Shown here: positions 1 through 64,000 of the stretch, in pieces | Layout of the letters: each line of letters opens with the position of its first letter | Numbering within the stretch: position 1 is the first letter of the stretch | NCBI GenBank assembly: GCA_037446815.1 | Contig: JBBIHX010000002.1 | Coordinates: 7,641 to 71,640, forward strand | Length of the DNA: 64,000 nucleotides | DNA from: Caldilineae bacterium | Lineage (GTDB): Bacteria; Chloroflexota; Anaerolineae; DTLA01 | Reading direction: 5' to 3' | The notes under the pieces: model-generated | Seen by the model: the letters and a program-made list of their open reading frames with translations, nothing else | Databases searched by the model: none | What the model was told of the DNA's origin: nothing | Translations under genes and position numbers: made by a program

Positions 1-113
1 ACTACGGCTAGGGCAATCAGTGCCGTGAAGAACCCGATGACGCCTGCGTACATCATCCCCAGCGGCAGCGTAAACGCATAGATCACGGCGGCCACCAAGA
101 TGAGACCATTCAC
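1..113 (-). CDS. Partial (5' end only) membrane protein. N-terminus VNGLILVAAVIYAFTLPLGMMYAGVIGFFTALIALAV reads off the window start.
   Basis: Hydrophobic TM-like minus-strand translation starts at a GTG (alt. ATG at ~56) and continues past position 1. No stop inside the window. The RBS is weak. Confidence 0.3.
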   Translation of the reverse strand, partial: MNGLILVAAVIYAFTLPLGMMYAGVIGFFTALIALAV

Positions 114-838
114 CGTTCTTAGCGACTTCCCCGCGGGCTGGGTCGCGCTCGGGGCCACCGGCCCTGCCGGTGCATTCGGCGCAGCCGCAGCCACAAGCGC
201 CGCGCCGCAAGACTCGCAGAACCTGGCGTCATCTCTGTTTTTCGCACCGCAGTTTGGACAATACGCCATGACCCTACCTCCTCATCACATGCAATGGCTT
301 TGTACACCCTGTGTACTCATGCCCACTGACGCCGGACTGACAATCGGCCTGCGGGACCCCACCGCGTTCCTCGGCGCGTCGCTGCCGCATCGTGCAACCC
401 AATGGCTACGGCTCGCACGCGTCGGTTGCCCCCTCCTCATCCGGCTGTGCGGGCTCCTGCAAACTCGCCATTCGCCACAGTTGCGCCAGCAACTCTTGCG
501 CGTCGGCGAAGGAATACTCGGCGTTGTCCGCGACGGAATACAGAGAGCCGCGCATTTCGTTTGGGCATTCTGTGTCTACCAGCAACCGCAAGATAAACGT
601 CTGCGTTCTTCGCATGCCGCACCCGCTGCAAGGGATTCGCCTCGCTTCCAGAGCGCATCGATAACCGTCCGCGCCAATGCGCGGATCGCACGTAGCCGTC
701 CGTGCCGCGACGGCTCGCCGCATCGCCTTGGTCGCGACCAGAGGCAGCCCCAACGGACCTCGCAACCGCGTCGGGAATTCACGTCTCGGCGCTACTGTAG
801 CCCGTCGGACTGACACTCGGCTGACAGGCAGACCCCGC

Positions 839-2923
839 CTACGGGGTCGCCGTGCCCTGCTCATCTCGCAGCAGCGAATGGTACAAACGGCGGAGGGGTT
901 CCTGCGGGGTGGTGTTCAACTCCTCACGGAGGGCCTGTTCCAAAGTGCGGTACAATCGCAGCGCGCCGGCCCGATCATGGAGGGACATGCACGCCTCCAT
1001 GCCCAAGAGAACGGCCTCTTCTTGCCATGGGTCCATTTCCAGAATCCTGTGGCAGGCATCCAGCGCCGCCTCAGCCTGGCCCGCCTCCATCCGCGCACGA
1101 GCAGCGCCGTACAGCGCGCTCATGTGCAGACGCCGCAGGCGCTCACGCGGCAGCACAGACCAATCCGCATAGATATCATCGGGGAAGAGGTCGCCCTGGT
1201 ATATGCAAAGAGCGGCTTCCCAGTCCTTGGCTCGCACCCGCGCCTCAAACTCCTCAAAATCCACAACGGATTCCGATGGAAGAGTCAGAACAATCTGTCC
1301 TTCCTCCAGGCGCAGATACTGCGACGGAAACTTGTCCGGCAGGCCCGGCTCCAGGGCGCGGCGCAGCGCCGATGTCGCCTGGTGCAACAGCGCCTGGGCA
1401 GAATCTGGCGGCTTGTTCGGCCACAGCGCTTCCACGACCTGATCCCGCGTCAGGGTACGCCTATGCGCCAGCAGAAGCATACGGAACAGTTCGCCGGCGC
1501 GCCGTTGCCGCCACGCGTGCGCCGGAATCGCGCGCCTGTCCCGCCGCACCTCAAAGCGGCCCAGCGTGAAGACCTGGAGGGGATGAGCGGGAACACGGGC
1601 AAGGTGTTCCAGCAGGTCAGCCGTCAGCGCCGCAATCTCAGCGTCCGAGTGCCGCGCGTATGCGGCGACGAGAGGATAGACCGTCGCGCGCTCCTGATCC
1701 ACGAGAAAGCCGTAGTTCCCCTGGGTGATGCTTCTGGCCGCGTCTCGCCACGCGGCTGTGGCTTCGGCCCGCCCCTGCTGATGCAGAAGGGCCGCAAGAA
1801 ACAGCCGCGCCCGCGCCAGGTCAAACGCTGCACCTATGGTTTGCAGCAACTGAACGGCCGCTCGCCAGTCCGTTTCCGCAGCCAATGCATCGCCCAGTTC
1901 CCACGAGGCGCGCCCGCGCTCAACAAGCGCCATGCCCTCAAGATGCAGATACTCGGCGCGGGCGGCGATCGTCGCGGCGTCGTTCGCCCACTGGTGCGCG
2001 GCAGACGCATTGCCACACGCCCGCTGCAGGCGACTCATTCCCAAGCGCACAAGGACATTCACGCTGATCTCGCCGGTCTTCGTGCCGATAGAGTGAGCCT
2101 GAGCGTAGAGCGCCTCGGCTTGTTCCAAGTCGCCCCTCTCCTGCGCCAGGAGCGCCGACAGGCAGCACCGATACCCCTCCAGGGCGGACCCAGGAGGGAC
2201 CACTGCGCTCAACCGCGCCACGGCCTCGTCGGCCAGGCGCCACTGGCCCTTCAAGCAGTACACCCACCCCAGGATGATGAGGGCAAAGGGGACAAGGTCG
2301 CTGGCATTCGCCTCGTCGGCGAGACGCAACACCTCGGTATCCGCCGCCACCGCCAGGTCAAACTGACCTCGCGGCATGTACACGCCCGCTGCCAGGTTAT
2401 GAAGCCCCCGAAGCAACGCCAGCCGATACCCCAACTGGCGGCTCAAATCAATGGCTTGGCGATAGTACTCCTCACCCGCGTCCAGATCGTCGGTCTCGGT
2501 GGCGCACAGTCCTAGCAGCAGCAGCGCGTCAACGCGGGCTGGCGCGTTACCCCCCGACTGGGCCAGCACCTCCTGCCCCAGCGCTTGCGCTTCCGCGTAG
2601 TGGCCCAGGCGAAAGTGAAGCAGGCCAATCCGAATCAGCGCCGCAAGCGTTGCCGGTAGGTCATCGGCTGCGCGCGCCTGCCCAAGAGCCTCGGCTGCCC
2701 GCTCCATCGCTTGTGCAATGTCGCCCCCGGATTCCAGCCGAACGCTCGCCTCAAGGAGGTCCGCAACCGTGCGATGGATGTCCATGTCCCAGCCCAGAAC
2801 CCAAAACCCAGAAGACAGCCCAATGCACCACGGGAAGACAAGCAGAGGGGCATGCTTGTGAAGGGAATCTGCTCGTATTCCCTGACCCACCCTGCGAGTG
2901 AAGGCAGCCTCGCATTCCGACAC
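839..2923 (-). CDS. TPR-repeat transcriptional regulator with C-terminal OmpR/PhoB-type winged-helix + BTAD (SARP-like) module
   Basis: The C-terminal ~250 aa (VFTLGRFEVRRD...ALWP...SALRRAL, followed by ...ALYGAARARMEAGQAEAALDACHRILEMDPWQEEAVLLGMEAC...) match SARP wHTH + BTAD. The N-terminal ~430 aa are TPR-like helical repeats. The true start may be an internal Met (e.g. MDIHRT). Confidence 0.7.
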   Translation of the reverse strand: MSECEAAFTRRVGQGIRADSLHKHAPLLVFPWCIGLSSGFWVLGWDMDIHRTVADLLEASVRLESGGDIAQAMERAAEALGQARAADDLPATLAALIRIGLLHFRLGHYAEAQALGQEVLAQSGGNAPARVDALLLLGLCATETDDLDAGEEYYRQAIDLSRQLGYRLALLRGLHNLAAGVYMPRGQFDLAVAADTEVLRLADEANASDLVPFALIILGWVYCLKGQWRLADEAVARLSAVVPPGSALEGYRCCLSALLAQERGDLEQAEALYAQAHSIGTKTGEISVNVLVRLGMSRLQRACGNASAAHQWANDAATIAARAEYLHLEGMALVERGRASWELGDALAAETDWRAAVQLLQTIGAAFDLARARLFLAALLHQQGRAEATAAWRDAARSITQGNYGFLVDQERATVYPLVAAYARHSDAEIAALTADLLEHLARVPAHPLQVFTLGRFEVRRDRRAIPAHAWRQRRAGELFRMLLLAHRRTLTRDQVVEALWPNKPPDSAQALLHQATSALRRALEPGLPDKFPSQYLRLEEGQIVLTLPSESVVDFEEFEARVRAKDWEAALCIYQGDLFPDDIYADWSVLPRERLRRLHMSALYGAARARMEAGQAEAALDACHRILEMDPWQEEAVLLGMEACMSLHDRAGALRLYRTLEQALREELNTTPQEPLRRLYHSLLRDEQGTATP

Positions 2924-3058
2924 CCGCTTCCTCGCGGCGCAAGTATAGCGCAGCGGTTATCCCGCGTCAACGCCCTCCGAACGGCACCGTAGGGCTCTGG
3001 AGCGCGGCGCGCTGGCAGGTCTCGCAGCCCACAACCCTTCGCTCCGGCGGATCAGCGC

Positions 3059-6000
3059 CTATCGCAGTTTGGCAACATCGGCCTGTGCTCTGGCCCAGGC
3101 CGCGACAAGCGACTCATCGCATTGGGTAGCCGACGCGAGTTCGGCATCGGCGCTTGCCGTGTCCCCCCGCATCATGTAGGCAAGGGCCAGGGCGAAACGT
3201 GCGCGAGGCCAGAGCGGCACCTGTCGCGCCAGGTCTTGCGCAAGTGCCACAGCCTTGTCCAGCGCGGCCGAGGAATCGGACGACGAGCCTCGGCGAGCCA
3301 ACGCCAGCCCCTTGCGGATTTCCAGGCCAATCACCAGCAATGAGGCCTCATCCTCTCCCATTTGCTGCCCATACCCCGGCAGGAGCGCGCCCACAGACTC
3401 ATAAGCGGTAAGCGCGCCCTCCACATCGCCTTGCCGCAACGCAACGTCGCCCAGGGCCTGCTGCGCGCTGGCGCTGTTCGGGAATGCAGCCAGGGCGGCC
3501 TGGAACTCGCCGGTGGCGGCGATGAACCGCTCCCTCGCGTACTCCACTTTTCCAAGCAACTCATGGGCCAGCGAGAGAAGCAGCGGCGGGTTGTTTGGAG
3601 CCGCCAGCACAGCCTGCACCTGCGCCTCTGCCCCATCCAGGTCGCCCTGGCGCAGCAGAAAATCGGCGGCGAGGAAATGGGCCAGCACGTCGGCCGTTGG
3701 AGATGCCGCAAGTTCCGCGTAGATGGCAGCCGCCTCTTGCGTGCGGCCCCGCGCCTCATAGACCGAGCCCAGGCCCGCCTTGTACAGCGCGGAACCCGGA
3801 GCGGCAACAACCGCGGATTTGAGCGCCTGCTCCATATCACTCAGGTTGCAGCGCCGGTACGCCACGCGCGCTATGCCGTAGAGCGCGTCGGCGCAGTTTG
3901 GGTTCACCGCCAGCGCGGCGCGGTACTCCGCTTCGGCCTCGGAATCGCGGGCGGCCGCCAGGTACAAGTTGGCAAGGGCCACGCGGCTCTGCCAGTCCTG
4001 CGGGTCTAGCGCCACAGCCTTCTGATACTCCGATGCAGCCCTGTCCACATCGCCCAGCAGAATGCAGAGGGCGCCCATCTGACGGCGCAACGGTGCGCTG
4101 TCGGCGATCTTTGCCTGCTCGGCGTAGGCCGCCAGCGCGTCTTGCAGCCGCCCCATCCGGGCATAAGTGTCTCCCAATCCTGCATAGGCAATAGCGGATC
4201 GCGGGTCCGCCGCGATTGCCTTCTGATACTCCGCAATGGCCGCCTCGTATTTCCCCTGCTGAAAATACGTCCCGCCCAAGAACGCCCGCACATCTGGATC
4301 ATCCTGGAGCGCCAATGCCTTCCTATATGCTTCGGCTGCCTTGTCCCAGTCCTGCAGCCGCCAATAGGCATTCCCCAGCGCGGTGTGGTATGCGGGGACA
4401 TCTGGAGCGTACCGAACCGCCAGCGCGTGCTCGGACACGGCTTTCTGGTGCTCGCCCAGGTCGGCATAGACCAACCCCAGCGAGTAGTGAGCCTCGGCCA
4501 TGTCGGCTTGCAACGCGATAGCGGCCTGCAGGTACTGCGCCGCAACATCCAGTTGCCCCTCCAGATAGCTGAGATTGCCAACCAAGTACAGCGTGCTGGG
4601 GTCTTGCGGCTCAATTGCCAACGCCTGCTCAAACTCGCGGATTGCAGCCTGATAGTCCTCCTTCTCCGTGTAGATGAACCCCAACAGCAAGCGCGCCGAC
4701 GGGTCGCATGAGGACAAGGCGGCCGCCTGACGGAGGGCGGCGACAGCCTCATCGATCCTGCCCTGCTCCTTGTACAGCAGGCCCAGCAGGAGGTGCGCGT
4801 TGGCATCCTTGGGCCAGCCAGTAGCCCAGGCTTTGTACTCGGCTTCCGCCCTGTCTAGTCTTCCGCTCCAGTAGTAAGCATTCCCTAGGCCCCAGCGAAC
4901 GCGATGGTCATCGGGTTTCAGTTTCCCCGCGGCCTCGTATTCCGCAACAGCCTTGTCGTACTCACCCGCCGCGACATAGGCATTCGCCAAATCCAGGTGC
5001 GCCTGGAACGGGTCCGGCGGCCTCTGGCTGGCGGCCTTCGCGCGCAGCCCAACGGCCGTGCGACGCGAGTTCTCCGCCTCGGCGGCCAACCCCATCAGCG
5101 ACTGAGTCGCTCCCAGAAGCTCATAGGCATCGGCCCGGTCCGGTGCGATTTCCACAGCCTTCTGGAACTGCGCCAGAGCCTTCTCATGCTGACCCCGCTG
5201 GCGATACAGGTCGCCGAGAAGCAGATGCCCATCGGGCAGGTCAGGCCTGAGGCGCACGGCCTCCTCAGCCTCAGCGATGGCAGCGTCCAGTTGGCGTGCG
5301 GGCGTGCACAGGTCTGCCAGGACAATGGCCAGGTTGTAGTGCGCCTCATACGAATCGGGCTTCAGCGCCAGCACCTGTCTGAGGTCGGCTGCCGCCTCAT
5401 CGGGGCGGCCCAGCGCGTACAGCGCCGCTGCGCGCTGGAAGTACACCGTGTCCACGCCAAGGATGGCCGTGCCGCCCGACGCGGAATGGCCGACGGCCTT
5501 GTCAAACATCATCAGAGCATGCTCCATGTCGCCATTGATGTAAAAGGCCATTCCCAAGATCGCAGACGAAACGTAGGCAACCTGTTGCGGGCCGTTCAGC
5601 GCGAACACCTCAAAGTCCGTCAGGGTTGCCGGCACCCGCACGAAACGGGCCACATCGCTCAGCCCTGCTTCGGGCGCCCCCACAAGCCCGCCCGACACCG
5701 CGTACAGCAGCGACCGACCGATGAGGGGCAGGCCAAGGGCTTCGCGCTGCAGGCTCGGGACGCGCAGAGGCTCGGCCCTCATGCTGACGCCGCGCGCGTC
5801 GTACCACCCCCAAATGACGAGCGTACCCTTGCGTGCTGCACCCGCGGCGCGTGCTTCCGCAGCATCTTCATAAGCCTCCTTCGTCCGCACCACGCGAACC
5901 GTAGTCTCCAGGCCCCGAAGTTCGCTTTCCAGATACTGCTCAAAGTGCCCTGCGAAATCCACCCACGCAAGGCTTGCGTCGGTGCGACGAAAATCGGCAA

Positions 6001-7255
6001 GAACCACAATATATCCGCTCGGAGGACGCAGGCGGTTGTAGCCCGACCACGTGCCCCAGATGAGTCCCGCCGCTGCAATCACACCGAACAGAACAAAGGC
6101 CCGCCTCCGGCGAACCCCTCTGGGCGTCCGCAGTGCCACGTAGAGAGCCAGTCCCGCCCCCGCCAAGAACAGCGGTGCAATCACGTAAGGAAAGTACTTC
6201 ACCAAAGGGGCTATGGGCGCCACAATCGCCTTGAACAATTGGCCGACGATCTGGTACGCAGCGAACAGGATGCTGATGATGCCGAGGATCATCGCTAATC
6301 GGCTGCGAAAATCGGTAGGCGCATGATCCACTGAGGGCGCCGTCTTCCCCGCCAGCGGCGCGATGACACCGATCGCACGCGCCAACTTCACGAGCCAGTC
6401 TTCCTTGGGTCTAGGAGGGGCAGCCTCATGAGGAGCCTCAGGCTTGGCCGCCAGCGCCGTGCGGAACGCCTGTGCCAGTTCTCCCGCGCTTGCGAAACGC
6501 TCGGCAGGGTCCTTCGCCAGCGCACGCAGGATCACCTGCGCCGCCGGTTCCGCGAGGTCGGGCCTGAACTGCCGCGGAGACTGCGGGGGCACAGTGCGAT
6601 GCTGCTCCAGCACCGCCGTAGACGACGCGCCTTGAAACGGAACGCGCCCGGTCGTCATTTCGTACAGCAACACGCCCAGGCAGTAGATATCGCTGGCGAC
6701 GGTTACCGAGCCGCCTGCCGCCTGCTCCGGCGATGCGTACGTAGCGGGAATGGCATCGGCAACACCCACTCGGGCCAGCGTCCTTCCGACGCCAAAGTCG
6801 GTAAGGATAGGATCACCCGAAGCGGTGAACAGAACGTTGCCGGGTTTGACCGCGCCGTGAACAACCCCATGCGCGTGGGCGTAGTCCAGCGCCGCAGCAA
6901 TCCCGTCCAGGATCCGCGAAACCTCCAGGAGGGGGAGGGTTGCGCCGGCCTGTCGCAACTCCGCAAGGCGGTCGCGCAAGGTGCCGCCAGCCAGGAACTC
7001 GGTTACAACGAACGCGCGACCGTCCTCCAGACAATCAAAGTCGTAGAACGGGACGATGTTCGGATGGCGCAGCGCGGCGATTCGTACGGCTTCAGAGCGA
7101 AACGCCTCCAGGAAAGCCCCACCGGCATGCCCAAGGATCACCTTGACGGCAACCCGCCGGTCCAAGACGGGATCCATTGCCTCGTAGACTTCGGCGCGAT
7201 CGCTGCGGTGAACGAGCCGGGTTGCCACATATTTGCCCAATCGCTGCACGCCCAT
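3059..7255 (-). CDS. Ser/Thr protein kinase with TM segments and a ~900-aa C-terminal TPR array
   Basis: Hanks kinase motifs are present (VAVKV, HRD-like HGAVKPGNVLF, DFG, APE), then a Pro-rich linker, 2-3 hydrophobic helices and many TPR repeats. The start is placed at MGVQRLGKY (ORF codon 108 = 7255). The tool ORF extends to 7576 through repeat sequence. Confidence 0.8.
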   Translation of the reverse strand: MGVQRLGKYVATRLVHRSDRAEVYEAMDPVLDRRVAVKVILGHAGGAFLEAFRSEAVRIAALRHPNIVPFYDFDCLEDGRAFVVTEFLAGGTLRDRLAELRQAGATLPLLEVSRILDGIAAALDYAHAHGVVHGAVKPGNVLFTASGDPILTDFGVGRTLARVGVADAIPATYASPEQAAGGSVTVASDIYCLGVLLYEMTTGRVPFQGASSTAVLEQHRTVPPQSPRQFRPDLAEPAAQVILRALAKDPAERFASAGELAQAFRTALAAKPEAPHEAAPPRPKEDWLVKLARAIGVIAPLAGKTAPSVDHAPTDFRSRLAMILGIISILFAAYQIVGQLFKAIVAPIAPLVKYFPYVIAPLFLAGAGLALYVALRTPRGVRRRRAFVLFGVIAAAGLIWGTWSGYNRLRPPSGYIVVLADFRRTDASLAWVDFAGHFEQYLESELRGLETTVRVVRTKEAYEDAAEARAAGAARKGTLVIWGWYDARGVSMRAEPLRVPSLQREALGLPLIGRSLLYAVSGGLVGAPEAGLSDVARFVRVPATLTDFEVFALNGPQQVAYVSSAILGMAFYINGDMEHALMMFDKAVGHSASGGTAILGVDTVYFQRAAALYALGRPDEAAADLRQVLALKPDSYEAHYNLAIVLADLCTPARQLDAAIAEAEEAVRLRPDLPDGHLLLGDLYRQRGQHEKALAQFQKAVEIAPDRADAYELLGATQSLMGLAAEAENSRRTAVGLRAKAASQRPPDPFQAHLDLANAYVAAGEYDKAVAEYEAAGKLKPDDHRVRWGLGNAYYWSGRLDRAEAEYKAWATGWPKDANAHLLLGLLYKEQGRIDEAVAALRQAAALSSCDPSARLLLGFIYTEKEDYQAAIREFEQALAIEPQDPSTLYLVGNLSYLEGQLDVAAQYLQAAIALQADMAEAHYSLGLVYADLGEHQKAVSEHALAVRYAPDVPAYHTALGNAYWRLQDWDKAAEAYRKALALQDDPDVRAFLGGTYFQQGKYEAAIAEYQKAIAADPRSAIAYAGLGDTYARMGRLQDALAAYAEQAKIADSAPLRRQMGALCILLGDVDRAASEYQKAVALDPQDWQSRVALANLYLAAARDSEAEAEYRAALAVNPNCADALYGIARVAYRRCNLSDMEQALKSAVVAAPGSALYKAGLGSVYEARGRTQEAAAIYAELAASPTADVLAHFLAADFLLRQGDLDGAEAQVQAVLAAPNNPPLLLSLAHELLGKVEYARERFIAATGEFQAALAAFPNSASAQQALGDVALRQGDVEGALTAYESVGALLPGYGQQMGEDEASLLVIGLEIRKGLALARRGSSSDSSAALDKAVALAQDLARQVPLWPRARFALALAYMMRGDTASADAELASATQCDESLVAAWARAQADVAKLR

Positions 7256-7427
7256 TTTGCATGCCCTCCCATGCAAGGGGAACCTATCCGCGCCCAGGCT
7301 GGTGTGGCTGGTCCACCGCACCCTGCCGATGCAGCAGCGTGGATGATACTCACCATAGCACGAACACAACAAACCGTCAAGGCGCGCACGCCACGCCGCG
7401 CCGCTGCGCCCAGGCGTCCTCTGGTAC

Positions 7428-7530
7428 TGCCATTGCGAGGGCACGGAGCGCCTGAAGCAACCCCTGGGAACTGTCATTCTGAGCGGCGAAGCCGCGAAGA
7501 ATCTAGGCCACCGAGAGGCTTCGCCTACAT
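7428..7530. repeat. Composite/degenerate repeat with a family-A half (cattgcgagggcacggagcgcctgaagcaacc) joined to a family-B half (ctgtcattctgagcggcgaagccgcgaagaatc...ggcttcgcc)
   Basis: Sequence identity to cores of repeats elsewhere in the window. A terminus-like fragment ccaacacaagccgaacc lies at 7568-7585. Confidence 0.6.
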
Positions 7531-7603
7531 CCCAGCATGGCACAGGGAGAAGCAACGTGCGGGCCACCCAACACAAGCCGAACCCGGCTCACGTTCTCTC
7601 AAG

Positions 7604-7751
7604 TCGGTCCCAAAGTCTGTTGGTGGCTGTCATTGCGAGGGCACGCAGTGCCCGAAGCAATCCCCGGGGCGTGGGGTTGCTTCGCTTCGCTCGCAATGAC
7701 ACACGAGGAGAGTGCGCCTACGGTTCCCCAACACAAGATGAAACCGACTCC
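7604..7751 (+). repeat. Family-A palindromic MITE/REP-like element, copy A1
   Basis: tcggtcccaaagtctgttgg...gtcattgcgagggcacgcagtgcccgaagcaatc...ggttgcttcgcttcgctcgcaatgac...ccaacacaagatgaaaccgactcc. Internal inverted repeats; near-identical to copies A2-A5. Confidence 0.85.
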
Positions 7752-7839
7752 TTCCCTCGGCGCGGTTGACGCCGGCGCTGCGCATCCGCTATAATTGCCA
7801 CGACAACCCATCCAAACCCTGCACAAAGGAGGTCTTCCC

Positions 7840-8610
7840 ATGACGCTCAAAGGAAAACGGGTCGCCGTTCTGGCCGAAGAGATGTATCAGGAATTGGAAC
7901 TCTGGTATCCCGCCTTGCGCATGCGCGAGGCCGGCGCCGAGGTCAAAATCATTGGAACAGGCAGCAGCCCCACCTATGCATCCAAGCACGGGTACCCGGT
8001 TACCGTAGACATAGCCGCAGACCAGGTGTCCGTCACCGAGTTTGACGCCGTCATCGTCCCCGGCGGCTATGCCCCCGACCGTATGCGCCGCTACCCTGCC
8101 CTCCTGAAGTTGGTGCGCGAGGCGTTCGAGCAGGGCAAAGTCGTGGCCGCCATCTGCCACGCAGGTTGGGTGTTGGTATCCGCGGGCATCCTCAAAGGTC
8201 GGCGGGTAACCAGCTTCTTCGCGATCAAGGACGATATGATCAACGCCGGCGCGACTTGGGTTGATGAGCCGGTGGTGCGAGACGGCAATCTCATCACATC
8301 CCGCATGCCCGACGACCTGCCCTACTTCTGCAACGCCATCATCCAGGCGTTGGGCGGCGGCGAGGTCAACGCCGAAATTGTAGAGACGACCACGGCCAAA
8401 GAGGCCCTCGCCATCGCAGTCCGCGCGGAGGAGCAGGCCGCCGCCTTCTACAAGGCCGCCGTCCGCCGCACGCGCGACCCCGAGGCCAAAGCCATGTTTG
8501 AGGAACTGGCAAAGGAAGAACTCGCCCACAAAGCGCGCCTGGAGAAAGAGTACGCACACCTCAGCGGCGATCCCAACTGGGCGCGGTACGAACTGTGGGG
8601 CAACCTGTAG
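7840..8610 (+). CDS. DJ-1/PfpI (ThiJ) family domain fused to a C-terminal ferritin/rubrerythrin-like helical domain
   Basis: Nucleophile elbow AICHAGWVL and PGG motif; C-terminal AEEQAAAFY...EELAKEELAHKARLEKEY (one ExxH half-site). RBS aaaggagg precedes ATG 7840. The tool ORF begins at 7795. Confidence 0.8.
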   Translation: MTLKGKRVAVLAEEMYQELELWYPALRMREAGAEVKIIGTGSSPTYASKHGYPVTVDIAADQVSVTEFDAVIVPGGYAPDRMRRYPALLKLVREAFEQGKVVAAICHAGWVLVSAGILKGRRVTSFFAIKDDMINAGATWVDEPVVRDGNLITSRMPDDLPYFCNAIIQALGGGEVNAEIVETTTAKEALAIAVRAEEQAAAFYKAAVRRTRDPEAKAMFEELAKEELAHKARLEKEYAHLSGDPNWARYELWGNL

Positions 8611-8744
8611 GATGCGCATCACATCCGGCATCTGTGGAATCGCAGCGGCTCGCGCTGGGCCCGGCGGGCGAGCACTGCCCCCCGCCCATGAACCCCATCG
8701 CCCGCTGAGGGGTAACTCTCACAGAGCACACGGAGGGTTACGGG

Positions 8745-9662
8745 GTGATTGAGATCGCAGTCCGGGTAACAAACTTCCGCAAGCAATACGGCGATTTCGT
8801 CGCCGTAGACGGCATAAGTTTTGAGGTGCGGCGGGGGGAAATCTTCGGCCTGCTGGGCCCCAACGGCGCGGGCAAGACCAGCACCCTGGAGACGCTGGAG
8901 GGGCTGAGACGCGCCGACGGCGGCACGCTCAGCGTGATGGGAATAGACCCCACGCGAGAAGCCCGCAAACTGCGCGATATCATCGGCGTGCAACTCCAGA
9001 CCTCGGCGTTGCCCGCCAACATGACGGTGGGCGAAGCCATGCGATTCTTCTGCGCCTACCACGGCGTCCCCGAGCGCCCAGACCTCATCCGGCGCATGGG
9101 CCTCGCCGAAAAGACCTCGGCCCAGTACGCATCGCTATCCACCGGCCAGCAGCGGCGGCTGGCCCTGGCCCTCGCCATCGCCCACAACCCGCCGGTGGTA
9201 TTCCTGGACGAGCCGACAGCAGGGCTGGACGTAGCCACGCGCGCTGAATTGCACGAAATGGTGCGCGAACTCCGGGCGGCGGGGACGACCATCGTCCTCG
9301 CCACCCACGACATGGCGGAGGCCGAGAAGTTGTGCGACCGCGTCGCGATTCTCCTCCGCGGCAGGATCGCTGCCATAGGCACCCCGCGCGAACTCACCGC
9401 GACCGGCTCCGGGTTGACGAAGGTCTCCGTCCGCACCGAGAGCGGCAGCCTAACGCGACTCGCAACCGCGCTCCCCGGCGTGAGGCAACAAACCGTCCAG
9501 GAGGACTACATCGTCTGTTTCACCACGGCCATTGGCCCGACGCTTTCGGCCATTCTTGCCCACATTGAAGCACAGGGCGACTCCCTGGTGGATCTCCGCG
9601 TGGAGCGGCCATCGCTGGAAGAACGATTCCTGGAGATCACAAACGCCGGAGGTCCGCGATGA
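8745..9662 (+). CDS. ABC transporter ATP-binding protein (ABC-2 exporter type)
   Basis: Walker A GPNGAGKTS, signature LSTGQQRRL, Walker B VVFLDEPTAGLD. GTG start with RBS cggaggg. Confidence 0.9.
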   Translation: MIEIAVRVTNFRKQYGDFVAVDGISFEVRRGEIFGLLGPNGAGKTSTLETLEGLRRADGGTLSVMGIDPTREARKLRDIIGVQLQTSALPANMTVGEAMRFFCAYHGVPERPDLIRRMGLAEKTSAQYASLSTGQQRRLALALAIAHNPPVVFLDEPTAGLDVATRAELHEMVRELRAAGTTIVLATHDMAEAEKLCDRVAILLRGRIAAIGTPRELTATGSGLTKVSVRTESGSLTRLATALPGVRQQTVQEDYIVCFTTAIGPTLSAILAHIEAQGDSLVDLRVERPSLEERFLEITNAGGPR

Positions 9663-10468
9663 GAGCATTCATCAATCACTTCGCCTTTGAATTCCGCACC
9701 GGCCTGCGCAACAAGGATCTGCTTCTGCTCAACTACCTGTTCCCCCTGGGGTTCTACCTCATGATGGGCGTGATGATGGGCCAAATCAACCCGCTGTTTG
9801 TGGAGACCATGATACCCGCCATGGCCATCTTCGCGGTCCTATCGGCCACCATACTGGGCCTGCCGAACCCCCTGGTGGAAGCGCGCGAGGGGGGTATCTT
9901 CCGCTCGTTCAAAATCAATGGCGTGCCGGCCATCTCCATCCTGAGTATCCCGGCCCTGACGACGGCCTTCCATGCGGTTATCGTGGCATTCGTCATTGCT
10001 CTCACGGGCACGCCGCTGTTCAAAGCGCCTGCCCCCGTCAACTGGTTTGCTTTCGCGCTGCTGTGCCTGTTGGCAGCGTTCACGTGCGCCGGAGTGGGTG
10101 CGCTCATCGGCGTAATCTCTGCGAACACGCGGGTTACCATCCTGTGGTCCCAACTTATCTACCTGCCCTCCATTATGCTGAGCGGGATGATGGTGCCCAC
10201 AACGATGCTGCCCGCCGCGCTCCGTAAAGTGGGCCTTTTGCTCCCGCCAACGTACGCCCTCCATGCATTTCAAGGCCTGTCGCAGGGGCAGGCGACAGAT
10301 GTCAACCCATGGGCTGCCGTGGCGATTCTGATCGCGGGAGGCCTTCTCGCCTTTGACATGGCCCTGTATCTGTTCAGTTGGGATCGGCAGAACGCGACGC
10401 GGCGGGGGCACCCGGCGATGGCGCTCATTGCGCTTGTGCCGTACATCGTGGGGGCCCTGGCGTTCTAG
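9659..10468 (+). CDS. ABC-2 family transporter permease
   Basis: A 6-TM hydrophobic protein. Its start overlaps the upstream ATPase stop by 4 nt (ATGA coupling). Confidence 0.8.
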   Translation: MRAFINHFAFEFRTGLRNKDLLLLNYLFPLGFYLMMGVMMGQINPLFVETMIPAMAIFAVLSATILGLPNPLVEAREGGIFRSFKINGVPAISILSIPALTTAFHAVIVAFVIALTGTPLFKAPAPVNWFAFALLCLLAAFTCAGVGALIGVISANTRVTILWSQLIYLPSIMLSGMMVPTTMLPAALRKVGLLLPPTYALHAFQGLSQGQATDVNPWAAVAILIAGGLLAFDMALYLFSWDRQNATRRGHPAMALIALVPYIVGALAF

Positions 10469-10650
10469 CCCAACGCGCCCCTCCCATCCGCCGCGCATCG
10501 CGTTGCCGCGTTCGCTACGGTGAGTTTCGGCCAGTCTCTTGCCATGCAGGCGCGGAGACGATCCAATCCGACGGCAAGCAACACATCATCCCGGAGCCCC
10601 CGACGCCGCCAGCCAGACCCATCGCAGCGAGGACACCGAAGGAGGCTACA

Positions 10651-11466
10651 ATGCCTGAATACCCCGACATCTACATCCTGGCCCGCAGCATGAACGAGGC
10701 CCTCGCGGGTCTGACCATCGCCGACGCGCAGGTGAATCAGCCCAAGTGCCTCAACCTGCCGCCCGATGAGTTCTGTCGGGCCATCGTCGGACGCACGTTC
10801 CGCGAGGTCAGCCAGCGGGGCAAGTGGGCGCTCGCCGCGCTTGACGGCGACCTCACCCTTGCCCTCAACCTCGGCATGGGCGGCGAAGTGCGCCTGCACG
10901 GCCCCGCCGAAACGCCCGACCCCACTCGCGAGCGCGTAGCGTTTCGCTTGTCCGACGGCCGCCAACTGTGGGTGCACTTCTGGTGGTTCGGCAACGTGCA
11001 CCTCATCCCCACAGGGCAGTTGAGTGCGCACCCCCAGATTGGCAAAATCGGCCCCGACCCGATGGCAGACGACTTCACCCCGCAGCGCCTCGCCGACATG
11101 CTCCGAGGCAGACGCGGCGCGATCAAGAAGTACCTGCTGGACCAGTCCTTTATCGCCGGCATCGGCAACGTGTACATCCAGGACATCCTCTGGAATGCGC
11201 GGCTGCACCCGCTCCGCGCTGCGAACACCCTCACGGATGCCGACGCGGAGCGCCTGCACGCCGCCATTCGCCAGGTGCTGGCCGAGGGCATCCGCTGGGG
11301 CGGAGGCCCGGGCGAGCAGGACATCTGGGGGAACAAGGGCACGTACCATGAGCACCTTCTCGTAGGCTACCGCACCGGAAAGCCCTGCCCGGCCTGTGGC
11401 GCACCGATTGAGGAACTGCGCGTCGGCTCCACCACCAGTTACATCTGCCCGCGATGCCAGACCTGA
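10651..11466 (+). CDS. Fpg/Nei family DNA glycosylase (formamidopyrimidine-DNA glycosylase-like)
   Basis: N-terminal MPEYPD (catalytic Pro2), H2TH region, C-terminal zinc finger CPACG...CPRCQ. RBS aggagg. The tool ORF starts at 10378. Confidence 0.85.
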   Translation: MPEYPDIYILARSMNEALAGLTIADAQVNQPKCLNLPPDEFCRAIVGRTFREVSQRGKWALAALDGDLTLALNLGMGGEVRLHGPAETPDPTRERVAFRLSDGRQLWVHFWWFGNVHLIPTGQLSAHPQIGKIGPDPMADDFTPQRLADMLRGRRGAIKKYLLDQSFIAGIGNVYIQDILWNARLHPLRAANTLTDADAERLHAAIRQVLAEGIRWGGGPGEQDIWGNKGTYHEHLLVGYRTGKPCPACGAPIEELRVGSTTSYICPRCQT

Positions 11467-11492
11467 TTCGGCGCAGAGCGGAGAACGATCAG

Positions 11493-12668
11493 ATGGCATT
11501 GATACTCCGAAACGCGCGCCTCATCACACCCATAGCCATCGTGGACCGCGGGACCGTCGTCATATCGCAGGATGGCCGCATCGCCTACGCCGGGCCGGCC
11601 GAGGGCGCGCCCGACTCCGCCGGCGACTCGCTGAATCTGGAAGGCTTCACCCTTACGCCGGGTTTCATAGATATCCACACCCACGGCGGCCACGGCGTAG
11701 CCTTCGGAGCCAGCGGCGATGCCCGTGGCGAACTCCGCGCGTACTCCGAGTGGGCGGCGGGCCATGGCGTTACCGCCTTCCTTTGCTCCCTCGCCGCTCC
11801 CGATGCGGATGCTCTATTCCGCCTCGTGCGCGCCTACGCCGATGCGCTGGACACGGAGTTGCCGGGCGCGCAAGCCCTGGGCATCCATCTGGAAGGGCCA
11901 TTCCTGAACCCGGCGAGGAAGGGCGCATTCCCCGCCTCATGGCTCCACGCCCCCGCCGTAGACGAGGCGGAACGCCTGCTCCGTGCGGGCAGAGGCCGCA
12001 TTCGCGTCGTAACCCTAGCCCCCGAACTCCCCGGCGCCATGGCTGTCGCGGCGGCGTTTCGGGAAGCCCGCGTTGTCGTCGCCATGGGGCACACGGATGC
12101 GGACTACCGTGCCGCCGCCGAGGCGCTGAGCGGGCCCTTCTCGCACGTAACCCACGCCTGCAATGCTATGCGTGGGTTGCACCACCGCGAGCCCGGCGCC
12201 CTGGGCGCGGTGCTTGCATCGGACCGCGTGTCTGCCGAACTCATCGCGGACGGCGTCCACGTGGACCCGGGCGCGATGCGGATACTCCTCCGCTGTCTGG
12301 GGCGCCGCCGCATCATCCTCGTAACCGATGCCGCGCCGTGGGCCGGCCTGCCCGATGGGGAGTACGAGTGGCTGGGGCAGTCGGTGCGCGTGAGCGGCGG
12401 GCGGGCGACGCTCCCAGACGGCACGCTGGCCGGAAGCACCGCAACCCTGGACGTTTGCATACGGACCGCCGCGGGGCAGATGGGCATTGGCTTCGCCGAC
12501 GCCGTGCGCATGGCGACGCTCAATCCCGCCCACGTGCTGGGCTTGCACCGACGCACGGGGCGGCTATCCGTCGGCGCGGACGCGAACCTGGTGGCGCTGG
12601 ATGCGGACGGAAATGTTGCAATGACCTTCGTACGGGGCAAGAAGGTCTACGACCGGGCGCTCACGTAG
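11493..12668 (+). CDS. nagA: N-acetylglucosamine-6-phosphate deacetylase
   Basis: Amidohydrolase motifs PGFIDIHTHGG and MGHTDA, with the typical NagA start MALILRNARLI. An alternative start is at 11454. Confidence 0.8.
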   Translation: MALILRNARLITPIAIVDRGTVVISQDGRIAYAGPAEGAPDSAGDSLNLEGFTLTPGFIDIHTHGGHGVAFGASGDARGELRAYSEWAAGHGVTAFLCSLAAPDADALFRLVRAYADALDTELPGAQALGIHLEGPFLNPARKGAFPASWLHAPAVDEAERLLRAGRGRIRVVTLAPELPGAMAVAAAFREARVVVAMGHTDADYRAAAEALSGPFSHVTHACNAMRGLHHREPGALGAVLASDRVSAELIADGVHVDPGAMRILLRCLGRRRIILVTDAAPWAGLPDGEYEWLGQSVRVSGGRATLPDGTLAGSTATLDVCIRTAAGQMGIGFADAVRMATLNPAHVLGLHRRTGRLSVGADANLVALDADGNVAMTFVRGKKVYDRALT

Positions 12669-13918
12669 GGAATCGTCATCGGCCCTTCAGGTAGGACGCA
12701 GATGGTGGCGTCCGGGCCGTAACGTTGCAACAGATGCGCCACAGTGCCCTCTACAGACTCGCAGGGGTGGAGCATAACGCTGCGCAACGCATCGGCATCC
12801 AGGTAGTCGCTCTTCACATACACATCGGCCTTCAACTGCACCTGCGCCTGAATCTGCGCTTCCCACTGATCCTGCACGGGTTCCCTAAAACCCGCGATAA
12901 TCTCCAACAACTCGCGCGGAGTCCGCGCCAGTTGCAGCAGGCGCTTGAACTCGCCGTGCTCCGGAATCCCGTCCCAGCACTCCGCCGCGACGATAATGCT
13001 CCCGCCCGGCTTCACCACCTGCATCGCCGCCGACATTCCCTTCACCGCCTGGTACAGGTTCAAGTCCAGAGGGTACCCGGAGTTGCTGGTAATCACGATG
13101 TCAAACGGCGCGGGAACCGACACCAGCGCACTCTCGGCGGCGAATCGCGTGCCGGCGGCGTGAGCCTGCAGCATGTCGCCGGCGAACACGCCCGTAATCT
13201 GCTTGTCGCGGTTCAGCGTTACGTTGAGCAGGAACGTCGGCGCCGCCATCAGCGCCACTTCCCGCATCTCCTCCCAGACGGGATTGCCCGCCATTATGCC
13301 CCACGTGGCGCGCGAGTCGCCGATCATCCGGGCGCCGTGGTTCCCTAGAACGGCCCCCGCATCGGCAATCCCGGGCAACACCGCCTTGGGCCCGCCCGAG
13401 AAGCCCGCGAAAAAGTGCGGCTCAATGAATCCTGTCAGAATGCGCACATCCGCGCGCATGTATTCGGCGTTGACCGACACCGCATGTCCGTAGGATGTGC
13501 GCCCCAGGGGCACCAAATCCGGCGCCCAGGCGTCGTGCTGGACGATGCGATAGGTGTCCACGATGTCGCGCCCCAGCATGGACACGAGTTCGTCGCGCGT
13601 GTTGGGCCGATGGGTGCCCAGCGCGTTGATGAGGACAACCTGCGCGCGCGGCACGTGGCCGATTTCCTCCAGCAAGACGGGAAGCACGCGGTCACGGGGC
13701 TGGGGCCGCGTCAGGTCGCTGAAAACGATAGCAACCGTGTCCGATGGCTTCACCAAATCCCGCAGCGGCGGGCTGCCGATGGGCGCCCGGAGCGCGGCGC
13801 GGATGGCTTCCGCCTCGTCGGGCAAGCCCGGCACATACCGCGGCTCCACCACGGTAACGTTGCGGTCGGGCAGGCTCACCCACAACCCCCGCTTGCCATA
13901 CGCCAGGCGCACCTTCAT
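12647..13918 (-). CDS. larA: LarA-family nickel-pincer-cofactor-dependent 2-hydroxyacid racemase/epimerase (lactate racemase-like)
   Basis: LarA/DUF2088 N-terminal domain with typical start MKVRLAYGKRGL; full-length ~420 aa architecture. It overlaps the upstream Fe-ADH stop by 4 nt. Confidence 0.7.
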   Translation of the reverse strand: MKVRLAYGKRGLWVSLPDRNVTVVEPRYVPGLPDEAEAIRAALRAPIGSPPLRDLVKPSDTVAIVFSDLTRPQPRDRVLPVLLEEIGHVPRAQVVLINALGTHRPNTRDELVSMLGRDIVDTYRIVQHDAWAPDLVPLGRTSYGHAVSVNAEYMRADVRILTGFIEPHFFAGFSGGPKAVLPGIADAGAVLGNHGARMIGDSRATWGIMAGNPVWEEMREVALMAAPTFLLNVTLNRDKQITGVFAGDMLQAHAAGTRFAAESALVSVPAPFDIVITSNSGYPLDLNLYQAVKGMSAAMQVVKPGGSIIVAAECWDGIPEHGEFKRLLQLARTPRELLEIIAGFREPVQDQWEAQIQAQVQLKADVYVKSDYLDADALRSVMLHPCESVEGTVAHLLQRYGPDATICVLPEGPMTIPYVSARS

Positions 13919-15189
13919 ACGCTCTCCACCAAGCGGATACGGCCCAGGTCGCCGTCGCGGGCCGCCTCCAAGATAGGCCCCATGTACTCGTCCACCATTT
14001 CCGGCGTCAGAGGCACCGGCATGTTCTCCAGTTTCATGCGCAGTTGCGGGTCTTTTGCCGCCTGCAACGCCCGCTGGATATGCGCATCCGAGAACCCGGG
14101 CACCTGGGCTAGCGCGGTGGGCAAGCCAATGCGCCGATGGAACGCCATCATCGCCTCGGCCACGGCGACGCCCAGTTCGCGCCCGTGCAGCCGATCCAGC
14201 GGCGCGGAGGTGAGCCCCGCCTCTCGGAACACGCGACCCACCACGCGCAACGGCTCCTCCACGGCGGGGGCAAAGAACACGGCGTAGTAGGGATTCATGA
14301 TGCCGCAGGCGCGTCCGTGGCTCAGGATGTCCACCAGCGAGAAACTGGTCAGATGCGCGCCGCTGGTCCCGCCCAGCATGATGGCGTAGGCGCCCAGGTC
14401 CGTGGCCAACCCCAGAGCGGTGCGCGCCTCCATGTCATCGGGCTGGCGTTGCGCCCGCTCGGTGAAGCGCACGGCCAGGTAGAACACCAAGCGCGCGATT
14501 TCCGCCACCCGCTCGTAGTTGGCCTTGCCCACCGCGCCGTACAGCACCTCCAACGCGTGGGACATGCCGTCCACTGCCCCATCCGCGGTCAACTCTGCGG
14601 ACATGGACCGCGTAACGCTGTAATCAAACACGGCGCGCGGCGGCACAATGGCCTCATCTACGATGAGCTTCTTCTGGCCGGTCCGCGTGTCGGTGATGTT
14701 GGAGTACTTCGTCAGGTGAGCGCCGGAACTGGCCGCCGTCTGCACCGCCAGCATCGGCGTCAGCGACGCCGCCTCCACATCCAGCCGCTCCGACACCCGC
14801 CCGACGCCGAAGTACTCGTCAATCGCCCCGCCCAGCGTCGCCAGCACACATGCCGCCTTCACGGCGTCCAGCGTGCTCCCGCTCCCGATGGCAACAACGG
14901 CATCCGGCGCCAGGCGGGTCAACTCGGCCGCGATGCGCGACACATCTTCGCGAGGGGCATTGGGCGCGGCGCCGACGATTTCGCCCGCCACATGCGCGCC
15001 CACGTTGGCCAGCGACTGCGCCACCTGCTGCGCGATGGCAGCGCCATGCGATCGCGGCCGCACCAGCGCCACCCGCGAACCCAACTCGGCCGCCAAGACA
15101 CCCGTCCGGCCTAGCACGCCGACGCCGAAAGCGTAGCGGTCGCCTTTGAATTCACGCAGGAGTTCCTTCGCCCGCGCAAATGCATCCAT
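13915..15189 (-). CDS. Iron-containing (group III) alcohol dehydrogenase family protein
   Basis: Fe-ADH fold motifs (GSGSTLD..K and downstream His-rich metal site), 424 aa. Confidence 0.75.
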   Translation of the reverse strand: MDAFARAKELLREFKGDRYAFGVGVLGRTGVLAAELGSRVALVRPRSHGAAIAQQVAQSLANVGAHVAGEIVGAAPNAPREDVSRIAAELTRLAPDAVVAIGSGSTLDAVKAACVLATLGGAIDEYFGVGRVSERLDVEAASLTPMLAVQTAASSGAHLTKYSNITDTRTGQKKLIVDEAIVPPRAVFDYSVTRSMSAELTADGAVDGMSHALEVLYGAVGKANYERVAEIARLVFYLAVRFTERAQRQPDDMEARTALGLATDLGAYAIMLGGTSGAHLTSFSLVDILSHGRACGIMNPYYAVFFAPAVEEPLRVVGRVFREAGLTSAPLDRLHGRELGVAVAEAMMAFHRRIGLPTALAQVPGFSDAHIQRALQAAKDPQLRMKLENMPVPLTPEMVDEYMGPILEAARDGDLGRIRLVESV

Positions 15190-15209
15190 GCTCTCACCCG
15201 TGATTGCGA

Positions 15210-15998
15210 CTACTCCGCCACCAAGCGATGGAATAACGCCTCTGCCTCGTCCGGCGTCGCGCCCTCGTGCACGATCGCCCGCAAAGCCCGCGCCATGGCC
15301 ACCGGGTGGTCATTCTGCCAGATATTGCGCCCCAAGTTGATGCCGATGGCCCCCCGCTGCATCCCGTCGTACACGAAGTCAAACACTTCGCGCTCCGTCT
15401 CGCAGCGCGGGCCGCCCGCCATGACCACCGGCACCGGGCACCCCTCAACCACCTTCTCAAAATCCCCGCACCAGTACGTCTTCACCACTCGCGCCCCCAG
15501 TTCGGCGGCAATGCGGCAACACAGGGCGAGATACCGCGCGTCGCGCTTCTCCAACTCGCGCCCCACCGCGGTAACCGCCATGACCGGAATGCCGTAGTTC
15601 TCGCAAGCGTTGACCAGATTCGCCAGGTTCATGAGCGTCTCATGCTCGTAGTCGCTGCCGACGAAGATGGACACGCCGACCGCCGCGGCGTTCAATCGGA
15701 TGATGTCCTCAATGGACGTGGTAACCCCCTCGTGGGCCAGGTCCTTGCCCACCATGCTCGTGCCGCCCGACACGCGCAGGATGATGGGCTTCGTGTTCGC
15801 AGGATCAATGCACGCGCGCAGCACACCCCGCGTAACGAAGAGCGCGTCGGCATAGGGCAGCAGAGGCTTCGCCGTTTCGCCGGGCTTCTCCAATCGCCGC
15901 GTGGGCCCCTGGAAGTACCCGTGGTCAATCGGCAGGAAAAAACAATGCCCGTCTGGCTGGATCAACTGCGCCAGCCGATTCTTCATTCCCCAGTCCAT
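15210..15998 (-). CDS. Class I aldolase of the DhnA/FbaB/LsrF family
   Basis: The 262-aa protein MDWGMKNRLAQL...VKTYWCGDF...VVMAGGP is typical of DhnA-type aldolases. RBS aggagg. The tool ORF 15210..16763 is artificially extended upstream through antisense of the next gene. Confidence 0.75.
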   Translation of the reverse strand: MDWGMKNRLAQLIQPDGHCFFLPIDHGYFQGPTRRLEKPGETAKPLLPYADALFVTRGVLRACIDPANTKPIILRVSGGTSMVGKDLAHEGVTTSIEDIIRLNAAAVGVSIFVGSDYEHETLMNLANLVNACENYGIPVMAVTAVGRELEKRDARYLALCCRIAAELGARVVKTYWCGDFEKVVEGCPVPVVMAGGPRCETEREVFDFVYDGMQRGAIGINLGRNIWQNDHPVAMARALRAIVHEGATPDEAEALFHRLVAE

Positions 15999-16142
15999 CG
16001 GAACGTCCTCCTGTTCTCCGAAATCTTCTGGGTCAAGTATAGACGGCTCGGCGATATTGCGCAACTGCTTTACAGGCGCTCGCTTATGCTGTACAATGGG
16101 GTTCGCGCGACGGATTGTGCCGCGCGGGAAAGGAGAGGCTGG

Positions 16143-16832
16143 ATGATCGCAACCCGAGGGATGGTCATCTTTCGGGCCTTGCCGACACGCAAGCCGGCAG
16201 TCCTGCACCACGACGTTGGCGCAAGCGGGCCGCAGGCACCCGACCCCGACTGGGTCGCCGATTTCCAATCCGCCCACGGGCGCGACCCCAACGAGCAGGA
16301 CTGGCAGGATCACCTCCTGTCCCTCCGCTACCCGGGCACTGGCCCCAACGGCGAGTGGTTGGAGCGCGACTGGGACGTGTACTACCGGCTTGTGGACCTG
16401 CTGGGCGGCGACCTGCTGAGCCAAATCGGCAAGCCTGGAGCGCGCGGCGCCGGCTTCTACTCCGGTGTCGGCGCGCTCCTCGCCCTGTGGAGATTGGAGC
16501 CAGGCCCCGACGGAACGCGCATCGCCTACGTCCGCAACTTCCCCGCGGGCGGCATCCCCCCAAACACCACCGGCTGGACCTGGGGCAACACGATTCTCAT
16601 CTTGGAGAGCGAGCGCAACAACCGTCCGCTCCTCATGCACGAGTACACGCACGTCCTCCAGTACCGACACAAGGGCCTCGGCTATGTCCCGGACTATCTC
16701 AAGGGCGGTTTGTACAACTGGGACAACAACCCGTATGAGATGCAGGGGGTAGAGGTGCAACAAATCTACGAGTGGAATCCCTGGCTCCCACCCATCTGGG
16801 AACTCGTGTGGGCGGGCGGGAGGTCACGGTAA
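16143..16832 (+). CDS. DUF4157-like zincin protein with an HExxH motif (LLMHEYTHVLQY)
   Basis: RBS aaggagagg precedes ATG 16143. The HEYTHVLQ motif resembles the DUF4157 HExxHxxQ signature. The tool ORF 15267..16832 is a frame run-on upstream. Confidence 0.55.
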   Translation: MIATRGMVIFRALPTRKPAVLHHDVGASGPQAPDPDWVADFQSAHGRDPNEQDWQDHLLSLRYPGTGPNGEWLERDWDVYYRLVDLLGGDLLSQIGKPGARGAGFYSGVGALLALWRLEPGPDGTRIAYVRNFPAGGIPPNTTGWTWGNTILILESERNNRPLLMHEYTHVLQYRHKGLGYVPDYLKGGLYNWDNNPYEMQGVEVQQIYEWNPWLPPIWELVWAGGRSR

Positions 16833-16833
16833 G

Positions 16834-17457
16834 ATGAGGCTGACCCGCGTCTGGACCCGTCTCGGGTTGTGGGCGGTCATCGTCGGCATGGCGTTGCTGC
16901 TCGCCGCCTGCGACACCACCTACGACCTGGTGATAGAGAACCACACCGACAGCCCGATTACCGTTGCGTTATACGACCGCGTCCTGTACGAGTTGCAGCC
17001 GTGTTCCGTGCAAATCGGGACCATCGCGGGGCCTGCAACGCCTACGGGCAAGGGGTTCCGCGTGGCCGTCCGGGGCCCTGACGGCGTCCCCATCGCCCAG
17101 GCCGACGTTCAGCCCCAGCATCTAGAAGGCTATGCCCGGCCGGTCGTCCTCATCCGAGTTCCATCGGACACAACCGACGTTTGCCCGCCGCCCGTGGAGG
17201 GCGTCTTCCTCCTGGTTGTCCGCAACTATTCCCAGAACGAGGCAACGATTTGGCTGGACGACGCGCGCCTGGGCACGGTCGCGCCGCTGGATCAGACCGC
17301 CTTCGGCCCGCTCCCCGGGACGTGGGACGACGTGAAGCGTGTCCAGATTCGCGACGCCGCCGGCAACGCCATCTCCTACAGCCTTCGCGCGGAATACCGC
17401 CTGGGCGAGATTCCGCGTTACTTCGTGGGGTTTACTGCCCCGCGCTCGCGTCCGTGA
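16834..17457 (+). CDS. Hypothetical lipoprotein
   Basis: Signal peptide with lipobox LLAAC. It starts 2 nt after the upstream stop. Confidence 0.6.
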   Translation: MRLTRVWTRLGLWAVIVGMALLLAACDTTYDLVIENHTDSPITVALYDRVLYELQPCSVQIGTIAGPATPTGKGFRVAVRGPDGVPIAQADVQPQHLEGYARPVVLIRVPSDTTDVCPPPVEGVFLLVVRNYSQNEATIWLDDARLGTVAPLDQTAFGPLPGTWDDVKRVQIRDAAGNAISYSLRAEYRLGEIPRYFVGFTAPRSRP

Positions 17458-17506
17458 GCGAGACCTTGCCCCACCGCCACCTTCAGCCATCTGAAAGGAG
17501 ACTCCA

Positions 17507-18004
17507 ATGGCCAAACCGACAAAACACGCCGGCACAATCTGCACCATCTTGGGCGTCGTCGCCCTGGTGGGCATCGTGCTTGGAATCCTGCGCTCAAGCC
17601 CGCTAATCACCGTCCTGCTGCTCATCCCGACCGCCGTGTACGAGGTGTACCGCACGGAAGGCGAATCCACCCGCTGGGCATCCTGGGTGCTCCTGCTCGT
17701 CCTCATCGCCGAGGTGGTCCTGGTGGCCGCGGGAATCCAATTTGACCTGGCCGCGTTCCTGGGCGAGGAAGAGCGCTACGTGGCGGGGTACGAGGTGCCC
17801 ATCGGCGACGTGAAGGTGGTCGGGCCGGCCATTATGGCCGTCCTGTCGCTCATTCTCATCGCGCGAACGCGCGGGCGCTACACCAAGTGGCTGGCCGGCA
17901 TCATCCTGGTAACATCCTTCGCCATCGTGTACGCCATAGACCCCACCGTCTTCGCCCGCTGGATTCGCGTGGCCCTTGACCAGGGGCTGAACCTGCTCCG
18001 ATAG
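17507..18004 (+). CDS. Hypothetical small membrane protein (4 predicted TM helices)
   Basis: Hydrophobic composition. RBS aaaggagact precedes the ATG. Confidence 0.55.
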   Translation: MAKPTKHAGTICTILGVVALVGIVLGILRSSPLITVLLLIPTAVYEVYRTEGESTRWASWVLLLVLIAEVVLVAAGIQFDLAAFLGEEERYVAGYEVPIGDVKVVGPAIMAVLSLILIARTRGRYTKWLAGIILVTSFAIVYAIDPTVFARWIRVALDQGLNLLR

Positions 18005-18060
18005 TGTGGCGGCTTTGGCCCAGGGCAGGGGACGCCCAATCGCGCCCAGCGCGAATGGAT

Positions 18061-18208
18061 TCGGTTCCAAAGTCTGTTGGTATTTGTCATTGCGAGGGCG
18101 CGGAGCGCCCGAAGCAATCTCTGGGGCGTGAGGTTGCTTCGCTTCGCTCGCAACGACACACGAGGAGAGTGTCCACGCGTTTCACCAACACAAGATGAAA
18201 CCGACTCC
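18061..18208 (+). repeat. Family-A palindromic MITE/REP-like element, copy A2
   Basis: Same termini and internal hairpins as A1. It lies immediately downstream of gene 17507..18004. Confidence 0.85.
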
Positions 18209-18222
18209 GCGAATGCGGCGAA

Positions 18223-18251
18223 TTGACATTTTCAGCCACCTGCGGTACACT
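18223..18251 (+). promoter_or_regulatory. Putative sigma70-type promoter (-35 TTGACA, 17-nt spacer, -10 TACACT) for the CpXC gene
   Basis: Consensus-like hexamers ~135 nt upstream of ATG 18386. Confidence 0.45.
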
Positions 18252-18385
18252 GACCACAGGCCTGCGGACCAGCGCAGGCCAAAATGCTGTGAACGACCGC
18301 CACGGGCGCGGTCCAGGGACGAATCCAGCCGAACCTCGGCGGGGGCCGGCCTTGCCCGTGAACTGCCCGACGAAAGGAATCAAGT

Positions 18386-19723
18386 ATGCTGAATCAAGGA
18401 ATCACCCCAGCGACCTGCAGCCGATGTGGCCACCAGTTTGGCGCAACCGCCGAACGCATCCTGGACCTGGAGAAAGACCCAACGGCGAAAACCCGCCTCC
18501 TATCCGGGCGCGTGAACGTGGCGCGGTGTCCCGCCTGTGGGGCCGAAGGTGCGCTGAACCTGCCATTCGTGTATCACGACCGATCCAAGGAGTTGCTTCT
18601 GGCCTACATGCCGCCGTCCTTTGGGGCCAACGAAACCGAACGCCAGCGCGTGCTGGGTGAACTCACCAACGCCGTGATGAACTCGCTGCCGCCCGAGCAC
18701 CGCAAGGCCTACCTCCTCCAGCCCAAGATGTTCTTCACCATGCAGAGCATGGCCGAGACCATTCTCCAGGCCGACGGCGTTACCAAGGAGATGATGGACG
18801 CCCAGCGGGCGCACGTGGACCTCATCAACGAGATGCTCCAGGCCAGAGACCCCTCGGCATTCCAGCAGGTGGTAGATGAGCACCGCGACCAGATTGACTA
18901 CGACTTCTTCCAGACGCTGGCGGCCTCCACGGAAGCAGCCCAGGCCAACGGCCAGGAACGCGTGGCCCAGGTGCTCAACTCGCTGAGCCTTTGGCTCATA
19001 CAAGAATTCGGCCTCCCCGTGGGAGAAGAGATGGCGGGTGAGGGCAGCAAGGGTCTCCTGACCCGCGAGCGACTTGTCTCGCTCCTGGAAAAAGCGGAGG
19101 AAGATGACGATTTCCGTACCCTGGTCAGCCTCGGGCGTCCGCTGATGGATTACACCTTCTTCCAGGAACTCACTGCCCAGATAGAGGCGGCCAAGGCCCT
19201 CGGCGAAGAGGGCCGGGCAAAGCGACTGGAGAACCTGCGCGCGCGAGTCGTGCAGACGGCCGAGGAGATGGAAGCCGCGTCCAAGCAGGTTATCAACCAG
19301 GCCGCATCGCTCCTCAGCGGCGCGCTCCAGGCCGACGATCCCGAAGCCTACATGCGCGAGCATCTGGGCGAGATCAGCGAGGCGTTCTTTGTCGTGTTGA
19401 GCGCGAACCTCAACGCCGCCGAGCGCGAGGGCCAGCAGCAATGGGTGGAGAAGATGGAACGCATCGGCGACATCGCCCTGCGGCTCATCCAGGAGGCGGC
19501 GCCGCCGGAGGTGCAACTGCTCAACCAACTGATGGCAGCGCCGTACCCCGACGGCACGCTCCAGGTCTTGCGGGAGAACGCGGCGCTGGTTACGTCGGAA
19601 CTCCTGGATGCCATGGCAATCATCGCCGACGACCTCGTGCGACAGGGGAACCTACCCGCCGCCGACAAGGTCAAGAAGGTGCTGGCCCAGGCCGAAACGC
19701 TCGCAGCAGACACGAAGGCGTAA
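18386..19723 (+). CDS. CpXC-domain zinc-ribbon protein with long alpha-helical C-terminal region
   Basis: N-terminal CSRCGHQF...CPACG (CxxC/CPxC), then ~380 aa helical repeats. RBS aaagga. Confidence 0.7.
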   Translation: MLNQGITPATCSRCGHQFGATAERILDLEKDPTAKTRLLSGRVNVARCPACGAEGALNLPFVYHDRSKELLLAYMPPSFGANETERQRVLGELTNAVMNSLPPEHRKAYLLQPKMFFTMQSMAETILQADGVTKEMMDAQRAHVDLINEMLQARDPSAFQQVVDEHRDQIDYDFFQTLAASTEAAQANGQERVAQVLNSLSLWLIQEFGLPVGEEMAGEGSKGLLTRERLVSLLEKAEEDDDFRTLVSLGRPLMDYTFFQELTAQIEAAKALGEEGRAKRLENLRARVVQTAEEMEAASKQVINQAASLLSGALQADDPEAYMREHLGEISEAFFVVLSANLNAAEREGQQQWVEKMERIGDIALRLIQEAAPPEVQLLNQLMAAPYPDGTLQVLRENAALVTSELLDAMAIIADDLVRQGNLPAADKVKKVLAQAETLAADTKA

Positions 19724-19748
19724 ATCCGGCGCCCTATCAAGGCGCGAC

Positions 19749-19894
19749 TCGGTTCCAAAGTCTGTTGGCATTTGTCATTGCGAGGGCGCTCCGCGCCCGA
19801 AGCAATCTCTGGGGCGTGAGGTTGCTTCGCTTCGCTCGCAACGACACGCGAGGAGAGTATTCATGCGTTTCACCAACACAAGATGAAACCGACT
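19749..19894 (+). repeat. Family-A palindromic MITE/REP-like element, copy A3
   Basis: Near-identical to A2. It begins 25 nt after the CpXC gene stop. Confidence 0.85.
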
Positions 19895-19907
19895 TAACGC
19901 GCACGGA

Positions 19908-19937
19908 TTGGACAAGCCTGCCGTTTTGTGATATACT
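19908..19937 (+). promoter_or_regulatory. Putative sigma70-type promoter (-35 TTGGAC, 18-nt spacer, -10 TATACT) for the ECF transporter operon
   Basis: Hexamers located by sequence. A ~160-nt leader follows, containing a short hairpin gaccgcaggatcggtc + TTTT at 20033..20052. Confidence 0.45.
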
Positions 19938-20102
19938 GATTCTGCCATCCACCGCACGGGCGGGGGTGAGCCTGAACGCCAAACGAATACTTTCCGCAGA
20001 TCCCAGGCGCTTGGATCCAACGCGACCGAGACGACCGCAGGATCGGTCTTTTCATCGCGGGTTCCCGGCTGCTGGGGCCCGCGATTCGTTTTGTGAGGGA
20101 CG

Positions 20103-21884
20103 ATGGAACCTCTGATACGCGTGGACAACATCCGGTACACGTACCCCGCAGGGACAGGGAAACCTGCCTTGACGGACGTAAGCCTGAGCATTGGCGCGGG
20201 CGAGTACGTCGCCATCGTCGGCGCCAACGGATCGGGCAAGTCCACGCTGGCCCGCCACCTGAACGCGCTGCTCGTCCCCGACCAAGGCGATGTGTGGGTC
20301 AACGGCTGGAACACCCGCGACCGCGCGCACATCCGCGACATCCGCCGCACGGTGGGCATGGTGTTCCAAGTGCCCGACAACCAAATCGTGGCCACAATCG
20401 TAGAGGACGATGTGGCCTTTGGCCCGGAGAACCTCGGCATCCCCGAGGATGAACTGCCCGCCCGCGTGCGGGAGGCCCTGGCGGCAGTCGGGCTGGAAGA
20501 ACACGGGCACCGCGCATCGCATCTCCTCTCCGCGGGGCAGAAGCAACGCCTCGCCATTGCCGCCGCGCTCGCCATGCGCCCCCTGTGCCTGGTGCTAGAC
20601 GAGGCAACGGCCATGCTGGATCCGGCGGGCAAAGCCGACCTCCTGCGCATCGTCCGGCGGCTCCATCGGTCGGGCACAACCATCGTCGCCGTAACCCATT
20701 CCATGAGCGAGGCGCTGGAGGCCGACCGTGTCATCGTCCTCGCGGAAGGGCGCATCGTTATGGACGGCACGCCGGCCCAGGTATTCGCCGACGCTGAGAG
20801 CCTTGAGCGCTATGGGCTGGACGTGCCGCCCGCAGCACGCTTGGCGCACCTCCTGGCGGCCCACTGGCCCGATTTCCCTCGCCATCTGCTTGACGCGGAA
20901 GCGTTGGCGGATGCTGTATGCCGGCATCTCTCCTTGGGCGCGCACGTGCGCACAACCCACCCGCTTGCCGCCACGGACACCGGCGGCCAGCCCGTTCTCC
21001 CGCCCGACGCGAGCGGCCAGGCCCCATACATCGCGCTGGAAGACGTGCACTACACGTACCTAGCAGGCACGCCCCTGGAGACCCGCGCCCTGCGAGGCGT
21101 CTCCATGGACATCCGTCCAGGGGAAACCATCGCGATCATCGGGCCGACCGGCTCCGGCAAATCCACCCTGTTGCAGCACCTGAACGGCCTGCTCCGCCCA
21201 CACGCCGGTCGCGCCCGCGTGCTGGGTGTTGATCTCACCGACCCGCGGGCAGACGTTCGCGCCCTGCGCAGGCGGGTTGGCCTCGTATTCCAGCAGCCCG
21301 AAGCCCAGTTGTTTGAGCGCTACGCCGGCGATGACGTCGCCTTCGGCCCTCTCGCGTTCGGATCATCATTGGAGCAAGCGCGCGAACGGGTTCGCCGAGC
21401 GATGGAGGCCGTCGGCCTGCCGTTTGAGACCTACAAGGACCGCCTGACTCTGACCTTGAGCGGGGGCGAGCGGCGCAGGCTGGCCCTTGCGGGAGTCCTG
21501 GCACTGGAGCCGCAGGTGTTGGTGCTGGACGAGCCGACCGCGGGCCTGGACCCCAGAGGCCGCAACGATCTCCTTGCGCTCCTGCGCCGTTGGCGGGATG
21601 CCGATCGGGCCATCGTCTTCTCTTCGCACAACATGGACGATGTAGCGCTGCTGGCAGACCGAGTGTACATCATCGCGGAGGGACGCATCGCGCACGCGGC
21701 GCCCGTGCGGGAAGCATTTTCTGCGCCGGAGTCCCTTGTGGGGTTCGGCCTGGGGCTGCCCACGGCGATGACGTTCGCCCAAGCCCTGGCGCGCCGCGGT
21801 TGCCCCATCCCCACCGACCTGCTGACGTTGGAAGAACTGGCGCACGCGATTGTGAGGTTGGCCGATGAGCGCATCCGAGTTTGA
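20103..21884 (+). CDS. ECF transporter ATPase, fused EcfA1-EcfA2 (two ABC domains)
   Basis: Two Walker A sites (GANGSGKST, GPTGSGKST) and two signatures (LSAGQKQRL, LSGGERRRL). Confidence 0.9.
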   Translation: MEPLIRVDNIRYTYPAGTGKPALTDVSLSIGAGEYVAIVGANGSGKSTLARHLNALLVPDQGDVWVNGWNTRDRAHIRDIRRTVGMVFQVPDNQIVATIVEDDVAFGPENLGIPEDELPARVREALAAVGLEEHGHRASHLLSAGQKQRLAIAAALAMRPLCLVLDEATAMLDPAGKADLLRIVRRLHRSGTTIVAVTHSMSEALEADRVIVLAEGRIVMDGTPAQVFADAESLERYGLDVPPAARLAHLLAAHWPDFPRHLLDAEALADAVCRHLSLGAHVRTTHPLAATDTGGQPVLPPDASGQAPYIALEDVHYTYLAGTPLETRALRGVSMDIRPGETIAIIGPTGSGKSTLLQHLNGLLRPHAGRARVLGVDLTDPRADVRALRRRVGLVFQQPEAQLFERYAGDDVAFGPLAFGSSLEQARERVRRAMEAVGLPFETYKDRLTLTLSGGERRRLALAGVLALEPQVLVLDEPTAGLDPRGRNDLLALLRRWRDADRAIVFSSHNMDDVALLADRVYIIAEGRIAHAAPVREAFSAPESLVGFGLGLPTAMTFAQALARRGCPIPTDLLTLEELAHAIVRLADERIRV

Positions 21885-22752
21885 CCTGCTGCGCACAGTA
21901 ACGCTGGGGCAGTATTTGCCCACGGGGTCTGCGCTGCACCGAGCCGACCCACGGGTGAAGATAGCCTCCGGAATACTGCTTGTTGTGGCGGTAACCGCCA
22001 CGTCCAGCCTGGCGGGGCTGACGCTGGCGTTTGCCCTGGTGATCGCCGGGTTCGCCGTCGCCCGCATTCCGATAGCATATGCGCTCTCGGGCATCAAACC
22101 CATGCTGCCATTCCTCGCCCTGCTGGGAATCTTCCAGGCCATTGCCATTCCGCAGAACGACGCCAACACAACGGTGTACTGGCGCTGGGCGTTTATCACG
22201 CTCACGGCGCGCGATGCCGTTGCAGTGGCGCTGCTGTTCGCCAAGTTCTCGGTGCTCGTGTGGGGAATCAGCCTGCTGTCGTTCACCACCTCCACCACCG
22301 CACTGACCCACGGAACCGAACACCTTCTGCGCCCGCTCCAGCGCATCGGCCTGCCCGCGCACGAGTTCGCCCTCATGGTCAACATCGCCTTGCGGTTCGT
22401 CCCGCTCCTGGCGCAGGAGACCGAGCGGCTGATGAAGGCCCAGGCGTCGCGCGGCGCGGACTTCGGCGCGGGGCGCAGGCTCAACTTCGTCCAGCGGTTC
22501 CGCAAACTCCTCCCGCTCCTGATTCCCTTGATTCTGGCGACGCTGCAACGGGCCGAGGACTTGATTCTCGCCATGGAGGCGCGCTGCTACACGGGCGGCA
22601 AGGGGCGCACCCACCTCGTACGGTTTCGTGCCCAGGCGTCGGACTACGCGATCCTCGCGTTGGTCCTCATCGTTCTGGCTGCGACGGTCGCTGCCGGCTT
22701 CACCTCTGCCGATGCGACCGTGTGGCGCATTGTGAGCACAGTCTGGAGATAG
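21865..22752 (+). CDS. ecfT: ECF transporter transmembrane (T) component
   Basis: Multi-TM EcfT/CbiQ-like protein. The start overlaps the ecfA stop by 20 nt. Confidence 0.8.
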   Translation: MSASEFDLLRTVTLGQYLPTGSALHRADPRVKIASGILLVVAVTATSSLAGLTLAFALVIAGFAVARIPIAYALSGIKPMLPFLALLGIFQAIAIPQNDANTTVYWRWAFITLTARDAVAVALLFAKFSVLVWGISLLSFTTSTTALTHGTEHLLRPLQRIGLPAHEFALMVNIALRFVPLLAQETERLMKAQASRGADFGAGRRLNFVQRFRKLLPLLIPLILATLQRAEDLILAMEARCYTGGKGRTHLVRFRAQASDYAILALVLIVLAATVAAGFTSADATVWRIVSTVWR

Positions 22753-22767
22753 CAAAGGAGGGATATT

Positions 22768-23343
22768 ATGTCAACTGAAGCGGTCGTACAATCCACCCCG
22801 GCACGGAAGGTCGTCATCGCGGGCGTCATGGGGGCGCTCGCCATCTTCCTCGGCTGGACGCACCTGGGGTTCATCCCCTGGGTCGCGGGCGCGGCGCTCA
22901 CCATTATGCACGTGCCCGTCATCATCGGCGCGGTGCTGGAAGGGCCCATCGTGGGGACCGCCATCGGCCTCATCTTCGGCCTATTCAGCCTGCTCCAGGC
23001 GACTCTAGCCCCGACCGGCCCGGTGGACGTGTGGTTCCAGAACCCCGTCATCTCGGTCCTGCCACGGCTGTTCATCGGTGTCGTGGCGTGGCTAGGCTAC
23101 AAGGCGCTGAGAAAGGTCAACGAGCCACTGGCCCTTGCCGTGGCAGGAATCCTCGGCACTCTGACCAACACCGTCTTGGTGCTGGGGACCATCGGCTTGT
23201 TCGGCCACCTGCCCTGGGCCGCCCTGCCACCCATCGCCATCGCCAACGGCCTGCCCGAGGCGGTGCTGGCCGCCATCCTCACCGTCGCTGTCGTTGTAGC
23301 CTGGAAGCGGATTGAGACCGGCGCGCGCAAGTCGCGGATGTAG
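22768..23343 (+). CDS. ECF transporter substrate-specific (S) component; substrate unknown
   Basis: 191-aa, ~6-TM protein immediately after ecfT. RBS aaggaggg. Confidence 0.7.
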   Translation: MSTEAVVQSTPARKVVIAGVMGALAIFLGWTHLGFIPWVAGAALTIMHVPVIIGAVLEGPIVGTAIGLIFGLFSLLQATLAPTGPVDVWFQNPVISVLPRLFIGVVAWLGYKALRKVNEPLALAVAGILGTLTNTVLVLGTIGLFGHLPWAALPPIAIANGLPEAVLAAILTVAVVVAWKRIETGARKSRM

Positions 23344-23359
23344 AATCCGCACATCGTCA

Positions 23360-23388
23360 GTGGGGGCAGGTCTGAGGCCTGCCCCCAC
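23360..23388. terminator. Perfect 11-bp GC-rich hairpin (GTGGGGGCAGG-N7-CCTGCCCCCAC) between convergent genes
   Basis: Seen directly in the sequence. It lies between the ecfS stop (23343) and the hepT stop (23420). No strong U-tract follows. Confidence 0.5.
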
Positions 23389-23419
23389 TTCACCTGCGCA
23401 TTTCACGCCGGTTGACGAC

Positions 23420-23770
23420 TCACTCGGGCCTCAAACCTTCGTGCGGCAACAAGGATTCTATCTTGCCCAACAACTCGGGCACGTCCCTTGTTGCTGTCCT
23501 CCACACTTCATCCCAGTCCACCACATCATATCCATGAATGAGATGGTCTCGCATTCCTGCTATCAGTGCCCAGGGGATCTCTGAATGGCGCAGGCGCAGC
23601 GCAGCGGACAATCGTTTGACCGCCTCTCCCATCACAATCAGTTGATAAAGCACGGCCGACTGGGTCTTGTAATCCTCCAGGAATTCCTCCTTACGCAGGC
23701 CCTCCACGAATGCCAGCACGGCCCGCGCCGCCCTCGCAATATCCAGTAGAGTGCCTTCATCTCGTCCCAT
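23420..23770 (-). CDS. hepT: HepT-like toxin (DUF86, nucleotidyltransferase-substrate-binding fold)
   Basis: 116 aa. It overlaps the upstream NTase gene by 14 nt, the typical MntA/HepT organisation. Confidence 0.75.
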   Translation of the reverse strand: MGRDEGTLLDIARAARAVLAFVEGLRKEEFLEDYKTQSAVLYQLIVMGEAVKRLSAALRLRHSEIPWALIAGMRDHLIHGYDVVDWDEVWRTATRDVPELLGKIESLLPHEGLRPE

Positions 23771-24095
23771 GGGCCACCTCGTTTCTGGGAAAGAGCACAG
23801 TGGCCGTGCGCAGGATGTCCTTGCGGCGCACCCAATTCTCGCTGTTTTCTACAGCGCGCCTGGTTACCAGGTCCACGTCTCGCTGGAGGAGGTCTTGAAG
23901 TTCCTGCTCCATCCTGATATGATCAAGGAGGCTCCAGTCCGAGTCATCCTCAAAAGTTACCATCACATCAACATCGCTCTCTGGGCTAAAATCGGCGCGC
24001 AACACAGAACCAAATACCGCCAGTTCGCGAATCTTCCAACGCTGACAGAAATCCGCGATGTCCGCCATCGGAAGAATATCCAACACATTGACCAT
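23757..24095 (-). CDS. mntA: MntA-like minimal nucleotidyltransferase antitoxin (Pol-beta superfamily)
   Basis: GS...D.D motif (LAVFGSVLRADFSPESDVDVMV). The start is placed at MVNVLD (ORF codon 25). The tool ORF extends to 24167. Confidence 0.75.
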   Translation of the reverse strand: MVNVLDILPMADIADFCQRWKIRELAVFGSVLRADFSPESDVDVMVTFEDDSDWSLLDHIRMEQELQDLLQRDVDLVTRRAVENSENWVRRKDILRTATVLFPRNEVAHGTR

Positions 24096-24323
24096 CTCGC
24101 GCTGCCTCACACTCTGAACACCCTTACGGAAACCAACTGCGCACGTCAGATTATACCAAGCCGGCATCCGCTGTCAAGGCTTTCGCGCGCTCCGGCGCTC
24201 CTCATCATCCTGGGCGTCGGCCTTGCCCGCCTATCGGGATTCCGAGAGACACCATGCCGCCAGTTGCCGCGTTCCGCCCGTGTGCGTATAATCCGCACGC
24301 ATGCCCACCGGAGGACAACACGC

Positions 24324-24689
24324 ATGGATTATCACATCCGCACCCTTGCAGACATAGACGCGAAGCGCATTGAGGAAAAATGGGGAAGCCTGCGTTGGAT
24401 CGCAGGCCGGGACATCGGCAACGCTGAAGGCGTAGTCGTGGGCCGCGTCCTCATCAAGGTCGGCCACTCCAATCCCAGGCACAGCCACCCCAACTGCGAG
24501 GAGGTGCTCTACCTCTTGCGCGGGCGGCTGGAGCACACCGTGGGCGAGGAGAAGGTCATCACCGACGCGGGCGATGTCATCGTCGTGCCGCCAGGCGTCC
24601 CCCACATCGCCCGCAACATCGGCGACGAGGACGCCGACATGATCGTCGCCTACTCCGCCGGAGTCAGGGGATTTCGCCTGGAGCAGTAG
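24324..24689 (+). CDS. Cupin domain protein
   Basis: Cupin motifs G(X)5HSHP...E and G...PPGVPH. RBS ggagga precedes ATG 24324. The tool ORF starts at 23751. Confidence 0.7.
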   Translation: MDYHIRTLADIDAKRIEEKWGSLRWIAGRDIGNAEGVVVGRVLIKVGHSNPRHSHPNCEEVLYLLRGRLEHTVGEEKVITDAGDVIVVPPGVPHIARNIGDEDADMIVAYSAGVRGFRLEQ

Positions 24690-24715
24690 CGCCGCCTGTA
24701 CCCAGGCAGCCCGCC

Positions 24716-25405
24716 CTATCCCGCGACCTTCGCGGCGAGCACAATCTCCACCGGCAAGCCCCACATGGAGGCGCGCTCGGCCTGCACTGCGGCGAAGCCC
24801 GCCGCTTCCAGGACTTCCCGCACGTAAATCGGCCGGCAATCTATCCAGCGCGGCCAGCGACGGTGCGCCCACTTATACAGCCGCACCATGCGGCCGCTTC
24901 CCTTATGCGACAGGCCAACAACACCGAGGCGGCCATTGGCGCGAAGCACACGGGCGCACTCCGACAAGACGGCGGGAATGTCCGGGACATCAAACAACTC
25001 CAGCGTGAAGGCCATGAAGATAGCATCAAACGTCCCTTCGCTGAAGGGCAGCGCCACCGCATCGGCCATGGTCAGGAGCGATCGCCGAGCCAACCCCGCC
25101 CGCTTCATCCGCACCTGCGCCGCGGCCAACATGCCCTCGGCGATGTCCAGCCCCACCGCCAACCCCGACTGGCCCACCGCCTCCGCAATCGCGGCCAGGG
25201 CGTAACCCGTGCCGCAACCGATTTCCAGCGCACGCTGACCCTCCCGCAGCGATAGCAAACGCACGCCCATGTCCACAAACCGCCGCTCGGAGCGCGCCAG
25301 CGCATCGTACCAGCGACTCATGCGGTTGTAGGCGGCCCTCGCCGCGTGCCTGGGCCGATTGACCGGACTTATCACCCCGCGCATCGTTCTCCGCCTCGGC
25401 GTCAT
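24716..25405 (-). CDS. Class I SAM-dependent methyltransferase (UbiE/COQ5-like)
   Basis: SAM-binding motif LEIGCGTGY and post-I/II motifs. The start may be the downstream Met MRGVISP. Confidence 0.8.
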   Translation of the reverse strand: MTPRRRTMRGVISPVNRPRHAARAAYNRMSRWYDALARSERRFVDMGVRLLSLREGQRALEIGCGTGYALAAIAEAVGQSGLAVGLDIAEGMLAAAQVRMKRAGLARRSLLTMADAVALPFSEGTFDAIFMAFTLELFDVPDIPAVLSECARVLRANGRLGVVGLSHKGSGRMVRLYKWAHRRWPRWIDCRPIYVREVLEAAGFAAVQAERASMWGLPVEIVLAAKVAG

Positions 25406-25463
25406 CTTGCAACGCCATGCTACACGGCTAGGCGCGAAGCGTCAACCCAGCCCCTCGTTAGAT

Positions 25464-25608
25464 TCGGTTCCGCCTTGTGTTGGTCTGTCCCTCGCACCGC
25501 CTCTCTACTCTGTCATGCTGAGCCGGAGGCGAAGCATCTCGGCCAGCGGGATTCTTCGCTCTCCGCCGCTCAGAATGACAGTAGATGCCAACAGACTTTG
25601 GAACCGAG
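25464..25608 (+). repeat. Repeat with family-A termini (ttcggttccgccttgtgttgg ... ccaacagactttggaaccga) but a family-B-like internal palindrome (gtcatgctgagccggaggcgaagcatc / gattcttcgc...gctcagaatgac)
   Basis: Direct sequence comparison with the other copies. Confidence 0.7.
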
Positions 25609-25682
25609 CCGGAAAGGCGCAGGATTTGTAACCGCTCTGTAACTGCGTTGTGCTATCATAAAATCGCGGTTCGGAGGGAACG

Positions 25683-26606
25683 ATGGCTGGACGAAGGCGG
25701 TCGGCAATCGGGTACAAGGCTGGCCCACTGTTGGCGTTTCCGTTCGCCCTGATCATTGCGCCTATCCTCGTGGCATGCTCATCATCCCCGACTCCCACAT
25801 CCCTGCCCACAATCAACGGCGCGGTCAAGGTCAATGGCGTGTCGCTGCACTACGAAATCGTGGGGCAGGGCGAGCCCCTCATCCTGATTGAAGGGCTGGG
25901 CACCGCCACGTGGCTTTGGTGGAAGCAGGTGCCGGAACTTTCGCGCCACTTCCGCGTGGTGGCCTACGACCTGCGCGGCTCCGGCTGGAGCGACAAGCCT
26001 GACGAGCCGTACTCCATCCCCATGTTCGCCGACGACCTGGCGGACCTGATGGACGCCCTCCGAATCAAACAGGCGCACGTCCTGGGCATCTCGCTGGGAG
26101 GCTACATCGCCCAAGAGTTCGCCCTGCGGTATCCGCAGAAGGTCAAGCGCCTGATTCTGTGCTCTACCGGCACCAACGGCCCCCACGCCACCCCACCCAC
26201 TCCCGACATCATCGTCGCCCTCATGACTCCCGTAGCGGGCCAGGGCGATCTTCGCAGCCGCATCGCCCTTTCGCTCAGTGCCGAATACGCCGCGACAAAC
26301 CCGTCCGACGTGGAGCAGATGATGGCGTGGAGGCTGGACAACCCCCAGCCCGCCTATGCCTACAATCGCCAACTGATGAGCGCGGTCGGCTGGACATCGG
26401 AGGGCCGGCTTGGCGAGATCACCATGCCCACGCTGGTCATGGCCGGATCGGAGGACCGCGTCGTGCCGCCGCAGAATGCCGACGTGCTGGTGGCGGGCAT
26501 CCCGCACGCGGAGAAAGTAATTCTGCAAGGCGCAGGGCATCTCATCAACGTGGAGAAGCCAGACCAATTCAACAAGGAGGTCATCCGGTTCCTGACATGG
26601 AAATGA
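25683..26606 (+). CDS. Alpha/beta hydrolase fold lipoprotein
   Basis: Lipobox LVAC, HGxGxS-type region, nucleophile elbow GISLGG. Confidence 0.8.
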   Translation: MAGRRRSAIGYKAGPLLAFPFALIIAPILVACSSSPTPTSLPTINGAVKVNGVSLHYEIVGQGEPLILIEGLGTATWLWWKQVPELSRHFRVVAYDLRGSGWSDKPDEPYSIPMFADDLADLMDALRIKQAHVLGISLGGYIAQEFALRYPQKVKRLILCSTGTNGPHATPPTPDIIVALMTPVAGQGDLRSRIALSLSAEYAATNPSDVEQMMAWRLDNPQPAYAYNRQLMSAVGWTSEGRLGEITMPTLVMAGSEDRVVPPQNADVLVAGIPHAEKVILQGAGHLINVEKPDQFNKEVIRFLTWK

Positions 26607-27079
26607 ACGAAATCAGTGCGGCATCTTTTGAAGCCTTCCTGCAGCGAGCGCGCGCCCACACCTGGGCCAGCGGCGCAGAGCCAACGCGCGTTACGCCCGA
26701 AGGCGAGACGCAGTACGAGTACAAGGAAGAGGTCCGCCTCTATCGGGACACCTACATGGGGACCTCAGGCTCCTTCTTCGGCCAGGAAACCGTGTACGAA
26801 GTAGAGATGCCTCTGTGGAACATCATCTACGCCGGCCAGGTGCACCCAGGCGCCCTCGCGCATCCCGGCCCCAACGCCATCTACGACTTCCTTCGCCGCG
26901 CGCTTCTCGCCACGGGCGAAAACGCTCGCCTGGGCCGCGCCGCCCACTACGAGGAGGGCGACTGGACATACACCGACCAGGGCGAAACCCACGGCAACGA
27001 ATTCTGGGGCAGCGAGTGGATTTCGTACCGCGGAACCGAGGTGTACCGACTGAAGTACGGCGGCGGGTGGATTGGATAA
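26597..27079 (+). CDS. Hypothetical protein (possibly DUF5680-like)
   Basis: 160 aa. It overlaps the upstream stop by 10 nt. Family assignment is uncertain. The tool ORF starts at 26159. Confidence 0.5.
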   Translation: MEMNEISAASFEAFLQRARAHTWASGAEPTRVTPEGETQYEYKEEVRLYRDTYMGTSGSFFGQETVYEVEMPLWNIIYAGQVHPGALAHPGPNAIYDFLRRALLATGENARLGRAAHYEEGDWTYTDQGETHGNEFWGSEWISYRGTEVYRLKYGGGWIG

Positions 27080-27112
27080 CCCGACAGAACCCCAAGCGAT
27101 GGAGATGAGTCT

Positions 27113-27889
27113 ATGGAACGACTGAAAGGCAAAGTGGCCATCATCACCGGCTCGGCCATGGGCATCGGCAAGGCGACGGCCCTGAAGTTCGCCCGCGAGG
27201 GCGCGAAGGTCGCGGTCTGCGATGTCGTGGCCGAGGCTGGCCAGGCCGTGGTGGACGAAATCGCGGCCATGGGCGGCGAGGCGTTCTTTGTCTCGGTGGA
27301 CGTAACCTCGGCAGAGTCTGTGCAAGCCCTTGTGGACGCCGTCATGGCCCGCTGGGGCCGCGTGGACATCCTCGTCAACAACGCCGGCATCACCCGCGAC
27401 GCTCTCCTGGTCAAGGTGAAGGACGGCGAAGTGGTGGATCAGATGAGCGACGCCACCTTTGACGCGGTCATCAGCGTCAACCTCAAAGGCGTCTTCCTCT
27501 GCACCCGCGCCGTGGCGCCCGTGATGATTCGCCAGGGCAGCGGCGTCATCCTGAATGCGGCGTCGGTCGTCGGCCTCTACGGCAACTTCGGGCAGACGAA
27601 CTACGTGGCGACCAAGGCCGGAGTCATCGGCATGACCCGCGTCTGGGCGCGCGAACTGGGGCGCAAGGGCATCCGCGTGAACGCCGTCGCGCCGGGCTTC
27701 ATCCTGACCGACATGGTCAAGAAGATGCCCGAGAAGGTGCTCGCGTCCATGCAGGAGAAAGTGCCGCTGGGACGGCTGGGCGAACCGGAGGATGTCGCCA
27801 ACGCCTACGCCTGGCTGGCCAGCGACGAAGCAGCCTATATCAACGGTGCCGTCATCTCCGTGGACGGCGGCATCGTCATCGGCACATGA
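27113..27889 (+). CDS. fabG: 3-oxoacyl-ACP reductase (SDR family)
   Basis: TGSAMGIG Rossmann motif, NNAG, catalytic YxxxK. Confidence 0.85.
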   Translation: MERLKGKVAIITGSAMGIGKATALKFAREGAKVAVCDVVAEAGQAVVDEIAAMGGEAFFVSVDVTSAESVQALVDAVMARWGRVDILVNNAGITRDALLVKVKDGEVVDQMSDATFDAVISVNLKGVFLCTRAVAPVMIRQGSGVILNAASVVGLYGNFGQTNYVATKAGVIGMTRVWARELGRKGIRVNAVAPGFILTDMVKKMPEKVLASMQEKVPLGRLGEPEDVANAYAWLASDEAAYINGAVISVDGGIVIGT

Positions 27890-27946
27890 ACGCGCAGGCT
27901 CATCGCGAATTCTAGCACTCACAGAGAACACGCAGGAGGAACGCAT

Positions 27947-28954
<1,008 letters not shown>

Positions 28955-28968
28955 GTCAAGGATTGCCT

Positions 28969-30312
28969 ATGACATCGGCCAACGAGTTGTACAGGCGAAA
29001 GCGAATCTCCATCCCGGACGCGGTGGGCCTCGTCCAGTCGCACCAGACCATCGGTGTGGCCATGGCCGCGTCGGAGCCGCCCGGCCTTCTCACCGAACTG
29101 GGGCGGCAGGGCGAGCGGCTGGAAGACGTGCACCTGTGGGTCTGCCTGCCCATGCGCGAGTACGAGGCCGTGCTAAGCCCGCGCATGGCGGGACACATCT
29201 TCGTGGAAAACTGGTTCTACGGCGCGCCCGACCGCAAGGCCCACCCGCAGGGGCGCATGTCCTACATCCCCAACAACCTGCACCAGGCCGCCCGCGACAA
29301 ACTGGCCAGGGACGGCAAGGTCAGCATCTTCTGGGGCACGGCGACGCCGCCGGACCGCTACGGGAACATGTCGCTCTCCCTGGGTCTGGTCATTGAGAAA
29401 GCCCTGATGGAAGCCGCCGACCTGGTCGTGCTGGAAATCAACGAGAACCTGCCCTGGACCCTGGGCGATACGCAAGTGCACATCTCGCAAGTGGACTACG
29501 TGGTAGAGAACACGTGCCCGCTGGTGGAACTTCCGCCCGGGCCATCCACGCCCGAAGAAGAGGCCATCGGCGGGTACATCGCCGACCTGATAGAGGACGG
29601 GGCCACGATTCAGTTGGGCATCGGCGGCATCCCCAACGCCATTACCCGCTATCTCATGAATCGGCACGACCTGGGCGTGCACACCGAAATGTTCACCGAC
29701 GGGATGGTGGACCTCTTTGAGGCCGGCGTCATCACCGGCAAGCGCAAGACCCTGTGGAAAGGCAAGATGGTCGGCGCGTTCGCGCTGGGCACGCAGAAAC
29801 TGTACAACTTCATCCACAACAACGTCGGTGTAGAGTTCCAGCAGGGCAAGGTAACCAACGACCCCTACATCATCGGGCAGAACTACAAGATGGTAAGCGT
29901 CAACACCGCCCTGCAAGTGGACGTCATCGGCCAAGTCTGCTCGCAGTCGCTGGGCGTCCGGCACTTCAGCGGCACGGGCGGCCAGTTGGACACGCACCGA
30001 GGCGCGCAGCGTTCCCCGGGCGGGCGCGGCATCATCGCTCTGCGCTCCACGGCCCGCAACGGCTCCGTCAGCACCATCGTCCCCATCCTGGAGCCCGGCG
30101 CCGAGGTTACCGTGCCCTCCCAGGACGTGGACACCATCGTTACCGAGTTCGGCGTCGCCGAACTGAGGGGGCGGTGCGTGCGAGACCGTGCTGAGGCGCT
30201 GATTCGCATCGCCCACCCGAACTTCCGCGACTACCTGCGCGAAGAGGTAGAGCGCCTGGGCATCGTGCCGCGGCTCGTCGTGCCCGGAGTACAGGTTGGA
30301 ACCGCCAAGTGA
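28969..30312 (+). CDS. Acetyl-CoA hydrolase/transferase family protein (4-hydroxybutyrate CoA-transferase-like)
   Basis: Full-length similarity pattern to AbfT/Cat family, with a conserved glutamate region (GIGGIPNA). ATG 28969 follows a TTG start at 28963. Confidence 0.8.
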   Translation: MTSANELYRRKRISIPDAVGLVQSHQTIGVAMAASEPPGLLTELGRQGERLEDVHLWVCLPMREYEAVLSPRMAGHIFVENWFYGAPDRKAHPQGRMSYIPNNLHQAARDKLARDGKVSIFWGTATPPDRYGNMSLSLGLVIEKALMEAADLVVLEINENLPWTLGDTQVHISQVDYVVENTCPLVELPPGPSTPEEEAIGGYIADLIEDGATIQLGIGGIPNAITRYLMNRHDLGVHTEMFTDGMVDLFEAGVITGKRKTLWKGKMVGAFALGTQKLYNFIHNNVGVEFQQGKVTNDPYIIGQNYKMVSVNTALQVDVIGQVCSQSLGVRHFSGTGGQLDTHRGAQRSPGGRGIIALRSTARNGSVSTIVPILEPGAEVTVPSQDVDTIVTEFGVAELRGRCVRDRAEALIRIAHPNFRDYLREEVERLGIVPRLVVPGVQVGTAK

Positions 30313-30350
30313 ACAGCCGTCGCGCACGCATTTCGTAAGGAGGTTGTCGC

Positions 30351-30677
30351 ATGGACACGCAAGAGAAGATCGTCGGATTGTGGGAGATTCCCGCGGGACA
30401 GGAGTACGCCGGCCTCCGATTCCATTACAAGGCCGACGGAACCTTTGAGGCCGAGTACCCGCCCATGGGCATCAAGTCCAGCGGGACGTGGACGCTGACG
30501 GGCAACGAACTGGACATGGACCAGACCCAGCACACGCTAGGCTGGGTGGGAATCTTCCGCGCCCTGGTGGACATCGCGGAGGATGGCCAGACCATGAAGG
30601 TGGCCGTCTCAGCCGGGCCCAATCAGCCCCGCCCGACGGACTTCAGCCGCTATCGGCTGTACAAGCGGGTGCAGTAG
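30351..30677 (+). CDS. Hypothetical protein
   Basis: 108 aa. Strong RBS aaggagg. Confidence 0.55.
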   Translation: MDTQEKIVGLWEIPAGQEYAGLRFHYKADGTFEAEYPPMGIKSSGTWTLTGNELDMDQTQHTLGWVGIFRALVDIAEDGQTMKVAVSAGPNQPRPTDFSRYRLYKRVQ

Positions 30678-30690
30678 CCCCAGAACGCGG

Positions 30691-31500
30691 ATGGTAGATG
30701 CTATGCCCAGCATCCAGGTCAATGGCGTAACGCTCCACTACGAGTGGCACGGGCCGGAGGGCGCGCCGGTGGTGGTGCTTTCCAACGGCGTGCTGGCCAA
30801 CACGGCCTCGTGGTTCAACCAAACCCCCGTGCTCAGCAAGTACTTCCGGCTCCTGCTGTACGACTGCCGGGGGCAGGGCCGCTCCGAGCACCCCGCCGGG
30901 CCGTACAGCATGGAGATGCACGCGGACGACTTGGCGGCGCTGCTCCGCGCTCTTGGCGTGGAACAGGCCCACATTGGCGGAATCTCCTACGGCGGCGAAA
31001 TCAGCCTGCTGTTCGCCGCCAAGTATCCGCAGATGACCCGTACCGTCATCGCCATGAGCGCGGTGAGCGAGGTGCGACCCTTCCTGAAGGCCCAGATTGA
31101 CCTGTGGACGGCGGCTGCACAGACCCGCGACCCCGCGCTGTTCTTCCAGGCGACGGTTACCCACAACTTCAGCGCGGGCTTCATCGCAGCAAATCAGGCC
31201 TTCTTGCAGGCGTCGGTCCCGCGCTTCGCCGCGCTGGACATAGACGCGGTGCTGGCGCTGTTTGACGCGTTCCAGCGGCTGAACATCACCGAGCAACTTT
31301 CGTCCATCGCCGCGCCCACGCTGCTCCTGTACGGCGCCGAGGATGCCCTGAAGCCGCCCGCCGTCTACGGCCGCATCATCACCGAGCGGATTCCGCACGC
31401 CGAGTTTCTCACCGTGCCCGGCGCGGGGCATGTGGTCATCTGGGAAAAGCCCGACGCAGTCAACTCGGCGCTACTTGGGTTCTTGCTCAAGCACTCGTAG
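30691..31500 (+). CDS. Alpha/beta hydrolase
   Basis: Nucleophile elbow GISYGG. An alternative start is at 30703. Confidence 0.8.
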   Translation: MVDAMPSIQVNGVTLHYEWHGPEGAPVVVLSNGVLANTASWFNQTPVLSKYFRLLLYDCRGQGRSEHPAGPYSMEMHADDLAALLRALGVEQAHIGGISYGGEISLLFAAKYPQMTRTVIAMSAVSEVRPFLKAQIDLWTAAAQTRDPALFFQATVTHNFSAGFIAANQAFLQASVPRFAALDIDAVLALFDAFQRLNITEQLSSIAAPTLLLYGAEDALKPPAVYGRIITERIPHAEFLTVPGAGHVVIWEKPDAVNSALLGFLLKHS

Positions 31501-31532
31501 CGCGACATGCGCCCCTTGCGCGAGGAGGGATT

Positions 31533-31970
31533 ATGTCAAACGACATCCGAATACGCGACGACTTCCAGATCGGCGAGACGGCATCGTTCTCCAAGACCAT
31601 CACGGAGTCGGACATCTACACCTACGCCGGACTAAGCGGCGATTTCAACCCCGTGCACGTCAACGCCGAGTTCGCCCAGAAGACCCGCTTCAAAGAGCGC
31701 ATCGCCCATGGGATGCTGACGGCAAGCCTCATCTCCGCCGTCCTGGGCATGAAACTGCCCGGGCCTGGCGCTATCTACCTCAGCCAGCAGATGGAGTTTC
31801 TGAAGCCCGTGCGCATCGGCGACACCATCACCGCGACGGCAGAGGTGCAGGCCTACAATCCCGACAAGCGCATCCTGACGCTGCGAACCACGTGCACCAA
31901 CCAGCGCGGCGAGCAAGTCCTGGAAGGGCGCGCAGTGGTCATGATGGACCGCATCCAGGCCCAGTCTTGA
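31533..31970 (+). CDS. MaoC-like (R)-specific enoyl-CoA hydratase (hot-dog fold)
   Basis: Hot-dog motif GDFNPVHVN...AHGML. RBS gaggaggg. Confidence 0.85.
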   Translation: MSNDIRIRDDFQIGETASFSKTITESDIYTYAGLSGDFNPVHVNAEFAQKTRFKERIAHGMLTASLISAVLGMKLPGPGAIYLSQQMEFLKPVRIGDTITATAEVQAYNPDKRILTLRTTCTNQRGEQVLEGRAVVMMDRIQAQS

Positions 31971-32139
31971 TTTCTCGTTCCTGTTGGGAATGCGCTGTCC
32001 TTGCAGTGCAGCCCCAAAGGGCCGATTGCAAAGACGGCGGAAAGGAGGTGAGGCCAGCAGAATCAGAAAACCGTGTAGCGATCCGCAAATCCAACCGAAG
32101 GAAACCGGAACCTTGTATGTTTTGAGGAGGAAAAGAAAG

Positions 32140-33504
32140 ATGAAGCGCCTGTTTGGTATTCTGACAGTCCTGGCTCTGCTGGGCATGGTGTTGTCCGGCT
32201 GCGTGCAGAAGGCCACGCCCACCGCCCCGCCGCCCTACCAGGCCAAGCCCACGCCCACCCCGGAACCCACCGTGCCGCCAACACCCACCGAGGCCCCCAA
32301 ACTCGGCCCCGTGCTGAAGATCGGCCAGATTTCCATGCTCTCGGGCGTCATGGCCCTCTACGGCCAGCAGCAGGTACGCGGGTTTGCGCTGGGTCTGGAG
32401 TACGCATCCGGCGGCAAGAAGGACGAGCAGGGCCGCTGGATCATCGCCAACCGCCCGGTTGAGGTCATCACCCGCGACGACGAAGGCAACCCCGAGAAGG
32501 GCGTGCAACTGGCCCGCGAACTGATTGAGAAGGAAGGCGTGGAGATTCTGCAGGGCCCGGTGTCCTCGGCAGTGGCCGCCGCGCTCACAACCGTTGCCCT
32601 GGAGAACAAGATCATCCTCATGGTTGACCCCGCCGCGTCGGCCTTCATCACGGGCGAGTACTTCAACCCCTACGTCTTCCGCACCAGCCGCACCAGTTTT
32701 GACGATACGCTGGTCATCGCCAAGTACCTTGTGGAGAACGTCGGCAAGACCTTCGCCCACATCGGCGTGGACAACGCCTTTGGTCGCGGCAGCGGTGTGG
32801 CCCTGGCCTACTCGGTCGCCAAGTTCGGCGGTCAGGTCATCGCGGACATCTACGCCCCGCTGAACACGACGGACTTCACGCCGTACATCCAGCAGGCCAT
32901 GGACTCCGGCGCCGAGTGCCTGTTCCTCACGTGGTCGGGCACCGGCTACGTAACGCTGTTTCAGCAGTTGGGCGACCTGGGCGCGCTGGAGAAGATGCGC
33001 GTGGCGACCGGCTTTGGCGACAACGCTTCGTTCGCTGCCGTCTACGGCACCGCCGTGGGCCAAATCGGGCTGAACGTGTACCACTACACCGTGCCCAACA
33101 ACCCGGTCAACGATTGGCTGGTCAAGCGGCATCTGGAAGAGTACAATGAGCCGCCAGACCTGTTCACGGCGGGCGGCATGGCCTCGGCCATCGCTTTGGC
33201 GAAGGCCCTGGAGAAGACCGGCGGAGACACCGGCGGCGACAAGATGATCGCGGCGTTGGAAGGGCTGATGTTTGAAGGCCCGAAGGGCACCTACTACATC
33301 CGCCCCGAAGACCATGTCTGCTTGCAGCCCATGAACATCCTGAAACTAGTGGACATCAACCCGCCCAAGGACGAGAAGGGGCGGCCCACGTATAAGTTCT
33401 TTGAGACGGTCTACGTCTCCAAGTACGACGAACTGGGTGTGCCCTGCACGCTGACCGGTCAGTATGCCGACCGTTGCGGCAACCTGCCGAGAATCGGGCA
33501 GTAA
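32140..33504 (+). CDS. ABC transporter substrate-binding protein, LivK/type-I periplasmic binding family (lipoprotein)
   Basis: Signal + lipobox LSGC, Pro/Thr-rich linker. Confidence 0.8.
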   Translation: MKRLFGILTVLALLGMVLSGCVQKATPTAPPPYQAKPTPTPEPTVPPTPTEAPKLGPVLKIGQISMLSGVMALYGQQQVRGFALGLEYASGGKKDEQGRWIIANRPVEVITRDDEGNPEKGVQLARELIEKEGVEILQGPVSSAVAAALTTVALENKIILMVDPAASAFITGEYFNPYVFRTSRTSFDDTLVIAKYLVENVGKTFAHIGVDNAFGRGSGVALAYSVAKFGGQVIADIYAPLNTTDFTPYIQQAMDSGAECLFLTWSGTGYVTLFQQLGDLGALEKMRVATGFGDNASFAAVYGTAVGQIGLNVYHYTVPNNPVNDWLVKRHLEEYNEPPDLFTAGGMASAIALAKALEKTGGDTGGDKMIAALEGLMFEGPKGTYYIRPEDHVCLQPMNILKLVDINPPKDEKGRPTYKFFETVYVSKYDELGVPCTLTGQYADRCGNLPRIGQ

Positions 33505-33593
33505 CTTCGGCTTCCAAGGGGGGCGCTCCACTGCTGCGCCCCCCTTGCCCCTGCAGTAGCAACGGATGTCGCGCGATTTCCGAGGAGAAGGGA

Positions 33594-34394
33594 ATGGCAA
33601 GTGAGCCGAGAGAGCGTGAAATCATCCTTGAAGCGCGCAACCTGCGCAAGGAGTTCGGCGGCCTGGTAGCCGTAGATGACGTCAGCCTCCAGATAGAGGC
33701 GCGAACGCTGCACTCCATCATCGGCCCCAACGGAGCCGGCAAGACAACCCTGTTCAACCTGTTGAGCGGCACCATGCCCCCAACGCGAGGCTCCGTGTTC
33801 TTCAAGGGGCGAGAGATTACCCATCTGCCCCCGCATCGCATCGCGCACCTGGGCCTTGGCCGCTCGTTTCAGATCACCAACATCTTCCCCAACCTCACGG
33901 TTTTGGAGAACGTGCGGCTGGCCGCCCAGGCCATGGGACGACACAATCTGCGCCTCCTCACCCCCGCCGCCAAATACCGCCAGTACCTGGAACAAGCCCT
34001 GCACATCATCGCGCAGGTAGGACTCCGCGGACGCGAGGCCATGCTGGCCGCCAGCCTCCCCCATGGCGACAAGCGCAAACTGGAACTGGGCATCATGCTG
34101 GCGGGCAACCCCGAGGTGCTCCTCCTGGATGAGCCGACCGCCGGAATGTCATCCGAGCAGGTGCCGGCCCTGCTAGAGATTATTCACGACATCATGAAAT
34201 CGGGGAACCGCACCATTGTCCTCGTGGAGCACCGCATGGACATGGTGATGAGCATCTCGGACCGAATCACCGTCATGCACCAGGGTCGCGTGCTGGCCGA
34301 GGGAACCCCGCGCGAAATCGCTGCCAACGAGGTTGTCCAGAGCGCATACCTGGGCGCGCTGTACGGAGACCTGACTGCTCAGGCGGAGAAGTAG
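33594..34394 (+). CDS. Branched-chain amino acid-type ABC ATPase (LivG-like)
   Basis: Walker A GPNGAGKTT, signature, Walker B LLLDEPTAGM. Confidence 0.85.
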   Translation: MASEPREREIILEARNLRKEFGGLVAVDDVSLQIEARTLHSIIGPNGAGKTTLFNLLSGTMPPTRGSVFFKGREITHLPPHRIAHLGLGRSFQITNIFPNLTVLENVRLAAQAMGRHNLRLLTPAAKYRQYLEQALHIIAQVGLRGREAMLAASLPHGDKRKLELGIMLAGNPEVLLLDEPTAGMSSEQVPALLEIIHDIMKSGNRTIVLVEHRMDMVMSISDRITVMHQGRVLAEGTPREIAANEVVQSAYLGALYGDLTAQAEK

Positions 34395-34395
34395 C

Positions 34396-35124
34396 ATGGA
34401 TGCCATCTTGCGCGTTGAGAACATCCACACGTTTATAGGCCAATTCCATATTCTCCAAGACGTATCCCTTGCCGTGGAACGGGGTAGCATCACGGTTCTC
34501 CTGGGTCGCAACGGCGCGGGCAAGACCACGACCCTCAAGTCCATCCTGGGCCTGACGCCGCCGAGCCAGGGCCGCGTCGTGTTTGACGGCGAGGATATCC
34601 GCGGCAGGCGCGCCTTTGAAATCGCCTCCATGGGCATCGGCTACGTCCCGGAGCACCGCGCCATCTTCCGAGACCTCACCGTGGGCGAGAACCTGCGCAT
34701 CGCAGAGCGAAAGCGCGGCGACCTGGACCGAAAGGCAGATTTCATATTCGGCCTATTCCCGGATTTGAAGCGCCTGTACAGACTCCCGGGGAATCACCTC
34801 TCGGGTGGACAGCAGCAGATGCTGGCCATTGCTCGCGCGCTCGTGCCCGACAACAAACTGCTCCTGATAGACGAACCCAGCAATGGCCTGGCGCCCGTGC
34901 TCATTGAGCAGATGATGGAAGCGATACGCGGCCTGAGCGCAACCACAACGGTGCTCCTGGTGGAACAGAACTTCATCATGGCGAGTCAACTGGGGCAGGC
35001 GTACTACATCCTGGACGACGGGCGCACCGTCCACAGTGGCGCGATGGCCGACCTCGTGAAAGACAAGGCGCTCATCCACCGATACCTGGGCGCGGTTGGG
35101 GAATCAGGCGGAGGTGAACGATGA
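34396..35124 (+). CDS. Branched-chain amino acid-type ABC ATPase (LivF-like)
   Basis: Walker A GRNGAGKTT, LSGGQQQML, LLLIDEPSNGL. It starts 2 nt after the LivG-like stop. Confidence 0.85.
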   Translation: MDAILRVENIHTFIGQFHILQDVSLAVERGSITVLLGRNGAGKTTTLKSILGLTPPSQGRVVFDGEDIRGRRAFEIASMGIGYVPEHRAIFRDLTVGENLRIAERKRGDLDRKADFIFGLFPDLKRLYRLPGNHLSGGQQQMLAIARALVPDNKLLLIDEPSNGLAPVLIEQMMEAIRGLSATTTVLLVEQNFIMASQLGQAYYILDDGRTVHSGAMADLVKDKALIHRYLGAVGESGGGER

Positions 35125-36596
35125 ACCTGAAATCCAGCAAGGTATACCTCATCCTTCTCGTGGGGCTCATCGTTCTCAGCGTCGTTGGCTGGCGCGCCAT
35201 GGGGCAGCAGTCCTTCGTGCGCACGGCGCTGTCGGGCCTGACGCTCGGCGCGCTCTATTTTATGGTCGCCGCCGGCCTCACGATTATCTTCGGCCTGATG
35301 GACGTGCTGAACTTCGCCCACGGGGCGATGTTCATGATCGGCGCATATGCCGGCTGGCAGTTCTACACCAACCCCACCTTCCTGTTCGGCCTGGCGCCGC
35401 TTGCGCTGGCCTTCGCGGCGGGCCTGGCCGCAGCGCCGATGATGCAACCCGCGACGATACGCTGGCCCATCCCACTCCGATGGCAGAAGACGGTGCGCGC
35501 TGCGGCCATCCTCGTGGCGGCTCTCATCGTCGTCATTGCGTTCATCGGGCTTGACGTCCGGGGACTGGCCAAGACCGCCATGGTGGCCACCATGGTGGAC
35601 CCCCTGGCCGAGGCCACGCCCCAGGAACCGCTGGCCGTGTTCTGGCGGCGGGCGGCCCTGTTCCTGCTGGCCGGCCTGCTCGTGGCGCTGGCCCAGGCGC
35701 GGCCCGGCGACCGAACGCAGGTCATCCGCCCCGGCAGCGTTCGGCGCAGCGCCATGGCCGTCGCCGTGCTGCTGGCCTTGACTATCGCCGCCGTCCTGAC
35801 GCGCGAGTCGGCGGCCATTGCGGTGCTCAAGATGAACGGCGACTCGCGGTTCTTCCTATCGCTCATTGCGGGCGCGGCAGTGGGGGCAGCCATCGGAGCG
35901 GCCATTGAGATCGGCCTGGTGCGTCCGCTCTACGTTAGGCCCACATTCCTGATCTTGGCAACCATGGGCCTCTCGTTCGTCCTGCGGGAACTGACCCAGT
36001 TGCTGTGGGATCCGCTACCCTACGCCATGAGTCGCCCGCCGCTCTTCTCGCAGCCGGGCAAGGCGGCCAACATCCTGGAGTGGTTCTCCAAGCATACGCT
36101 GACCGTGGAGATTATGGGGGTAACGTTCCCCAGTTATCGCCTGTTCATCATCGCCCTGGGGCTCATCATGTTTCTCGCGCTCACGCTGGTGATGAACTAC
36201 TCGCGGCTGGGCATGACCATCCGCGCCGGGGTGCAGGACCGCGACATGGTGGAGGCCCTGGGCATCAACGTGCGGCGCGTCTTCACGCTGGTATTCGCCC
36301 TCGGCGCGGGGCTGGCGGCGCTCGGCGGCATCGGCGCGGCGCCTTTCGCGCCGGTGGAGCCGGTCATGGGAGACCGCTTCCAAATGCAGGGATTCATCAC
36401 GGTAGTCATCGGCGGGATGGGCAGTTACAGCGGCGCGGCCATCGGAGCACTGCTGTTGGGCCTTGCGCGCGCCTTTGGCGACTTCCTCGCGCTGAAGTTC
36501 AACCTGACGCCCGCCGTGTCCGAGGCGTCCACGGTGCTCATCATGGCGCTGGTGTTGCTGCTGCGACCCGCGGGATTGTTCGGGAAGAAGGAGTGA
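35121..36596 (+). CDS. ABC permease, LivH-like, unusually long (491 aa) with a ~200-aa internal hydrophobic insertion
   Basis: LivH-type N- and C-terminal blocks. 4-nt overlap with the upstream gene. Confidence 0.75.
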   Translation: MNLKSSKVYLILLVGLIVLSVVGWRAMGQQSFVRTALSGLTLGALYFMVAAGLTIIFGLMDVLNFAHGAMFMIGAYAGWQFYTNPTFLFGLAPLALAFAAGLAAAPMMQPATIRWPIPLRWQKTVRAAAILVAALIVVIAFIGLDVRGLAKTAMVATMVDPLAEATPQEPLAVFWRRAALFLLAGLLVALAQARPGDRTQVIRPGSVRRSAMAVAVLLALTIAAVLTRESAAIAVLKMNGDSRFFLSLIAGAAVGAAIGAAIEIGLVRPLYVRPTFLILATMGLSFVLRELTQLLWDPLPYAMSRPPLFSQPGKAANILEWFSKHTLTVEIMGVTFPSYRLFIIALGLIMFLALTLVMNYSRLGMTIRAGVQDRDMVEALGINVRRVFTLVFALGAGLAALGGIGAAPFAPVEPVMGDRFQMQGFITVVIGGMGSYSGAAIGALLLGLARAFGDFLALKFNLTPAVSEASTVLIMALVLLLRPAGLFGKKE

Positions 36597-36600
36597 GCCC

Positions 36601-37731
36601 ATGCCTACGCAGTCCAATCCACGCAAGCAACCTGCCATCATCGGCTCGGCCCTCCAAAGCCTGCGGCGTTCCTACGGGGGACTTCTGCTGCTGGCCGTCC
36701 TGATTCTGTTCCCGTTCGCCTTCGCCAGCATCACGGGAACGTCGGTGAACGAAGGGCCCGCCAAGTACTGGCAAGGGCAACTCATCACCGTATTCATCAT
36801 GGCCATCTTCGCCATGTCCTACGACCTGCTCCTGGGCTACACCGGCATCCTGACCTTCGGGCATGCGGCGTTCTTCGGCGGCGGGGCGTACACCATGGCG
36901 CTGTTCCTCACCCATGTGGCGCCCGGCCTCATCAAGACGTATCGCATAAGCCTGCCCGGCGGCCTGGATATCACCGAGCCTAGCGTGTTCGCGCTGGCTG
37001 TACTCCTCGCCTTCGGCGTCTCGCTGGCGCTGGGCTTGCTATTCAGCGTCGTGTCCGTGCGCGTCAAGGGCGTGTACTTTGCAATCATCACCCTGGCCAT
37101 GGCCGAGGCCATTCACATCCTCTCCAAGGCGACCGATTTCGTAAAGTGGACGGGGGCCGACGAAGGGCTGCACGGGGTCCCGGTCCCCGCATGGATCAAC
37201 CCCACGCAGTATCGCCTGCGCTTCTACTTCATCGCCCTCGCCTTTACCGTGGTGATGTACTGGTTTGCGCGGCGCGTCGTCCATTCGCCAACGGGCCACG
37301 TATTCGTCGCGATACGCGAGAACGAGAGCCGAGCGCGGATGATCGGCTACAACCCCGCGCTGTTCCGCACGATTGCCTTCGTGGTATCGGCGCTCATCGC
37401 GGGCCTGGCAGGGGCGCTCTTCGCCGTCTGGACGGTGAGCGCAACGCCGTCCATGACCTCCGCCGTTACCACGGTCAACGCGCTCATCATGACCATTCTG
37501 GGGGGCATGGGGACACTCGTAGGCCCGATGATCGGCGCCGCCGTGCTTGAGTTCTTCGGGCAGTTCCTCTACCAGTGGTTCGGCGCGCGATGGCCCCTCG
37601 TGTTCGGCATCATCTTCATCGTGCTGGTCATGTTCCTGCCCTATGGCGTCGTCGGCACGTGGAGGCTGCGGAGCGCCGAATGGAAGCGACGCTGGAGCCT
37701 GCGACGGCAGCGCGCCGCAGCGCAGGAATAG
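36601..37731 (+). CDS. ABC permease, LivM-like
   Basis: Multi-TM protein with a LivM-type conserved region. Confidence 0.75.
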   Translation: MPTQSNPRKQPAIIGSALQSLRRSYGGLLLLAVLILFPFAFASITGTSVNEGPAKYWQGQLITVFIMAIFAMSYDLLLGYTGILTFGHAAFFGGGAYTMALFLTHVAPGLIKTYRISLPGGLDITEPSVFALAVLLAFGVSLALGLLFSVVSVRVKGVYFAIITLAMAEAIHILSKATDFVKWTGADEGLHGVPVPAWINPTQYRLRFYFIALAFTVVMYWFARRVVHSPTGHVFVAIRENESRARMIGYNPALFRTIAFVVSALIAGLAGALFAVWTVSATPSMTSAVTTVNALIMTILGGMGTLVGPMIGAAVLEFFGQFLYQWFGARWPLVFGIIFIVLVMFLPYGVVGTWRLRSAEWKRRWSLRRQRAAAQE

Positions 37732-37872
37732 CGACCCTCGCCCCACCGCGCCGAAACACCCCACACACAGCGGCGGCCCCCGAATGTGATGAATGTCACA
37801 GCATTGGGGGCCGACTTGGACTACAATCACGGCGAACATCGCAGACTCGTAAGGATAACGGAGGAGCGCCGC

Positions 37873-39204
37873 ATGTATTCACAAGCCCGTTTCAATCGGC
37901 TTCTCACCACGCCCGAGGGCCTCGCCTTTGTCGCCCTTGCGTGGGTCGGACTCCTGCTCGCGCTGCTTGCCCTGCTCTCGGGCCCTTCGCAAGCCCTGGG
38001 CCTTGCGCGCTACATCCCCATCACCCTGAACGACGCCGAGCGCGTCGGCCGCATCATCATGCTGTATCACAGCCTGGCCATCCCCTTCCTGGCGTCGCTC
38101 GTGTACCTCACCATCGCCTGGGCGGAGATTCCAGACCGAATCGCGCAAGCCGTCAAGCCCCCCATCACCGCGGGTTTCCTGCTGACCAGCATCGGCGGGC
38201 TGACCTTCGGCTATCTGGGTCGCAACTGGCTGTTTCACAGCGTGTATCTCCTCGGCCTCAGCCTCACGTTCTACGGCGGGGTTCTCTTGGCCGTTGGCCT
38301 GTTCCCGCGCAGGGATAGCCCCCATCGGCTGGCCCCCTGGGCCTTCTGGCTCACAGCCGTAGCCCTGCTGATTTCGGCCATCATCGGCGGCGCCGTCGGG
38401 GCCTTTTTCGGCAACGGGTTCAAGGCCATACTGGCCGAGGACATCATCCGCGAGGAACATGACGTCTTCCAGCGCGGCGTCATCGCCCACTTGCACATCA
38501 TGCTCACCCTGATTGACGTGGCGATTCTGCTGCTGGTCGCGCGCATCACGCCCCTGGGCAGGCGTGCATCGCGCTGGGTATATGGTCTGGCGGTCATCGG
38601 CACCATCATCGTGTCGCTGGCCACGTGGAGCGTCATCATCGGCCCCTTGGAGAAGGTCGCGCACAAGGTCATCAACATCGGTGCGGGATTCCTGCTCCCC
38701 GCGGGCATCATCGTGGCCGCAGTGGGGCTTCGCGCCCTGGCCCGTGAGCGCAGCCTGCTCCGAGACCCGTTCCGCCTCGGCCTCTACGGGTTCCTTATCT
38801 TCGTTAACTTCGTCGTTACCGCCCCTGGCGTCTACGTGGCCATGAACCTGGAGACCTACCGCCTGCCCGCCTATCTGGAGGTAGAGCGCACCATCGCCGT
38901 CGGCCACTGGCACGTGCTGGCGACGCTATCCGCGGCGATGGGATTCCTGCTGATTGGGCATCTGCGCGGGTCGCGGACTCGCGCCGCGCGCTTGGCCGCC
39001 TGGGGCATGATCGCCGGAACATCCGTGGCGCTCGTGTTCATCCTGCCCTACATGTTCCGCCGGCCCGAGACCGTCGTCGCATGGCCCAAGCCGTTCTTTG
39101 AGGCCGGGATCGGCGTGGCGATGCTGTCGCTGGCAGTCTACCTGGTTGCCGAGATGGTCGCCTTCTTCCGCGGGCAGACCAGGGAATCCATGGGAGAGGG
39201 TTAG
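37873..39204 (+). CDS. Hypothetical polytopic membrane protein (~12 TM, His-containing helices)
   Basis: RBS ggagga precedes ATG 37873. It ends 3 nt before the UbiA gene start. Confidence 0.6.
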   Translation: MYSQARFNRLLTTPEGLAFVALAWVGLLLALLALLSGPSQALGLARYIPITLNDAERVGRIIMLYHSLAIPFLASLVYLTIAWAEIPDRIAQAVKPPITAGFLLTSIGGLTFGYLGRNWLFHSVYLLGLSLTFYGGVLLAVGLFPRRDSPHRLAPWAFWLTAVALLISAIIGGAVGAFFGNGFKAILAEDIIREEHDVFQRGVIAHLHIMLTLIDVAILLLVARITPLGRRASRWVYGLAVIGTIIVSLATWSVIIGPLEKVAHKVINIGAGFLLPAGIIVAAVGLRALARERSLLRDPFRLGLYGFLIFVNFVVTAPGVYVAMNLETYRLPAYLEVERTIAVGHWHVLATLSAAMGFLLIGHLRGSRTRAARLAAWGMIAGTSVALVFILPYMFRRPETVVAWPKPFFEAGIGVAMLSLAVYLVAEMVAFFRGQTRESMGEG

Positions 39205-39206
39205 CC

Positions 39207-40112
39207 ATGAACAACCTGCGCGACACGCGGACACTTGCCCTGGCGCCTGCCAGGTCGCTACTCCTGCGCGACCTCTTCGCCCTCACCAAGTTCCGCCAGA
39301 CGCTGCTCCTGCTCATCACCGGCGTCTGTGCCTACGCGCTTACGCTGCCGGGGGCGATTCGCTGGGGAGAACTCGCCCTCGCGACGTTCGCCCTGTTCGC
39401 ATCCATATCGGGCTGCACCGCGCTCAACATGGTCGCCGACCGCGACATAGACGCTGCCATGCGACGCACCACGGGAAGGCCCTTGGCCGCGGGTCGCCTG
39501 TCGCTTTCCGCCGCGATGGCGTTCGGGCTTGCGCTGTCGGTGGCCGGGCTTCTGCTCGCGTGGGCGCTGACGCCGCTATTCGGGCTCATCGTAACGACAG
39601 GCTTCGCCCTGGACTTGGGCGTGTACACGCTGTGGCTCAAGCGCCGAACGCCCATGTCTATCCTAATCGGCGGACTGTCCGGCGGCATGCCCGCCCTGGC
39701 GGGCCGCAGCCTTGCGCTGGGTTCCGTGGACATCGTCGGCGTGCTCCTCGCCATGGCGGTGCTGCTTTGGATTCCCGCCCACATCCTCAGCCTGTCCACG
39801 CGCTACGCCGAGGACTATGCGCGGGCGCGCGTGCCCGTGTGGCCCAATGTTTATGGCCTTCGCGCGACGTACCGTCTGGTCGCCGTGGCGACGGTTCTGA
39901 ACGTCGCGGTGCTGCAACTGGCGGGGGTCTTGCTGGCTTTGGGCGTAGCGGCGCTCCTCGCCTTGGGCGCGCTCGGAAGCGTTCTGCTGGCGTTCGCGCT
40001 CATCGCGTGGGCGCGGCCGTCGGACGCCAACACGTGGCGCCTGTTCAAGTTCGCCTCGGTGTACATGCTCGTGTCGTTTGCAATCCTGACGCTCGGAGCG
40101 ATCCTGCGCTGA
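39207..40112 (+). CDS. UbiA-family prenyltransferase, heme O synthase (CtaB/CyoE)-like
   Basis: Motif NMVADRDIDAAMRRTTGRPLAAGRLS; ~9 TM. Confidence 0.7.
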   Translation: MNNLRDTRTLALAPARSLLLRDLFALTKFRQTLLLLITGVCAYALTLPGAIRWGELALATFALFASISGCTALNMVADRDIDAAMRRTTGRPLAAGRLSLSAAMAFGLALSVAGLLLAWALTPLFGLIVTTGFALDLGVYTLWLKRRTPMSILIGGLSGGMPALAGRSLALGSVDIVGVLLAMAVLLWIPAHILSLSTRYAEDYARARVPVWPNVYGLRATYRLVAVATVLNVAVLQLAGVLLALGVAALLALGALGSVLLAFALIAWARPSDANTWRLFKFASVYMLVSFAILTLGAILR

Positions 40113-40179
40113 ACCCACATCGCCCGCGCCGCCGATTTTGACAACACGGGCATGTTGTATAGAATAAAGCCGTAAGGTT

Positions 40180-40252
40180 GCCGAGGTAGCTCAGTTGGAA
40201 GAGCACATCACTGAAAATGATGGGGTCCCCAGTTCAAATCTGGGCTTCGGCA
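40180..40252 (+). tRNA. tRNA-Phe (anticodon GAA)
   Basis: Cloverleaf folded by hand: acceptor GCCGAGG/CTTCGGC, anticodon loop CTGAAAA, T-arm GGTCC/GGGCT. Confidence 0.85.
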
Positions 40253-40257
40253 CCTGG

Positions 40258-40329
40258 GCGGAAGTGGCTCAGCGGTAGAGCATCTCCTTGCCAAGGAGAG
40301 GGTCGCGGGTTCAAATCCCGTCTTCCGCT
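40258..40329 (+). tRNA. tRNA-Gly (anticodon GCC)
   Basis: Acceptor GCGGAAG/CTTCCGC, anticodon loop TTGCCAA. Confidence 0.85.
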
Positions 40330-40344
40330 CCTTTTATTGTCCAG

Positions 40345-40418
40345 GGCGACGTAGCCAAGTGGCAAGGCAGGGGTCTGCAAAACCCCGATCGCGGGTTCAA
40401 GTCCCGCCGTCGCCTCCA
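40345..40418 (+). tRNA. tRNA-Cys (anticodon GCA), CCA encoded
   Basis: Acceptor GGCGACG/CGTCGCC, anticodon loop CTGCAAA, 3' TCCA. Confidence 0.85.
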
Positions 40419-40480
40419 AAAGGCTGTCATTCCGGTGGCAGCCTTTGTTTTTCGCCCCCAAGCATCCCCAACATGACGAC

Positions 40481-40727
40481 TCGGTTCCAAAGCCCGCCGG
40501 CGCCTGCTGTCATTCTGAGCGGCGAAGCCGCGAAGAGTCTCGCGCCCCCGATTCGCGCAATCCGTAGTATCCGTGGATTCCGTTTCCCCATTCCCGTATT
40601 TCGTGCCATTTGCGGTTACTGCTGTTATTCCGAGCGGCGAAGCCGCGAAGAGTCTCGCCCCTCACCCCAGCCCTCTCCCGAAGGGCGAGGGCGTATCGCC
40701 TTCGGCTCAGCATGACAAGACGCAACC
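40481..40727. repeat. tRNA-adjacent composite repeat: family-A-type terminus (tcggttccaaagcc) followed by two family-B cores (tgtcattctgagcggcgaagccgcgaagagtctcgc; tgttattccgagcggcgaagccgcgaagagtctcgcc) and an inverted partner (gccttcggctcagcatgacaag)
   Basis: Sequence comparison with the elements at 7471-7525 and 25464-25608. ORFs predicted here (40359..40715 etc.) are considered spurious. Confidence 0.65.
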
Positions 40728-40806
40728 AAATCAACATGACCCGCGTCATGGTCTTCCTCCCCGCACCCTGCTATACTTGTGCAAAATCCATTGGAGGAGG
40801 AATCCC

Positions 40807-41268
40807 ATGAGCAATATGCCTCAACCCGGCGAGGTCGCGCCGGACTTTGAACTCCCATCAGACAGCGGCCAGAGCGTTCGCCTCTCCGATTTCCGGGGCA
40901 AGAAGGTCGTCCTGTACTTCTACCCGAAGGACATGACCTCAGGCTGCACGAAGGAAGCGTGTTCCTTCAGGGACAACTACCCCCAATACGAGGAAGAAGG
41001 CGCGGTCATCCTCGGCGTCAGCCCCGACCCGCCCCAAAGCCATGTGCGCTTCAAGAGCACGTACAACCTGCCCTTCGTCCTCCTGTCCGACGAAGACCAC
41101 AAGGTCGCCGAAGCCTATGGCGTCTGGGGCGAAAAGCAGATGTACGGTCGCTCCTACTACGGCGTACTCCGAACCACCTTCGTTATCGGTGAGGATGGGA
41201 GAATCGCCAAGGTCTTCGCCAAGGTGAAACCCGACGGCCACGGGGAAGAGGTGCTGGAAGCGTTGTGA
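40807..41268 (+). CDS. bcp: Peroxiredoxin Bcp/PrxQ
   Basis: Peroxidatic Cys in PKDMTSGCTKEAC context. RBS ggaggagg. The tool ORF starts at 40573, inside the repeat. Confidence 0.85.
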   Translation: MSNMPQPGEVAPDFELPSDSGQSVRLSDFRGKKVVLYFYPKDMTSGCTKEACSFRDNYPQYEEEGAVILGVSPDPPQSHVRFKSTYNLPFVLLSDEDHKVAEAYGVWGEKQMYGRSYYGVLRTTFVIGEDGRIAKVFAKVKPDGHGEEVLEAL

Positions 41269-41280
41269 GAGGAGCCCTGC

Positions 41281-42867
41281 CTACGGCTCAATCCGCAACA
41301 AGGCGGGCTGCACCATCTCTATCCAATACCCTGCGCCAGGCGTCATCCGCGTCAGCGAATTCAATTCGGGCGGCACGGTGAAGTCGTACAGCAGCCATGG
41401 AGACTCCGGCTGGCTGGCCTGATACGTGTACACCCGCACGTACTTCCCCGCGATGGAACCCAGGGCGTCGGAGACCTCGCGGGCCTGAAGGGACGGATAG
41501 GCGATCAGATTGAGCCCTGTGATGAGCGGAATCTCGGCCGGCGTCGTGATGGGTAGGCCAGACACCGTCAGCGTGCACGGCTCCGTCGCGCGCAGCCAGA
41601 GCCCATACCGCAAGTCCACACTGTCCAGCCCGCCGGTCTGTGAAGCCAGAGCGGGCTGGTACACTTTCCAGCGCGCGTTGGATGCGAACGCGTCGTACTG
41701 CATGGCCATATCGTACCGCCCCGCGATGGAGGCGAAGACGTTGCTCGGCGCCGTATCGGTGATGACCAGCGGGATGGAAATCAAGTTCCAGCCCGCCTGC
41801 AGCGGCCAGGTAAACGAAGCGACGGGACTGGGCGTTGGCGTCGGCGTTGCGGTCGGCTCCGGTGTCGGCGTGGGCTGTATCCCAAGCAGGCCGATGCCGG
41901 TATAGTAGTGCCGCAGGATCTCGTCAAAGGTTGCGCCGCGTTTGGCCATGGCGATGGCGCCTTCCTGGCACATGCCCACACCGTGCCCCCAGAGCCACGT
42001 GTACCCGCACTCGCAGGCGACGCTGCGACAATACGGCAGCGCCTGCACCCACACATCCTCGCTGTTGCGGGTGCGGCCATCACAGTGCCCGAAGTAGAAA
42101 GCGCGGATGATGCTGCCGCGATACGCCGCGAACACGCCCCTCGTCTCCTCCACAGCCTGATCCGTTCGGGAGAAGTGGGTCGCCTTCCACACCTGGCAGT
42201 GCGTCGTCGTGCAGACATTGGCGCCCTGAGCGGCGTGATTCCACGACGTAACGGCGTAACTGCGCGCGGCGACTGCCTGAGCCTTCAGCGCCTCCATGGG
42301 GGCAGATGGCGGCAACTCCTGCGGCACCACGCCCTTCACGTATTCCTCCAGGTCCATTTCCACCACCTGGCCGTCCGGCATAAGGACGCGAATCGTAGAA
42401 GGAGCGGCGGCGATGCCCACGTTGAAATCGGGCGACCAGGCCTGCTCGGGCGGGGTAACCATGCGGCGGAACAGCGCCTCCTCCTGGGCGGGCGTCGGGT
42501 TCTCCACGACCAGGCCGAAATCCACACGGGTCGCGCGGCCGACCATCACCTGCACATGGGTCTGCGACATCGCCAGGTACCCCGGAGCGCGGAGGTTCAC
42601 CGTGTGCTGCCCCGGCGGCGCGCTGAGGGAATAATAGCCGCCCGCATCCGTGTACACGCCGCCTCGCACCCCCTCCAGGGATACGAAAGCGCCCTCCACA
42701 GGGAGATCCGTCAGGATGTCGCGCACCTGGCCGAAGATGATCCCGCCGTCAGCAGGCGGCACCAAGCCCGCGTCCGCGCCTGAAGTTGGCGACGCCGCCC
42801 ACGCGTTTGGGGCCCACAGAAGGCAAACAAACCCTACGACAACGAGAACCAAACGACGCATACCCAT
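41281..42867 (-). CDS. Secreted SpoIID/LytB-domain protein with an N-terminal carboxypeptidase-regulatory-like domain
   Basis: Signal peptide; SpoIID signature region ...AQAVAARSYAVTS...HCQVW...GHGVGMCQEGA. Confidence 0.75.
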   Translation of the reverse strand: MGMRRLVLVVVGFVCLLWAPNAWAASPTSGADAGLVPPADGGIIFGQVRDILTDLPVEGAFVSLEGVRGGVYTDAGGYYSLSAPPGQHTVNLRAPGYLAMSQTHVQVMVGRATRVDFGLVVENPTPAQEEALFRRMVTPPEQAWSPDFNVGIAAAPSTIRVLMPDGQVVEMDLEEYVKGVVPQELPPSAPMEALKAQAVAARSYAVTSWNHAAQGANVCTTTHCQVWKATHFSRTDQAVEETRGVFAAYRGSIIRAFYFGHCDGRTRNSEDVWVQALPYCRSVACECGYTWLWGHGVGMCQEGAIAMAKRGATFDEILRHYYTGIGLLGIQPTPTPEPTATPTPTPSPVASFTWPLQAGWNLISIPLVITDTAPSNVFASIAGRYDMAMQYDAFASNARWKVYQPALASQTGGLDSVDLRYGLWLRATEPCTLTVSGLPITTPAEIPLITGLNLIAYPSLQAREVSDALGSIAGKYVRVYTYQASQPESPWLLYDFTVPPELNSLTRMTPGAGYWIEMVQPALLRIEP

Positions 42868-42937
42868 AGCGCTTCCCTGGAGCGTAGTCGCGACTCACAA
42901 GAGAAAACGCGCCCAACCCCCAGGAGGTACGGGCGAA

Positions 42938-43825
42938 TCAGCGCCGCGCCGCCTTGAAAACCTGGAACCGATTGGCAACCATGATGCCCAGCAAAATCGC
43001 CCCCATGCCGATGACCGATGTCCAGCGGATGTCCTCGCCCAGCAACAGCCATCCCCAGAACAGCGCGCCGATGGGAATGATATAGGTTACCAGGGAGGCC
43101 TGAACCGCCCCGCCGTGTTCCAGAATCCAGTAGTAGATAAGGTAGGCGATCGCCGTGCCGAGAATGGCCAGTGCCAGCGTGGACGCCCACGCGCGGGGCG
43201 ACGGCGACAGCGCCAGCGGCCGCTCAAACGCAAAGGCCAGCGGTAGCGTGATGATAAACCCTGCCAGCAACATGCCCGTGGACAGCACGGCCGGCTCGTG
43301 CCCGCTCAGATGCCGCCGCGCGAAGACCGCAGCGATGGCGTAACTCAGGCCCGCGCCCACCACCGCCAGGTCACCCAGAACATTATGCATCACGCCGCCG
43401 CGAATGTCGGGAGCAAAGAGCACAATCACCCCCGCGAACCCGATGACAACCCCCGCCGCCTTGAACCCATCCATGCGCTCGTCGTTGCTCCAAAAGTGGG
43501 CCAGGATCACCGTGAACAGCGGCATCGTGCCGGTGAGTATGGCTGCTAGGGCGCTGGAGATGTGCAGTTCGCCCCAGTTGATGAGGCCGTACGGGATAAG
43601 GGTATTGAAAAGCCCCATGACGAACAGAGGCCGCCAGAGCGACCGAGGCGGGAACTGCCGTCCGCGCAGCAGTAGGTATGCGGCCAGCAACCCACCGCCC
43701 AACCCTGTGCGAAGCACCACGAAGGTCAAGGGGGTAATCTCCGCCACGCTCACCTTGATGAACATGTAGGAAGCGCCCCAAATCGTACCCAACAGGAGCA
43801 GCATGAACGCATTCTGCAACGGCAT
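42938..43825 (-). CDS. EamA/DMT family transporter
   Basis: 10-TM EamA duplication. The start is at MPLQNAF (ORF codon 117) with RBS ggggagag. The tool ORF extends to 44173. Confidence 0.75.
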   Translation of the reverse strand: MPLQNAFMLLLLGTIWGASYMFIKVSVAEITPLTFVVLRTGLGGGLLAAYLLLRGRQFPPRSLWRPLFVMGLFNTLIPYGLINWGELHISSALAAILTGTMPLFTVILAHFWSNDERMDGFKAAGVVIGFAGVIVLFAPDIRGGVMHNVLGDLAVVGAGLSYAIAAVFARRHLSGHEPAVLSTGMLLAGFIITLPLAFAFERPLALSPSPRAWASTLALAILGTAIAYLIYYWILEHGGAVQASLVTYIIPIGALFWGWLLLGEDIRWTSVIGMGAILLGIMVANRFQVFKAARR

Positions 43826-43878
43826 AGTCTCTCCCCTACGTGTGAAATGCGAGATGTGCAGCACTGCGCGCCGCTCGG

Positions 43879-44181
43879 CTAGAGCAGCGCGGAGATGAGC
43901 CAGTACGCCAACATGCCTGCCACAATCGTCAGCAGCACCGACCGCGTGCGCCAGGCAACTACCGCCCCCACTACGGCAGCGGGAATCTGAGGTCCCAGCG
44001 TGATCCGACGCTCCGCAAGGAGCACGGCGGGCGCGATGAGCGCAGACAGGATCGCCACGGGCACCAGTTGAAGCCAGCGGAAAACCGGCCGCGGAAGTTC
44101 CCGCGACAGGAGCGGCATCATCGCGAAGCGCGTCAGATACGTTACCAGCGCCATGCCGGCGAATACCACCCACGGATTCAC
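43879..44181 (-). CDS. azlD: AzlD branched-chain amino acid exporter small subunit
   Basis: ~100-aa hydrophobic AzlD-like protein. A GTG start overlaps the azlC stop. An alternative ATG is at 44154. Confidence 0.65.
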   Translation of the reverse strand: MNPWVVFAGMALVTYLTRFAMMPLLSRELPRPVFRWLQLVPVAILSALIAPAVLLAERRITLGPQIPAAVVGAVVAWRTRSVLLTIVAGMLAYWLISALL

Positions 44182-44876
44182 ACCCGCTTGCCTCCTCCGC
44201 GTGCGGCGGCCAGACCCACCAGCGACCCGAGAATCCCCGCGACGATGATGTGCCAATTTCCAGGCAGGTACAAAGCGCCCACCACCGCCGACGCCCCCGC
44301 GACCGCAGCCGCCACAGCCGACGCCCAGCCCTTGAAGAACGATGCGACCAGCCCGATAAACGCCAACGGGAAGACCATCTCCAGCCCGTAGCGGGTCAGG
44401 TCGGGGATGGATTGCCCCGCCAGCGCCCCCAGGAAGCCCGACGGCCACCACGTCAGCCAGATGCAGAGGTTCGCGCCGAGAAAATACCACTCGCTGCCCT
44501 TCCCCCGCTCGTACGCCGCGATGGCCATGGCGTAGGACTCGTCAGACATCCACAGGGCCAAGAGCATCTTCCATCGCAGCGGAAGCCGGTTGAGATACGG
44601 CGCGATGGAAGCGCCCATCAGCAGATGGCGCAGATTGATAATCAACGTCGTCAGGACGATGGCGCCTGGGCTGGAGGAGGCCCACATGCCCAGCGCGGTG
44701 AACTGCGACGAGCCTGCGTGGACAATGGCCGACATGCCGGCCGTCTCCACCGGCGAGAGGCCGATAGCCCTCGCCGCGACGCCGTACACCAGGCCAAAGA
44801 CCACCACGCCCGGCGTCAGCGGCAACGTATCCAGGAAACCGCGTACCAATAGGGCAGGCCCACGTCTTGCGCTCAT
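44178..44876 (-). CDS. azlC: AzlC branched-chain amino acid exporter subunit
   Basis: AzlC family motifs and length (232 aa), with azlD immediately downstream. Confidence 0.8.
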   Translation of the reverse strand: MSARRGPALLVRGFLDTLPLTPGVVVFGLVYGVAARAIGLSPVETAGMSAIVHAGSSQFTALGMWASSSPGAIVLTTLIINLRHLLMGASIAPYLNRLPLRWKMLLALWMSDESYAMAIAAYERGKGSEWYFLGANLCIWLTWWPSGFLGALAGQSIPDLTRYGLEMVFPLAFIGLVASFFKGWASAVAAAVAGASAVVGALYLPGNWHIIVAGILGSLVGLAAARGGGKRV

Positions 44877-44922
44877 TAGCGTTGTATGATACTATTCCGC
44901 GGCCAGAACGCAAAACGGCGAG

Positions 44923-45699
44923 GTGGCCCGCATGACATCATTCCTGAACGCGGACAACGTCATCCTTCTCGCAGCCATCGCCACATTGGGCACCGGCATC
45001 GCCACGGGTCTGGGCGCGCTGCCCGCCCTGCTCACGGTGCGCGTCAGCGACAAGTTGCTGGATGGCCTGCTTGGGTTTGCAGCGGGGGTCATGCTCGCCG
45101 CCACGTCCTTCAGCCTGCTCCTGCCGTCCATTGAAGCCGGAGGCGTGTGGGTTACCGTCACGGGGCTTCTCATCGGGGCCGCGTTTGTTGCCCTGATGGA
45201 CAGGGTCGTGCCTCACGTGCACTTCATCTCCGGCGCGGAAGGCCCGCCTTCGGCCACGTTGAAACGCATCACGCTGCTCATTCTCGCCATCACCATTCAC
45301 AACTTCCCCGAAGGCATGGCCGTGGGGGTTGGGTTTGGTAGCGAGAAGATGGACGTCGCCGTTGCGCTGGCCATTGCCATCGGCCTGCAGAACATGCCCG
45401 AAGGGCTGGCCGTGGCGCTCCCGCTCATGCGCGAGGGCTACTCGCGCTGGAAAGCGGTACTATACGCCCTGATGTCGGGCTTGGTGGAGCCCATCGGCGG
45501 CATCTTGGGCGCGGCGCTGGTATCGGTCGCGCACCCGCTCCTGCCCTGGGGGCTGAGTTTCGCCGCCGGGGCCATGCTCTACGTCATCAGCGAGGAGATG
45601 ATCCCCGAGACGCACCGAAAGGGATTCGCCAAGGTCGGCACGACGGGGCTTCTCGCCGGCTTTGTCGTGATGATGGTGCTGGACAACCTATTCGGCTAG
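44923..45699 (+). CDS. ZIP family metal cation transporter (ZupT-like)
   Basis: HNFPEG and GLQNMPEG metal-binding motifs. An alternative ATG start is at 44932. Confidence 0.85.
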   Translation: MARMTSFLNADNVILLAAIATLGTGIATGLGALPALLTVRVSDKLLDGLLGFAAGVMLAATSFSLLLPSIEAGGVWVTVTGLLIGAAFVALMDRVVPHVHFISGAEGPPSATLKRITLLILAITIHNFPEGMAVGVGFGSEKMDVAVALAIAIGLQNMPEGLAVALPLMREGYSRWKAVLYALMSGLVEPIGGILGAALVSVAHPLLPWGLSFAAGAMLYVISEEMIPETHRKGFAKVGTTGLLAGFVVMMVLDNLFG

Positions 45700-45730
45700 G
45701 CCGGCCGAGCCGTGGTGGTGCGAGGCCATC

Positions 45731-46930
45731 TCATGCCTGCTTCAGCGCACGGGCGAACCGCGCCCCGAATTCCTCCGCGGCGGCCAAATCCTCCCGCGTC
45801 GGCCCGCCGCGGAATTCCAGCGTCTCCACCAGTTCCCACTTGAGCGGGGTGATGAGATCGGTCAGTTCCTTTTGCGCGCCGCCGCTCCAGCCATAACTCC
45901 CGAACCACGCCGCTTTCTTGTTCAGGACCCGCTTGCGCGCCGCGATGTCCAGCAGGTGCGCCATCGGGGGGAACAACCCCACTTCATACGTCGGCGCGCC
46001 CATCATCACGCCCGACTTGGTCCACAGAGAAGGCAGAATGTAACTGTAGTGGGTGCGCGCAACATCAAAGACCCCTATCGGCACGTCCTCGCGCGAAATG
46101 CCCTGGGCCACGGCGTTCATCATCTTTTCCGTGTTCCCGTACATTGAGCCATACACCAACGTAACGCCCGGCTCCGCTGGCTCTGTCGCATAGCGCGCCC
46201 ACTGGGCGTACAGGTCCACGATGCGCTGCGGAGACTTGCGCCAAATGAGCCCATGGGACGGCGCAATCACCTCCACAGGCGTTGACTGCAGTTTCTTGAT
46301 GGCGCGGAGCACAGGGCCGCTGAACTTCGCCACGATGTTCACGTAGTACCGCAGCGCCTCGCGCTCGTAGAAACTCATGTCCACGCACTGGTCATCAAAG
46401 ATCGCGCCGCGAAGCGCGCCGTAACCGCCGAAAGCGTCGCCCGAGAAAAGCACCTTCTCGCCCTGGTCGTAGGTCATCATCGTCTCCGGCCAGTGCACGA
46501 AGGGCGTGGAAAAGAACTGCAGCGTATGGCGGCCCAAGTCAAGCGTGTCTCCATCTTGCACCACGCGGACCGTTTCGGCATCCCCGTAGAACGCCCCCAG
46601 CAATTCCTTCGTCTTCTCCGTGCCGAGAATCGTCGCGCGGGGCGCCAATCGGCGGAAGAGCGTCAGCAGCCCCGAGTGGTCCGGCTCAATGTGATTGACG
46701 ACGATGTAGTCAATCGCGTCCAGTTCGGCCAACTCGGCAACCTGGCCAAGAAACTCATCGGCTTTGAATGCCTTGGCCAGGTCTATCAGGGCAACCTTCT
46801 CATCCCGGATGAGATACGCATTGTAGGAAACGCCGGTCTGGTCAATGGGCCAGAGACCTTCAAACAGGTCAGTGGTCCTGTCATTGACGCCAATCCAGTA
46901 GATGTCGGGGCGAACTTGCACAACGCTCAT
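45731..46930 (-). CDS. Flavodiiron protein (metallo-beta-lactamase-like diiron domain + flavodoxin domain)
   Basis: HxExDH-type diiron motif (NHIEPDHSG), C-terminal flavodoxin (VYGSMYGNTEK). The start is at MSVVQV (ORF codon 34) with RBS aggagg. Confidence 0.85.
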   Translation of the reverse strand: MSVVQVRPDIYWIGVNDRTTDLFEGLWPIDQTGVSYNAYLIRDEKVALIDLAKAFKADEFLGQVAELAELDAIDYIVVNHIEPDHSGLLTLFRRLAPRATILGTEKTKELLGAFYGDAETVRVVQDGDTLDLGRHTLQFFSTPFVHWPETMMTYDQGEKVLFSGDAFGGYGALRGAIFDDQCVDMSFYEREALRYYVNIVAKFSGPVLRAIKKLQSTPVEVIAPSHGLIWRKSPQRIVDLYAQWARYATEPAEPGVTLVYGSMYGNTEKMMNAVAQGISREDVPIGVFDVARTHYSYILPSLWTKSGVMMGAPTYEVGLFPPMAHLLDIAARKRVLNKKAAWFGSYGWSGGAQKELTDLITPLKWELVETLEFRGGPTREDLAAAEEFGARFARALKQA

Positions 46931-47070
46931 GACGTTACCTCCTGATGCGATGCCTTCTCGTTCCACCGCACATGATACCCCACCTATGCGAGTTTTGCAA
47001 AGCCCATTCACACGGAACTGAAACCGCACCCGTGCCGTTCACCAACACAGCCCCGAATCACGCCCTGGAC

Positions 47071-47216
47071 TCGGTTCCAAACTGTGTTGGTGAAACGCAG
47101 ACACACTCTCCTCACGTGTCATTGCGAGCGAAGCGAAGCAATCGCACGTCCCGGAGATTGCTTCGGGCGCTCCGCGCCCTCGCAATGACAGCCACCAACA
47201 GACTTTGGAACCGAAC
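47071..47216 (-). repeat. Family-A palindromic element, copy A4 (inverted relative to A1-A3)
   Basis: tcggttccaaactgtgttggtgaa...gtcattgcgagcgaagcgaagcaatc...gattgcttcgggcgctccgcgccctcgcaatgac...ccaacagactttggaaccga. Confidence 0.85.
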
Positions 47217-47327
47217 CACGCCCTGCACGCCTTTGACAAAGGGCCGTCCGGATAGTAGAATGCGTCCAGATGGCCCATCTGCCGGGACTCGGCCCGATGG
47301 CCATCCCGACAACTCCGGAGATCTTCT

Positions 47328-48326
47328 GTGATTGCCAATCATGCGGAGAGCACGCTTCACGTCTTTGTTGAGGTGCGGCCCCCTCACGCCATGGGGCGTG
47401 GCGCACCGCCGCTCCTCGCCAATGCCCGCCACCGCGCCGCACTACGGATGGCCCAAGCGGCCCAGGCGTGCGGCGCCCGCGCGGCACTGCTGAACGGAGG
47501 CCGCCGATTCTCTCGTGCGGCGGCGCATGGGAATGCCCTCTGGGTCCGATGGGGCGGGGGAGCGTTGCTGGACGGCGAGGCCATACGCCGCTTGGGTTCC
47601 GCCGCGAGCGACGGCTGCATCTGGGGCAACCGTACCCCCAACGCGGACCTGTGGGCGTTTCCGGCGCGGACATGGCCGCAGCCCGGCAGCGCGCCGCAGA
47701 GATTCTTCCCGCCCTCTGCCGCAACGATGTTCCGCCTTGCCACCGCCGCAGACCTCTGCCTGCTCGCCGCGCTGGGCCCGCACGAACTGGCGCGCGATGC
47801 TGGGCGCGTCGCAGCTCCCGCCGTACTCCACAACATCCGCGCCGCTACGCGCCTGTTGACCCGTCGCACCGCCGAACTGGTTGTCGTAGGAGACACAGGC
47901 GCCGACGGATGGCATCACCTGGAGCAAGAGACCGCTTGCCGCGTTCGGCTTCTGGGCGATGCGCGCGGCGGATTGCTCGCCCATCTGCTCGCATCGGTGG
48001 GAGCCGAGCGTTTCGTCCGCTACCTATCCGAACTGGGCCAGGCACTCCTGGTCAACACCCGCATCCTGTTCGGAGAATCCGCCCCACCAACGCCGCGCGA
48101 CTTCTTCTACTCGGACATGGGGCTGACCGAGCGCATCGCCCATCGCGGGCTACGGGCGCTCACCGAAGCGCTGATTGGCGGCGACCGGCCAGCCATCCTG
48201 GGCGGCCAAAGCCTGCTCACGGGCGGCGTGTACCTGCTGATAGAACGCGCGTGGGAGGGCGAGGAATTGCCACGGCAGTACGAAACCCTCGCCATGCCCT
48301 CCGCCAAGCAAACCACAAAGGAGTGA
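47328..48326 (+). CDS. Hypothetical protein, possibly translationally coupled to the downstream SHMT-GcvT gene
   Basis: 332-aa ORF with a GTG start. It ends 5 nt before the 48331 start. No recognisable motif; coding status is uncertain. Confidence 0.4.
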   Translation: MIANHAESTLHVFVEVRPPHAMGRGAPPLLANARHRAALRMAQAAQACGARAALLNGGRRFSRAAAHGNALWVRWGGGALLDGEAIRRLGSAASDGCIWGNRTPNADLWAFPARTWPQPGSAPQRFFPPSAATMFRLATAADLCLLAALGPHELARDAGRVAAPAVLHNIRAATRLLTRRTAELVVVGDTGADGWHHLEQETACRVRLLGDARGGLLAHLLASVGAERFVRYLSELGQALLVNTRILFGESAPPTPRDFFYSDMGLTERIAHRGLRALTEALIGGDRPAILGGQSLLTGGVYLLIERAWEGEELPRQYETLAMPSAKQTTKE

Positions 48327-48330
48327 GGAA

Positions 48331-51300
48331 ATGCAAAACCGTCGCGATTTCCTGTTCCAGGGCCCCTTGGCCCTGCTAGACCCTGACGTTCAGGCGCTGA
48401 TTGACCTGGAAAGGGAGCGCCAATCTCGGCGAATCATCTTGATTCCCTCGGAGAGCATGGCCCCCGCTGCCGTGCGCGAGGCGCTTTCCTCCGAGTTCTC
48501 CCACATCTACGCCGAAGGGTATCCCCCGACGCGGATGACGCGCGAACCCGAGGACCTGCTGCTGGATCACGACTATCAACTGGCGCACTATCGCCGCTAC
48601 GCGGACCGTCGCTTCTACAAGGGCGCAGATTATGTCAACTTTGTGGAAGCCCTGGCCCAGCGCCGCGCCGCAGCCTGCTTCGCCAACGACCGCGTGCGCG
48701 CTGACCAAATCTTCGTCAACGTCCAGCCCCTCTCCGGCGCCGCCGCCAACAACGCCATCTACGAGGCATTTGTCAGGCCCGGCGACACCGTGATGGGCAT
48801 GAACCTGATGCACGGCGGCCACCTCACACACGGCAGCCAATTCAACCGCTCGGGCAAGCAATACCGCATCGTGTCCTACACCGTTGACCCGAAAACCGAG
48901 CGGTTGGACTACGATGCCATCCGCGAGTTGGCCCTCCAGCACCGCCCGAAGATGATCATCGCGGGCTACACCTCCTACCCGTGGGCCCCGGACTGGGAGA
49001 AGTTCCGCGACATCGCCGATGCGGTCGGGGCCATCCTCATGGCCGACATCGCCCACACCGCCGGCATGGTCATCGGCGGCGTGTATCCCAGCCCGGTGGG
49101 CATTGCCGATGTTACCGTCTTCACCACGCACAAGACCATCTGTGGCCCGCGCGCAGCCGTCATCCTGACAACGTCGGAGGAACACGCCGCGAGGGTTGAC
49201 AACGCCGTGTTCCCCGGCGAGCAGGGCGGGCCTCATGTCAACACCTTCGCCGCCCTCGCCGTCGCCTTCAAACTCGCCCAGACGCCGCAATTTGCCGCGC
49301 TCCAGAGGCAGATTGTCGTCAACGCGCGGGCGCTGGCCCAGAGCCTACAGCATCGCGGCCTGCGCCTGGCCTATGGCGGCACCGACACGCACCTCCTCCT
49401 CGTGGACCTCAAGTCGGTCAAATCGGCGAACGGCGAGTTCCCCAGGGGCGAAGTAGCCGCCCGCCTGCTGGAAATCTGCGGCATCATCGTCAACAAGAAC
49501 ACAATCCCCGGCGATGAAATCACTGCCCTTGCCAGCGGCATTCGGCTCGGCACCCCGTGGGTTACGCAGCGGGGCATGCGCGAGCAGGACATGGACCAAA
49601 TCGCCGATTTCATCTTCCGCGTCGTGAGGGAGATTCGCCCGTTCCAGTACCTCGGTCTCAGCGGCGTACTCCCGCGCGGCAAAGTTCCCTTCTCCCTGAT
49701 TCGGCAGGTGCGGCGCGAGGTGGACGAGTTTGCGTCGCGCTTCGAGCCGAAAACCGAGCAGCGGTCCGCGTACCCCCATTACCACCTGCCCCCCGCGGAG
49801 AAACCGCCCGCCTGGCTGGCCCAGGCCCACGAAGCGGATACGGCCGCGGTCTCGCACGCCTTGCGCGAAGGCGCAGCCGTGATTGACCCCTCGCATTTCA
49901 CCGTGCTCCTGGTGCGCGGCGCTCGGGCGCGGGCATTCCTGCAAGAGGCCTCCACCGCGAACCTGGCGACGCTGGAGCCGGGTCGGGCAGCCCATGCCGC
50001 GCTTCTGGATGGCGATGGCCGGCTGCTGGATGACGTGCTCATCATCCGCCTGGCTCCGACGCCGCGCGGCGAAGACTGCTACTACGTGGTGGCCAACGCC
50101 GCCAACGCCGACACCGTCAGGGACTGGTTCCGAGCCTTGAGCGATGGCTATGTGCTCTTTGACAATCACGATGTGCTCCGCAAAGTGCAAGGCCCTGCTG
50201 TTGTGGTGGACGCCACTGCCGAAGCACAAGCCCCGGACGCCGCACGGGTGGCCGTGGCCGTCGTGGGGCCGGCGGCAAGCGCGCTTGTGGAGGCGGCTGT
50301 GTCGCCGAGCCGCGGCGACAGCAACCCCGCAGAAGCGCCGGTTGCCGAGAGGATTCGGCTGATCGGCCCCGTGCCCTTCCTGCGCGACGGATTCCTGTGC
50401 GTGGGCGACCCCGACGCCGTGCGTGCCCTGGAGGAGCGACTCTTGCAGGCAGGCGCGGTGCCCGGCGGCAGGAGCGCCTGGCTTGCCGCGCGGCGGGCGG
50501 CGGGACTGCCCACCTATGACGGCGACGCGCCTCGCCCCAGCGGCCTGGCCCTGCTCCAGGGCGGGCACGAGCGCATGTTTGACCTGCGCAAGCCCTACTT
50601 CGTGGGACAGGATTCTCTGGCCCCCTCGGCCCCTGTGGAACGATTGCCCGAGTTCGTGTGGCAACCGCTGGAGAACGAAGAACTCAAGCGCACCCCCCTA
50701 TACGAAGAGCACAAGAAGCGCACACGCAAGTTGATTCCCTTCGCCGGCTGGGAGATGCCGGTCTGGTACACCAGCGTAAGCGAAGAACATGCCGCCGTTC
50801 GCAAGGCCGCCGGGCTCTTTGACGTGGCCCACATGGGAGTGCTTGAGGTCTCAGGCTCCCACGCCTCCGCGTTCCTGGATGTGGTGGCCTCCAACTACGT
50901 GCGCTGGCTGGAGCCGGGGCAGTCCCAGTACGCCTACCTGCTGGACCCCGACGGCAACGTGCTGGACGATGTCATCATCTACTGCCTGACCCGCGAACGC
51001 TACATGATGGTGGTCAACGCAGCCAATGCCGACAAAGACTGGGCCTGGCTCAACGCGGTGAACGAGGGGCGCGTGCTCATTGACCGCAGCCGCCCATATG
51101 TGCGCGTTGAGACGCCGGCCGTTCTGCGAGACCTGAAAGACCCGCGCTGGGGCAAGGATTGCCGGGTTGACCTGGCGCTGCAAGGCCCTGCGTCGCTGGC
51201 TATTCTGCAAAGCCTTGCCCGCCACGCCCGGCAGGCCACGGATTTGGCCCACATCCGCCGCACCGAGTTGATAGAGACCACCCTCGCGGGCATGCCCATC

Positions 51301-51936
51301 GTCATCTCGCGAACGGGATACACCGGCGAGCCTGTGGGCTATGAACTGTTCGTGCACCCCGACGAAGCCGTGCGCCTGTGGAACCTGCTGCTGGAGAAGG
51401 GCGAGCCGTTCGGGCTGAAACCCGCCGGCTTGGCGGCCCGCGACTCTACCCGCATTGAGGCCGGCCTCCCGCTGTACGGGCACGAACTCGCCGGGGATTA
51501 CGGCATCACGCCGATTGAGGCGGGGTTTGAGCCTTATGTCAAGTATCACAAGCCATTCTTCGTCGGGCGCGAGGCCATCCTACGCCACTCGGCGAGCGCG
51601 ACCCACACCATCGTGCGGTTCCGGGTCAACTCGCCCAACGCGCGCGCGCTCCGGGGCCACGAGCCTGTGGTCAACAAGCGCGGGCAATACATCGGGCGTG
51701 TTACCAGCTGCACCCTCGTGGGCGAAACGCAAATCGGCATGGCCCTCGTGGACAAACGCTACGCGCAGGAGGGCGCGGAGATCGCCGTCTTCCCGACCGC
51801 GGCAGCCAAGAGCAGCGGGCCCATCTCCCTGGCCGACCTGCAACGCGGCGACCAGGTCCTCCTCCCCGAGTGGTGCACGATCCTGGCTCGGTTCCCCAGG
51901 CTGGGCATGCCCCCTAGCGCAGAGGGCGGAGAATAG
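48331..51936 (+). CDS. glyA-gcvT: Fusion protein: serine hydroxymethyltransferase (GlyA) + degenerate GcvT/YgfZ-like folate-binding module + full aminomethyltransferase (GcvT, glycine cleavage T protein)
   Basis: The first ~440 aa carry the SHMT PLP-Lys region (FTTHKTICGPR). The final ~400 aa carry the GcvT N-terminal motif (GLFDVAHMGVLEVSG). They sit in a single 1201-aa ORF with RBS aaaggag. Confidence 0.8.
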   Translation: MQNRRDFLFQGPLALLDPDVQALIDLERERQSRRIILIPSESMAPAAVREALSSEFSHIYAEGYPPTRMTREPEDLLLDHDYQLAHYRRYADRRFYKGADYVNFVEALAQRRAAACFANDRVRADQIFVNVQPLSGAAANNAIYEAFVRPGDTVMGMNLMHGGHLTHGSQFNRSGKQYRIVSYTVDPKTERLDYDAIRELALQHRPKMIIAGYTSYPWAPDWEKFRDIADAVGAILMADIAHTAGMVIGGVYPSPVGIADVTVFTTHKTICGPRAAVILTTSEEHAARVDNAVFPGEQGGPHVNTFAALAVAFKLAQTPQFAALQRQIVVNARALAQSLQHRGLRLAYGGTDTHLLLVDLKSVKSANGEFPRGEVAARLLEICGIIVNKNTIPGDEITALASGIRLGTPWVTQRGMREQDMDQIADFIFRVVREIRPFQYLGLSGVLPRGKVPFSLIRQVRREVDEFASRFEPKTEQRSAYPHYHLPPAEKPPAWLAQAHEADTAAVSHALREGAAVIDPSHFTVLLVRGARARAFLQEASTANLATLEPGRAAHAALLDGDGRLLDDVLIIRLAPTPRGEDCYYVVANAANADTVRDWFRALSDGYVLFDNHDVLRKVQGPAVVVDATAEAQAPDAARVAVAVVGPAASALVEAAVSPSRGDSNPAEAPVAERIRLIGPVPFLRDGFLCVGDPDAVRALEERLLQAGAVPGGRSAWLAARRAAGLPTYDGDAPRPSGLALLQGGHERMFDLRKPYFVGQDSLAPSAPVERLPEFVWQPLENEELKRTPLYEEHKKRTRKLIPFAGWEMPVWYTSVSEEHAAVRKAAGLFDVAHMGVLEVSGSHASAFLDVVASNYVRWLEPGQSQYAYLLDPDGNVLDDVIIYCLTRERYMMVVNAANADKDWAWLNAVNEGRVLIDRSRPYVRVETPAVLRDLKDPRWGKDCRVDLALQGPASLAILQSLARHARQATDLAHIRRTELIETTLAGMPIVISRTGYTGEPVGYELFVHPDEAVRLWNLLLEKGEPFGLKPAGLAARDSTRIEAGLPLYGHELAGDYGITPIEAGFEPYVKYHKPFFVGREAILRHSASATHTIVRFRVNSPNARALRGHEPVVNKRGQYIGRVTSCTLVGETQIGMALVDKRYAQEGAEIAVFPTAAAKSSGPISLADLQRGDQVLLPEWCTILARFPRLGMPPSAEGGE

Positions 51937-51969
51937 CACACCCCATACAGCCGCACGCAAGCCACACAC

Positions 51970-52007
51970 AAGGCAAGGGAGAGGCCTGCGCGCCTCTCCC
52001 TTGCCTT
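51970..52007. terminator. 15-bp perfect hairpin (AAGGCAAGGGAGAGG-N8-CCTCTCCCTTGCCTT) between convergent operons; candidate bidirectional terminator
   Basis: Seen directly. It lies between the fusion gene stop (51936) and the minus-strand gene stop (52033). Confidence 0.6.
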
Positions 52008-52032
52008 GTTCAGCGCCGAATTCGCACGGGTC

Positions 52033-53172
52033 TCAGCGATCCGCAGCAATCTTCTCGGCCAGTTGACGAACCCCCCGCGCGGCCTTGTTGCGCGGGTTCA
52101 TGAGGAAGATAGGGCTCCCCTGATTCGCCGCCAGCGCCACCTCTACGCCGCCAGATTCCAGGGAGAATGGCTCTCGCCCGCCCAGCACGCGCTTCACATC
52201 CTGCTCGCGGATGCCCGTTTCCACGCCCGTGCCGTTGAGGACGGGCATCACCTTATCCGCAGGGTAGCCCAGCGTGCGCGCCAGCGTCAGGAACAGGCTC
52301 GCGTTGCGCAGCGCGCCGATGTCGGCGGTCAGAACGAGCAGGACGATCGCAGCCTTGTCCAGCACCATCAGCGTTCGATCGTCATACACCCGCTGGGTGT
52401 CCACGACGATGTAGTCAAACATGTAGGAGGCGATGTCCAGAACCCGCCCGATGAGACGGGCCGACACCTCCTCGGCGCGCTCCGGGCGTGGAGGCGACAG
52501 GAGAACGCGAATCCCAGACGGATGCTCCACCATCGCCTGGGCAAGCATCGCGGAGTCCAGTTCATCCACATACTGCACCAGGTCGTTGATGGTGTGCACA
52601 GGGGGAACGTTCAGGTGCAGGCCCACATCCCCGAACGACAGGTCAGCGTCCATGAGGGCCACCGTGCCGCGCGTAACCTCCCGCAGCGCCAGGGCCAGAT
52701 TCACGGCCAGCGTCGTCGTCCCAACGCCCCCCTTGCAGCCGAACACGGCGATGATGGTCGCGGGCTGCGCCTGCACAGTGCTCGGCACCGTGGCAGCGCC
52801 ATGCCGCGCCAGCAGCGCCTTGAGCCGCACCTCCAACTCCACCGGCTCAAAGGGCTTCACCATGTAGTCATCGGCGCCGGCCTCAAAACCGGCCACCTTG
52901 TCCGCCACATCGCCCCGCGACGTGAGAAGCAATACGGGGACAGCGCCAACCCGCGGGTCCTTGCGTATCCGGCGCACCAGTTCGTAGCCATCCATGTCCG
53001 GCATGACTACGTCGGTGATGACCACATCTATAGGTCGCGTGCCCAGGATGTTCAGTGCCTCGGGGCCGCTGCTGGCTTCTACAACTTGCAGCCCCGACCG
53101 CGCCAGCGTCGCCTTCACAAACGCTCGCGCCGTCGCGCTATCGTCTACGATAAGGGCCGTCGGGGCGCCCAT
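52033..53172 (-). CDS. Response-regulator receiver domain fused to a ParA/MinD-like (CpaE-type) P-loop ATPase
   Basis: Receiver: LIVDDS...VITDVVMPDMDG...K. ATPase: deviant Walker A GCKGGVGTTT. Confidence 0.8.
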   Translation of the reverse strand: MGAPTALIVDDSATARAFVKATLARSGLQVVEASSGPEALNILGTRPIDVVITDVVMPDMDGYELVRRIRKDPRVGAVPVLLLTSRGDVADKVAGFEAGADDYMVKPFEPVELEVRLKALLARHGAATVPSTVQAQPATIIAVFGCKGGVGTTTLAVNLALALREVTRGTVALMDADLSFGDVGLHLNVPPVHTINDLVQYVDELDSAMLAQAMVEHPSGIRVLLSPPRPERAEEVSARLIGRVLDIASYMFDYIVVDTQRVYDDRTLMVLDKAAIVLLVLTADIGALRNASLFLTLARTLGYPADKVMPVLNGTGVETGIREQDVKRVLGGREPFSLESGGVEVALAANQGSPIFLMNPRNKAARGVRQLAEKIAADR

Positions 53173-53201
53173 CGGTATCCCCTTCCCCTCAAAGGTCTCT
53201 C

Positions 53202-54659
53202 CTAAGGTTGCCAGCGCAGTTTGGGTTCGCGTGCCGCCCGCACGTCATCCAGTCGGCGGAGCGGCGTGGTATGGGGCGCGTTGTGCAGCAACTCCGGCTG
53301 GGTGCGCGCCTCCTCCGCGATTTGCAGCATGGCGTCGGCGAAGGCGTCCAGGGTCTCAAGGGATTCCGTCTCCGTCGGCTCTATCATCAAGGCCTCCGGC
53401 ACGATCAACGGGAAATAGATGGTCGGCGGATGGAAGCCGAAATCCATCAGGCGCTTGGCGATGTCAATCGTGCGCACACCCTCTGCCCCGGGAATCTTCC
53501 CCGACAGGACAAACTCGTGCATGCACGTTCGCTTGTAGGGCAGCGGATACGTGTCCTGGAGGCGCACGCGCAGGTAATTCGCGTTGAGCACCGCATGCTC
53601 TGCCACCTGTCGCAACCCCTCAATGCCCAGGTGGAGGATGTAGGCGCAGGCGCGTACCAGCACCCCGAAGTTCCCGTAAAACGCCTTGACGCGGCCGATG
53701 CTCTTCGGCGGCATGAAGGGGTAGAAATAGAGCCCCTCGTCCAAAGACTCCTCGTCCGGAATCTCCACACGCACAATAGGGCCTGGCAGATAGTCCGCCA
53801 GCGCCTTCGTAACGCCCACCGGCCCCGCCCCCGGACCACCGCCGCCATGGGGCGTGGAGAACGTCTTGTGCAGGTTGAAGTGCATGATGTCAAACCCGAG
53901 GTCGGCGGGTCGCACGACTCCCACAATGGCGTTGAGGTTCGCACCATCGCCGTACAGAAGCCCGCCGCACCCATGCACAATCTTCGCGATCTCCAGGATG
54001 TTCTCATCAAAGAGGCCCAACGTGTTGGGATTGGTCAGCATCATCCCGGCCACGTGCTCGTCGCAATGCGCCTTGAGATCCTCCAAGTCCACGTTGCCGC
54101 GCGCATCGGACCGAATCTCCACCACCTCAAAGCCGCACATGGCAGTGGAGGCAGGATTGGTGCCGTGGGCTGAATCGGGCACCAGAACCTTCGTGCGCCC
54201 CAGGTCGCCCCTATCCCGATGGTAGGCCCGAACCATGAGCATGCCAGTAAATTCGCCGTGTGCCCCCGCAGCAGGCTGCAAGGAGATGGCTGCAAACCCG
54301 CTAATCTCCTGCAACAACCCTTGCAGCACGTACATCACGTAGAGGCAGCCCTGGACCATATGGGCGGGCTGGTAGGGGTGAACCGCAGCAAACCCCTCCA
54401 GGCGCGAGATCACCTCGTTGATTTTTGGATTGTACTTCATCGTGCAGGACCCCAGCGGGTAGAAGCCGGTATCCACCGCGTGGTTCAGGTGCGACAGGCG
54501 CACATAGTGGCGCACCAGGTCCGGTTCGCTCACCTCGGGCAATGGCAGATCGTTGCGGAGAAAGGCCTGGGGTAGTCTCGCCTCGGGCACGTCCAACTCC
54601 GGCAACGACGCAGCGCATCGTCCCGGCCTGCTGATTTCAAAGATGAGAGGCTCTGTCAT
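53202..54659 (-). CDS. gcvPB: Glycine dehydrogenase (decarboxylating) subunit 2
   Basis: GcvPB family conservation including the PLP-Lys region. An ATG at 54659 overlaps the gcvPA stop (ATGA). Confidence 0.9.
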
Positions 54660-55993
54660 CAACTCACCTCCTTGAGCGCCCGAACCAGCGTATCAATCTC
54701 CAGGCGCGAGTTCCGCTCCGTAACGCACACCAGCATGTGATTCGCCATCTCCGGATAGTCGCGGCCCAGGTCATACCCGCCGATGATATCCCGTTCCAGC
54801 AATGCCTCGTTCATCTCGGCGACCGGCTTAGGACATCTGACCACGAACTCCCTGAAGAAGGGCTTTGTCGTTACGACCTCGTAGTGGCGGAGTTTGGAGA
54901 TTTCCCTGGCCAGGTAGTGCGCTTTGTGATAGCAGATTTCGGCGAGTTGGCGAAGCCCGCATTTGCCCAACGCGGCCAGATACACCGCCGCCGCCAGTGC
55001 ATTCAGCGCCTCGTTGCTGCAGATGTTGGACGTGGCGCGCTCGCGGCGAATGTGCTGCTCCCGGGCCGAGAGGGTCAGCACAAACCCGCGCTTCCCCTCC
55101 GCATCCACCGTCTCGCCGACAAGTCGCCCGGCCATCTTGTGCACGTACTGCTCTCGCGTGGCGAAGAAGCCGAGGTAGGGACCACCGAAACTTAGCGGAT
55201 TGCCCAGCGGCTGGCCCTCGCCTACGACGATGTCGGCCCCGTAATCGCCCGGCGCCTTGAACAGCCCTAAGGCGATGGGATCGGCCACGACCACCCACAA
55301 CGCGCCTTTGTCGTGCACGTGCTCGGCTATCCCCCGGAAGTCCTCCAACTCACCCAGGAAGTTGGGGAACTGGGTAACAAAGCAGGCGGTCTCCTCGTCA
55401 ACCAGGCTTAGGAGCGATTGCGCATCCTGTCGCGTGTCGTCGCCCACGATCTCCAGGTCAAGCCCCTGCACATAGGTGCGCGTCGTCGCCCGATACTCCG
55501 GGTGCACGAACGGGGACATCACCACCTTGTTGCGCTTCTTCCGCAGCACGTTGTACGCCATCACAACGGCCTCGGCCACGGCGGTCGCCCCATCGTAGTG
55601 CGAAGCGTTGGCGACCTCCATGCCGGTCAGCGCGCAGATCATGCTCTGGTACTCAAAGATCGCCTGCAGCGTGCCCTGGCTAATCTCCGGCTGGTACGGC
55701 GTGTAGGCGGTATAGAACTCGGAGCGACTGACGATGTGGTCCACAACGCTAGGAATGAAGTGCCTATAGGCGCCCGCGCCCAGGAAGCACATATAATCGT
55801 TGACATTCGCATTGTTATCGCTGGCAAATCGGAAATGCTCCAGCAATGTCTGTTCGTCAAGCGGAGGGGGAAACTTAAACTTAGGGTAAAGCACCTTGGC
55901 CGGCACATCGGCGAAGAGGTTCTTGATGTGCTTCACCCCGATGGCGTCCAGCATGGCGGCGCGGTCGGCGTCGCTGTGGGGAATGTACGGCAT
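54659..55993 (-). CDS. gcvPA: Glycine dehydrogenase (decarboxylating) subunit 1
   Basis: GcvPA family conservation (MPYIPHSD...). Confidence 0.9.
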
Positions 55994-56394
55994 TAGTGCC
56001 CTCCCTTCTTGGCCTCCTCGGCGAGGAACTTCGCATAAGCGTCGGCGTCCAGCAGGGACTTGGCCTCATCCGGATCGCTCACCTTGATGCGCACGAACCA
56101 GCCCTTGCCGTAGGGGTCCTCGTTCACCAGTTGTGGCGAGTCCTCCAACTCCTTGTTGACCGCGATGATCTCGCCGCTCAGGGGGAGATACACGTCCGAC
56201 GCGGCCTTCACCGACTCCACCGTGCCGAACACATCGCCCTGGGCGAAGGTGTCGCCGACCTCGGGAAGTTCCACATAGACCACGTCGTTCAGTTCCTCCT
56301 GGGCGAAATCCGAGATGCCCACCACGGCCTCGTCGCCCTCTAGCCGCACCCACTCGTGGCTCTCCATGTACAACAGTCCTTGCTCTACTTTCAT
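55993..56394 (-). CDS. gcvH: Glycine cleavage system H protein
   Basis: Lipoyl-lysine motif ESVKAASD; 133 aa. Confidence 0.9.
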   Translation of the reverse strand: MKVEQGLLYMESHEWVRLEGDEAVVGISDFAQEELNDVVYVELPEVGDTFAQGDVFGTVESVKAASDVYLPLSGEIIAVNKELEDSPQLVNEDPYGKGWFVRIKVSDPDEAKSLLDADAYAKFLAEEAKKGGH

Positions 56395-56431
56395 CTTTGC
56401 GCCTCCTTGTGAACGATATGTTCGTATGGGT

Positions 56432-57463
56432 CTAGAAAAACACCTGCGCCAGGCGATACAAGTCCAGGTCTACCTGGCGGATACCCGCCTTCAGAACGCT
56501 CAAGGGCACCGGCTCAATCTTGTTCCCGTGCAAGGCGGTCATCTGCCCGAAGCGCCCCTCACGGATCAAATCCACGGCGCCAACGCCCATACGCGTGGCC
56601 ATCACGCGGTCAAAGACGGTGGGCGTGCCGCCGCGCTGCAAGTGCCCCACCACCACGAACCGCGCCTCAAACTGGGCGCACGTCTCAATGCCCTGGGCCA
56701 CCGCCTCGCCGATGCCCCGCATGTCCATGCGCGGCCGGCCAAACGAATCGGGCGGGCCGGGCTCCAACGTGTTCGGCAAGTCCGACAGGCGCGCCCCCTC
56801 CGCCACCACGATGATGCTGTGATGTTTGCCCGCTTCCGCTCGGCGGCGCAGGTGCTCGCAGATCTCGGCAACGCTGGTGGGGACCTCAGGGATGACGATG
56901 AAATCCGCCCCGCCTGCCAGGCCACCCACCGTGGCCAGCCAGCCCGCCTCGCGGCCCATCACCTCCACCACAATGGCCCGACTGTGCGCGCTAGCGGTCG
57001 TGTGCAACTTATCCAGGGCCTCGGCAATCGTCGCCACAGCCGAGTCAAACCCAATGCACTGGTCGGTGCCTGGCACGTTGTTGTCAATCGTCTTGGGGAT
57101 TCCAACCAGCGGCGCATCATGCTCTTCGTACAGTTTCTGCGCGATGCCTAGCGTGTCAATCCCGCCGATAACGACGACGGCGTCCAGGCCATGCGCTTTG
57201 ATGGTGTTCAGCACCTTTTGGACCCCGTCGGGCACGGCAAATACATTCGTCCTCGTCGCGCCGAGAATCGTGCCGCCCGTGTGCATAATGCCCGAAACCG
57301 AATAGCGGGTGAACTCGGTTACTTGATCTTCCAGCAAACCGAGCCAGCCGTTCTGGATGCCGCACACCTGATACCCGTACTGGAACGCGCGTCGGGCCAC
57401 CGCACGGATGGCCGCATTGAGGCCGGGAGCGTCTCCTCCCCCCGTAAGCACTCCGATACGCAC
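56432..57463 (-). CDS. pfk: 6-phosphofructokinase (ATP- or PPi-dependent not resolved)
   Basis: GGDAPGLNA and MGR motifs. The start is placed at the internal GTG (VRIGVLTGGG, ORF codon 41) preceded by a ggagg RBS. The tool ORF extends to 57583 into repeat A5. Confidence 0.8.
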   Translation of the reverse strand: MRIGVLTGGGDAPGLNAAIRAVARRAFQYGYQVCGIQNGWLGLLEDQVTEFTRYSVSGIMHTGGTILGATRTNVFAVPDGVQKVLNTIKAHGLDAVVVIGGIDTLGIAQKLYEEHDAPLVGIPKTIDNNVPGTDQCIGFDSAVATIAEALDKLHTTASAHSRAIVVEVMGREAGWLATVGGLAGGADFIVIPEVPTSVAEICEHLRRRAEAGKHHSIIVVAEGARLSDLPNTLEPGPPDSFGRPRMDMRGIGEAVAQGIETCAQFEARFVVVGHLQRGGTPTVFDRVMATRMGVGAVDLIREGRFGQMTALHGNKIEPVPLSVLKAGIRQVDLDLYRLAQVFF

Positions 57464-57547
57464 CTCACACCTCCGTTGACGCAAATTGCCTTCACGAAGC
57501 AGTATAGCACAAACTGCGGCGCAGGGAAAGACCCTTTCGGGCAGGAG

Positions 57548-57694
57548 TCGGTTTGATCTTGTGTTGGTGAACCGTAGACGCACTCTCCTCGTGTGTCATT
57601 GCGAGCGAAGCGAAGCAATCCCACGCCCCGGAGATTGCTTCGGGCACTGCGTGCCCTCGCAATGACGGGTACCAACAGACTTTGGAACCGACTC
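57548..57694 (-). repeat. Family-A palindromic element, copy A5 (inverted)
   Basis: tcggtttgatcttgtgttggtgaa...gtcattgcgagcgaagcgaagcaatc...gattgcttcgggcactgcgtgccctcgcaatgac...ccaacagactttggaaccgactc. It lies between pfk and the DUF362 gene. Confidence 0.85.
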
Positions 57695-57719
57695 TCGGGC
57701 AGGCCACGCGATGCCCTCG

Positions 57720-58976
57720 CTACTCGCTCCCCAGGCTCATCAGCCGCCCCAGCAGCGAACGCCGCAGTTCCACCGCGTTCTCGGGACAGACCTCGTGGCA
57801 GCAGTAGCAGCGGATGCACTTGTTCCAATCCATGCGGGCGCGGCCGTTGACCAGCGTAATCGCCTGCACGGGGCAACTCCGCACGCACACGCCGCACCCG
57901 ACGCACCGCTCCGTCGCCTGCGGGTTCGCCACAATCTGCCGCGTTACCCAACCGCGGATGGATTTCGGCGCCGTACCCACGTCCAGCGCGGCGTAGTCCT
58001 CGGCCTCGCACGCGGGCTTGCCGTCCACGGTTCGCGCGGCCACCAGCCTCCGCCCCAAGCGCCGGATTGCCCGCGGGAAGATGCCCGTGTCCATCGTCGT
58101 CGCTGTGCCAAATCGGAAGCCCGACAGCCTGGCTTCCGCCAGAGGCAGCCCCAGGATGGGCACGTCTTCCACGGTGCAGGATGTAAGCCCGCGCGCTGCC
58201 GCCACCTTTAGGGGCGGGATGCTGAAAGGATCCATCCCGACCAGCGTTGCGCACACCACGTCCATCGCAAACGGATCGGCCGACGCAAGAAGCAGATTCG
58301 CCACATACGGATCCCCGCCCGACGGGCCGTTGCCATGCATGCCCACGATGGCATCCATGACCGTGAGCACGGGCTTCACGTAGGTGATGATGTCCACCAG
58401 CGCCTCGGAGAAGCGCATGGCATCCTGCAACTTGGCGTGGTAACCGAACTTGGTTACCCCAGGCACGACGCCGAACAGGATTTTCGTCGCGCCGGTAATG
58501 CGGGTCAGGTTGTGGGTCTTGAACTTTGGGAGCGCGATGACCGCGTCGGCCTCGGCCACCGCCTTCAGGATGTCCAGCCGCTTGATGAGGTGTCCCTCGG
58601 GGTGCGAAACCTGCAACGTGGACACGTCGTAGTTCAGTTCCATCCCCACTTCTTCGGCAACCTTATCGTAGCCCCCGCGGGTGTAGGCCAGCCGCAAGGC
58701 CGCCTTGTTGAACGGCCCCGCGGGACTCTCGGCGAGCACAGGCGTGGCCCCCGCCTCCCGCACCAGAATCGCAACCGCGCGCACCACAGCGGGATGGGTG
58801 ATGATCGCGGAATCGGGCGAGGCGGCGCGCAAGATGTTCGGCTTCAGCACAACCCGCCACCCGGGCTTGACAAACGAACTCATGCCGCCGAGCATGTCCA
58901 CCGCCGATCGCACGGCGCGCTCAACAGCCTCGGCATCGTAGGTGGTGCAACGTAGCATGGCAACCGTACCGGGCAT
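57720..58976 (-). CDS. DUF362 domain protein with C-terminal 2x[4Fe-4S] ferredoxin domain
   Basis: C-terminal CVGCGVCVRSCP...CIRCYCCHEVCP. The start is at MPGTVAM (ORF codon 172) with RBS ggaggtc. The tool ORF extends to 59489. Confidence 0.7.
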   Translation of the reverse strand: MPGTVAMLRCTTYDAEAVERAVRSAVDMLGGMSSFVKPGWRVVLKPNILRAASPDSAIITHPAVVRAVAILVREAGATPVLAESPAGPFNKAALRLAYTRGGYDKVAEEVGMELNYDVSTLQVSHPEGHLIKRLDILKAVAEADAVIALPKFKTHNLTRITGATKILFGVVPGVTKFGYHAKLQDAMRFSEALVDIITYVKPVLTVMDAIVGMHGNGPSGGDPYVANLLLASADPFAMDVVCATLVGMDPFSIPPLKVAAARGLTSCTVEDVPILGLPLAEARLSGFRFGTATTMDTGIFPRAIRRLGRRLVAARTVDGKPACEAEDYAALDVGTAPKSIRGWVTRQIVANPQATERCVGCGVCVRSCPVQAITLVNGRARMDWNKCIRCYCCHEVCPENAVELRRSLLGRLMSLGSE

Positions 58977-59062
58977 GTCCACAAGACCTCCGATCGGAAT
59001 GGGAAAGGCAACAACGCGTTGGTGTGGAGTATAGCACGTCCCTGGGCCTAGACCAAAAGCGG

Positions 59063-59935
59063 CTACTTGGACTCTGCGTTCCCGAGAATGCGCTCCTCCA
59101 GCCGCGGCGCGCCGAAACGAATCGCCACGACGCCCTCCAGCGAGCGCAGGGGCGTCTCGGCCGTGATCGTCGTGGAGCCGCGTGCGACGTAGGTAACGCG
59201 CCCCACCCCGCGGCACAATCCCTCCGCATCCACGAACCCGCAGATGCGTTGCGCCGTCGGCAGAAGCCAGTTCACGGCCGCGATAGACTGCAGCGGGAAC
59301 GTTAGGGGGATGGCCTGCTTGAAGTAGGCCTCCCAGCGCTCCCGCCGCCACGCCACGCGCTCGGCCCGGCTGCGGATGCGCGCATGGGGCGAGACGCGCA
59401 GCGTAGTAATTCGCACCAGCGGGTGATTGCGCCAGGACGCGAGGATGGGGTTCAACTCCGCGCCCCGCACCAGCGCGATCACATAGCACGGCATCAGCAG
59501 GTCAATCTTGGCCTGTTTCAGCGCCAAGCCGCCCTGCCCGGGGTCCACAAGGCCGGTGGAATCCACGATGACCGTTTCCGCGCCCAGGGACAGCGCCTTC
59601 TCGTACAGCGTGTGCACGCCCACGAGGATGCGCAGCATGTGGCCGCGGGGGGAAATTGCGCCCACAAAGTACGTGTAGTCCGTGCACTGCGCGCCCGTGA
59701 TGACGCGCAGCGTCATGGTGGCAGGCAGCCCGAGCGCGCCCTGGCCCACATCGCAGTCCATGAGCGCGATGGCCCGGGCGCGCGGGGCCCATTGCTGCAG
59801 CAGATAGTGCGCCAGCGAGGTCTTCCCGCTGTCGGTGCCGCCGACGAGGAGCACCGCGCCTCGCATATCCTGTGCGGCCAGCGATTCCCACTCCGGCGGC
59901 ACAATGAGATTGGAAGCGACGTTTGCCTGTACCAT
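59063..59935 (-). CDS. Clp1/Grc3-like P-loop NTPase (putative polynucleotide kinase)
   Basis: Walker A VGGTDSGKTS; Walker B-like VIVDSTG. 290 aa. Confidence 0.55.
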   Translation of the reverse strand: MVQANVASNLIVPPEWESLAAQDMRGAVLLVGGTDSGKTSLAHYLLQQWAPRARAIALMDCDVGQGALGLPATMTLRVITGAQCTDYTYFVGAISPRGHMLRILVGVHTLYEKALSLGAETVIVDSTGLVDPGQGGLALKQAKIDLLMPCYVIALVRGAELNPILASWRNHPLVRITTLRVSPHARIRSRAERVAWRRERWEAYFKQAIPLTFPLQSIAAVNWLLPTAQRICGFVDAEGLCRGVGRVTYVARGSTTITAETPLRSLEGVVAIRFGAPRLEERILGNAESK

Positions 59936-60026
59936 TCTCGCCCCTCACAAGCCCAACGCAGCCGAATTATACCAGCCACAGGCGCGGCTGACAAGACTGC
60001 GCCAGGCCAGACCCTCGGCGAAAGCC

Positions 60027-60060
60027 AGTAGTTGACAAAATCAGTCAACTACTCTAGAAT
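60027..60060 (+). promoter_or_regulatory. Promoter (-35 TTGACA 60032-37, 17-nt spacer, -10 TAGAAT 60055-60) overlapped by a 10-7-10 palindrome AGTAGTTGAC-aaaatca-GTCAACTACT; putative Rrf2 operator
   Basis: Seen in the sequence immediately upstream of the Rrf2 gene start (60077). Confidence 0.6.
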
Positions 60061-60076
60061 GGCGACGGAGGGGCAT

Positions 60077-60517
60077 ATGCGAATCACGACAAAAGGCCGC
60101 TACGCCGTAAGGGTTCTGGTGGACATCGCCCAGAGCAGCGGGGCCCCCGTGAGCCGCCGCGATCTGTCCCTGCGCCAGCGAATCCCGCCCGACTACCTGG
60201 CGCAGATTCTGCAGCCCCTGCGCGCCGCGGGGTTCGTGGTCAGCGTGAAGGGGCCAGGCGGCGGATATGCCCTTGCGCGCGACGCGACGCAGATTCGCAT
60301 CGGCGATGTGCTGCGGGCGACCGAGGGCCCCGTCGCCCTATCCGACTGCACCACCGACGCCCCAACCGTAACATGCCAGTTCATGGAAACGTGCAGAAGC
60401 CGCCTGTTCTGGGAGGGCCTATCGCGGGCCATCGCGGATTACGCCGACGGCTGGACGATTGCCGACCTCTGCCAAAGTCCACCCATCAGAGCCACCTCGC
60501 AGGAGCATGAGCCATGA
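60077..60517 (+). CDS. Rrf2 family transcriptional regulator (CymR/IscR-like)
   Basis: Typical start [12 protein letters not shown], wHTH. RBS ggagggg. The tool ORF starts at TTG 60032, inside the promoter. Confidence 0.8.
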
Positions 60518-61440
60518 GAATCTACAACGACATCTCGGAAACCATCGGAAACACGCCCCTGGTCAGGCTGAACCGAGTAACCGCCGGACTCCAGGCCACC
60601 GTCGTCGCCAAGATTGAGGCGTTCAACCCCCTGGGCAGCGTGAAGGACCGCATCGGCGCCGCGATGATCCGCGCTGCCGAGCAAGCCGGCCTCATCCATG
60701 AAGACACCATCATCCTGGAGCCCACCAGCGGGAATACCGGCATCGCCCTGGCGGCGGTCTGCGCGGCCAGGGGATATCGCCTCGTGCTCACCATGCCCGA
60801 GACCATGAGCGTGGAACGGCGCAAATTGCTCCAGGCGCTTGGCGCGGAACTCATCCTCACCCCCGGAGCCGAGGGCATGGCCGGGGCCGTCCGCAGGGCC
60901 GAAGAGATGGCAGCGGCGGACAGCCGCTATTTTATCCCGCAGCAGTTCCGCAATCCGGCGAACCCCGACATCCATCGCCGCACCACGGCAGAGGAAATCT
61001 GGCGCGACACCGACGGCCAGGTGGACATCTTCGTGGCGGGCGTCGGCACGGGCGGCACCATCACGGGCGTGGCCGAGCGGCTGAAGCAGTACAAGCCCGG
61101 GCTCCTTGCCGTGGCCGTGGAACCGGCGGCGTCGCCCGTGCTGTCGGGAGGGCAGCGCGGACCCCACAAGATACAGGGCATCGGCGCGGGGTTCATCCCC
61201 GATGTACTGCGGCTAGACCTCGTGGATGAGATTGTTCGGGTTGCGGACAGCGACGCGATGGCAATGGCGAGACGGCTCGCCAGGGAGGAGGGCCTTCTGG
61301 TGGGCATCTCCTCGGGCGCGGCGGCGTTCGCGGCATTACAGGTGGCCGCCCGTGCCGAGAATGCCGGCCGTCTCATCGTCGTCGTGCTGCCCGACACGGG
61401 CGAACGCTACCTCAGCACCGAGTTGTTCGCGCCTGCGTAG
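60514..61440 (+). CDS. cysK: Cysteine synthase A (O-acetylserine sulfhydrylase)
   Basis: PLP-Lys motif SVKDR, GTGGT loop; 4-nt overlap with the rrf2 stop. Confidence 0.9.
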
Positions 61441-61471
61441 GAATTAGGCCGAGTGGGAACCCGGAGGACCC

Positions 61472-62461
61472 ATGCTCGCACGCATCAAGGAAGACATCGC
61501 TACCGTTTTTGCCAAAGACCCAGCGGCTCGTACCGTGTGGGAAGTGCTGTTCTGCTATCCGGGGCTGCACGCGATCTGGCTACATCGCATCGCGCACGCC
61601 CTATGGGTGCGGCGGCTTCACTTCATCGCCCGCCTGGTTTCCCACGTCAACCGCTGGCTCACGGGCGTGGAGATTCACCCGGGCGCCAAGATCGGCCGTC
61701 GCTGCTTTATCGACCACGGGATGGGTGTCGTCATCGGCGAGACGGCGGAAATCGGGGATGACGTGCTGCTCTACCAGGGGGTTGTCCTGGGTGGCACCAG
61801 TTCGGAGAAGGTGAAGCGGCATCCCACCGTGGGCAATCACGTCGTCATCGGGGCGGGCGCCATCGTGCTGGGGCCCATCCACATCGGCGACCGCGCGCGG
61901 ATTGGCGCGGGATCCGTCGTCGTTAAGTCAGTCCCGCCCGGCATGACCGTGGTCGGCGTCCCGGGCCGCTTCGCCGAACCCGAGCGCGAGGCTGCACCCA
62001 AACCCGACCTGGCCCACGGCGACCTGCCCGACCCCGCGCTCAAGACCCTGGCCGAGGTCCTGGCGCGGCAGAGCCAGTTGGAACAGCGCCTGCAGGACCT
62101 TGAGAAGACGCTGGCGACGGTGGCCGGTGCCGCCCTGGCGACGGAGGCCAGGCGCGAGGGCATTGACCAGGGCCACGTGCTGGCCGCGCTGCGAGAGGTG
62201 ATTGACCCCGAAGTGGGCATCAGCGTCGTGGACCTGGGCCTGATTCGCGACATCGCCGTCAACGGCAACCGCGTGGACATCACGATGACGCTGACAACGG
62301 CGGCGTGCCCCCTGGCCGACTATCTGGTGGAGCAGGTGCGGCGCAAGATCAGCGCCATCCGCCCGGATGCCCGGGTGGAGGTAACGCTGAAAGGCCCCGC
62401 GCACAACGGGACACAAATCCCGGAGTCCGCCGGCGCGAACGCTAGCCCACCGCGTCAATGA
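61472..62461 (+). CDS. cysE: Serine O-acetyltransferase (CysE) fused to a C-terminal DUF59/MIP18-family (Fe-S assembly-associated) domain
   Basis: Hexapeptide-repeat region ([28 protein letters not shown]...). C-terminal ~95 aa [22 protein letters not shown]...[13 protein letters not shown], as in DUF59 proteins. Confidence 0.8.
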
Positions 62462-62918
62462 GTTCCGCGTCCACCGCGCGGATGAGGTCGTGAGGCGAAA
62501 GCCGCAGGTTCACCCCGCGCTTGCCCGCGCTGACCATGACGCGTTCATGCGCGAGCGCGGAGCGGTCCAAGTACACCGGGAACCGCTTATCGCGGAGCGC
62601 CAGCGCGGAGATTCCGCCCACTTGCAACCCGGTCAACGCCTCGGCTTCCCGATGCGAAGCCATCGCGACCTTCTTCTCCCCGACCGCCGCCGCCACCTTG
62701 CGCAGATCCACTTCGCTATCACCGGGAGCGATGACCAGCAACGGCTTTCCGCTGGGCTGCAGAAGGACTAGCGTCTTGAACACTTCGTTCGCCGGCAGCC
62801 CTGTGGCTTCTGCCACGCCCACGGCCGAATGGATGTCGGGCGAGAACGTGTAGACCTCGTAGGGGATGCCCAGCCGGTCCAGAAGTCGCATGCTGTTCGT
62901 CTTTTCCATGTCCGCCAT
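62442..62918 (-). CDS. YbaK/ProX-type aminoacyl-tRNA deacylase domain protein
   Basis: YbaK/EbsC family length and conserved GxxxK/...GG motifs. Confidence 0.75.
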
Positions 62919-62931
62919 ACCTCGCGAGGAA

Positions 62932-64000
62932 TCAGGGCATGTAGTCGGCCAGGATGGAATCGCCGATGAACTCTCGCAAGATGGAGTTGTCCGGGACGAG
63001 GTGGGAGTCGCACGGCAAGAACCACTGCAGAAACGCCAGCAGCCGCTTGGCTTCCACGTACTCCGGCGTCCCCGGCTCCACCTGTCGCAGAAGCGGCTCC
63101 GCGAAAGGCTTTAGCACCGCCAACTCGTACGCCAGCGCCGAGTTGAACATCGCATCGGCGTTCTCCTGGTAGGGGAAAATGCGCATCGCCTCGCTCCGCG
63201 TTACGCTCCCCCAGCGGCCGATGGTATTCGCCGCATCGTAGCCCCGCGTGCGGGCATCGCGCACAATGCGCCGCAACAGGCGAGTGTCCGTCGTGGGGAT
63301 ACGATTGTGTCGGTCCAAGTTCAGTTGCGTCAGCGCCGACACGTAAATCCGAAAAACGCTCCCCTGCGGGAGTTCAGGGAGCAACTCCGGGTTCAGGCCG
63401 TGAATCCCCTCGGCGATGACAATCTGGTCCTCCTTGAGGCGAACCCGAGGGCCATCCTCGCGCTTCCCCAGGCGGAAATTGTAATGGGGAAGCATGACCT
63501 CATCTCCGCGGAACAGTTGCAGCAGTTGGCGGTTCAGCAGCGAGCGATCCAGCGCGTCTAGCGACTCAAAGTCGTATGCGCCGTGCTCGTCCACCGGCGT
63601 CTTCTCCCGGTCCACGAAGTAGTCATCCATCGCCAGCGTGAACGGACGCACCCCGTGGGCGAGCAACTGCACCGCCAGGCGCTTGGAGAACGTCGTCTTG
63701 CCGGAGGATGTAGGCCCGGCGATGAGCACAAGCCGCACCTGAGGCCACAGGTCGGCGATCTGGTGAGCAATCGCAGCGATGCGGTCCTCATGAAGCGCCT
63801 CCGAAACGAGCACCGCCTCGCGAATCCGTCGGCTCTCAACCGCCTCGTTCAGCGACCCCACGTCGTTGATGTGCAACAGATTCATCCACGTCGTGTGCTC
63901 GCTGAAAACCGCCGCGAGTTTGGGCGAATCGCGGTACTCCGGCAGAACCAACGGGTTCTCCCTGCGGGGGAAGCGCAGGATGAACCCCGGCGGGTAGGAA
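62932..64000 (-). CDS. Uridine kinase/phosphoribulokinase-family P-loop protein with N-terminal extension; partial (frame open to window end)
   Basis: Walker A GPTSSGKTTFSKRL; Udk-like downstream motifs. No in-frame stop between the tool's TTG start (63951) and position 64000. Confidence 0.6.
   Translation of the reverse strand, partial: SYPPGFILRFPRRENPLVLPEYRDSPKLAAVFSEHTTWMNLLHINDVGSLNEAVESRRIREAVLVSEALHEDRIAAIAHQIADLWPQVRLVLIAGPTSSGKTTFSKRLAVQLLAHGVRPFTLAMDDYFVDREKTPVDEHGAYDFESLDALDRSLLNRQLLQLFRGDEVMLPHYNFRLGKREDGPRVRLKEDQIVIAEGIHGLNPELLPELPQGSVFRIYVSALTQLNLDRHNRIPTTDTRLLRRIVRDARTRGYDAANTIGRWGSVTRSEAMRIFPYQENADAMFNSALAYELAVLKPFAEPLLRQVEPGTPEYVEAKRLLAFLQWFLPCDSHLVPDNSILREFIGDSILADYMP

Follow-up and report, generated by a model that had tools for sequence, protein, structure and literature searches.

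A TPR-SARP regulator gene of Chloroflexota, its small downstream gene behind a SARP-box-like promoter, and a neighbouring predicted pseudokinase

PknH and EmbR of Mycobacterium tuberculosis are a kinase-SARP pair: the gene for a Hanks-type membrane protein whose sensor region is extracellular neighbours that for a SARP-fold regulator. In MalT the domain order runs from a sensor superhelix to a C-terminal DNA-binding domain, and the small genes of RRNPP systems encode secreted pro-peptides with signal sequences. AfsK and AfsR form another kinase-SARP pair (PMC10972967), and in the small, medium, large and SARP-LAL classes the SARP module is N-terminal (PMC10972967). At SARP promoters, direct repeats lie 8 nt upstream of the -10 box and overlap the -35 (PMC11301090).

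We analysed a window of 64,000 nt from a Caldilineae bacterium, in which a regulator gene and its surroundings resemble AfsR-AfsS of Streptomyces coelicolor. A SARP module (wHTH + BTAD) and a TPR sensor are combined in one protein, a tandem direct repeat stands about 8 nt before the -10 in place of the -35, and the candidate target, right after the regulator gene and behind a SARP-box promoter, encodes a small protein of about 65 aa, the likeness to AfsS being one of size. The host here, in contrast, belongs to the Chloroflexota and not the Actinobacteria, and no biosynthetic cluster lies nearby, as no biosynthetic genes were found among the neighbours of the regulator.

The regulator and its family

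The preliminary description of this DNA had placed a large kinase-TM-TPR protein beside a TPR + wHTH/BTAD regulator, and both genes were found on the minus strand as described.

3059..7255, minus strand: kinase-like gene (ORF and translation), 1398-aa product, also 1398 aa in the NCBI record
2942..2970, minus strand: putative sigma-70-type promoter of the regulator itself, TTGACG-17-TATACT (consensus scan, 10/12 matches)
839..2785, minus strand: regulator gene, 648-aa product (start MDIHR), also called as 648 aa by NCBI
1595..2785, minus strand: regulator residues 1-397, sensor of the MalT-domain-III / TPR type, 21 helices forming a superhelix
1271..1588, minus strand: regulator residues 400-505, OmpR-type winged helix-turn-helix
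854..1261, minus strand: regulator residues 509-644, BTAD helical domain (PF03704)

A 694-aa regulator ORF from start 2923 is over-extended relative to the 648-aa NCBI call. The putative regulator promoter lies within the 273-bp gap that separates the kinase-like gene from the regulator gene, and its -10 region, TGCTATACTTG, was found again 5' of the regulator in L081 and L082, suggesting that the regulator gene has a conserved promoter of its own.

Within its first 330 residues the regulator matched TPR_12 and TPR_MalT, the latter with 40.1 bits, under the cut-off of 45. The Pfam domain check at the C-terminus gave a divided answer: BTAD (PF03704), with a cut-off of 22.1, scored 61.6 bits on residues 518-639 (648-aa numbering), and Trans_reg_C reached 23.1 bits, below its cut-off of 26.2. 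A profile of 70 family sequences, on the other hand, aligned regulator positions 408-640 collinearly with the AfsR SARP module (8jke, 8k60, 8hvr; E = 2e-13 to 1e-10), with E = 2e-13 for AfsR residues 35-284, and the AlphaFold model (pLDDT 92.9) showed the OmpR-type strand/helix/wing pattern at residues 403-500, the structural match spanning both wHTH and BTAD. Because these profile and structure results rescue the weak wHTH score, the SARP module is truly C-terminal, and the domain order proposed earlier, with TPR N-terminal and wHTH + BTAD C-terminal in reverse of AfsR, holds. The domain matches are far above chance. The features of SARP membership, an OmpR-type winged helix and a BTAD directly after the DNA-binding domain, are both present, and the module occupies residues 400-644 of 648, so it is not N-terminal. 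The recognition helix spans approximately residues 460-478 and contains HQATSALRRALEP.

The N-terminal part of the regulator therefore resembles the MalT sensor domain and the C-terminal part has the AfsR/EmbR fold. AfsR is ordered SARP-NB-ARC-TPR, whereas here TPR comes first and SARP last, and neither Pfam nor NCBIfam gave an NB-ARC or AAA match that would correspond to the ATPase of AfsR. The order of sensor superhelix first and DNA-binding domain last is that of MalT (MalT / LAL-type regulators, STAND family), but no nucleotide-binding oligomerisation domain precedes the sensor superhelix and the output is a SARP wHTH+BTAD instead of a LuxR-type HTH. In EmbR the SARP module is N-terminal and a C-terminal FHA domain reads phospho-threonine, whereas this regulator has its module at the C-terminus and matched no FHA or other phospho-recognition domain in Pfam. 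The search yielded over 400 homologs that match along the full length (about 640 aa) at 48-75% identity. The relatives come from Chloroflexota MAGs (Anaerolineae, Thermoflexales, Caldilineae, Ardenticatenales), and the regulator belongs to a large Chloroflexota family conserved from end to end. The gene neighbourhoods of the regulator were compared across 80 genome loci.

The small downstream gene and the tandem repeat

794..825, minus strand: SARP-box-like promoter of the small gene, GTCAGC-cgagt-GTCAGT (825..809), 9-nt spacer, -10 TACAGT (799..794)
406..615, minus strand: gene for a 69-aa protein (MRRTQTFILRLLVDTECPNEMRG...), for which NCBI also calls a 69-aa gene
325..341, minus strand: second tandem box, perfect, GTCAGT-ccggc-GTCAGT, about 55 nt 5' of the next gene
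1..269, minus strand: gene of a zinc-ribbon (CPNCG...CESCG) membrane protein, 5' part, running past the window start

Of 75 informative loci, 65 have the small gene downstream of the regulator and in the same orientation, and in 56 it directly adjoins the regulator. Judged by gene order, the conserved partner of the regulator is this gene of about 65 codons just downstream, and not the kinase. The family protein, about 65 aa long, is predicted to consist of three strands, one helix and an acidic disordered tail (AF2 core pLDDT about 90), and its conserved part is the N-terminal folded core of 50 residues rather than a C-terminal peptide. At E<=1e-3 its homologs form 120 representative clusters, almost all of them stand-alone proteins of 53-104 aa. 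A TPR-type regulator followed directly by a small gene is also the layout of RRNPP systems (PlcR-PapR, NprR-NprX, Rap-Phr, AimR-AimP), in which, however, the HTH is N-terminal or missing, unlike the C-terminal DNA-binding domain here; moreover, the small protein is a predicted folded domain of three strands and a helix with no signal peptide or hydrophobic signal segment, its N-terminus MRRTQTFILRLLVD lying within a predicted strand. It also differs from the AfsR-AfsS case in having no Pfam match. In many lineages a large surface protein with a signal peptide follows the small gene in the same operon.

The first box of the window begins 14 nt past the regulator stop codon, and the same box-promoter arrangement was found in 69 of the 80 related loci. 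Across the family the repeat reads TGTCAGT-N4-TGTCAGT and stands 8-9 nt 5' of the -10 (consensus TGTCAGTCntnTGTCAGTcnncnnTGcTATaaT), with the -10 beginning 9 nt past the 3' hexamer in 34/52 sites. In several loci an ATG occurs 6-7 nt past the -10, which implies a leaderless mRNA and fixes the -10 assignment. Perfect GTCAGT-N5-GTCAGT sites numbered 50 in the 1.23 Mb of DNA from these loci, against about 0.15 expected by our own calculation for 12 specified bases in 1.23 Mb, and 42 of them, in 42 loci, lie 0-300 bp after the regulator stop codon on the same strand. Both repeats carry the same variant hexamer in 13/21 boxes with two mismatches, compared with 2/49 elsewhere. The 64-kb window itself contains two boxes with at most one mismatch (0.13 expected), both at this locus. 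The geometry, direct heptad repeats with an 11-bp period and 8-9 nt to the -10, matches the SARP rule. From its position and geometry, the repeat is a predicted operator of the regulator.

The second box has a poor -10 (TACACA). Its equivalent before the orthologous gene is perfect in L081, degenerate in L082 and L083, and absent from L085, L087 and L088. The zinc-ribbon product matched DZR/Zn_Ribbon proteins of 147-151 aa encoded at the corresponding position of L081, L082 and L085.

The kinase-like protein and its neighbourhood

7352..7380, minus strand: promoter-like site of the kinase-like gene, TTGACG-17-TATGGT with TG preceding the -10 (consensus scan, a pattern match only)
7193..7210, minus strand: degenerate glycine-rich loop H16-R-S-D-R-A21 (homolog alignments; coordinates checked)
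6851..6859, minus strand: catalytic-loop triplet H133-G134-A135, H-R-D in active kinases (HMMER alignment; coordinates checked)
6041..6301, minus strand: three predicted membrane segments, residues 319-341, 354-375 and 386-405 (Kyte-Doolittle peaks 2.2, 2.04 and 1.75)

The product of the upstream gene carries a Hanks-type kinase fold at its N-terminus. Three membrane segments, a juxtamembrane domain and an extended array of TPRs follow, with about 990 aa beyond the membrane segments, the repeats included, and matches to more than 20 TPR-type Pfam families between residues ~566 and 1300. It had been described as a Ser/Thr kinase, and the fold is indeed that of one, since Pkinase (PF00069) matched residues 21-255 with 108.8 bits and PknA/PknB matches (E = 1e-40 to 1e-37) support the bilobal fold; several active-site motifs are not. 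An ungapped HMMER alignment sets 'vhgavkpgn' of the window against 'vhrdvkpgn' of M. tuberculosis PknA, so that HRD reads HGA and the catalytic Asp is replaced by A135. Homologs have G-R/K-G-G-M-A/G (e.g. GRGGMA) where the window protein has HRSDRA and the GxGxxG/A pattern is missing, and alignment to homologs shows a shortened activation loop. The beta3 Lys (K38) and the DFG Asp (D153) of the catalytic triad are present, and E55 and N140 are likewise kept.

A Hanks-type fold without one of the three triad residues is the criterion for a pseudokinase (PMC12599244), by which the protein is predicted to be one, resembling in this respect bacterial Ser/Thr pseudokinases such as the MviN pseudokinase domain (PMC12599244). 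The motif patterns quoted for the seven families ActPs1-3, GLW, CP1, DYD and DLHK (PMC12599244) are unlike the loss seen here, in which only the HRD Asp of the triad, plus the Gly-loop, has gone and the VAVK Lys and DFG are kept. The 63%-identical ortholog P0121 has HVA for HRD and likewise lacks the glycine-rich loop, whereas HRD is intact in the more distant homologs P0129 and P0130, suggesting that the catalytic Asp was lost recently within an otherwise active kinase-TM-TPR lineage. Some kinases without canonical motifs still transfer phosphate, as described for the Gly-loop-less WNG kinases (PMC6442604), and with K38, E55, N140 and DFG kept the protein may have residual or alternative catalysis.

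The loop joining membrane segments 2 and 3, LRTPRGVRRRRA, contains 6 Arg, and hydropathy alone together with the positive-inside rule points to an N-in/C-out topology, by which the TPR array is predicted to be extracytoplasmic. The suggestion that the TPR arrays of the two proteins mediate contact between them loses its footing here, as an array outside the cell could not touch the DNA-binding regulator.

Conserved adjacency, which had been set beforehand as the check on the pair, largely fails. The kinase gene lies beside the regulator only in the window and in four loci of two related lineages, where the regulator is 63-75% identical, and no relative of it was found at the other 80 regulator loci, 49 of which have at least 5 kb of upstream sequence; among those 49 distant loci a single one (L062) has a kinase, an unrelated one about 4.3 kb away. 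Because an unrelated DJ-1/PfpI gene is also syntenic in this narrow clade, the adjacency may be simple inheritance. In L085, L087 and L088, however, the kinase gene lies merely 70 bp 5' of the regulator, a spacing that suggests the two genes are co-transcribed in these loci and so functionally linked in some way.

Interpretation of the locus

The pairing had been read as a switch of the AfsK/AfsR kind: phosphorylation of the TPR-SARP regulator by the membrane kinase, perhaps docked through both TPR arrays, would turn transcription on or off. The two genes do adjoin, in one orientation, in the window and four related loci, the kinase fold remains whole and keeps K38, E55, N140 and DFG, and kinase-SARP pairs such as AfsK/AfsR are known (PMC10972967). 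We nevertheless consider this very improbable, and phosphorylation of the regulator is unlikely because the HRD Asp and the glycine-rich loop are lost, the activation loop is shortened and the HRD loss is common to the ortholog. The protein differs here from AfsK, through its missing catalytic Asp and Gly-rich loop, and from the active kinase PknH, through its HGA for HRD, although as in PknH-EmbR a membrane Hanks-type protein with a predicted outside region is encoded next to a SARP-fold regulator. The pairing is also missing from the rest of the regulator family, the kinase TPR array is predicted to be extracytoplasmic, and the regulator has its own putative promoter and lacks an FHA or other phospho-recognition domain. 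The pseudokinase might instead sense the outside through its TPR region and, as a scaffold or anti-activator, hold or release the regulator through direct contact of its pseudokinase domain with the regulator TPR. Its catalytic residues were lost in a conserved and not an accidental way, implying selection for a non-enzymatic role; the sensor domain of the regulator is of a protein- or peptide-binding type; and adjacency is kept across 63-75% identity, down to the 70-bp gap in three loci. We hold such coupling to be a tentative, rather unlikely alternative, as the clade synteny that includes DJ-1/PfpI could be inherited and most of the regulator family does without a neighbour of this sort.

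The TGTCAGT repeat could also be the site of another factor or a 3'-end element of the regulator mRNA, with the regulator controlling genes elsewhere. The repeat begins within tens of bases of the regulator stop codon, the two overlapping in L054 and L059, and because the box directly follows the stop codon, it could be conserved in part for termination or for another factor. Yet where a gene is inserted between the two, the repeat stays with the small gene, about 1.5 kb away (L036, L045, L052); it keeps a fixed 9-nt distance to the -10 box, stands before another gene (DZR) as well, both in the window and in L081, and is a direct and not an inverted repeat, therefore forming no terminator hairpin. 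Residue Q469 of the recognition helix is H in 7/7 loci with a GGCAGT variant box, a correlation confounded by relatedness. We regard this alternative as improbable.

The locus, in our view, probably consists of two parts of different age, an old conserved TPR-SARP activator module and a lineage-specific pseudokinase gene upstream of it. The latter would be an insertion descended from active kinase-TM-TPR receptors, its product most likely a non-catalytic membrane protein with a large TPR region outside the cell, and any link to the regulator would run through binding by the cytoplasmic pseudokinase domain and not through phosphorylation. The AfsR analogy would survive in another form, that of a regulator acting on a small gene behind a SARP-box promoter, which is the afsR-afsS arrangement. 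In this old module of Anaerolineae-type Chloroflexota, a cytoplasmic activator with a MalT-type TPR superhelix ahead of its SARP module would receive its input when the TPR domain binds some protein or peptide ligand, without an NB-ARC/ATPase switch. As for AfsR on the afsS promoter, two DNA-binding domains would sit side by side on the TGTCAGT repeat with its 11-bp period, which would replace the -35 and end 8-9 nt 5' of an extended -10, and the activator would bring RNA polymerase to the gene directly downstream; in the window, the second box may serve the zinc-ribbon membrane protein. By this analogy, the system most likely works like AfsR on afsS without phosphorylation.

Domain order and distribution of the regulator family

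The region singled out in the preliminary description is filled by two minus-strand genes separated by 273 bp, and an exact-sequence look-up showed that the NCBI record (an 89,649-bp contig) calls identical products of 1398 aa and 648 aa.

7255..3059, minus strand: kinase-like gene, 1398 aa
2970..2942: promoter-like site of the regulator's own, TTGACG-17-TATACT, whose -10 region recurs in two loci with close relatives of the regulator (L081, L082)
2785..839, minus strand: regulator gene, start ATG at 2785 (MDIHR...), 648 aa

A longer regulator ORF of 694 aa starting from 2923 was rejected since none of its 46 extra residues is common to any homolog. Pfam searches matched TPR_12 and TPR_MalT at the N-terminus of the regulator. 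At the C-terminus BTAD scored 61.6 bits against a cut-off of 22.1, whereas Trans_reg_C remained below threshold (23.1 bits against 26.2), so that the wHTH is backed by profile comparison and structure prediction instead. A profile of 70 family members matched EmbR as well as AfsR; its positions 408-640 run collinearly with the SARP module seen in cryo-EM structures of AfsR (8jke, 8k60, 8hvr; E = 2e-13 to 1e-10). The AlphaFold model built on the 70-member family alignment was confident (pLDDT 92.9, pTM 0.81), with 21 helices predicted in residues 7-397, the OmpR-type pattern of strand-strand-helix-strand-helix-helix-hairpin in residues 403-500 and a helical domain in residues 509-644. The layout proposed from first inspection, in which the SARP module is moved to the C-terminus, is borne out by the BTAD match, the AfsR profile match and this model.

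More than 400 full-length homologs of the regulator were found, each about 640 aa long and 48-75% identical, in named hosts comprising Anaerolineae, Caldilineae, Thermoflexia and 'Chloroflexota' MAGs. Databases list the family under generic names, as a 'DNA-binding SARP family transcriptional activator' at JGI and a 'TPR protein' at NCBI; within the literature collection searched for SARP in Chloroflexota, no paper describes it. Scanning one genome per species yielded 80 loci, among which a few short contigs carry labels of other phyla and may be binning errors.

The small downstream gene and its tandem-repeat box

When all ORFs in these loci were clustered by position, a small ORF on the strand of the regulator emerged 40-150 bp beyond it. 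An HMM of this ORF was applied to the 75 loci with 400 bp or more of sequence downstream of the regulator; it detected the small gene there in 65, directly adjacent in 56. The corresponding features of the window are as follows.

825..809: box 1, GTCAGCcgagtGTCAGT, followed after 9 nt by TACAGT; 14 nt after the regulator stop codon
615..406, minus strand: small gene, 69 aa (MRRTQTFILRLLVDTECPNEMRGSLYSVADNAEYSFADAQELLAQLWRM...), identical to the 69-aa product called by NCBI
341..325: box 2, perfect, ahead of the zinc-ribbon membrane protein gene
1..269, minus strand: 5' part of the gene for a zinc-ribbon membrane protein, starting at the ATG at 269 behind a strong GAGGAGG ribosome-binding site and cut off by the window start

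Exhaustive HMMER searching of 1.84 billion representative proteins returned 120 clusters related to the small protein at E<=1e-3, nearly all of them stand-alone proteins of 53-104 aa; in five longer matches the similarity was confined to short repeated stretches. A word-index search with the 69-aa protein retrieved only itself, the family has no Pfam model, and Rfam gave nothing over positions 1..8000 of the window, including the leader of about 165 nt ahead of the small gene. A 237-aa ORF at 100..813 on the plus strand was discarded as a gene: it opposes both the small gene and the zinc-ribbon gene, has no Pfam match, and finds its sole match in locus L001 over the DNA of an opposite-strand small gene, which makes it most likely a shadow ORF. 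Some genomes hold two regulator-small-gene pairs (L031/L032, L058/L077 and L008/L055 are same-MAG pairs), and at L031, which has small genes at 12124-12303 and 16088-16303, the pair copies appear tandem.

The small genes are preceded by TGTCAGT-N4-TGTCAGT, a direct repeat in tandem whose period is 11 bp. Perfect GTCAGT-N5-GTCAGT sites occurred 50 times in 1.23 Mb of loci DNA, against about 0.15 expected by our own arithmetic from 12 fixed bases. Forty-two of them, in 42 different loci, fall on the same strand within 300 bp after the regulator stop codon, and most of the remainder either overlap that stop codon or stand ahead of small genes that an inserted gene has separated from the regulator. 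When up to two mismatches were allowed, the box was present in 69 of the 80 loci. The consensus of 52 distinct sites is TGTCAGTCntnTGTCAGTcnncnnTGcTATaaT, and in 34 of these a TAnnnT -10 element begins 9 nt after the 3' hexamer, that is, 8 nt after the heptad GTCAGTN. Of 21 two-mismatch sites located after the regulator, 13 carried the same change in both repeats (GTAAGT, GGCAGT or GTCAAT in each), compared with 2 of 49 elsewhere. In several loci (L036, L045, L048, L052) the ATG of the small gene stands 6-7 nt after the -10, and transcripts there are therefore probably leaderless, in contrast to the long leader in the window. Residue 469 in the recognition helix of the regulator (window about 1379-1381, minus strand) is His at each of the seven loci with GGCAGT boxes, and 34 of the 39 with GTCAGT boxes have Gln; the residue may be a specificity determinant, although shared ancestry could explain the pattern. 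The paired repeat changes, the short spacing from -10 to ATG and the pattern at residue 469 strengthen the reading of the repeat as the putative regulator box.

Within the 64-kb window, only two sites with at most one mismatch were found (0.13 expected), and no box stands ahead of the kinase-like gene or of the regulator itself. Orthologs of the zinc-ribbon protein, of 147-151 aa, are encoded in L081, L082 and L085. Among the close relatives, box 2 is perfect in L081, decayed in L082 and L083, and absent in L085, L087 and L088.

We consider direct activation of the small gene by the regulator probable. In the proposed mechanism, the regulator would be a sensor and activator in one protein, its C-terminal SARP module would bind the tandem heptads, and the bound protein would recruit RNA polymerase to a small-gene promoter without a -35 element. 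Possible roles of the small protein are feedback on the TPR domain of the regulator or, as has been suggested for AfsS, an effect on the transcription machinery.

A large ORF whose product begins with a signal peptide follows the small gene in many loci, at a distance of -46 to +100 nt and often with zero gap or overlap (L006 3291-7946; L009 4861-10674; also L013, L031, L045, L055, L059 and others). Domains in these ORFs include Beta_helix/NosD, LVIVD, NHL, CarboxypepD_reg, Chlam_PMP, Big, DUF11 and Ig-like. We take this as a hint, and no more, that the module controls surface or secreted proteins, since the downstream proteins do not form one family.

The kinase-like neighbour

The 1398-aa protein matches Pkinase over residues 21-255 (108.8 bits) and numerous TPR families across approximately residues 566-1300, and Pfam thus agrees with the kinase fold and TPRs assigned to it initially. 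In gap-free alignments to PknA of M. tuberculosis, its catalytic loop reads 'vvhGAvkpgnvlf' against 'lvhRDvkpgnili' and its glycine-rich loop 'rlvHRSDRAevyea' against 'rliATGGMGqvwea'; therefore the catalytic base Asp of HRD is replaced by Ala135 and the glycine-rich loop has zero glycines. K38, E55, N140 and DFG are kept. A search of 5.8 billion proteins found a single close full-length ortholog, P0121/P0248, at 63% identity. It carries HVA and 'YQGERA' at the motif positions and shares with the window protein an activation-loop deletion of about nine residues. Two homologs with the same kinase-membrane-juxtamembrane-TPR layout at 38-39% identity, P0129 and P0130, have GKGGMG and HRD intact, and the neighbour of their genes encodes a protein with two FHA domains instead of a BTAD regulator. 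A bacterial kinase homolog counts as a pseudokinase when any one of the beta3-Lys, HRD-Asp or DFG-Asp is lost (PMC12599244). By this definition the protein is probably a pseudokinase of recent origin inside an active receptor-kinase lineage, and its kinase domain is likely to be catalytically inactive. A further group of homologs, P0122-P0128, is about 870 aa long; P0122, the single member aligned, also has a degenerate N-terminal kinase-like domain (VHGNLNPSN, without a Gly-loop) followed by a canonical kinase domain (HQDVKPGN), a tandem pseudokinase-kinase layout.

Hydropathy analysis gave three hydrophobic segments (residues 319-341, 354-375 and 386-405), with six arginines in the loop joining the last two. 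If the kinase fold is cytoplasmic, the C-terminal ~990 residues, all TPRs included, would lie outside the cell by the positive-inside rule. Direct contact between kinase and regulator through their TPR arrays, as first suggested, is at odds with this topology, for an extracellular array, if correctly placed, cannot meet that of the regulator.

Conservation of the neighbourhood was examined by tblastn with three parts of the kinase-like protein. None of the 80 regulator loci, 49 of which have at least 5 kb upstream, contained a relative; the single match, about 4.3 kb upstream in L062 at 31% identity, is unrelated. Wide conservation of the pairing is thus rejected. It does recur in the closest relatives. 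In L081 the regulator is 75% identical, and the kinase homolog, which is cut off by the contig end, is 73% identical over 1157 aa, with a gap of 365 bp between the genes; in L085, L087 and L088 the identities are about 65% and 63%, with a gap of 70 bp. The 3.7 kb upstream of the regulator in L002 (61% identical) is without a kinase. The contigs carrying the regulator homolog P0002 (75% identical) are uninformative or negative on this question: no kinase 3' end was seen in them, and all stop 315-427 bp upstream of the regulator. The ends of L082-L084, which are P0002 contigs, read as a short tandem repeat (SAFSAFSA or LRSLRSLR in translation), which may have interrupted the assembly. L087 also keeps the window positions of the zinc-ribbon gene downstream and of a divergent gene upstream.

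7766..7795: strong promoter-like site TTGACG-18-TATAAT, whose -10 abuts the listed TTG start of the DJ-1/PfpI gene
7795-8610, plus strand: gene for a fusion of DJ-1/PfpI (188 bits) and a C-terminal rubrerythrin-like segment, divergent from the kinase-like gene and syntenic in L087

Because general synteny persists at the distance of L087, adjacency is weak evidence of function. Any functional tie between the pseudokinase and the regulator appears rather unlikely.

Relation to known regulatory systems

The phosphorylation switch of AfsK/AfsR type built from unusual parts, which had been suggested for this pair, is largely unsupported, given Ala135 at the HRD Asp, the altered glycine-rich loop and adjacency limited to the closest relatives. 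Comparison with the AfsK/AfsR cascade fails because the locus has no apparently active kinase and no NB-ARC. The pseudokinase would instead be a late addition in one lineage, with any coupling to the regulator through binding. The regulator and small-gene region may nevertheless work like AfsR and afsS by analogy. SARP activators are described as exclusive to actinobacteria, with the DNA-binding module N-terminal in every class (PMC10972967). The regulator shares the SARP fold and the SARP-box promoter geometry with these classes but departs from them in module position, in its non-actinobacterial host and in lacking biosynthetic-cluster control. A peptide-signalling system of RRNPP type was rejected: the small protein lacks a signal sequence, and a fold is predicted for it. 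In MalT/LAL regulators, a sensor superhelix followed by a DNA-binding domain is the normal order. The regulator has the same sensor fold and domain order as MalT, without the ATPase.

The most far-reaching reading would be a class-wide module resembling AfsR acting on AfsS, in reverse order, in filamentous Anaerolineae-type Chloroflexota, in one lineage under a transmembrane pseudokinase signalling by binding. A MalT-type sensor with a C-terminal SARP output would act through the TGTCAGT box on a small three-strand-one-helix effector and often on large surface proteins. That all of these parts hold together we consider improbable.

The kinase-like neighbour would represent a clean case of recent pseudokinase birth within an active receptor-kinase lineage. 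The regulator family presents the SARP fold in a reverse layout without an ATPase switch, and this is retained throughout a whole group of Chloroflexota that has received little study. Since operator, target gene and regulator are all defined in sequence, the system is directly testable, and it could offer a first handle on gene regulation in Anaerolineae, possibly that of surface proteins.

Follow-up and report, generated by a model that had tools for sequence, protein, structure and literature searches.

Bacterial MITEs such as Correia/NEMIS, RUP, ERIC, Nezha and MITEAba12 are non-coding, intergenic elements of 70–300 bp with terminal inverted repeats (TIRs) and a target-site duplication (TSD) of fixed length; they show insertion polymorphism, form hairpins and depend on the transposase of a cognate insertion sequence for mobilisation in trans (PMC10969869). 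The repeats described here share these features, mobilisation in trans being probable, and as a class they are ordinary. They differ in their parent, an insertion sequence of the Mutator/IS256 superfamily; IS256 is absent from the main text of that 2024 review (PMC10969869). A further difference from known MITEs is that a second, independent class of repeat makes up the interior. Correia-type MITEs carry a promoter on the element, whereas here a host promoter lies outside it at a fixed 15-nt distance.

Integration directed to promoters is known from eukaryotes: Ty3 and Ty1 insert at Pol III genes, Tf1 at Pol II promoters and Mutator at gene 5' ends. Such insertions cluster narrowly at a set distance upstream of the transcription start machinery, repeatedly at the same spot, and leave the gene intact; TFIIIB, AC40 and Sap1 are known tethers. 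The present case concerns a bacterium, where the candidate machinery would be the sigma-70 holoenzyme, and the analogy is one of behaviour only.

The window is the whole 64,000-nt stretch of Caldilineae bacterium DNA that was analysed. Repeat search, MAFFT and nhmmer (E ~1e-50) recovered five copies of 150 bp with pairwise identities of 82.7–94% (c1–c5, Table 1), exactly those listed in a preliminary description of the sequence. Of the shared termini it gave, one had 7 matches and the other 5 when ≤3 mismatches were allowed, where shuffled sequence would yield 0.04 and 0.01, and its intergenic placement of all copies was upheld by GC3 frame analysis and Pfam. Among its three relatives, the one at 25464-25608 is a complete element with both termini (c6). 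The one at 40481-40727 is in fact the 255-bp composite c7, whose termini are degenerate (left 15/25, right 18/25) and whose interior contains an inverted half-module besides two B-type modules. The third, at 7428-7530, belongs to a partial element at 7422-7590 in which no clear left terminus was recognisable; a right-terminus-like CCAACACAAGCCGAACCCGG sits at 7568-7587 and extends to ~7590. Copy c1 was inserted later than this partial element, landing between it and the DJ-1 promoter. Degenerate terminus-like debris was also seen near c4, at about 47000-47059. The spurious ORFs blamed on the repeats are present (7557..7769, 18004..18198, 57492..57707), as are the over-extended 5' ends of pfk (ORF 56432..57583, whose true start lies near 57463) and of the TPR-kinase ORF (3059..7576, the kinase domain beginning ~20 aa after 7255).

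Table 1. Elements, flanking duplications and promoters in the window, with the full-length insertion sequences from other Chloroflexota. Coordinates of c1–c5 include the full termini.
Feature	Position	Strand	Remarks
MITE copy c1 (150 bp)	7601-7750	+	repeat search, MAFFT, nhmmer
MITE copy c2 (150 bp)	18058-18207	+	perfect TSD
MITE copy c3 (150 bp)	19746-19895	+	repeat search, nhmmer; TSD decayed
MITE copy c4 (150 bp)	47068-47217	-	perfect TSD
MITE copy c5 (150 bp)	57545-57694	-	perfect TSD
MITE relative c6 (150 bp)	25461-25610	-	both termini, interior of B-type hairpin modules; nhmmer E=1e-12, full length
Composite MITE relative c7 (255 bp)	40478-40732	+	degenerate termini, perfect TSD
Older partial element	7422-7590	+	hairpin modules A+B, right-terminus-like end; nhmmer
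c1 flanking 8-mers GTTCTCTC, CTTCCCTC	7593-7600, 7751-7758		6/8 match
c2 TSD CGCGAATG	18050-18057, 18208-18215		8/8
c4 TSD CAGGGCGT	47218-47225, 47060-47067		8/8
c5 TSD CTGCCCGA	57695-57702, 57537-57544		8/8
c7 TSD AACATGAC	40470-40477, 40733-40740		8/8
Promoter-like TTGACG-18-TATAAT, 11/12	7766-7795	+	upstream of DJ-1/PfpI-rubrerythrin gene 7840-8610; 15 nt from c1 right end
Promoter TTGACA-17-TACACT	18223-18251	+	upstream of CpXC gene 18386-19723; scan, conserved in relatives
Promoter TGGACA-17-TATACT	19909-19937	+	upstream of ECF-transporter operon; scan, conserved in relatives
Promoter-like TTGACG-17-TAGCAT	25417-25445	-	upstream of methyltransferase 24716-25384; 15 nt from c6 right end
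Promoter-like, weak -35 ATGGTC, 18-nt spacer, TATACT	40748-40777	+	upstream of Bcp peroxiredoxin 40807-41268; below scan threshold
Promoter-like TTGACA-17-TAGAAT	47233-47261	+	upstream of ORF 47328-48326; 15 nt from c4 left end
Promoter-like, weak -35 TTTCCC, 17-nt spacer, TATACT, 8/12	57501-57529	-	upstream of pfk 56432-57463; 15 nt from c5 right end
Full-length insertion sequences	L011 3231-4771; L020, L021, L023, L024, L032, L038, L173		same termini

The elements end in 25-bp imperfect TIRs (GAcTCGGTTCCAAAGTCTGTTGGTG), and the TIR consensus GAcTCGGTTCCAnnnTnTGTTGGTG was found at both ends. The TSD is 8 bp long and perfect in four of the seven window copies; no TSD was found at the flanks of c6 (0/8 match). 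Outside the window, duplications matching at 8/8 positions flank L003, L005, L010, L023, L024, L025b and L027, and 7/8 matches flank L006a, L006b and L012. Relatives with a syntenic CpXC orthologue of 84–88% amino acid identity (L013, L018, L050, L051) have the same gene order and are empty at the sites of c2 and c3, and the termini are absent from all four across the ~20 kb of synteny spanning c2, c3 and c6. At the site of c6 the relatives carry hairpin modules without termini, L013 a single one and L018 about five. Both presence/absence polymorphism and target-site duplications, which the preliminary description proposed to look for, were seen. Together with full-length insertion sequences bearing the same termini, the TIRs, TSDs and empty sites bear out its suggestion of a non-autonomous element. 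Its wording "recently active" found no support: the copies differ by 6–17% and the duplications of c3 and c6 are lost, so that the burst was not very recent, and a transposase homologue sought in the window was not found.

These results also bear on another reading, in which the unit has one conserved function, either as a gene for a structured non-coding RNA or as a cis-regulatory leader. The palindromic fold is strong (z -3 to -6) and compensatory changes were seen at two base pairs when the five copies were compared, as such a gene might show; covariation among the copies was, however, mostly no better than in shuffled controls, and an Rfam match was absent even at E≤10. The unit carries TSDs, it is missing from the relatives of 84–88% identity, which have kept the adjoining promoters and leaders, and it lies upstream of the adjacent promoters, which thus do not transcribe it. 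We give this explanation hardly any credence.

Full-length insertion sequences with termini of the identical type occur in other Chloroflexota; they measure 1523–1557 bp and represent 7 independent assemblies or metagenomes. At its left end the insertion sequence in L011 is identical to c3 over 23 nt and to the MITE in L026 over 30 nt. The same termini also bound MITEs with unrelated interiors (L003, L010, L012, L026, L027). We concluded that this ~1.5-kb parent is widespread in Chloroflexota and that the MITEs are its internally deleted or rebuilt, non-coding forms. The encoded transposase (427–430 aa) is a DDE enzyme of the Mutator/IS256 superfamily with an N-terminal Zn-finger and matched Pfam PF00872 above gathering in all six proteins tested. 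Resemblance to IS256 and ISH6 extends to a single ORF, a length of ~1.5 kb, imperfect inverted repeats of ~25 bp, the 8-bp duplication, PF00872 and the N-terminal 4-Cys Zn domain of the "IS256 variant" type. The top NCBIfam matches were ISH6, IS256 and the IS256_N_4Cys Zn domain. In contrast to those families, the transposase falls far below the NCBIfam equivalog cut-offs (33 versus 150 bits for IS256, 46 versus 240 for ISH6), so that placement in a named family is loose, and it forms a small, compact, separate clade (400 clusters at 50% identity). More than 1400 homologues were found, mostly on ~1.5-kb contigs, and none with a solved structure.

The interior has another origin. Two hairpin modules with a TGTC/CGTC tag (GTCATTGCGAG-hairpin-GAAGCAATC) are joined tail to tail as a dimer, so that the whole element becomes one long palindrome; the module motif GTCATTSYGAG gave 17 matches against 3.6 expected, all inside the listed elements. 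The predicted fold is a long rod with paired termini and, further in, an 11-bp stem around two hairpins, in agreement with the double hairpin predicted earlier, and the z-scores were -3.1 (RNA, + strand), -6.2 (RNA, - strand) and -3.5 (DNA). Both in relatives and in other phyla, modules free of the termini are also found, either alone or as arrays. The class was seen in Alphaproteobacteria, Firmicutes and viral contigs, with 167 matches in at least 120 viral contigs (31–72% GC), the preceding base being T or C in 160 of the 167, which fits the CGTC/TGTC tag; the same dimer architecture occurs in Novosphingobium and at 11 places in a Vescimonas replicon. It is a separate, cosmopolitan REP-like class not derived from the insertion sequence. 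Its closest described counterpart is the CGTC-tagged REP superfamily (Di Nocera et al. 2013, PMC3733652; Neisseria dRS3, Rickettsia RPE), with likeness limited to the modules: a TGTC/CGTC tag at one end, a stem starting with A-T and T-A pairs, and dimers and clusters in several phyla with no transposase attached. The stem here has 5 bp, a GA/GA(A) internal loop, 5–6 bp and a 3–4-nt loop, whereas 8–9 bp and a 4–5-nt loop are described there; the tail is not CCA, the tail-to-tail dimers are rare in that superfamily, and the five phyla given for CGTC repeats include neither Chloroflexi nor Firmicutes (PMC3733652).

The tagged hairpins, their termini-free arrays in relatives and their GCGAAGC-type mini-hairpin core, a motif unusually stable as single-stranded DNA (PMC13037366), are what would be expected if the whole 150-bp unit were a REP/BIME-type palindrome spread by a RAYT/IS200-like tyrosine transposase or by recombination, with a role in termination or stabilisation. 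The unit, however, has 25-bp TIRs and 8-bp duplications, its termini bound an insertion sequence with a DDE transposase, and they recur around unrelated interiors. To our knowledge REPs have neither TIRs nor TSDs, so the REP-like label used in the preliminary description is wrong for the whole element and apt for its interior palindromes. Neither U-tracts after the hairpins nor terminator-like sites were found within the elements, which speaks against the termination or mRNA-stability role it had suggested. We regard the REP/BIME explanation as very improbable.

Promoters were taken as consensus matches; in the flank counts a promoter-like site was a ≥9/12 match within 40 nt of an element end. 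Their fixed distance from the elements had gone unremarked in the preliminary description. In six of the seven window copies (c1, c2, c4 at its left end, c5, c6, c7), and in L025b, the element end lies exactly 15 nt (the 8-bp duplication plus 7) from a sigma-70-type -35; in the exception, c3, the right end is 12–13 nt from TTGGAC/TGGACA. The chance of six of seven sharing one gap value among 33 is P ~2e-7. Promoter-like sites occurred on 14 of the 40 flanks of 20 insertions (right ends 10/20, left ends 4/20), against a rate of 2.9% per flank expected from the intergenic DNA of the window (binomial p ~3e-12), and an independent scan listed the same promoters. At the two comparable sites, those of c2 and c3, the promoters are kept in the MITE-free L013, L018 and L050 and thus predate the insertions. 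The adjacency is not universal: L024 is located within an Rhs/YD gene, L027 follows a stop codon and precedes the next ribosome-binding site, and no promoter-like site was found near L026 or L006.

Could purifying selection alone have produced this position, random insertions into a compact genome surviving only in the few neutral bases that separate the end of one gene from the following -35? Intergenic spacers in the relatives are indeed very short (13 nt from stop codon to -35 at site 2 in L013; the stop codon abuts the -35 at site 3 in L050), the insertions in L024 and L027 lie within genes or operons, and the bias of right ends towards the promoter was not significant (9 versus 3, p=0.15). 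Selection, however, predicts a minimum gap and not the single value of 15 nt, which is also kept in the roomy divergent regions around c1, c4 and c6, and promoter offsets in background intergenic DNA were uniform over 0–40 nt. One position also seems to have been used repeatedly: c1 separates an older element from the same promoter, and in the metagenomic tandem pair L025 two MITEs with different left halves have one common 8-bp target. We consider selection alone a real possibility, with somewhat less than an even chance of being right.

The constant spacing could instead be functional, the MITEs having been exapted as promoter-upstream modules (for instance sites bound by a global regulator, read-through insulators or UP-like elements). 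Three downstream genes belong to oxidative stress (DJ-1/rubrerythrin, flavodiiron protein, Bcp), and at co-directional sites the element separates the end of the upstream gene from the next promoter. The other downstream genes (CpXC, ECF transporter, pfk, methyltransferase) are unrelated, though, and the same promoters run in relatives without the element. In other lineages the same closeness to promoters is seen for full-length insertion sequences and for MITEs whose interiors are unrelated, which points to the insertion process and not to a host function of the interior. Exaptation is in our judgement unlikely.

Taken together, the repeats are very probably MITEs of a Mutator/IS256-superfamily insertion sequence that contain a REP-like interior and are sited just upstream of pre-existing host promoters. 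A transposase acting in trans, encoded at another place in the genome or since lost, would bind the termini and integrate the element through an 8-bp staggered cut, perhaps by a copy-out/paste-in circle route by analogy with IS256; the interior may have been acquired by capture, nested insertion or conversion. Placement next to promoters would then reflect a target preference of the transposition machinery. We know of no report that IS256 or ISH6 choose their targets by position relative to promoters. The spacing to host promoters is the unexpected feature of this family; it hints at promoter-guided insertion, and on the sequence evidence active promoter-proximal targeting by the transposition machinery is plausible.

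Repeat detection, alignment and profile search of the window recovered all five copies of the preliminary description, c1 to c5, and no further full-length ones. Each copy was 150 bp long once its termini were complete, and pairwise identity among the five was 82.7-94%. The two terminal motifs reported earlier matched 7 and 5 times at up to 3 mismatches, with 0.04 and 0.01 matches expected, and 17 of 17 window matches to the internal motif GTCATTSYGAG fell within the listed elements. The three proposed relatives proved uneven: one (c6) was a full-length element with both termini, the composite c7 had a degenerate right terminus, and an older partial element had a right-terminus-like end only. 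All elements were intergenic, and the false ORFs that had been attributed to them were found again, as were the pfk and kinase starts placed too far upstream. Six-frame translation of the elements gave only palindrome-derived peptides broken by stops, and the ORFs spanning them are over-extensions. The GC content of the window is 61-67%, and its protein matches assign it to Anaerolineae within Chloroflexota. A protein database search with the MITE-encoded pseudo-peptide, done to harvest more copies, returned a single irrelevant match, and a scan of viral contigs returned no match to either terminus.

Coordinates of the elements and of neighbouring features, counted from the start of the window unless a relative is named
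Feature	Position	Strand	Remarks
Older partial element	7422-7590		right-terminus-like end only
c1	7601-7750	+	150 bp, complete termini
Promoter-like site	7766		independent consensus scan
DJ-1/PfpI-rubrerythrin fusion gene	7840-8610
c2	18058-18207	+	150 bp, complete termini
Promoter-like site	18223		independent consensus scan
c3	19746-19895	+	150 bp, complete termini
Promoter-like site	19909		independent consensus scan
ECF-transporter operon leader	19943-20100	+
Terminator-like hairpin and T-run	20054-20085		end of ECF leader
ECF ATPase gene	20103-21884		CbiQ and S-component genes follow
Promoter-like site	25445	-	independent consensus scan
c6	25461-25610	-	150-bp relative, both termini present
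Direct repeat TGTAAC-N5-TGTAAC	25626-25645	+
Alpha/beta-hydrolase gene	25683-26606
tRNA-Phe/Gly/Cys cluster	40180-40446	+	range includes the strong terminator-like hairpin that follows the cluster, 40419-40446
c7	40478-40732		255-bp composite; right terminus degenerate; flanking 8-bp duplication perfect
Bcp peroxiredoxin gene	40807-41268
Flavodiiron protein gene	45731-46930
Degenerate terminus-like stretches	46985-47067	-	between c4 and flavodiiron-protein promoter
c4	47068-47217	-	150 bp, complete termini
Promoter-like site	47233		independent consensus scan
c5	57545-57694	-	150 bp, complete termini
Single module in relative L013	20270-20320		orthologue of window 25400-25680
Module array in relative L018	18060-18400		orthologue of window 25400-25680

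The elements are bounded by imperfect terminal inverted repeats (TIRs) of 25 bp, with the consensus GAcTCGGTTCCAaatTnTGTTGGTg over 40 ends. With the boundaries set at GAnTCGG...CCGAnTC for reading the flanking 8-mers, the target-site duplication (TSD) had a fixed length of 8 bp. It was perfect in four window copies (c2 CGCGAATG, c4 CAGGGCGT, c5 CTGCCCGA, c7 AACATGAC), agreed at 6/8 positions for c1 and was decayed at c3 and c6. Outside the window it was perfect in seven elements and 7/8 in three more; the short elements L003, L005, L010 and L027 showed 8/8, and L006a, L006b and L012 showed 7/8. The genome-collection scan with the left terminus gave at least 12 matches, and a gapped metagenome scan gave 3 loci. 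Among the matches listed for the genome collection, the left terminus was found as the same end of 21-25 nt in MAGs of Chloroflexia, Anaerolineae and Caldilineae, where it bounds short elements with wholly different interiors.

The CpXC gene between c2 and c3 has orthologues of 84-88% identity on syntenic contigs. In four syntenic relatives (L013, L018, L050, L051) the element was missing from sites 2 and 3, the insertion places of c2 and c3, and the empty sites keep the promoter and leader sequences. No termini were found across approx. 20 kb of synteny in the relatives. The comparison thus bore out presence/absence polymorphism, and the elements have the anatomy of DDE-type non-autonomous transposons. 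The earlier proposal of a non-autonomous MITE is supported by the TIRs, the 8-bp TSDs, the empty sites and an insertion sequence (IS) with the same termini elsewhere. By every sequence criterion testable here the elements are MITEs, and we are highly confident both that the original observation is confirmed and that its MITE interpretation is supported. Divergence of 6-17%, together with the decayed duplications at c3 and c6, argues for a transposition burst that was not very recent.

No transposase gene was detected in the 64-kb window by tblastn with the partner transposase. The partner was found elsewhere: L011 is a 1541-bp IS with termini as in the window MITEs and a single ORF. Seven full copies beyond L011 were obtained via homologues of its transposase and have the same ends, which gives eight full IS with MITE termini (L011, L020, L021, L023, L024, L032, L038, L173), measuring 1523-1557 bp and carrying one ORF of 427-430 aa. 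L023 and L024 have perfect 8-bp TSDs. The ends of the window MITEs match the IS ends side for side, left to left and right to right, and the first 30 nt are common to the MITE L026 and the L011 IS. For the L011 transposase over 1400 homologues of 427-430 aa were found, most of them on contigs of approx. 1.5 kb, a pattern typical of an IS that breaks assemblies because it is present in many copies. Among the metagenomic IS contigs L028-L047 many are chimeric assemblies whose left and right flanks do not match, and these were used qualitatively.

The partner IS has the format of the IS256 family (1.2-1.5 kb, single ORF, TIRs, 8-9-bp duplication). Pfam PF00872 (Mutator-type DDE) scored above gathering in 6/6 proteins (23.6-33.7 bits, cut-off 21). 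The best NCBIfam matches of the transposase were ISH6 and IS256, and its N-terminal 4-Cys domain is of IS256 type. The IS256 equivalog NF033543 reached 33.3 bits against a cut-off of 150, and the ISH6 model NF041731 45.9 bits against a cut-off of 240. Because these curated thresholds were failed we use the label 'IS256-like' and assign the IS to neither family. The transposase clade is small and separate, and by the NCBIfam criterion the protein is a divergent lineage of the Mutator/IS256 superfamily outside both named families. No solved structure of the transposase or a relative was found. ISfinder may already name this IS. Transposition of IS256 is established to proceed by copy-out/paste-in through a circular intermediate (see also PMC3299598). 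We infer that a transposase of the L011 type would bind the 25-bp ends and mobilise the MITE in trans, and that the MITE would likewise be copied out and pasted in via a circle, integrating with an 8-bp stagger.

Between the termini the interior reads TGTC-ATTGCGAG-[GGGCGC..GCGCCC]-GAAGCAATC ... GGTTGCTTC-GCTTCGC-TCGCAAT-GACA. It is made of two hairpin modules placed tail to tail, so that the whole element is a rod-like palindrome. Each module has a 5-bp stem (ATTGC/GCAAT or ATTCT/AGAAT), a GA/GA(A) internal loop, a variable stem of 5-6 bp and a loop of 3-4 nt; its tag is TGTCATT in c1-c4 and CGTCATT in c5, and its tail is C(T/C)C. GCGAAGC, the core of an unusually stable DNA mini-hairpin (PMC13037366), is frequent within the modules. 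The preliminary description had also considered a role in termination, for which no support was found: the elements contain neither U-tracts nor terminator-like sites. A structured RNA is likewise disfavoured: the element is missing at orthologous loci, no Rfam match was obtained at gathering or at E<=10, and covariation support for an RNA structure was negligible.

The modules also occur without the termini. At site 6, the methyltransferase/hydrolase spacer into which c6 is inserted, L013 has one module and L018 an array of approx. 5, in which A and B type modules alternate with a unit of approx. 122 bp; neither relative has termini there. A single module, an array or a terminus-bounded MITE at one and the same spacer shows rapid turnover of REP-like modules. 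The same dimer was found in a Novosphingobium replicon (CGTCATTGCGAGG..GAAGCAATCC...GGATTGCTTCGCTGCGCTCGCAATGACG), and the module-A stretch of the query matched at 11 places in a Vescimonas replicon; the plasmid loci with the module are L048 and L049. The pattern GTCATTGCGAG-N8-24-GAAGCAATC gave at least 167 matches in at least 120 IMG/VR contigs (L053-L172, 31-72% GC), where a rough estimate of the chance expectation is a handful. T or C precedes the module in 160/167 of the viral-contig matches listed. Some of these contigs have 4-6 copies on one strand, and tandem and inverted pairs occur. Judged from these matches the hairpin module is cosmopolitan, in several phyla and in phages.

REPs of the CGTC-tagged superfamily have a CGTC/TGTC tag and stems that start with A-T, form dimers or clusters and lack a dedicated transposase (Di Nocera et al., PMC3733652). 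The defining tag is CGTC (or TGTC/CCTC), followed by a stem opening with A-T, T-A (PMC3733652); the modules share such a tag and stem, and they occur alone, as singletons, dimers and clusters without TIRs or TSDs. In contrast to the modules, that class has a stem of 8-9 bp, a loop of 4-5 nt and a CCA-like tail (PMC3733652). The modules thus resemble the CGTC-tagged superfamily and seem to fit it, but none of its four described families. They differ from the GTAG REP/RAYT system in their tag, which is TGTC/CGTC and not GTAG. A literature full-text search with the module sequences found unrelated primers only. The term 'REP-like' used in the preliminary description therefore holds for the interior modules but not for the 150-bp unit as a whole. 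Since MITEs of the same IS family have non-REP interiors (L003, L010, L012, L026, L027), the REP dimer of the window subfamily is either a passenger or was acquired later.

A sigma-70-type promoter-like site was found downstream of nearly every window copy. In the independent consensus scan 12 sites were detected in 18.7 kb and 6 in 18 kb, with approx. 3 expected per region. The gap between the element end and the -35 was exactly 15 nt for c1, c2, c5, c6, c7 and the left end of c4, consisting of the 8-bp duplication and 7 non-conserved nt; for c3 it was 12-13 nt. The gap was likewise 15 nt at L025b, a metagenomic copy of the window's subfamily. Considering all loci, a promoter-like site of at least 9/12 was present within 40 nt at 10 right and 4 left flanks of 20 well-bounded insertions, with an expected rate per flank of 2.9% at uniform offsets over the intergenic positions of the window (p ~3e-12); the sample of insertion sites is small, approx. 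20 well-bounded elements plus the flanks of chimeric IS contigs. In other subfamilies and in the full IS the gap was 4-10 nt, which brings the duplication up against the -35 or into it: for example, in L010 AGAATTTG is followed by ACA, in L023 GATTTATT by TGACA and in L003 GTCCTTCG by TTGACG. Exceptions were L024, which lies inside an Rhs-type gene, L027 in an operon spacer and L026 without a nearby promoter. A rule for orientation, with the right end facing the promoter, was rejected: it held 6 to 1 in the window but 9 to 3 overall (not significant, p=0.15).

One explanation would be that the element itself carries the promoter. This was rejected, because MITE-free relatives conserve the promoters of both site 2 and site 3, the 7 nt between duplication and -35 vary among the copies, and the duplication lies between element and promoter. 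We concluded that the promoter is host DNA.

A second alternative is selection, in that a compact genome spares only insertions upstream of promoters. Selection accounts for the adjacency to promoters, but it poorly explains a single sharp gap value or repeated insertions at one spot. In L025 (minus strand, approx. 4180-4500) two tandem MITEs of the window's subfamily are accompanied by three copies of the 8-bp target TCAAACC(C/G), before, between and after them; after a further 7 nt comes TTGACT-17-TATAAT. The two elements agree fully in the right half but not in the left, where the inner hairpin stem differs as well, so the pair has the appearance of two separate insertions at a single target. 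In the window, c1 sits between the older element and the DJ-1 promoter.

We also consider, tentatively and at somewhat less than even probability, that the promoter guides the choice of insertion site, either because holoenzyme bound there is contacted or because the -35 sequence is recognised. On this view the sigma-70 holoenzyme, or the -35 itself, would set the position of the transpososome, which would make the 8-bp staggered cut 7-15 bp upstream of the -35. At c5 (TTTCCC) and c7 (ATGGTC) the -35 is poor and the -10 good, yet the 15-nt spacing is kept, which points weakly to the promoter complex, rather than the TTGAC sequence, as what is recognised; the poor hexamers could, however, have decayed after insertion. 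Promoter-referenced insertion would be a bacterial counterpart of the promoter-tethered integration of Ty3 type.

Several features of the neighbouring loci were also recorded. The DNA that separates c4 from the flavodiiron-protein promoter contains GATTCGGGGCTGTGTTGGTGAAC and CGGTTTCAGTTCCGTGTGAATGG, which resemble degenerate termini and are probably what older insertions in one promoter-upstream zone have left behind. The leader of the ECF-transporter operon is almost invariant in comparison with relatives at 84-88% aa identity and matched the Rfam pan motif RF01749 weakly but over its full length (20.3 bits, gathering 36.2, E 0.22). We regard it as a candidate leader of riboswitch type; it may be a diverged pan motif before a vitamin transporter. 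The -10-like TATCAT of the alpha/beta-hydrolase gene is closely preceded by the direct repeat TGTAAC-N5-TGTAAC; since this repeat is conserved in relatives, it is likely a transcription-factor site. c7 is located directly 3' of the hairpin that follows the tRNA cluster, ahead of the bcp promoter. Oxidative-stress genes, coding for the DJ-1/PfpI-rubrerythrin fusion, Bcp peroxiredoxin and the flavodiiron protein, follow three of the MITE-adjacent promoters, which may be coincidence with seven sites only.

The MITE class is known and the family is ordinary in this respect; its novelty lies in the REP-dimer interior and most of all in the fixed spacing close to promoters, a pattern that is unexpected. 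A review of MITEs in prokaryotes from 2024 (PMC10969869) does not mention IS256 in its main text, and a full-text literature search for IS targeting close to the -35 returned hybrid-promoter cases only and no precedent. The MITE family accounts for false ORFs and for gene starts set too far 5' in Anaerolineae annotations, and a defined 25-bp terminus with a candidate transposase is now supplied for an IS lineage of Chloroflexota that has received little study. It also shows REP-like hairpins of a cosmopolitan class carried inside a DDE-type MITE. If the 15-nt spacing reflects targeting, it would be an unusual bacterial case of promoter-referenced transposition, which would let the element multiply without disrupting genes. 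Each copy would then also mark a promoter in uncultured Chloroflexota and in genomes without transcriptomic data.

Follow-up and report, generated by a model that had tools for sequence, protein, structure and literature searches.

A very probably resident CpXC-domain gene bracketed by two separate MITE insertions in a Caldilineae (Chloroflexota) genome

The Correia elements of Neisseria are bacterial MITEs derived from insertion sequences (ISs). In Pseudomonas syringae, the IS-derived MITEPsy1/2 are about 150 bp long, non-coding, present in multiple intergenic copies and foldable into a long hairpin; they make target-site duplications, and their imperfect inverted repeats are identical to those of a full-length IS (PMC3189936). 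Composite transposons, in which two small MITE or IS copies flank a gene, are mentioned in the same article, where (with its reference 56) MITE pairs are reported to mobilise the DNA between them in other bacteria. The repeat described here shares all of the listed MITEPsy1/2 features, but differs from MITEPsy1/2 and from the Correia elements in three respects: its termini come from an unnamed Chloroflexota branch of Mutator/IS256-type ISs, its interior consists of two GC-rich hairpin modules that are also found alone, and it inserts at a constant distance of a few bp from -35 boxes, on their upstream side.

The window (the whole stretch of DNA that was analysed, 64 kb) contains five close copies of this repeat and one diverged copy. 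Two neighbouring copies on the plus strand, A2 and A3, bracket one gene, as had been reported by a first-pass annotation made from the sequence alone; the start given there (18061) corresponds to the first T in the TCGG terminus of A2, and its end (19894) to the last base of A3. The features of the locus are as follows.

18049-18057, plus strand: left target-site duplication of A2, GCGCGAATG, matching 18207-18215 at 8/9 positions
18058-18206, plus strand: MITE copy A2, non-coding and 149 bp long; its terminal inverted repeats, TCGGTTCCAAAGTCTGTTGG and CCAACACAAGATGAAACCGA, are imperfect
18207-18215, plus strand: target-site duplication on the right of A2, CCGCGAATG, its register shared with the other copies
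18223-18251, plus strand: resident sigma-70-like promoter of the CpXC gene, TTGACA-17-TACACT, 10/12
18259-18280, plus strand: conserved stem-loop with which the CpXC 5' UTR begins, stem GGCCTGCG/CGCAGGCC, variable loop
18386-19723, plus strand: gene for a CpXC-domain protein of 445 aa (Pfam PF14353, E=1.4e-20)
19737-19745, plus strand: left target-site duplication of A3, TCAAGGCGC, degenerate, 7/9 against 19894-19902 (TTAACGCGC)
19746-19894, plus strand: MITE copy A3, 149 bp, same orientation as A2 and 94% identical to it
19909-19937, plus strand: resident promoter of the ECF transporter operon, TGGACA-17-TATACT with a TG extension
19938-20102, plus strand: leader of the ECF operon, highly conserved, outside the MITE, with two terminator-like hairpins

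The CpXC domain that had been recognised in the bracketed gene is borne out by a Pfam search, in which residues 10-138 align with PF14353 at 73.9 bits (gathering score 25.4). The protein has two CxxC pairs (C11/C14 and C48/C51), each of these cysteines being conserved in at least 90% of 30 homologues, and it is composed of a zinc ribbon/beta domain (2x CxxC) at the N-terminus, followed by a region of alpha-helical repeats at the C-terminus. In an AlphaFold2 model (mean pLDDT 86) it is beta-rich up to about residue 75 and helical from residue 83 to the end; the helical region had been put at about 380 aa, which is too long, as the model gives about 305-360 aa. The protein thus resembles other Pfam PF14353 proteins in carrying two CxxC pairs in a beta-rich N-terminal domain, and differs from them in that its subfamily adds a C-terminal helical-repeat extension of about 300 aa and is largely restricted to Anaerolineae/Chloroflexota. 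We agree with the first-pass annotation that the protein cannot be assigned a function: NCBIfam and PADLOC gave no match, the best PDB sequence-profile hit (E=0.015, a designed helical protein) was not significant, and Foldseek searches of the model against the PDB returned generic TPR-like helical repeats only (E>=0.04, TM ~0.15). Faint DUF8246 matches occur in the helical extension of homologues in this subfamily. In more distant Anaerolineae, genes for FHA, Ser/Thr-kinase, PP2C and VWA proteins neighbour the CpXC gene, which suggests that the protein is a putative signalling scaffold. There are 239 full-length homologues, most of them from Anaerolineae, and their identity of 33-88% across Anaerolineae fits a resident gene. 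Exact-sequence searches with the protein and with one identical homologue retrieved no contig. The GC content of the gene (0.63-0.655) equals that of the window (mean 0.645).

The gene's own promoter had also been predicted correctly. It lies outside A2, 7 bp past the target-site duplication. In the 5' UTR stem-loop that follows it, the stem is unchanged and the loop variable in all relatives; neither this 5' UTR nor the ECF leader matches an Rfam family (gathering threshold; E<=1).

We found the CpXC gene in the same place in nine related Anaerolineae lineages, with a protein identity of 84-88% (loci compared: L001/2/3/4/5, L006/7, L008, L009, L010/11, L020, L021 and L022). The gene order in these relatives is a 229-aa gene, a 207-aa lipoprotein, a 165/177-aa membrane protein and the CpXC gene; in the window, too, the upstream genes encode a lipoprotein (lipobox LLLAAC) and a 4-TM protein, as had been annotated. 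Genes for the ECF ATPase, CbiQ and the S component follow downstream in eight of the nine lineages, and an AAA/VWA pair takes the place of the ECF operon in L009. None of the nine has a full MITE on either side of the CpXC gene. Both promoters pre-date the MITEs: the CpXC promoter is kept as TTGACA-16/17-TACACT in the eight lineages with an annotated spacer long enough to include the -35 box, and relatives that lack the MITE also keep the ECF operon promoter. The upstream spacer measures 147-235 bp in the relatives vs 381 bp in the window, and the downstream spacer 196-325 bp (405 bp in L009) vs 379 bp. For example, a blastn alignment of the window with L008 is colinear except for 18005-18220 and 19724-19906, the latter segment being missing from L008, in which the CpXC stop codon directly adjoins the -35 box. 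Because even the closest relatives are only about 87-88% identical at the DNA level, with diverged spacers, the comparison yielded no exact pre-insertion sequence. The spacer downstream of CpXC also varies among lineages by other small repeat-like insertions (L009 and L021, the latter descriptive).

We therefore consider the CpXC gene a resident, vertically inherited gene that is flanked by two separate MITE insertions and is not part of a mobile cassette, a reading to which we give a probability of about 0.9. A2 would have entered the spacer that separates the upstream 4-TM gene from the CpXC promoter, and A3 the one that separates the CpXC stop codon from the ECF operon promoter, in two separate transposition events beside the single-gene CpXC transcription unit. 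The MITE would have moved in trans, a Mutator/IS256-type DDE transposase recognising its terminal inverted repeats and making a 9-bp staggered cut in the target. The predicted pre-insertion sequences are ...CCCAGCGCGAATGCGGCGAATTGACA... at A2 and ...CTATCAAGGCGC(G)ACGGATTGGACA... at A3. At most, homologous recombination between the direct repeats A2 and A3 could remove the CpXC gene.

The 149-bp repeat is a MITE, a small non-coding transposon. It is shorter than 300 bp and has no coding capacity, being crossed by shadow ORFs only; its left end TCGGTTCCAAAGTCTGTTGG matches the reverse complement of its right end, TCGGTTTCATCTTGTGTTGG, at 15/20 positions; and A2 folds into one long hairpin (z=-4.1 for DNA; z=-3.5 for plus-strand and -7.2 for minus-strand RNA). 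The terminal 20-mer was counted seven times in the window; shuffling predicts 0.01. The remaining copies, with the promoter-like elements next to them, are as follows.

7601-7749, plus strand: MITE copy A1, with a duplication at 7592-7600 / 7750-7758 (7/9)
start 7766: promoter adjacent to A1, TTGACG-18-TATAAT
~25461-25611, minus strand: full-length MITE copy that has diverged: same termini, another interior
-35 box at 25445, minus strand: promoter at the diverged copy
47068-47216, minus strand: MITE copy A4, with duplication CACGCCCTG (9/9) at 47059-47067 / 47217-47225
start 47233: promoter adjacent to A4, TTGACA-17-TAGAAT
57546-57694, minus strand: MITE copy A5, with duplication TCGGGCAGG (9/9) at 57537-57545 / 57695-57703
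minus strand, at the usual distance from the A5 terminus: extended -10 element (TGTGCTATACT)

The duplication is 9 bp long in all five close copies, its two halves matching at 9/9 positions in A4 and A5, 8/9 in A2 and 7/9 in A1 and A3 (in A3 the register is off by 1 nt); control comparisons of flanks across copies reached at most 7/9, in arbitrary registers. The outer flanks of the pair (left of A2, right of A3) match each other only out of register, at 7/9. A2 and A3 were found by repeat search, MAFFT and nhmmer alike, and are 94.0% identical with a longest identical run of 55 nt. Placing 5-7 elements randomly among 45-65 intergenic gaps produced an adjacent same-orientation pair in 14-37% of simulations, and the A2/A3 pair is thus statistically unremarkable.

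The closeness of the two copies raises the question of whether A3 came from A2, or A2 from A3, by a local event (a short-range hop, gene conversion or segmental duplication). They have diagnostic variants in common and are 94% identical to each other vs 84-87% to the other copies. We consider such an origin rather unlikely: A1 and A5 are 93.3% identical although they lie 50 kb apart and inverted, so subfamily structure suffices to explain the similarity of A2 and A3. Segmental duplication in particular is excluded by the differing flanks and target duplications, and a short-range hop would still be an independent transposition, by which the gene does not become mobile.

The position of the copies relative to promoters is less ordinary than the A2-CpXC-A3 arrangement itself. 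In five of the six window copies an outward promoter-like site (at least 9/12) has its -35 element starting 16-18 nt from the element terminus (18, 18, 16, 18 and 18 nt; the 16-nt case is the ECF operon promoter next to A3), and in the sixth, A5, an extended -10 is found at the same distance. There are only 23 promoter-like sites of such kind in the 64 kb, and 0.1% of positions meet the rule. The same adjacency is observed for related IS or MITE elements in other Chloroflexota genomes (L012, L013, L016, L017 and L019); the gap between the duplicated 9-mer and the -35 hexamer is 5-7 bp here and ranges from -3 to +4 bp in other genomes. The rule as stated covers about 14 elements and consensus promoter matches rather than mapped transcription starts. 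The element family appears to land, or to be retained, directly upstream of sigma-70-type -35 boxes, and the CpXC gene would be bracketed because both closely spaced promoters around this single-gene unit were hit. The first-pass annotation had offered two readings of the arrangement, a composite, cassette-like unit or a hotspot for repeat insertion. Only the second stands, and in a sharper form: the hot spots lie immediately upstream of each of the two promoters.

The pattern suggests target choice rather than selection. We propose, at somewhat less than an even chance, that this Chloroflexota IS/MITE family picks its targets by reading sigma-70-type promoters and cuts at a set distance, a few bp, upstream of the -35 box, which may be recognised directly or via promoter-bound RNA polymerase or sigma. 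Such targeting, if true, would explain the bracketing of single-gene units such as CpXC. Selection could also produce the adjacency. Insertion may be random, with survivors confined to the neutral gap between the end of the upstream gene and the next -35 box; or the MITE may be kept as a portable promoter-modulating module, in which a protein on the terminal repeat, centred near -63, would modulate the promoter. Intergenic spacers are indeed short (as where the CpXC stop codon abuts the -35 box in L008), the element is seen in both orientations, each of which puts the same terminal repeat beside a promoter, and Correia-type MITEs affect neighbouring genes. Against selection stands the very tight spacing of the -35 starts: even with insertions assumed to fall within 60 nt upstream of promoters, the binomial p for five of six to share a 3-nt band is ~2e-6. 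Full and truncated IS copies (L017 and L019) are equally promoter-adjacent, and this speaks for a property of the transposition machinery. On balance we regard selection as an unlikely account of the spacing.

Promoter-proximal integration as such has precedents. Ty3 integrates at Pol III start sites, and Tf1, maize Mutator and rice mPing integrate near the 5' ends of genes; Mutator transposases are eukaryotic relatives of those of IS256. To our knowledge, and in the literature searched, promoter-adjacent targeting has no description for IS256. The family seen here resembles these eukaryotic elements in integrating at the upstream edge of transcription units and sparing coding sequence, and differs from them in being bacterial, in its bp-scale precision relative to the -35 hexamer and in that no tethering factor has been identified. 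In Escherichia coli, IS5 and IS1 insert reproducibly just upstream of silent promoters (glpFK, bgl and fucAO; PMC2753651, PMC11043490, PMC11894529), but those events are locus-specific, selected and dependent on DNA structure and bound regulators, whereas the family in the window repeats a short -35 distance at many unrelated promoters and in several genomes. Should target choice be the cause, it would amount to bp-precise, promoter-guided 'safe-haven' integration by a bacterial transposon, a counterpart of promoter-proximal integration in the style of Ty3, Tf1 and Mutator. It would then bear on the persistence of transposons in compact genomes and on the evolution of DNA upstream of promoters, and might yield a cheap computational promoter marker for the poorly studied Chloroflexota and possibly tools for promoter-directed insertion.

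It is highly improbable that A2 and A3 are the ends of a compound transposon with the CpXC gene and its promoter as cargo. Two 94%-identical copies do flank exactly one gene plus its promoter, and mobilisation by MITE pairs has been reported (PMC3189936, cited above). In composite transposons two small mobile element copies likewise flank a gene; here, by contrast, each copy has its own target-site duplication, there is none around the whole, and the outer flanks are unlike. The composite unit proposed by the first-pass annotation is also contradicted by synteny, which is kept in the nine lineages that lack the MITE at this locus, an outcome which that annotation had itself named as refuting the unit; the GC content of the gene is not anomalous, its homologues diverge across Anaerolineae as those of a resident gene do, and no second locus with an A2-CpXC-A3 unit turned up in homologue and metagenome scans. 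A metagenome scan for the 32-mer of the CpXC promoter found none. Three other candidates were rejected: an integron gene cassette (attC architecture is absent, the repeats have inverted-repeat termini and duplications, there is no integrase, and the neighbouring genes code for membrane proteins, a lipoprotein and an ECF transporter), a horizontally acquired island (GC is normal and synteny conserved) and a segmental duplication linking A2 and A3 (flanks and target duplications differ). The locus carries a warning, in that a repeat-bracketed gene in a MITE-rich genome is no evidence of mobility.

It is hardly credible that the repeat is not a transposon but a gene for a structured RNA, or a transcription terminator/insulator: the hairpin is strong, above all in the minus-strand RNA (z=-7.2), and its inner stem shows compensatory changes between copies (GGGCGC/GCGCCC vs GGGCAC/GTGCCC), but Rfam gives no match at E<=1, no T-tract follows the hairpin, both orientations relative to neighbour genes occur, the termini are common to the repeat and a transposase-bearing IS, and the inverted repeats, 9-bp duplications and MITE-free sites in relatives are transposon hallmarks.

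The 20-nt MITE terminus is also found in MITEs of at least five other Chloroflexota MAGs, with unrelated interiors and duplications of 8-9 bp. The same terminus ends a 1.54-kb IS in a Chloroflexota locus (L017, 3229-4773) and a truncated IS copy (L019). The L017-type IS has inverted repeats of about 30 bp and a single transposase ORF of at least 409 aa (about 430 aa). The transposase scores 23.6 bits against PF00872 (cut-off 21) and has an N-terminal 4-Cys zinc domain (NF048018); its homologues of about 430 aa number at least 1412, and PF00872 was the existing annotation of almost all among the 120 that were listed. From these matches the transposase is assigned to the Mutator superfamily, as a distant branch because its scores are far under the NCBIfam equivalog cut-offs (33 vs 150 for IS256, NF033543; 46 vs 240 for ISH6). 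Target duplications are 8-9 bp in IS256-family elements (PMC3189936), which measure 1.3-1.5 kb and have a single ORF, and the parent IS is like them and ISH6 in these respects as well as in its PF00872 match; the low NCBIfam scores set it apart. We infer that a transposase of this family mobilises the MITE in trans in the source genome. No transposase gene was found in the 64-kb window, nor was the transposase found by tblastn against plasmids or in a viral-contig scan. As for the MITE, none was found by BLAST against plasmids, in a metagenome scan for terminus plus core or in a viral-contig scan for the terminus, and no Rfam family matches it at the gathering threshold or at E<=1.

REP/BIME elements, which RAYT (Y1) transposases mobilise, are palindromes of 20-40 bp defined by a GTAG/CGTC head (PMC3733652), which the two GC-rich hairpin modules of the MITE interior (GTCATTGCGAG...CGAAGCAATC) do not have. 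These modules are REP-like in size and are found elsewhere alone or in arrays.

Two of the five close copies of the 149-nt repeat (A1 to A5) flank the CpXC gene; a sixth, diverged copy has the same termini and a different interior.

Repeat copies and the CpXC gene in the window
7601-7749, plus strand: MITE copy A1
18058-18206, plus strand: MITE copy A2 (149 nt; repeat search, alignment and profile)
18223-18251, plus strand: CpXC promoter, TTGACA-17-TACACT
18386-19723, plus strand: CpXC gene (445 aa; Pfam CpXC, E=1.4e-20)
19746-19894, plus strand: MITE copy A3 (149 nt; repeat search, alignment and profile)
~25461-25611, minus strand: diverged full-length MITE copy
47068-47216, minus strand: MITE copy A4
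57546-57694, minus strand: MITE copy A5
7422-7476 and 40479-40535: MITE fragments

The first-pass annotation described two same-orientation repeat copies around one CpXC gene with its own promoter, and this is borne out; CpXC is the only real gene between A2 and A3. It also likened the arrangement to a composite, cassette-like mobilisable unit, naming beforehand conservation of CpXC in relatives lacking the repeats as refuting. Such conservation is what we observed: A2-CpXC-A3 is not a mobile unit. We compared the loci of the closest CpXC homologues (84-88% identity; L001-L011 and L020-L022, from nine lineages). All nine share the gene order 229-aa gene, 207-aa lipoprotein, 165/177-aa membrane protein and CpXC, and the MITE is absent from both sides of CpXC in all of them. 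The genes for the ECF ATPase, CbiQ and S component come next in eight (L009 has an AAA/VWA pair). The CpXC promoter −10 box and 5'-UTR hairpin are found in all nine lineages, the TTGACA −35 box in the eight whose annotated spacer reaches it, and the ECF-operon promoter and leader in seven (the downstream gene differs in L009, and in L022 only 22 nt of contig follow CpXC). In a blastn comparison with L008, colinearity is broken only at 18005-18220 and 19724-19906 of the window; L008 has the −35 box of the ECF promoter immediately after the CpXC stop codon. A composite transposon thus fails on two decisive points: A2 and A3 each have their own duplication while the outer flanks of the pair are unmatched, and CpXC is resident in MITE-less relatives. 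The GC content of CpXC (0.63-0.655) is also that of the window (mean 0.645). An adjacent same-orientation pair arises in 14-37% of random placements (5-7 elements in 45-65 intergenic gaps), and the bracketing is an ordinary result of a MITE-rich genome. Further downstream, the window (23341-24337) and L010 lack a ~4.4-kb block between the ECF S component and cupin genes (hybrid-cluster protein, ferredoxin and pyridine-nucleotide oxidoreductase) that is present in L001 (14808-19193) and L006 (12572-17005).

A2 and A3 are mutually closest (94.0% identity, longest identical run 55 nt). As A1 and A5 are similarly close (93.3%) though 50 kb apart and inverted, the likeness of A2 and A3 probably reflects subfamilies rather than local duplication. 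The inner-hairpin loop is reverse-complemented between A3 (19790-19792, GCGC-TCC-GCGC) and A2 (18102-18104, GCGC-GGA-GCGC), which would be a signature of hairpin-loop inversion or template switch; the inner stems of A1 and A5 show compensatory changes (GGGCAC/GTGCCC).

The 149-nt repeat is a MITE, with all the hallmarks we tested. Its termini are imperfect inverted repeats (left, TCGGTTCCAAAGTCTGTTGG; reverse complement of the right end, TCGGTTTCATCTTGTGTTGG), and the entire element folds into one long hairpin. The terminal 20-mer occurs seven times in the window (0.01 expected). Every close copy is bordered by a 9-bp direct repeat in one shared register (3 nt ahead of TCGG, 2 nt past CCGA), with 9/9 matches for A4 and A5, 8/9 for A2 and 7/9 for A1 and A3; left and right flanks paired across different copies as a control match at ≤7/9 and in arbitrary registers. 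As RNA, A2 (18058-18206) folds far better on the minus strand (−70.0 kcal/mol, z=−7.2) than on the plus strand (−60.2, z=−3.5), so mismatches of the long hairpin are mostly G-U-compatible on one strand only. An Rfam search with the element matched no family.

The terminus is also present in Chloroflexia, Anaerolineae and Caldilineae MAGs, among the matches listed in an exact-match scan of one genome per species. Among these listed matches are five MITEs (95-142 nt) whose interiors are unrelated and which each have a duplication of 8-9 bp. A further match, L017 3229-4773, is an insertion sequence of 1.54 kb bounded by inverted repeats of 31 nt, and another is a truncated copy of that IS. The transposase of the L017 IS (~430 aa) matches Pfam Transposase_mut (PF00872) at 23.6 bits, against a cut-off of 21; its matches to the NCBIfam families for ISH6, IS256 and the IS256 N-terminal 4-Cys domain are weak. 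At least 1412 homologues of this transposase were detected; almost all of those listed were already annotated as PF00872, mostly on contigs of ~1.5 kb, as expected for an IS. The duplications produced by IS256-family elements are 8-9 bp long (PMC3189936). Judged from sequence, the putative parent IS belongs within the Mutator/IS256 superfamily, at which rank we leave it. No transposase gene was found in the window, so the copies here are non-autonomous.

The part that might be the only one to surprise a specialist is a fixed promoter spacing. Window elements end at a near-constant distance from outward sites that resemble sigma-70 promoters and lie outside them, the −35 box starting 16-18 nt from the terminus (counted from the terminal TCGG/CCGA); the duplicated 9-mer thus lies 7 bp from the −35 hexamer (5-6 bp in A3).

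Promoter-like sites next to elements of the window and of other genomes
A1 (7749/7766): −35 at 18 nt, TTGACG-18-TATAAT
A2 (18206/18223): −35 at 18 nt, TTGACA-17-TACACT
A3 (19894/19909): −35 at 16 nt, TGGACA-17-TATACT
A4 (47216/47233), other orientation: −35 at 18 nt, TTGACA-17-TAGAAT
Diverged copy (25461/25445): −35 at 18 nt, TTGACG-17-TAGCAT
A5 (57546 side): no good −35 box; extended −10 TGTGCTATACT at the same distance
L012: duplication directly adjoins TTGACG...TATACT
L013: TTTACG-16-TATAAT
L016: duplication overlaps TTGACA
L017 (full IS): TTGACA-16-TACAAT
L019 (truncated IS): TTGACA...TACAAT

Only 23 promoter-like sites are found on both strands of the window, and 0.1% of positions satisfy the spacing rule; five out of six elements in a 3-nt band gives a binomial p of ~2e-6 even on the assumption that insertions occur only within 60 nt upstream of a promoter. 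Of the remaining elements, L014b is negative while L018 and L014a are both ambiguous, making 10 clear, three ambiguous and one negative case among all elements examined. The A2 and A3 promoters pre-exist in MITE-less relatives. The spacing may be due to selection, but IS copies show the same adjacency and the spacing is very tight; for these reasons we favour target choice, as read from these sequences. Insertion of MITEs at both promoters around CpXC would leave the gene bracketed, because it is a one-gene transcription unit with the promoter of the next operon immediately after it. A literature search returned locus-specific IS5/IS1 cases and no general −35-guided IS (PMC2753651, PMC11043490, PMC11894529); the MITE spacing, in contrast, recurs at different promoters and genomes.

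Upstream of CpXC are genes for a 4-TM protein and for a lipoprotein with the lipobox LLLAAC; the ECF transporter operon downstream codes for a fused ATPase, a CbiQ-type T component and an S component. The AlphaFold2 model of CpXC (pLDDT 86) has a beta-rich zinc-ribbon N-terminal domain (Cys11/14/48/51) and is helical from residue 83 through the C-terminal end. Foldseek against PDB gave generic helical-repeat similarities only (E≥0.04), and sequence profiles against PDB, NCBIfam and PADLOC nothing useful. We detected 239 full-length homologues, mostly in Anaerolineae/Chloroflexota (88% to ~33% identity). In distant Anaerolineae (L023 1-9401, L025 170-6305) CpXC is found amid FHA, Ser/Thr-kinase, PP2C, VWA and DnaJ genes, and in L009 (4154-6607) it adjoins MoxR-type AAA and VWA genes; neighbour genes weakly hint at a signalling or assembly scaffold. 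The CpXC mRNA is predicted to start with a stem-loop (18259-18280; invariant stem GGCCTGCG/CGCAGGCC, variable loop) that is kept in all relatives; a GATGTGTTGTGA-like motif, also conserved, comes after it.

The ECF-operon leader (19938-20102; counterparts at L001 11405-11568, L008 4914-5082, L010 11396-11583 and L021 7496-7660) is far better conserved than adjoining spacers. It has a variable-loop hairpin, then two terminator-like stem-loops (20033-20048 and 20054-20085), each with a T-run. It matches nothing in Rfam at E≤1, shows no covariation among the seven sequences compared and may be an unclassified riboswitch or attenuator.

The MITE interior consists of GC-rich hairpin modules (GTCATTGCGAG...CGAAGCAATC and GTCATTCTGAG...CGAAGAATC). 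The same modules are found elsewhere without MITE termini, alone, paired or in an array of ~117-nt period (window 7427-7510 and 40504-40661; L001 20280-20313; L006 18105-18380; L009 3819-3874). They are REP-like, often at the same intergenic spot across lineages. In the window, part of a MITE terminus and two of the modules (40479-40661) lie immediately after three clustered tRNA genes (40180-40415).
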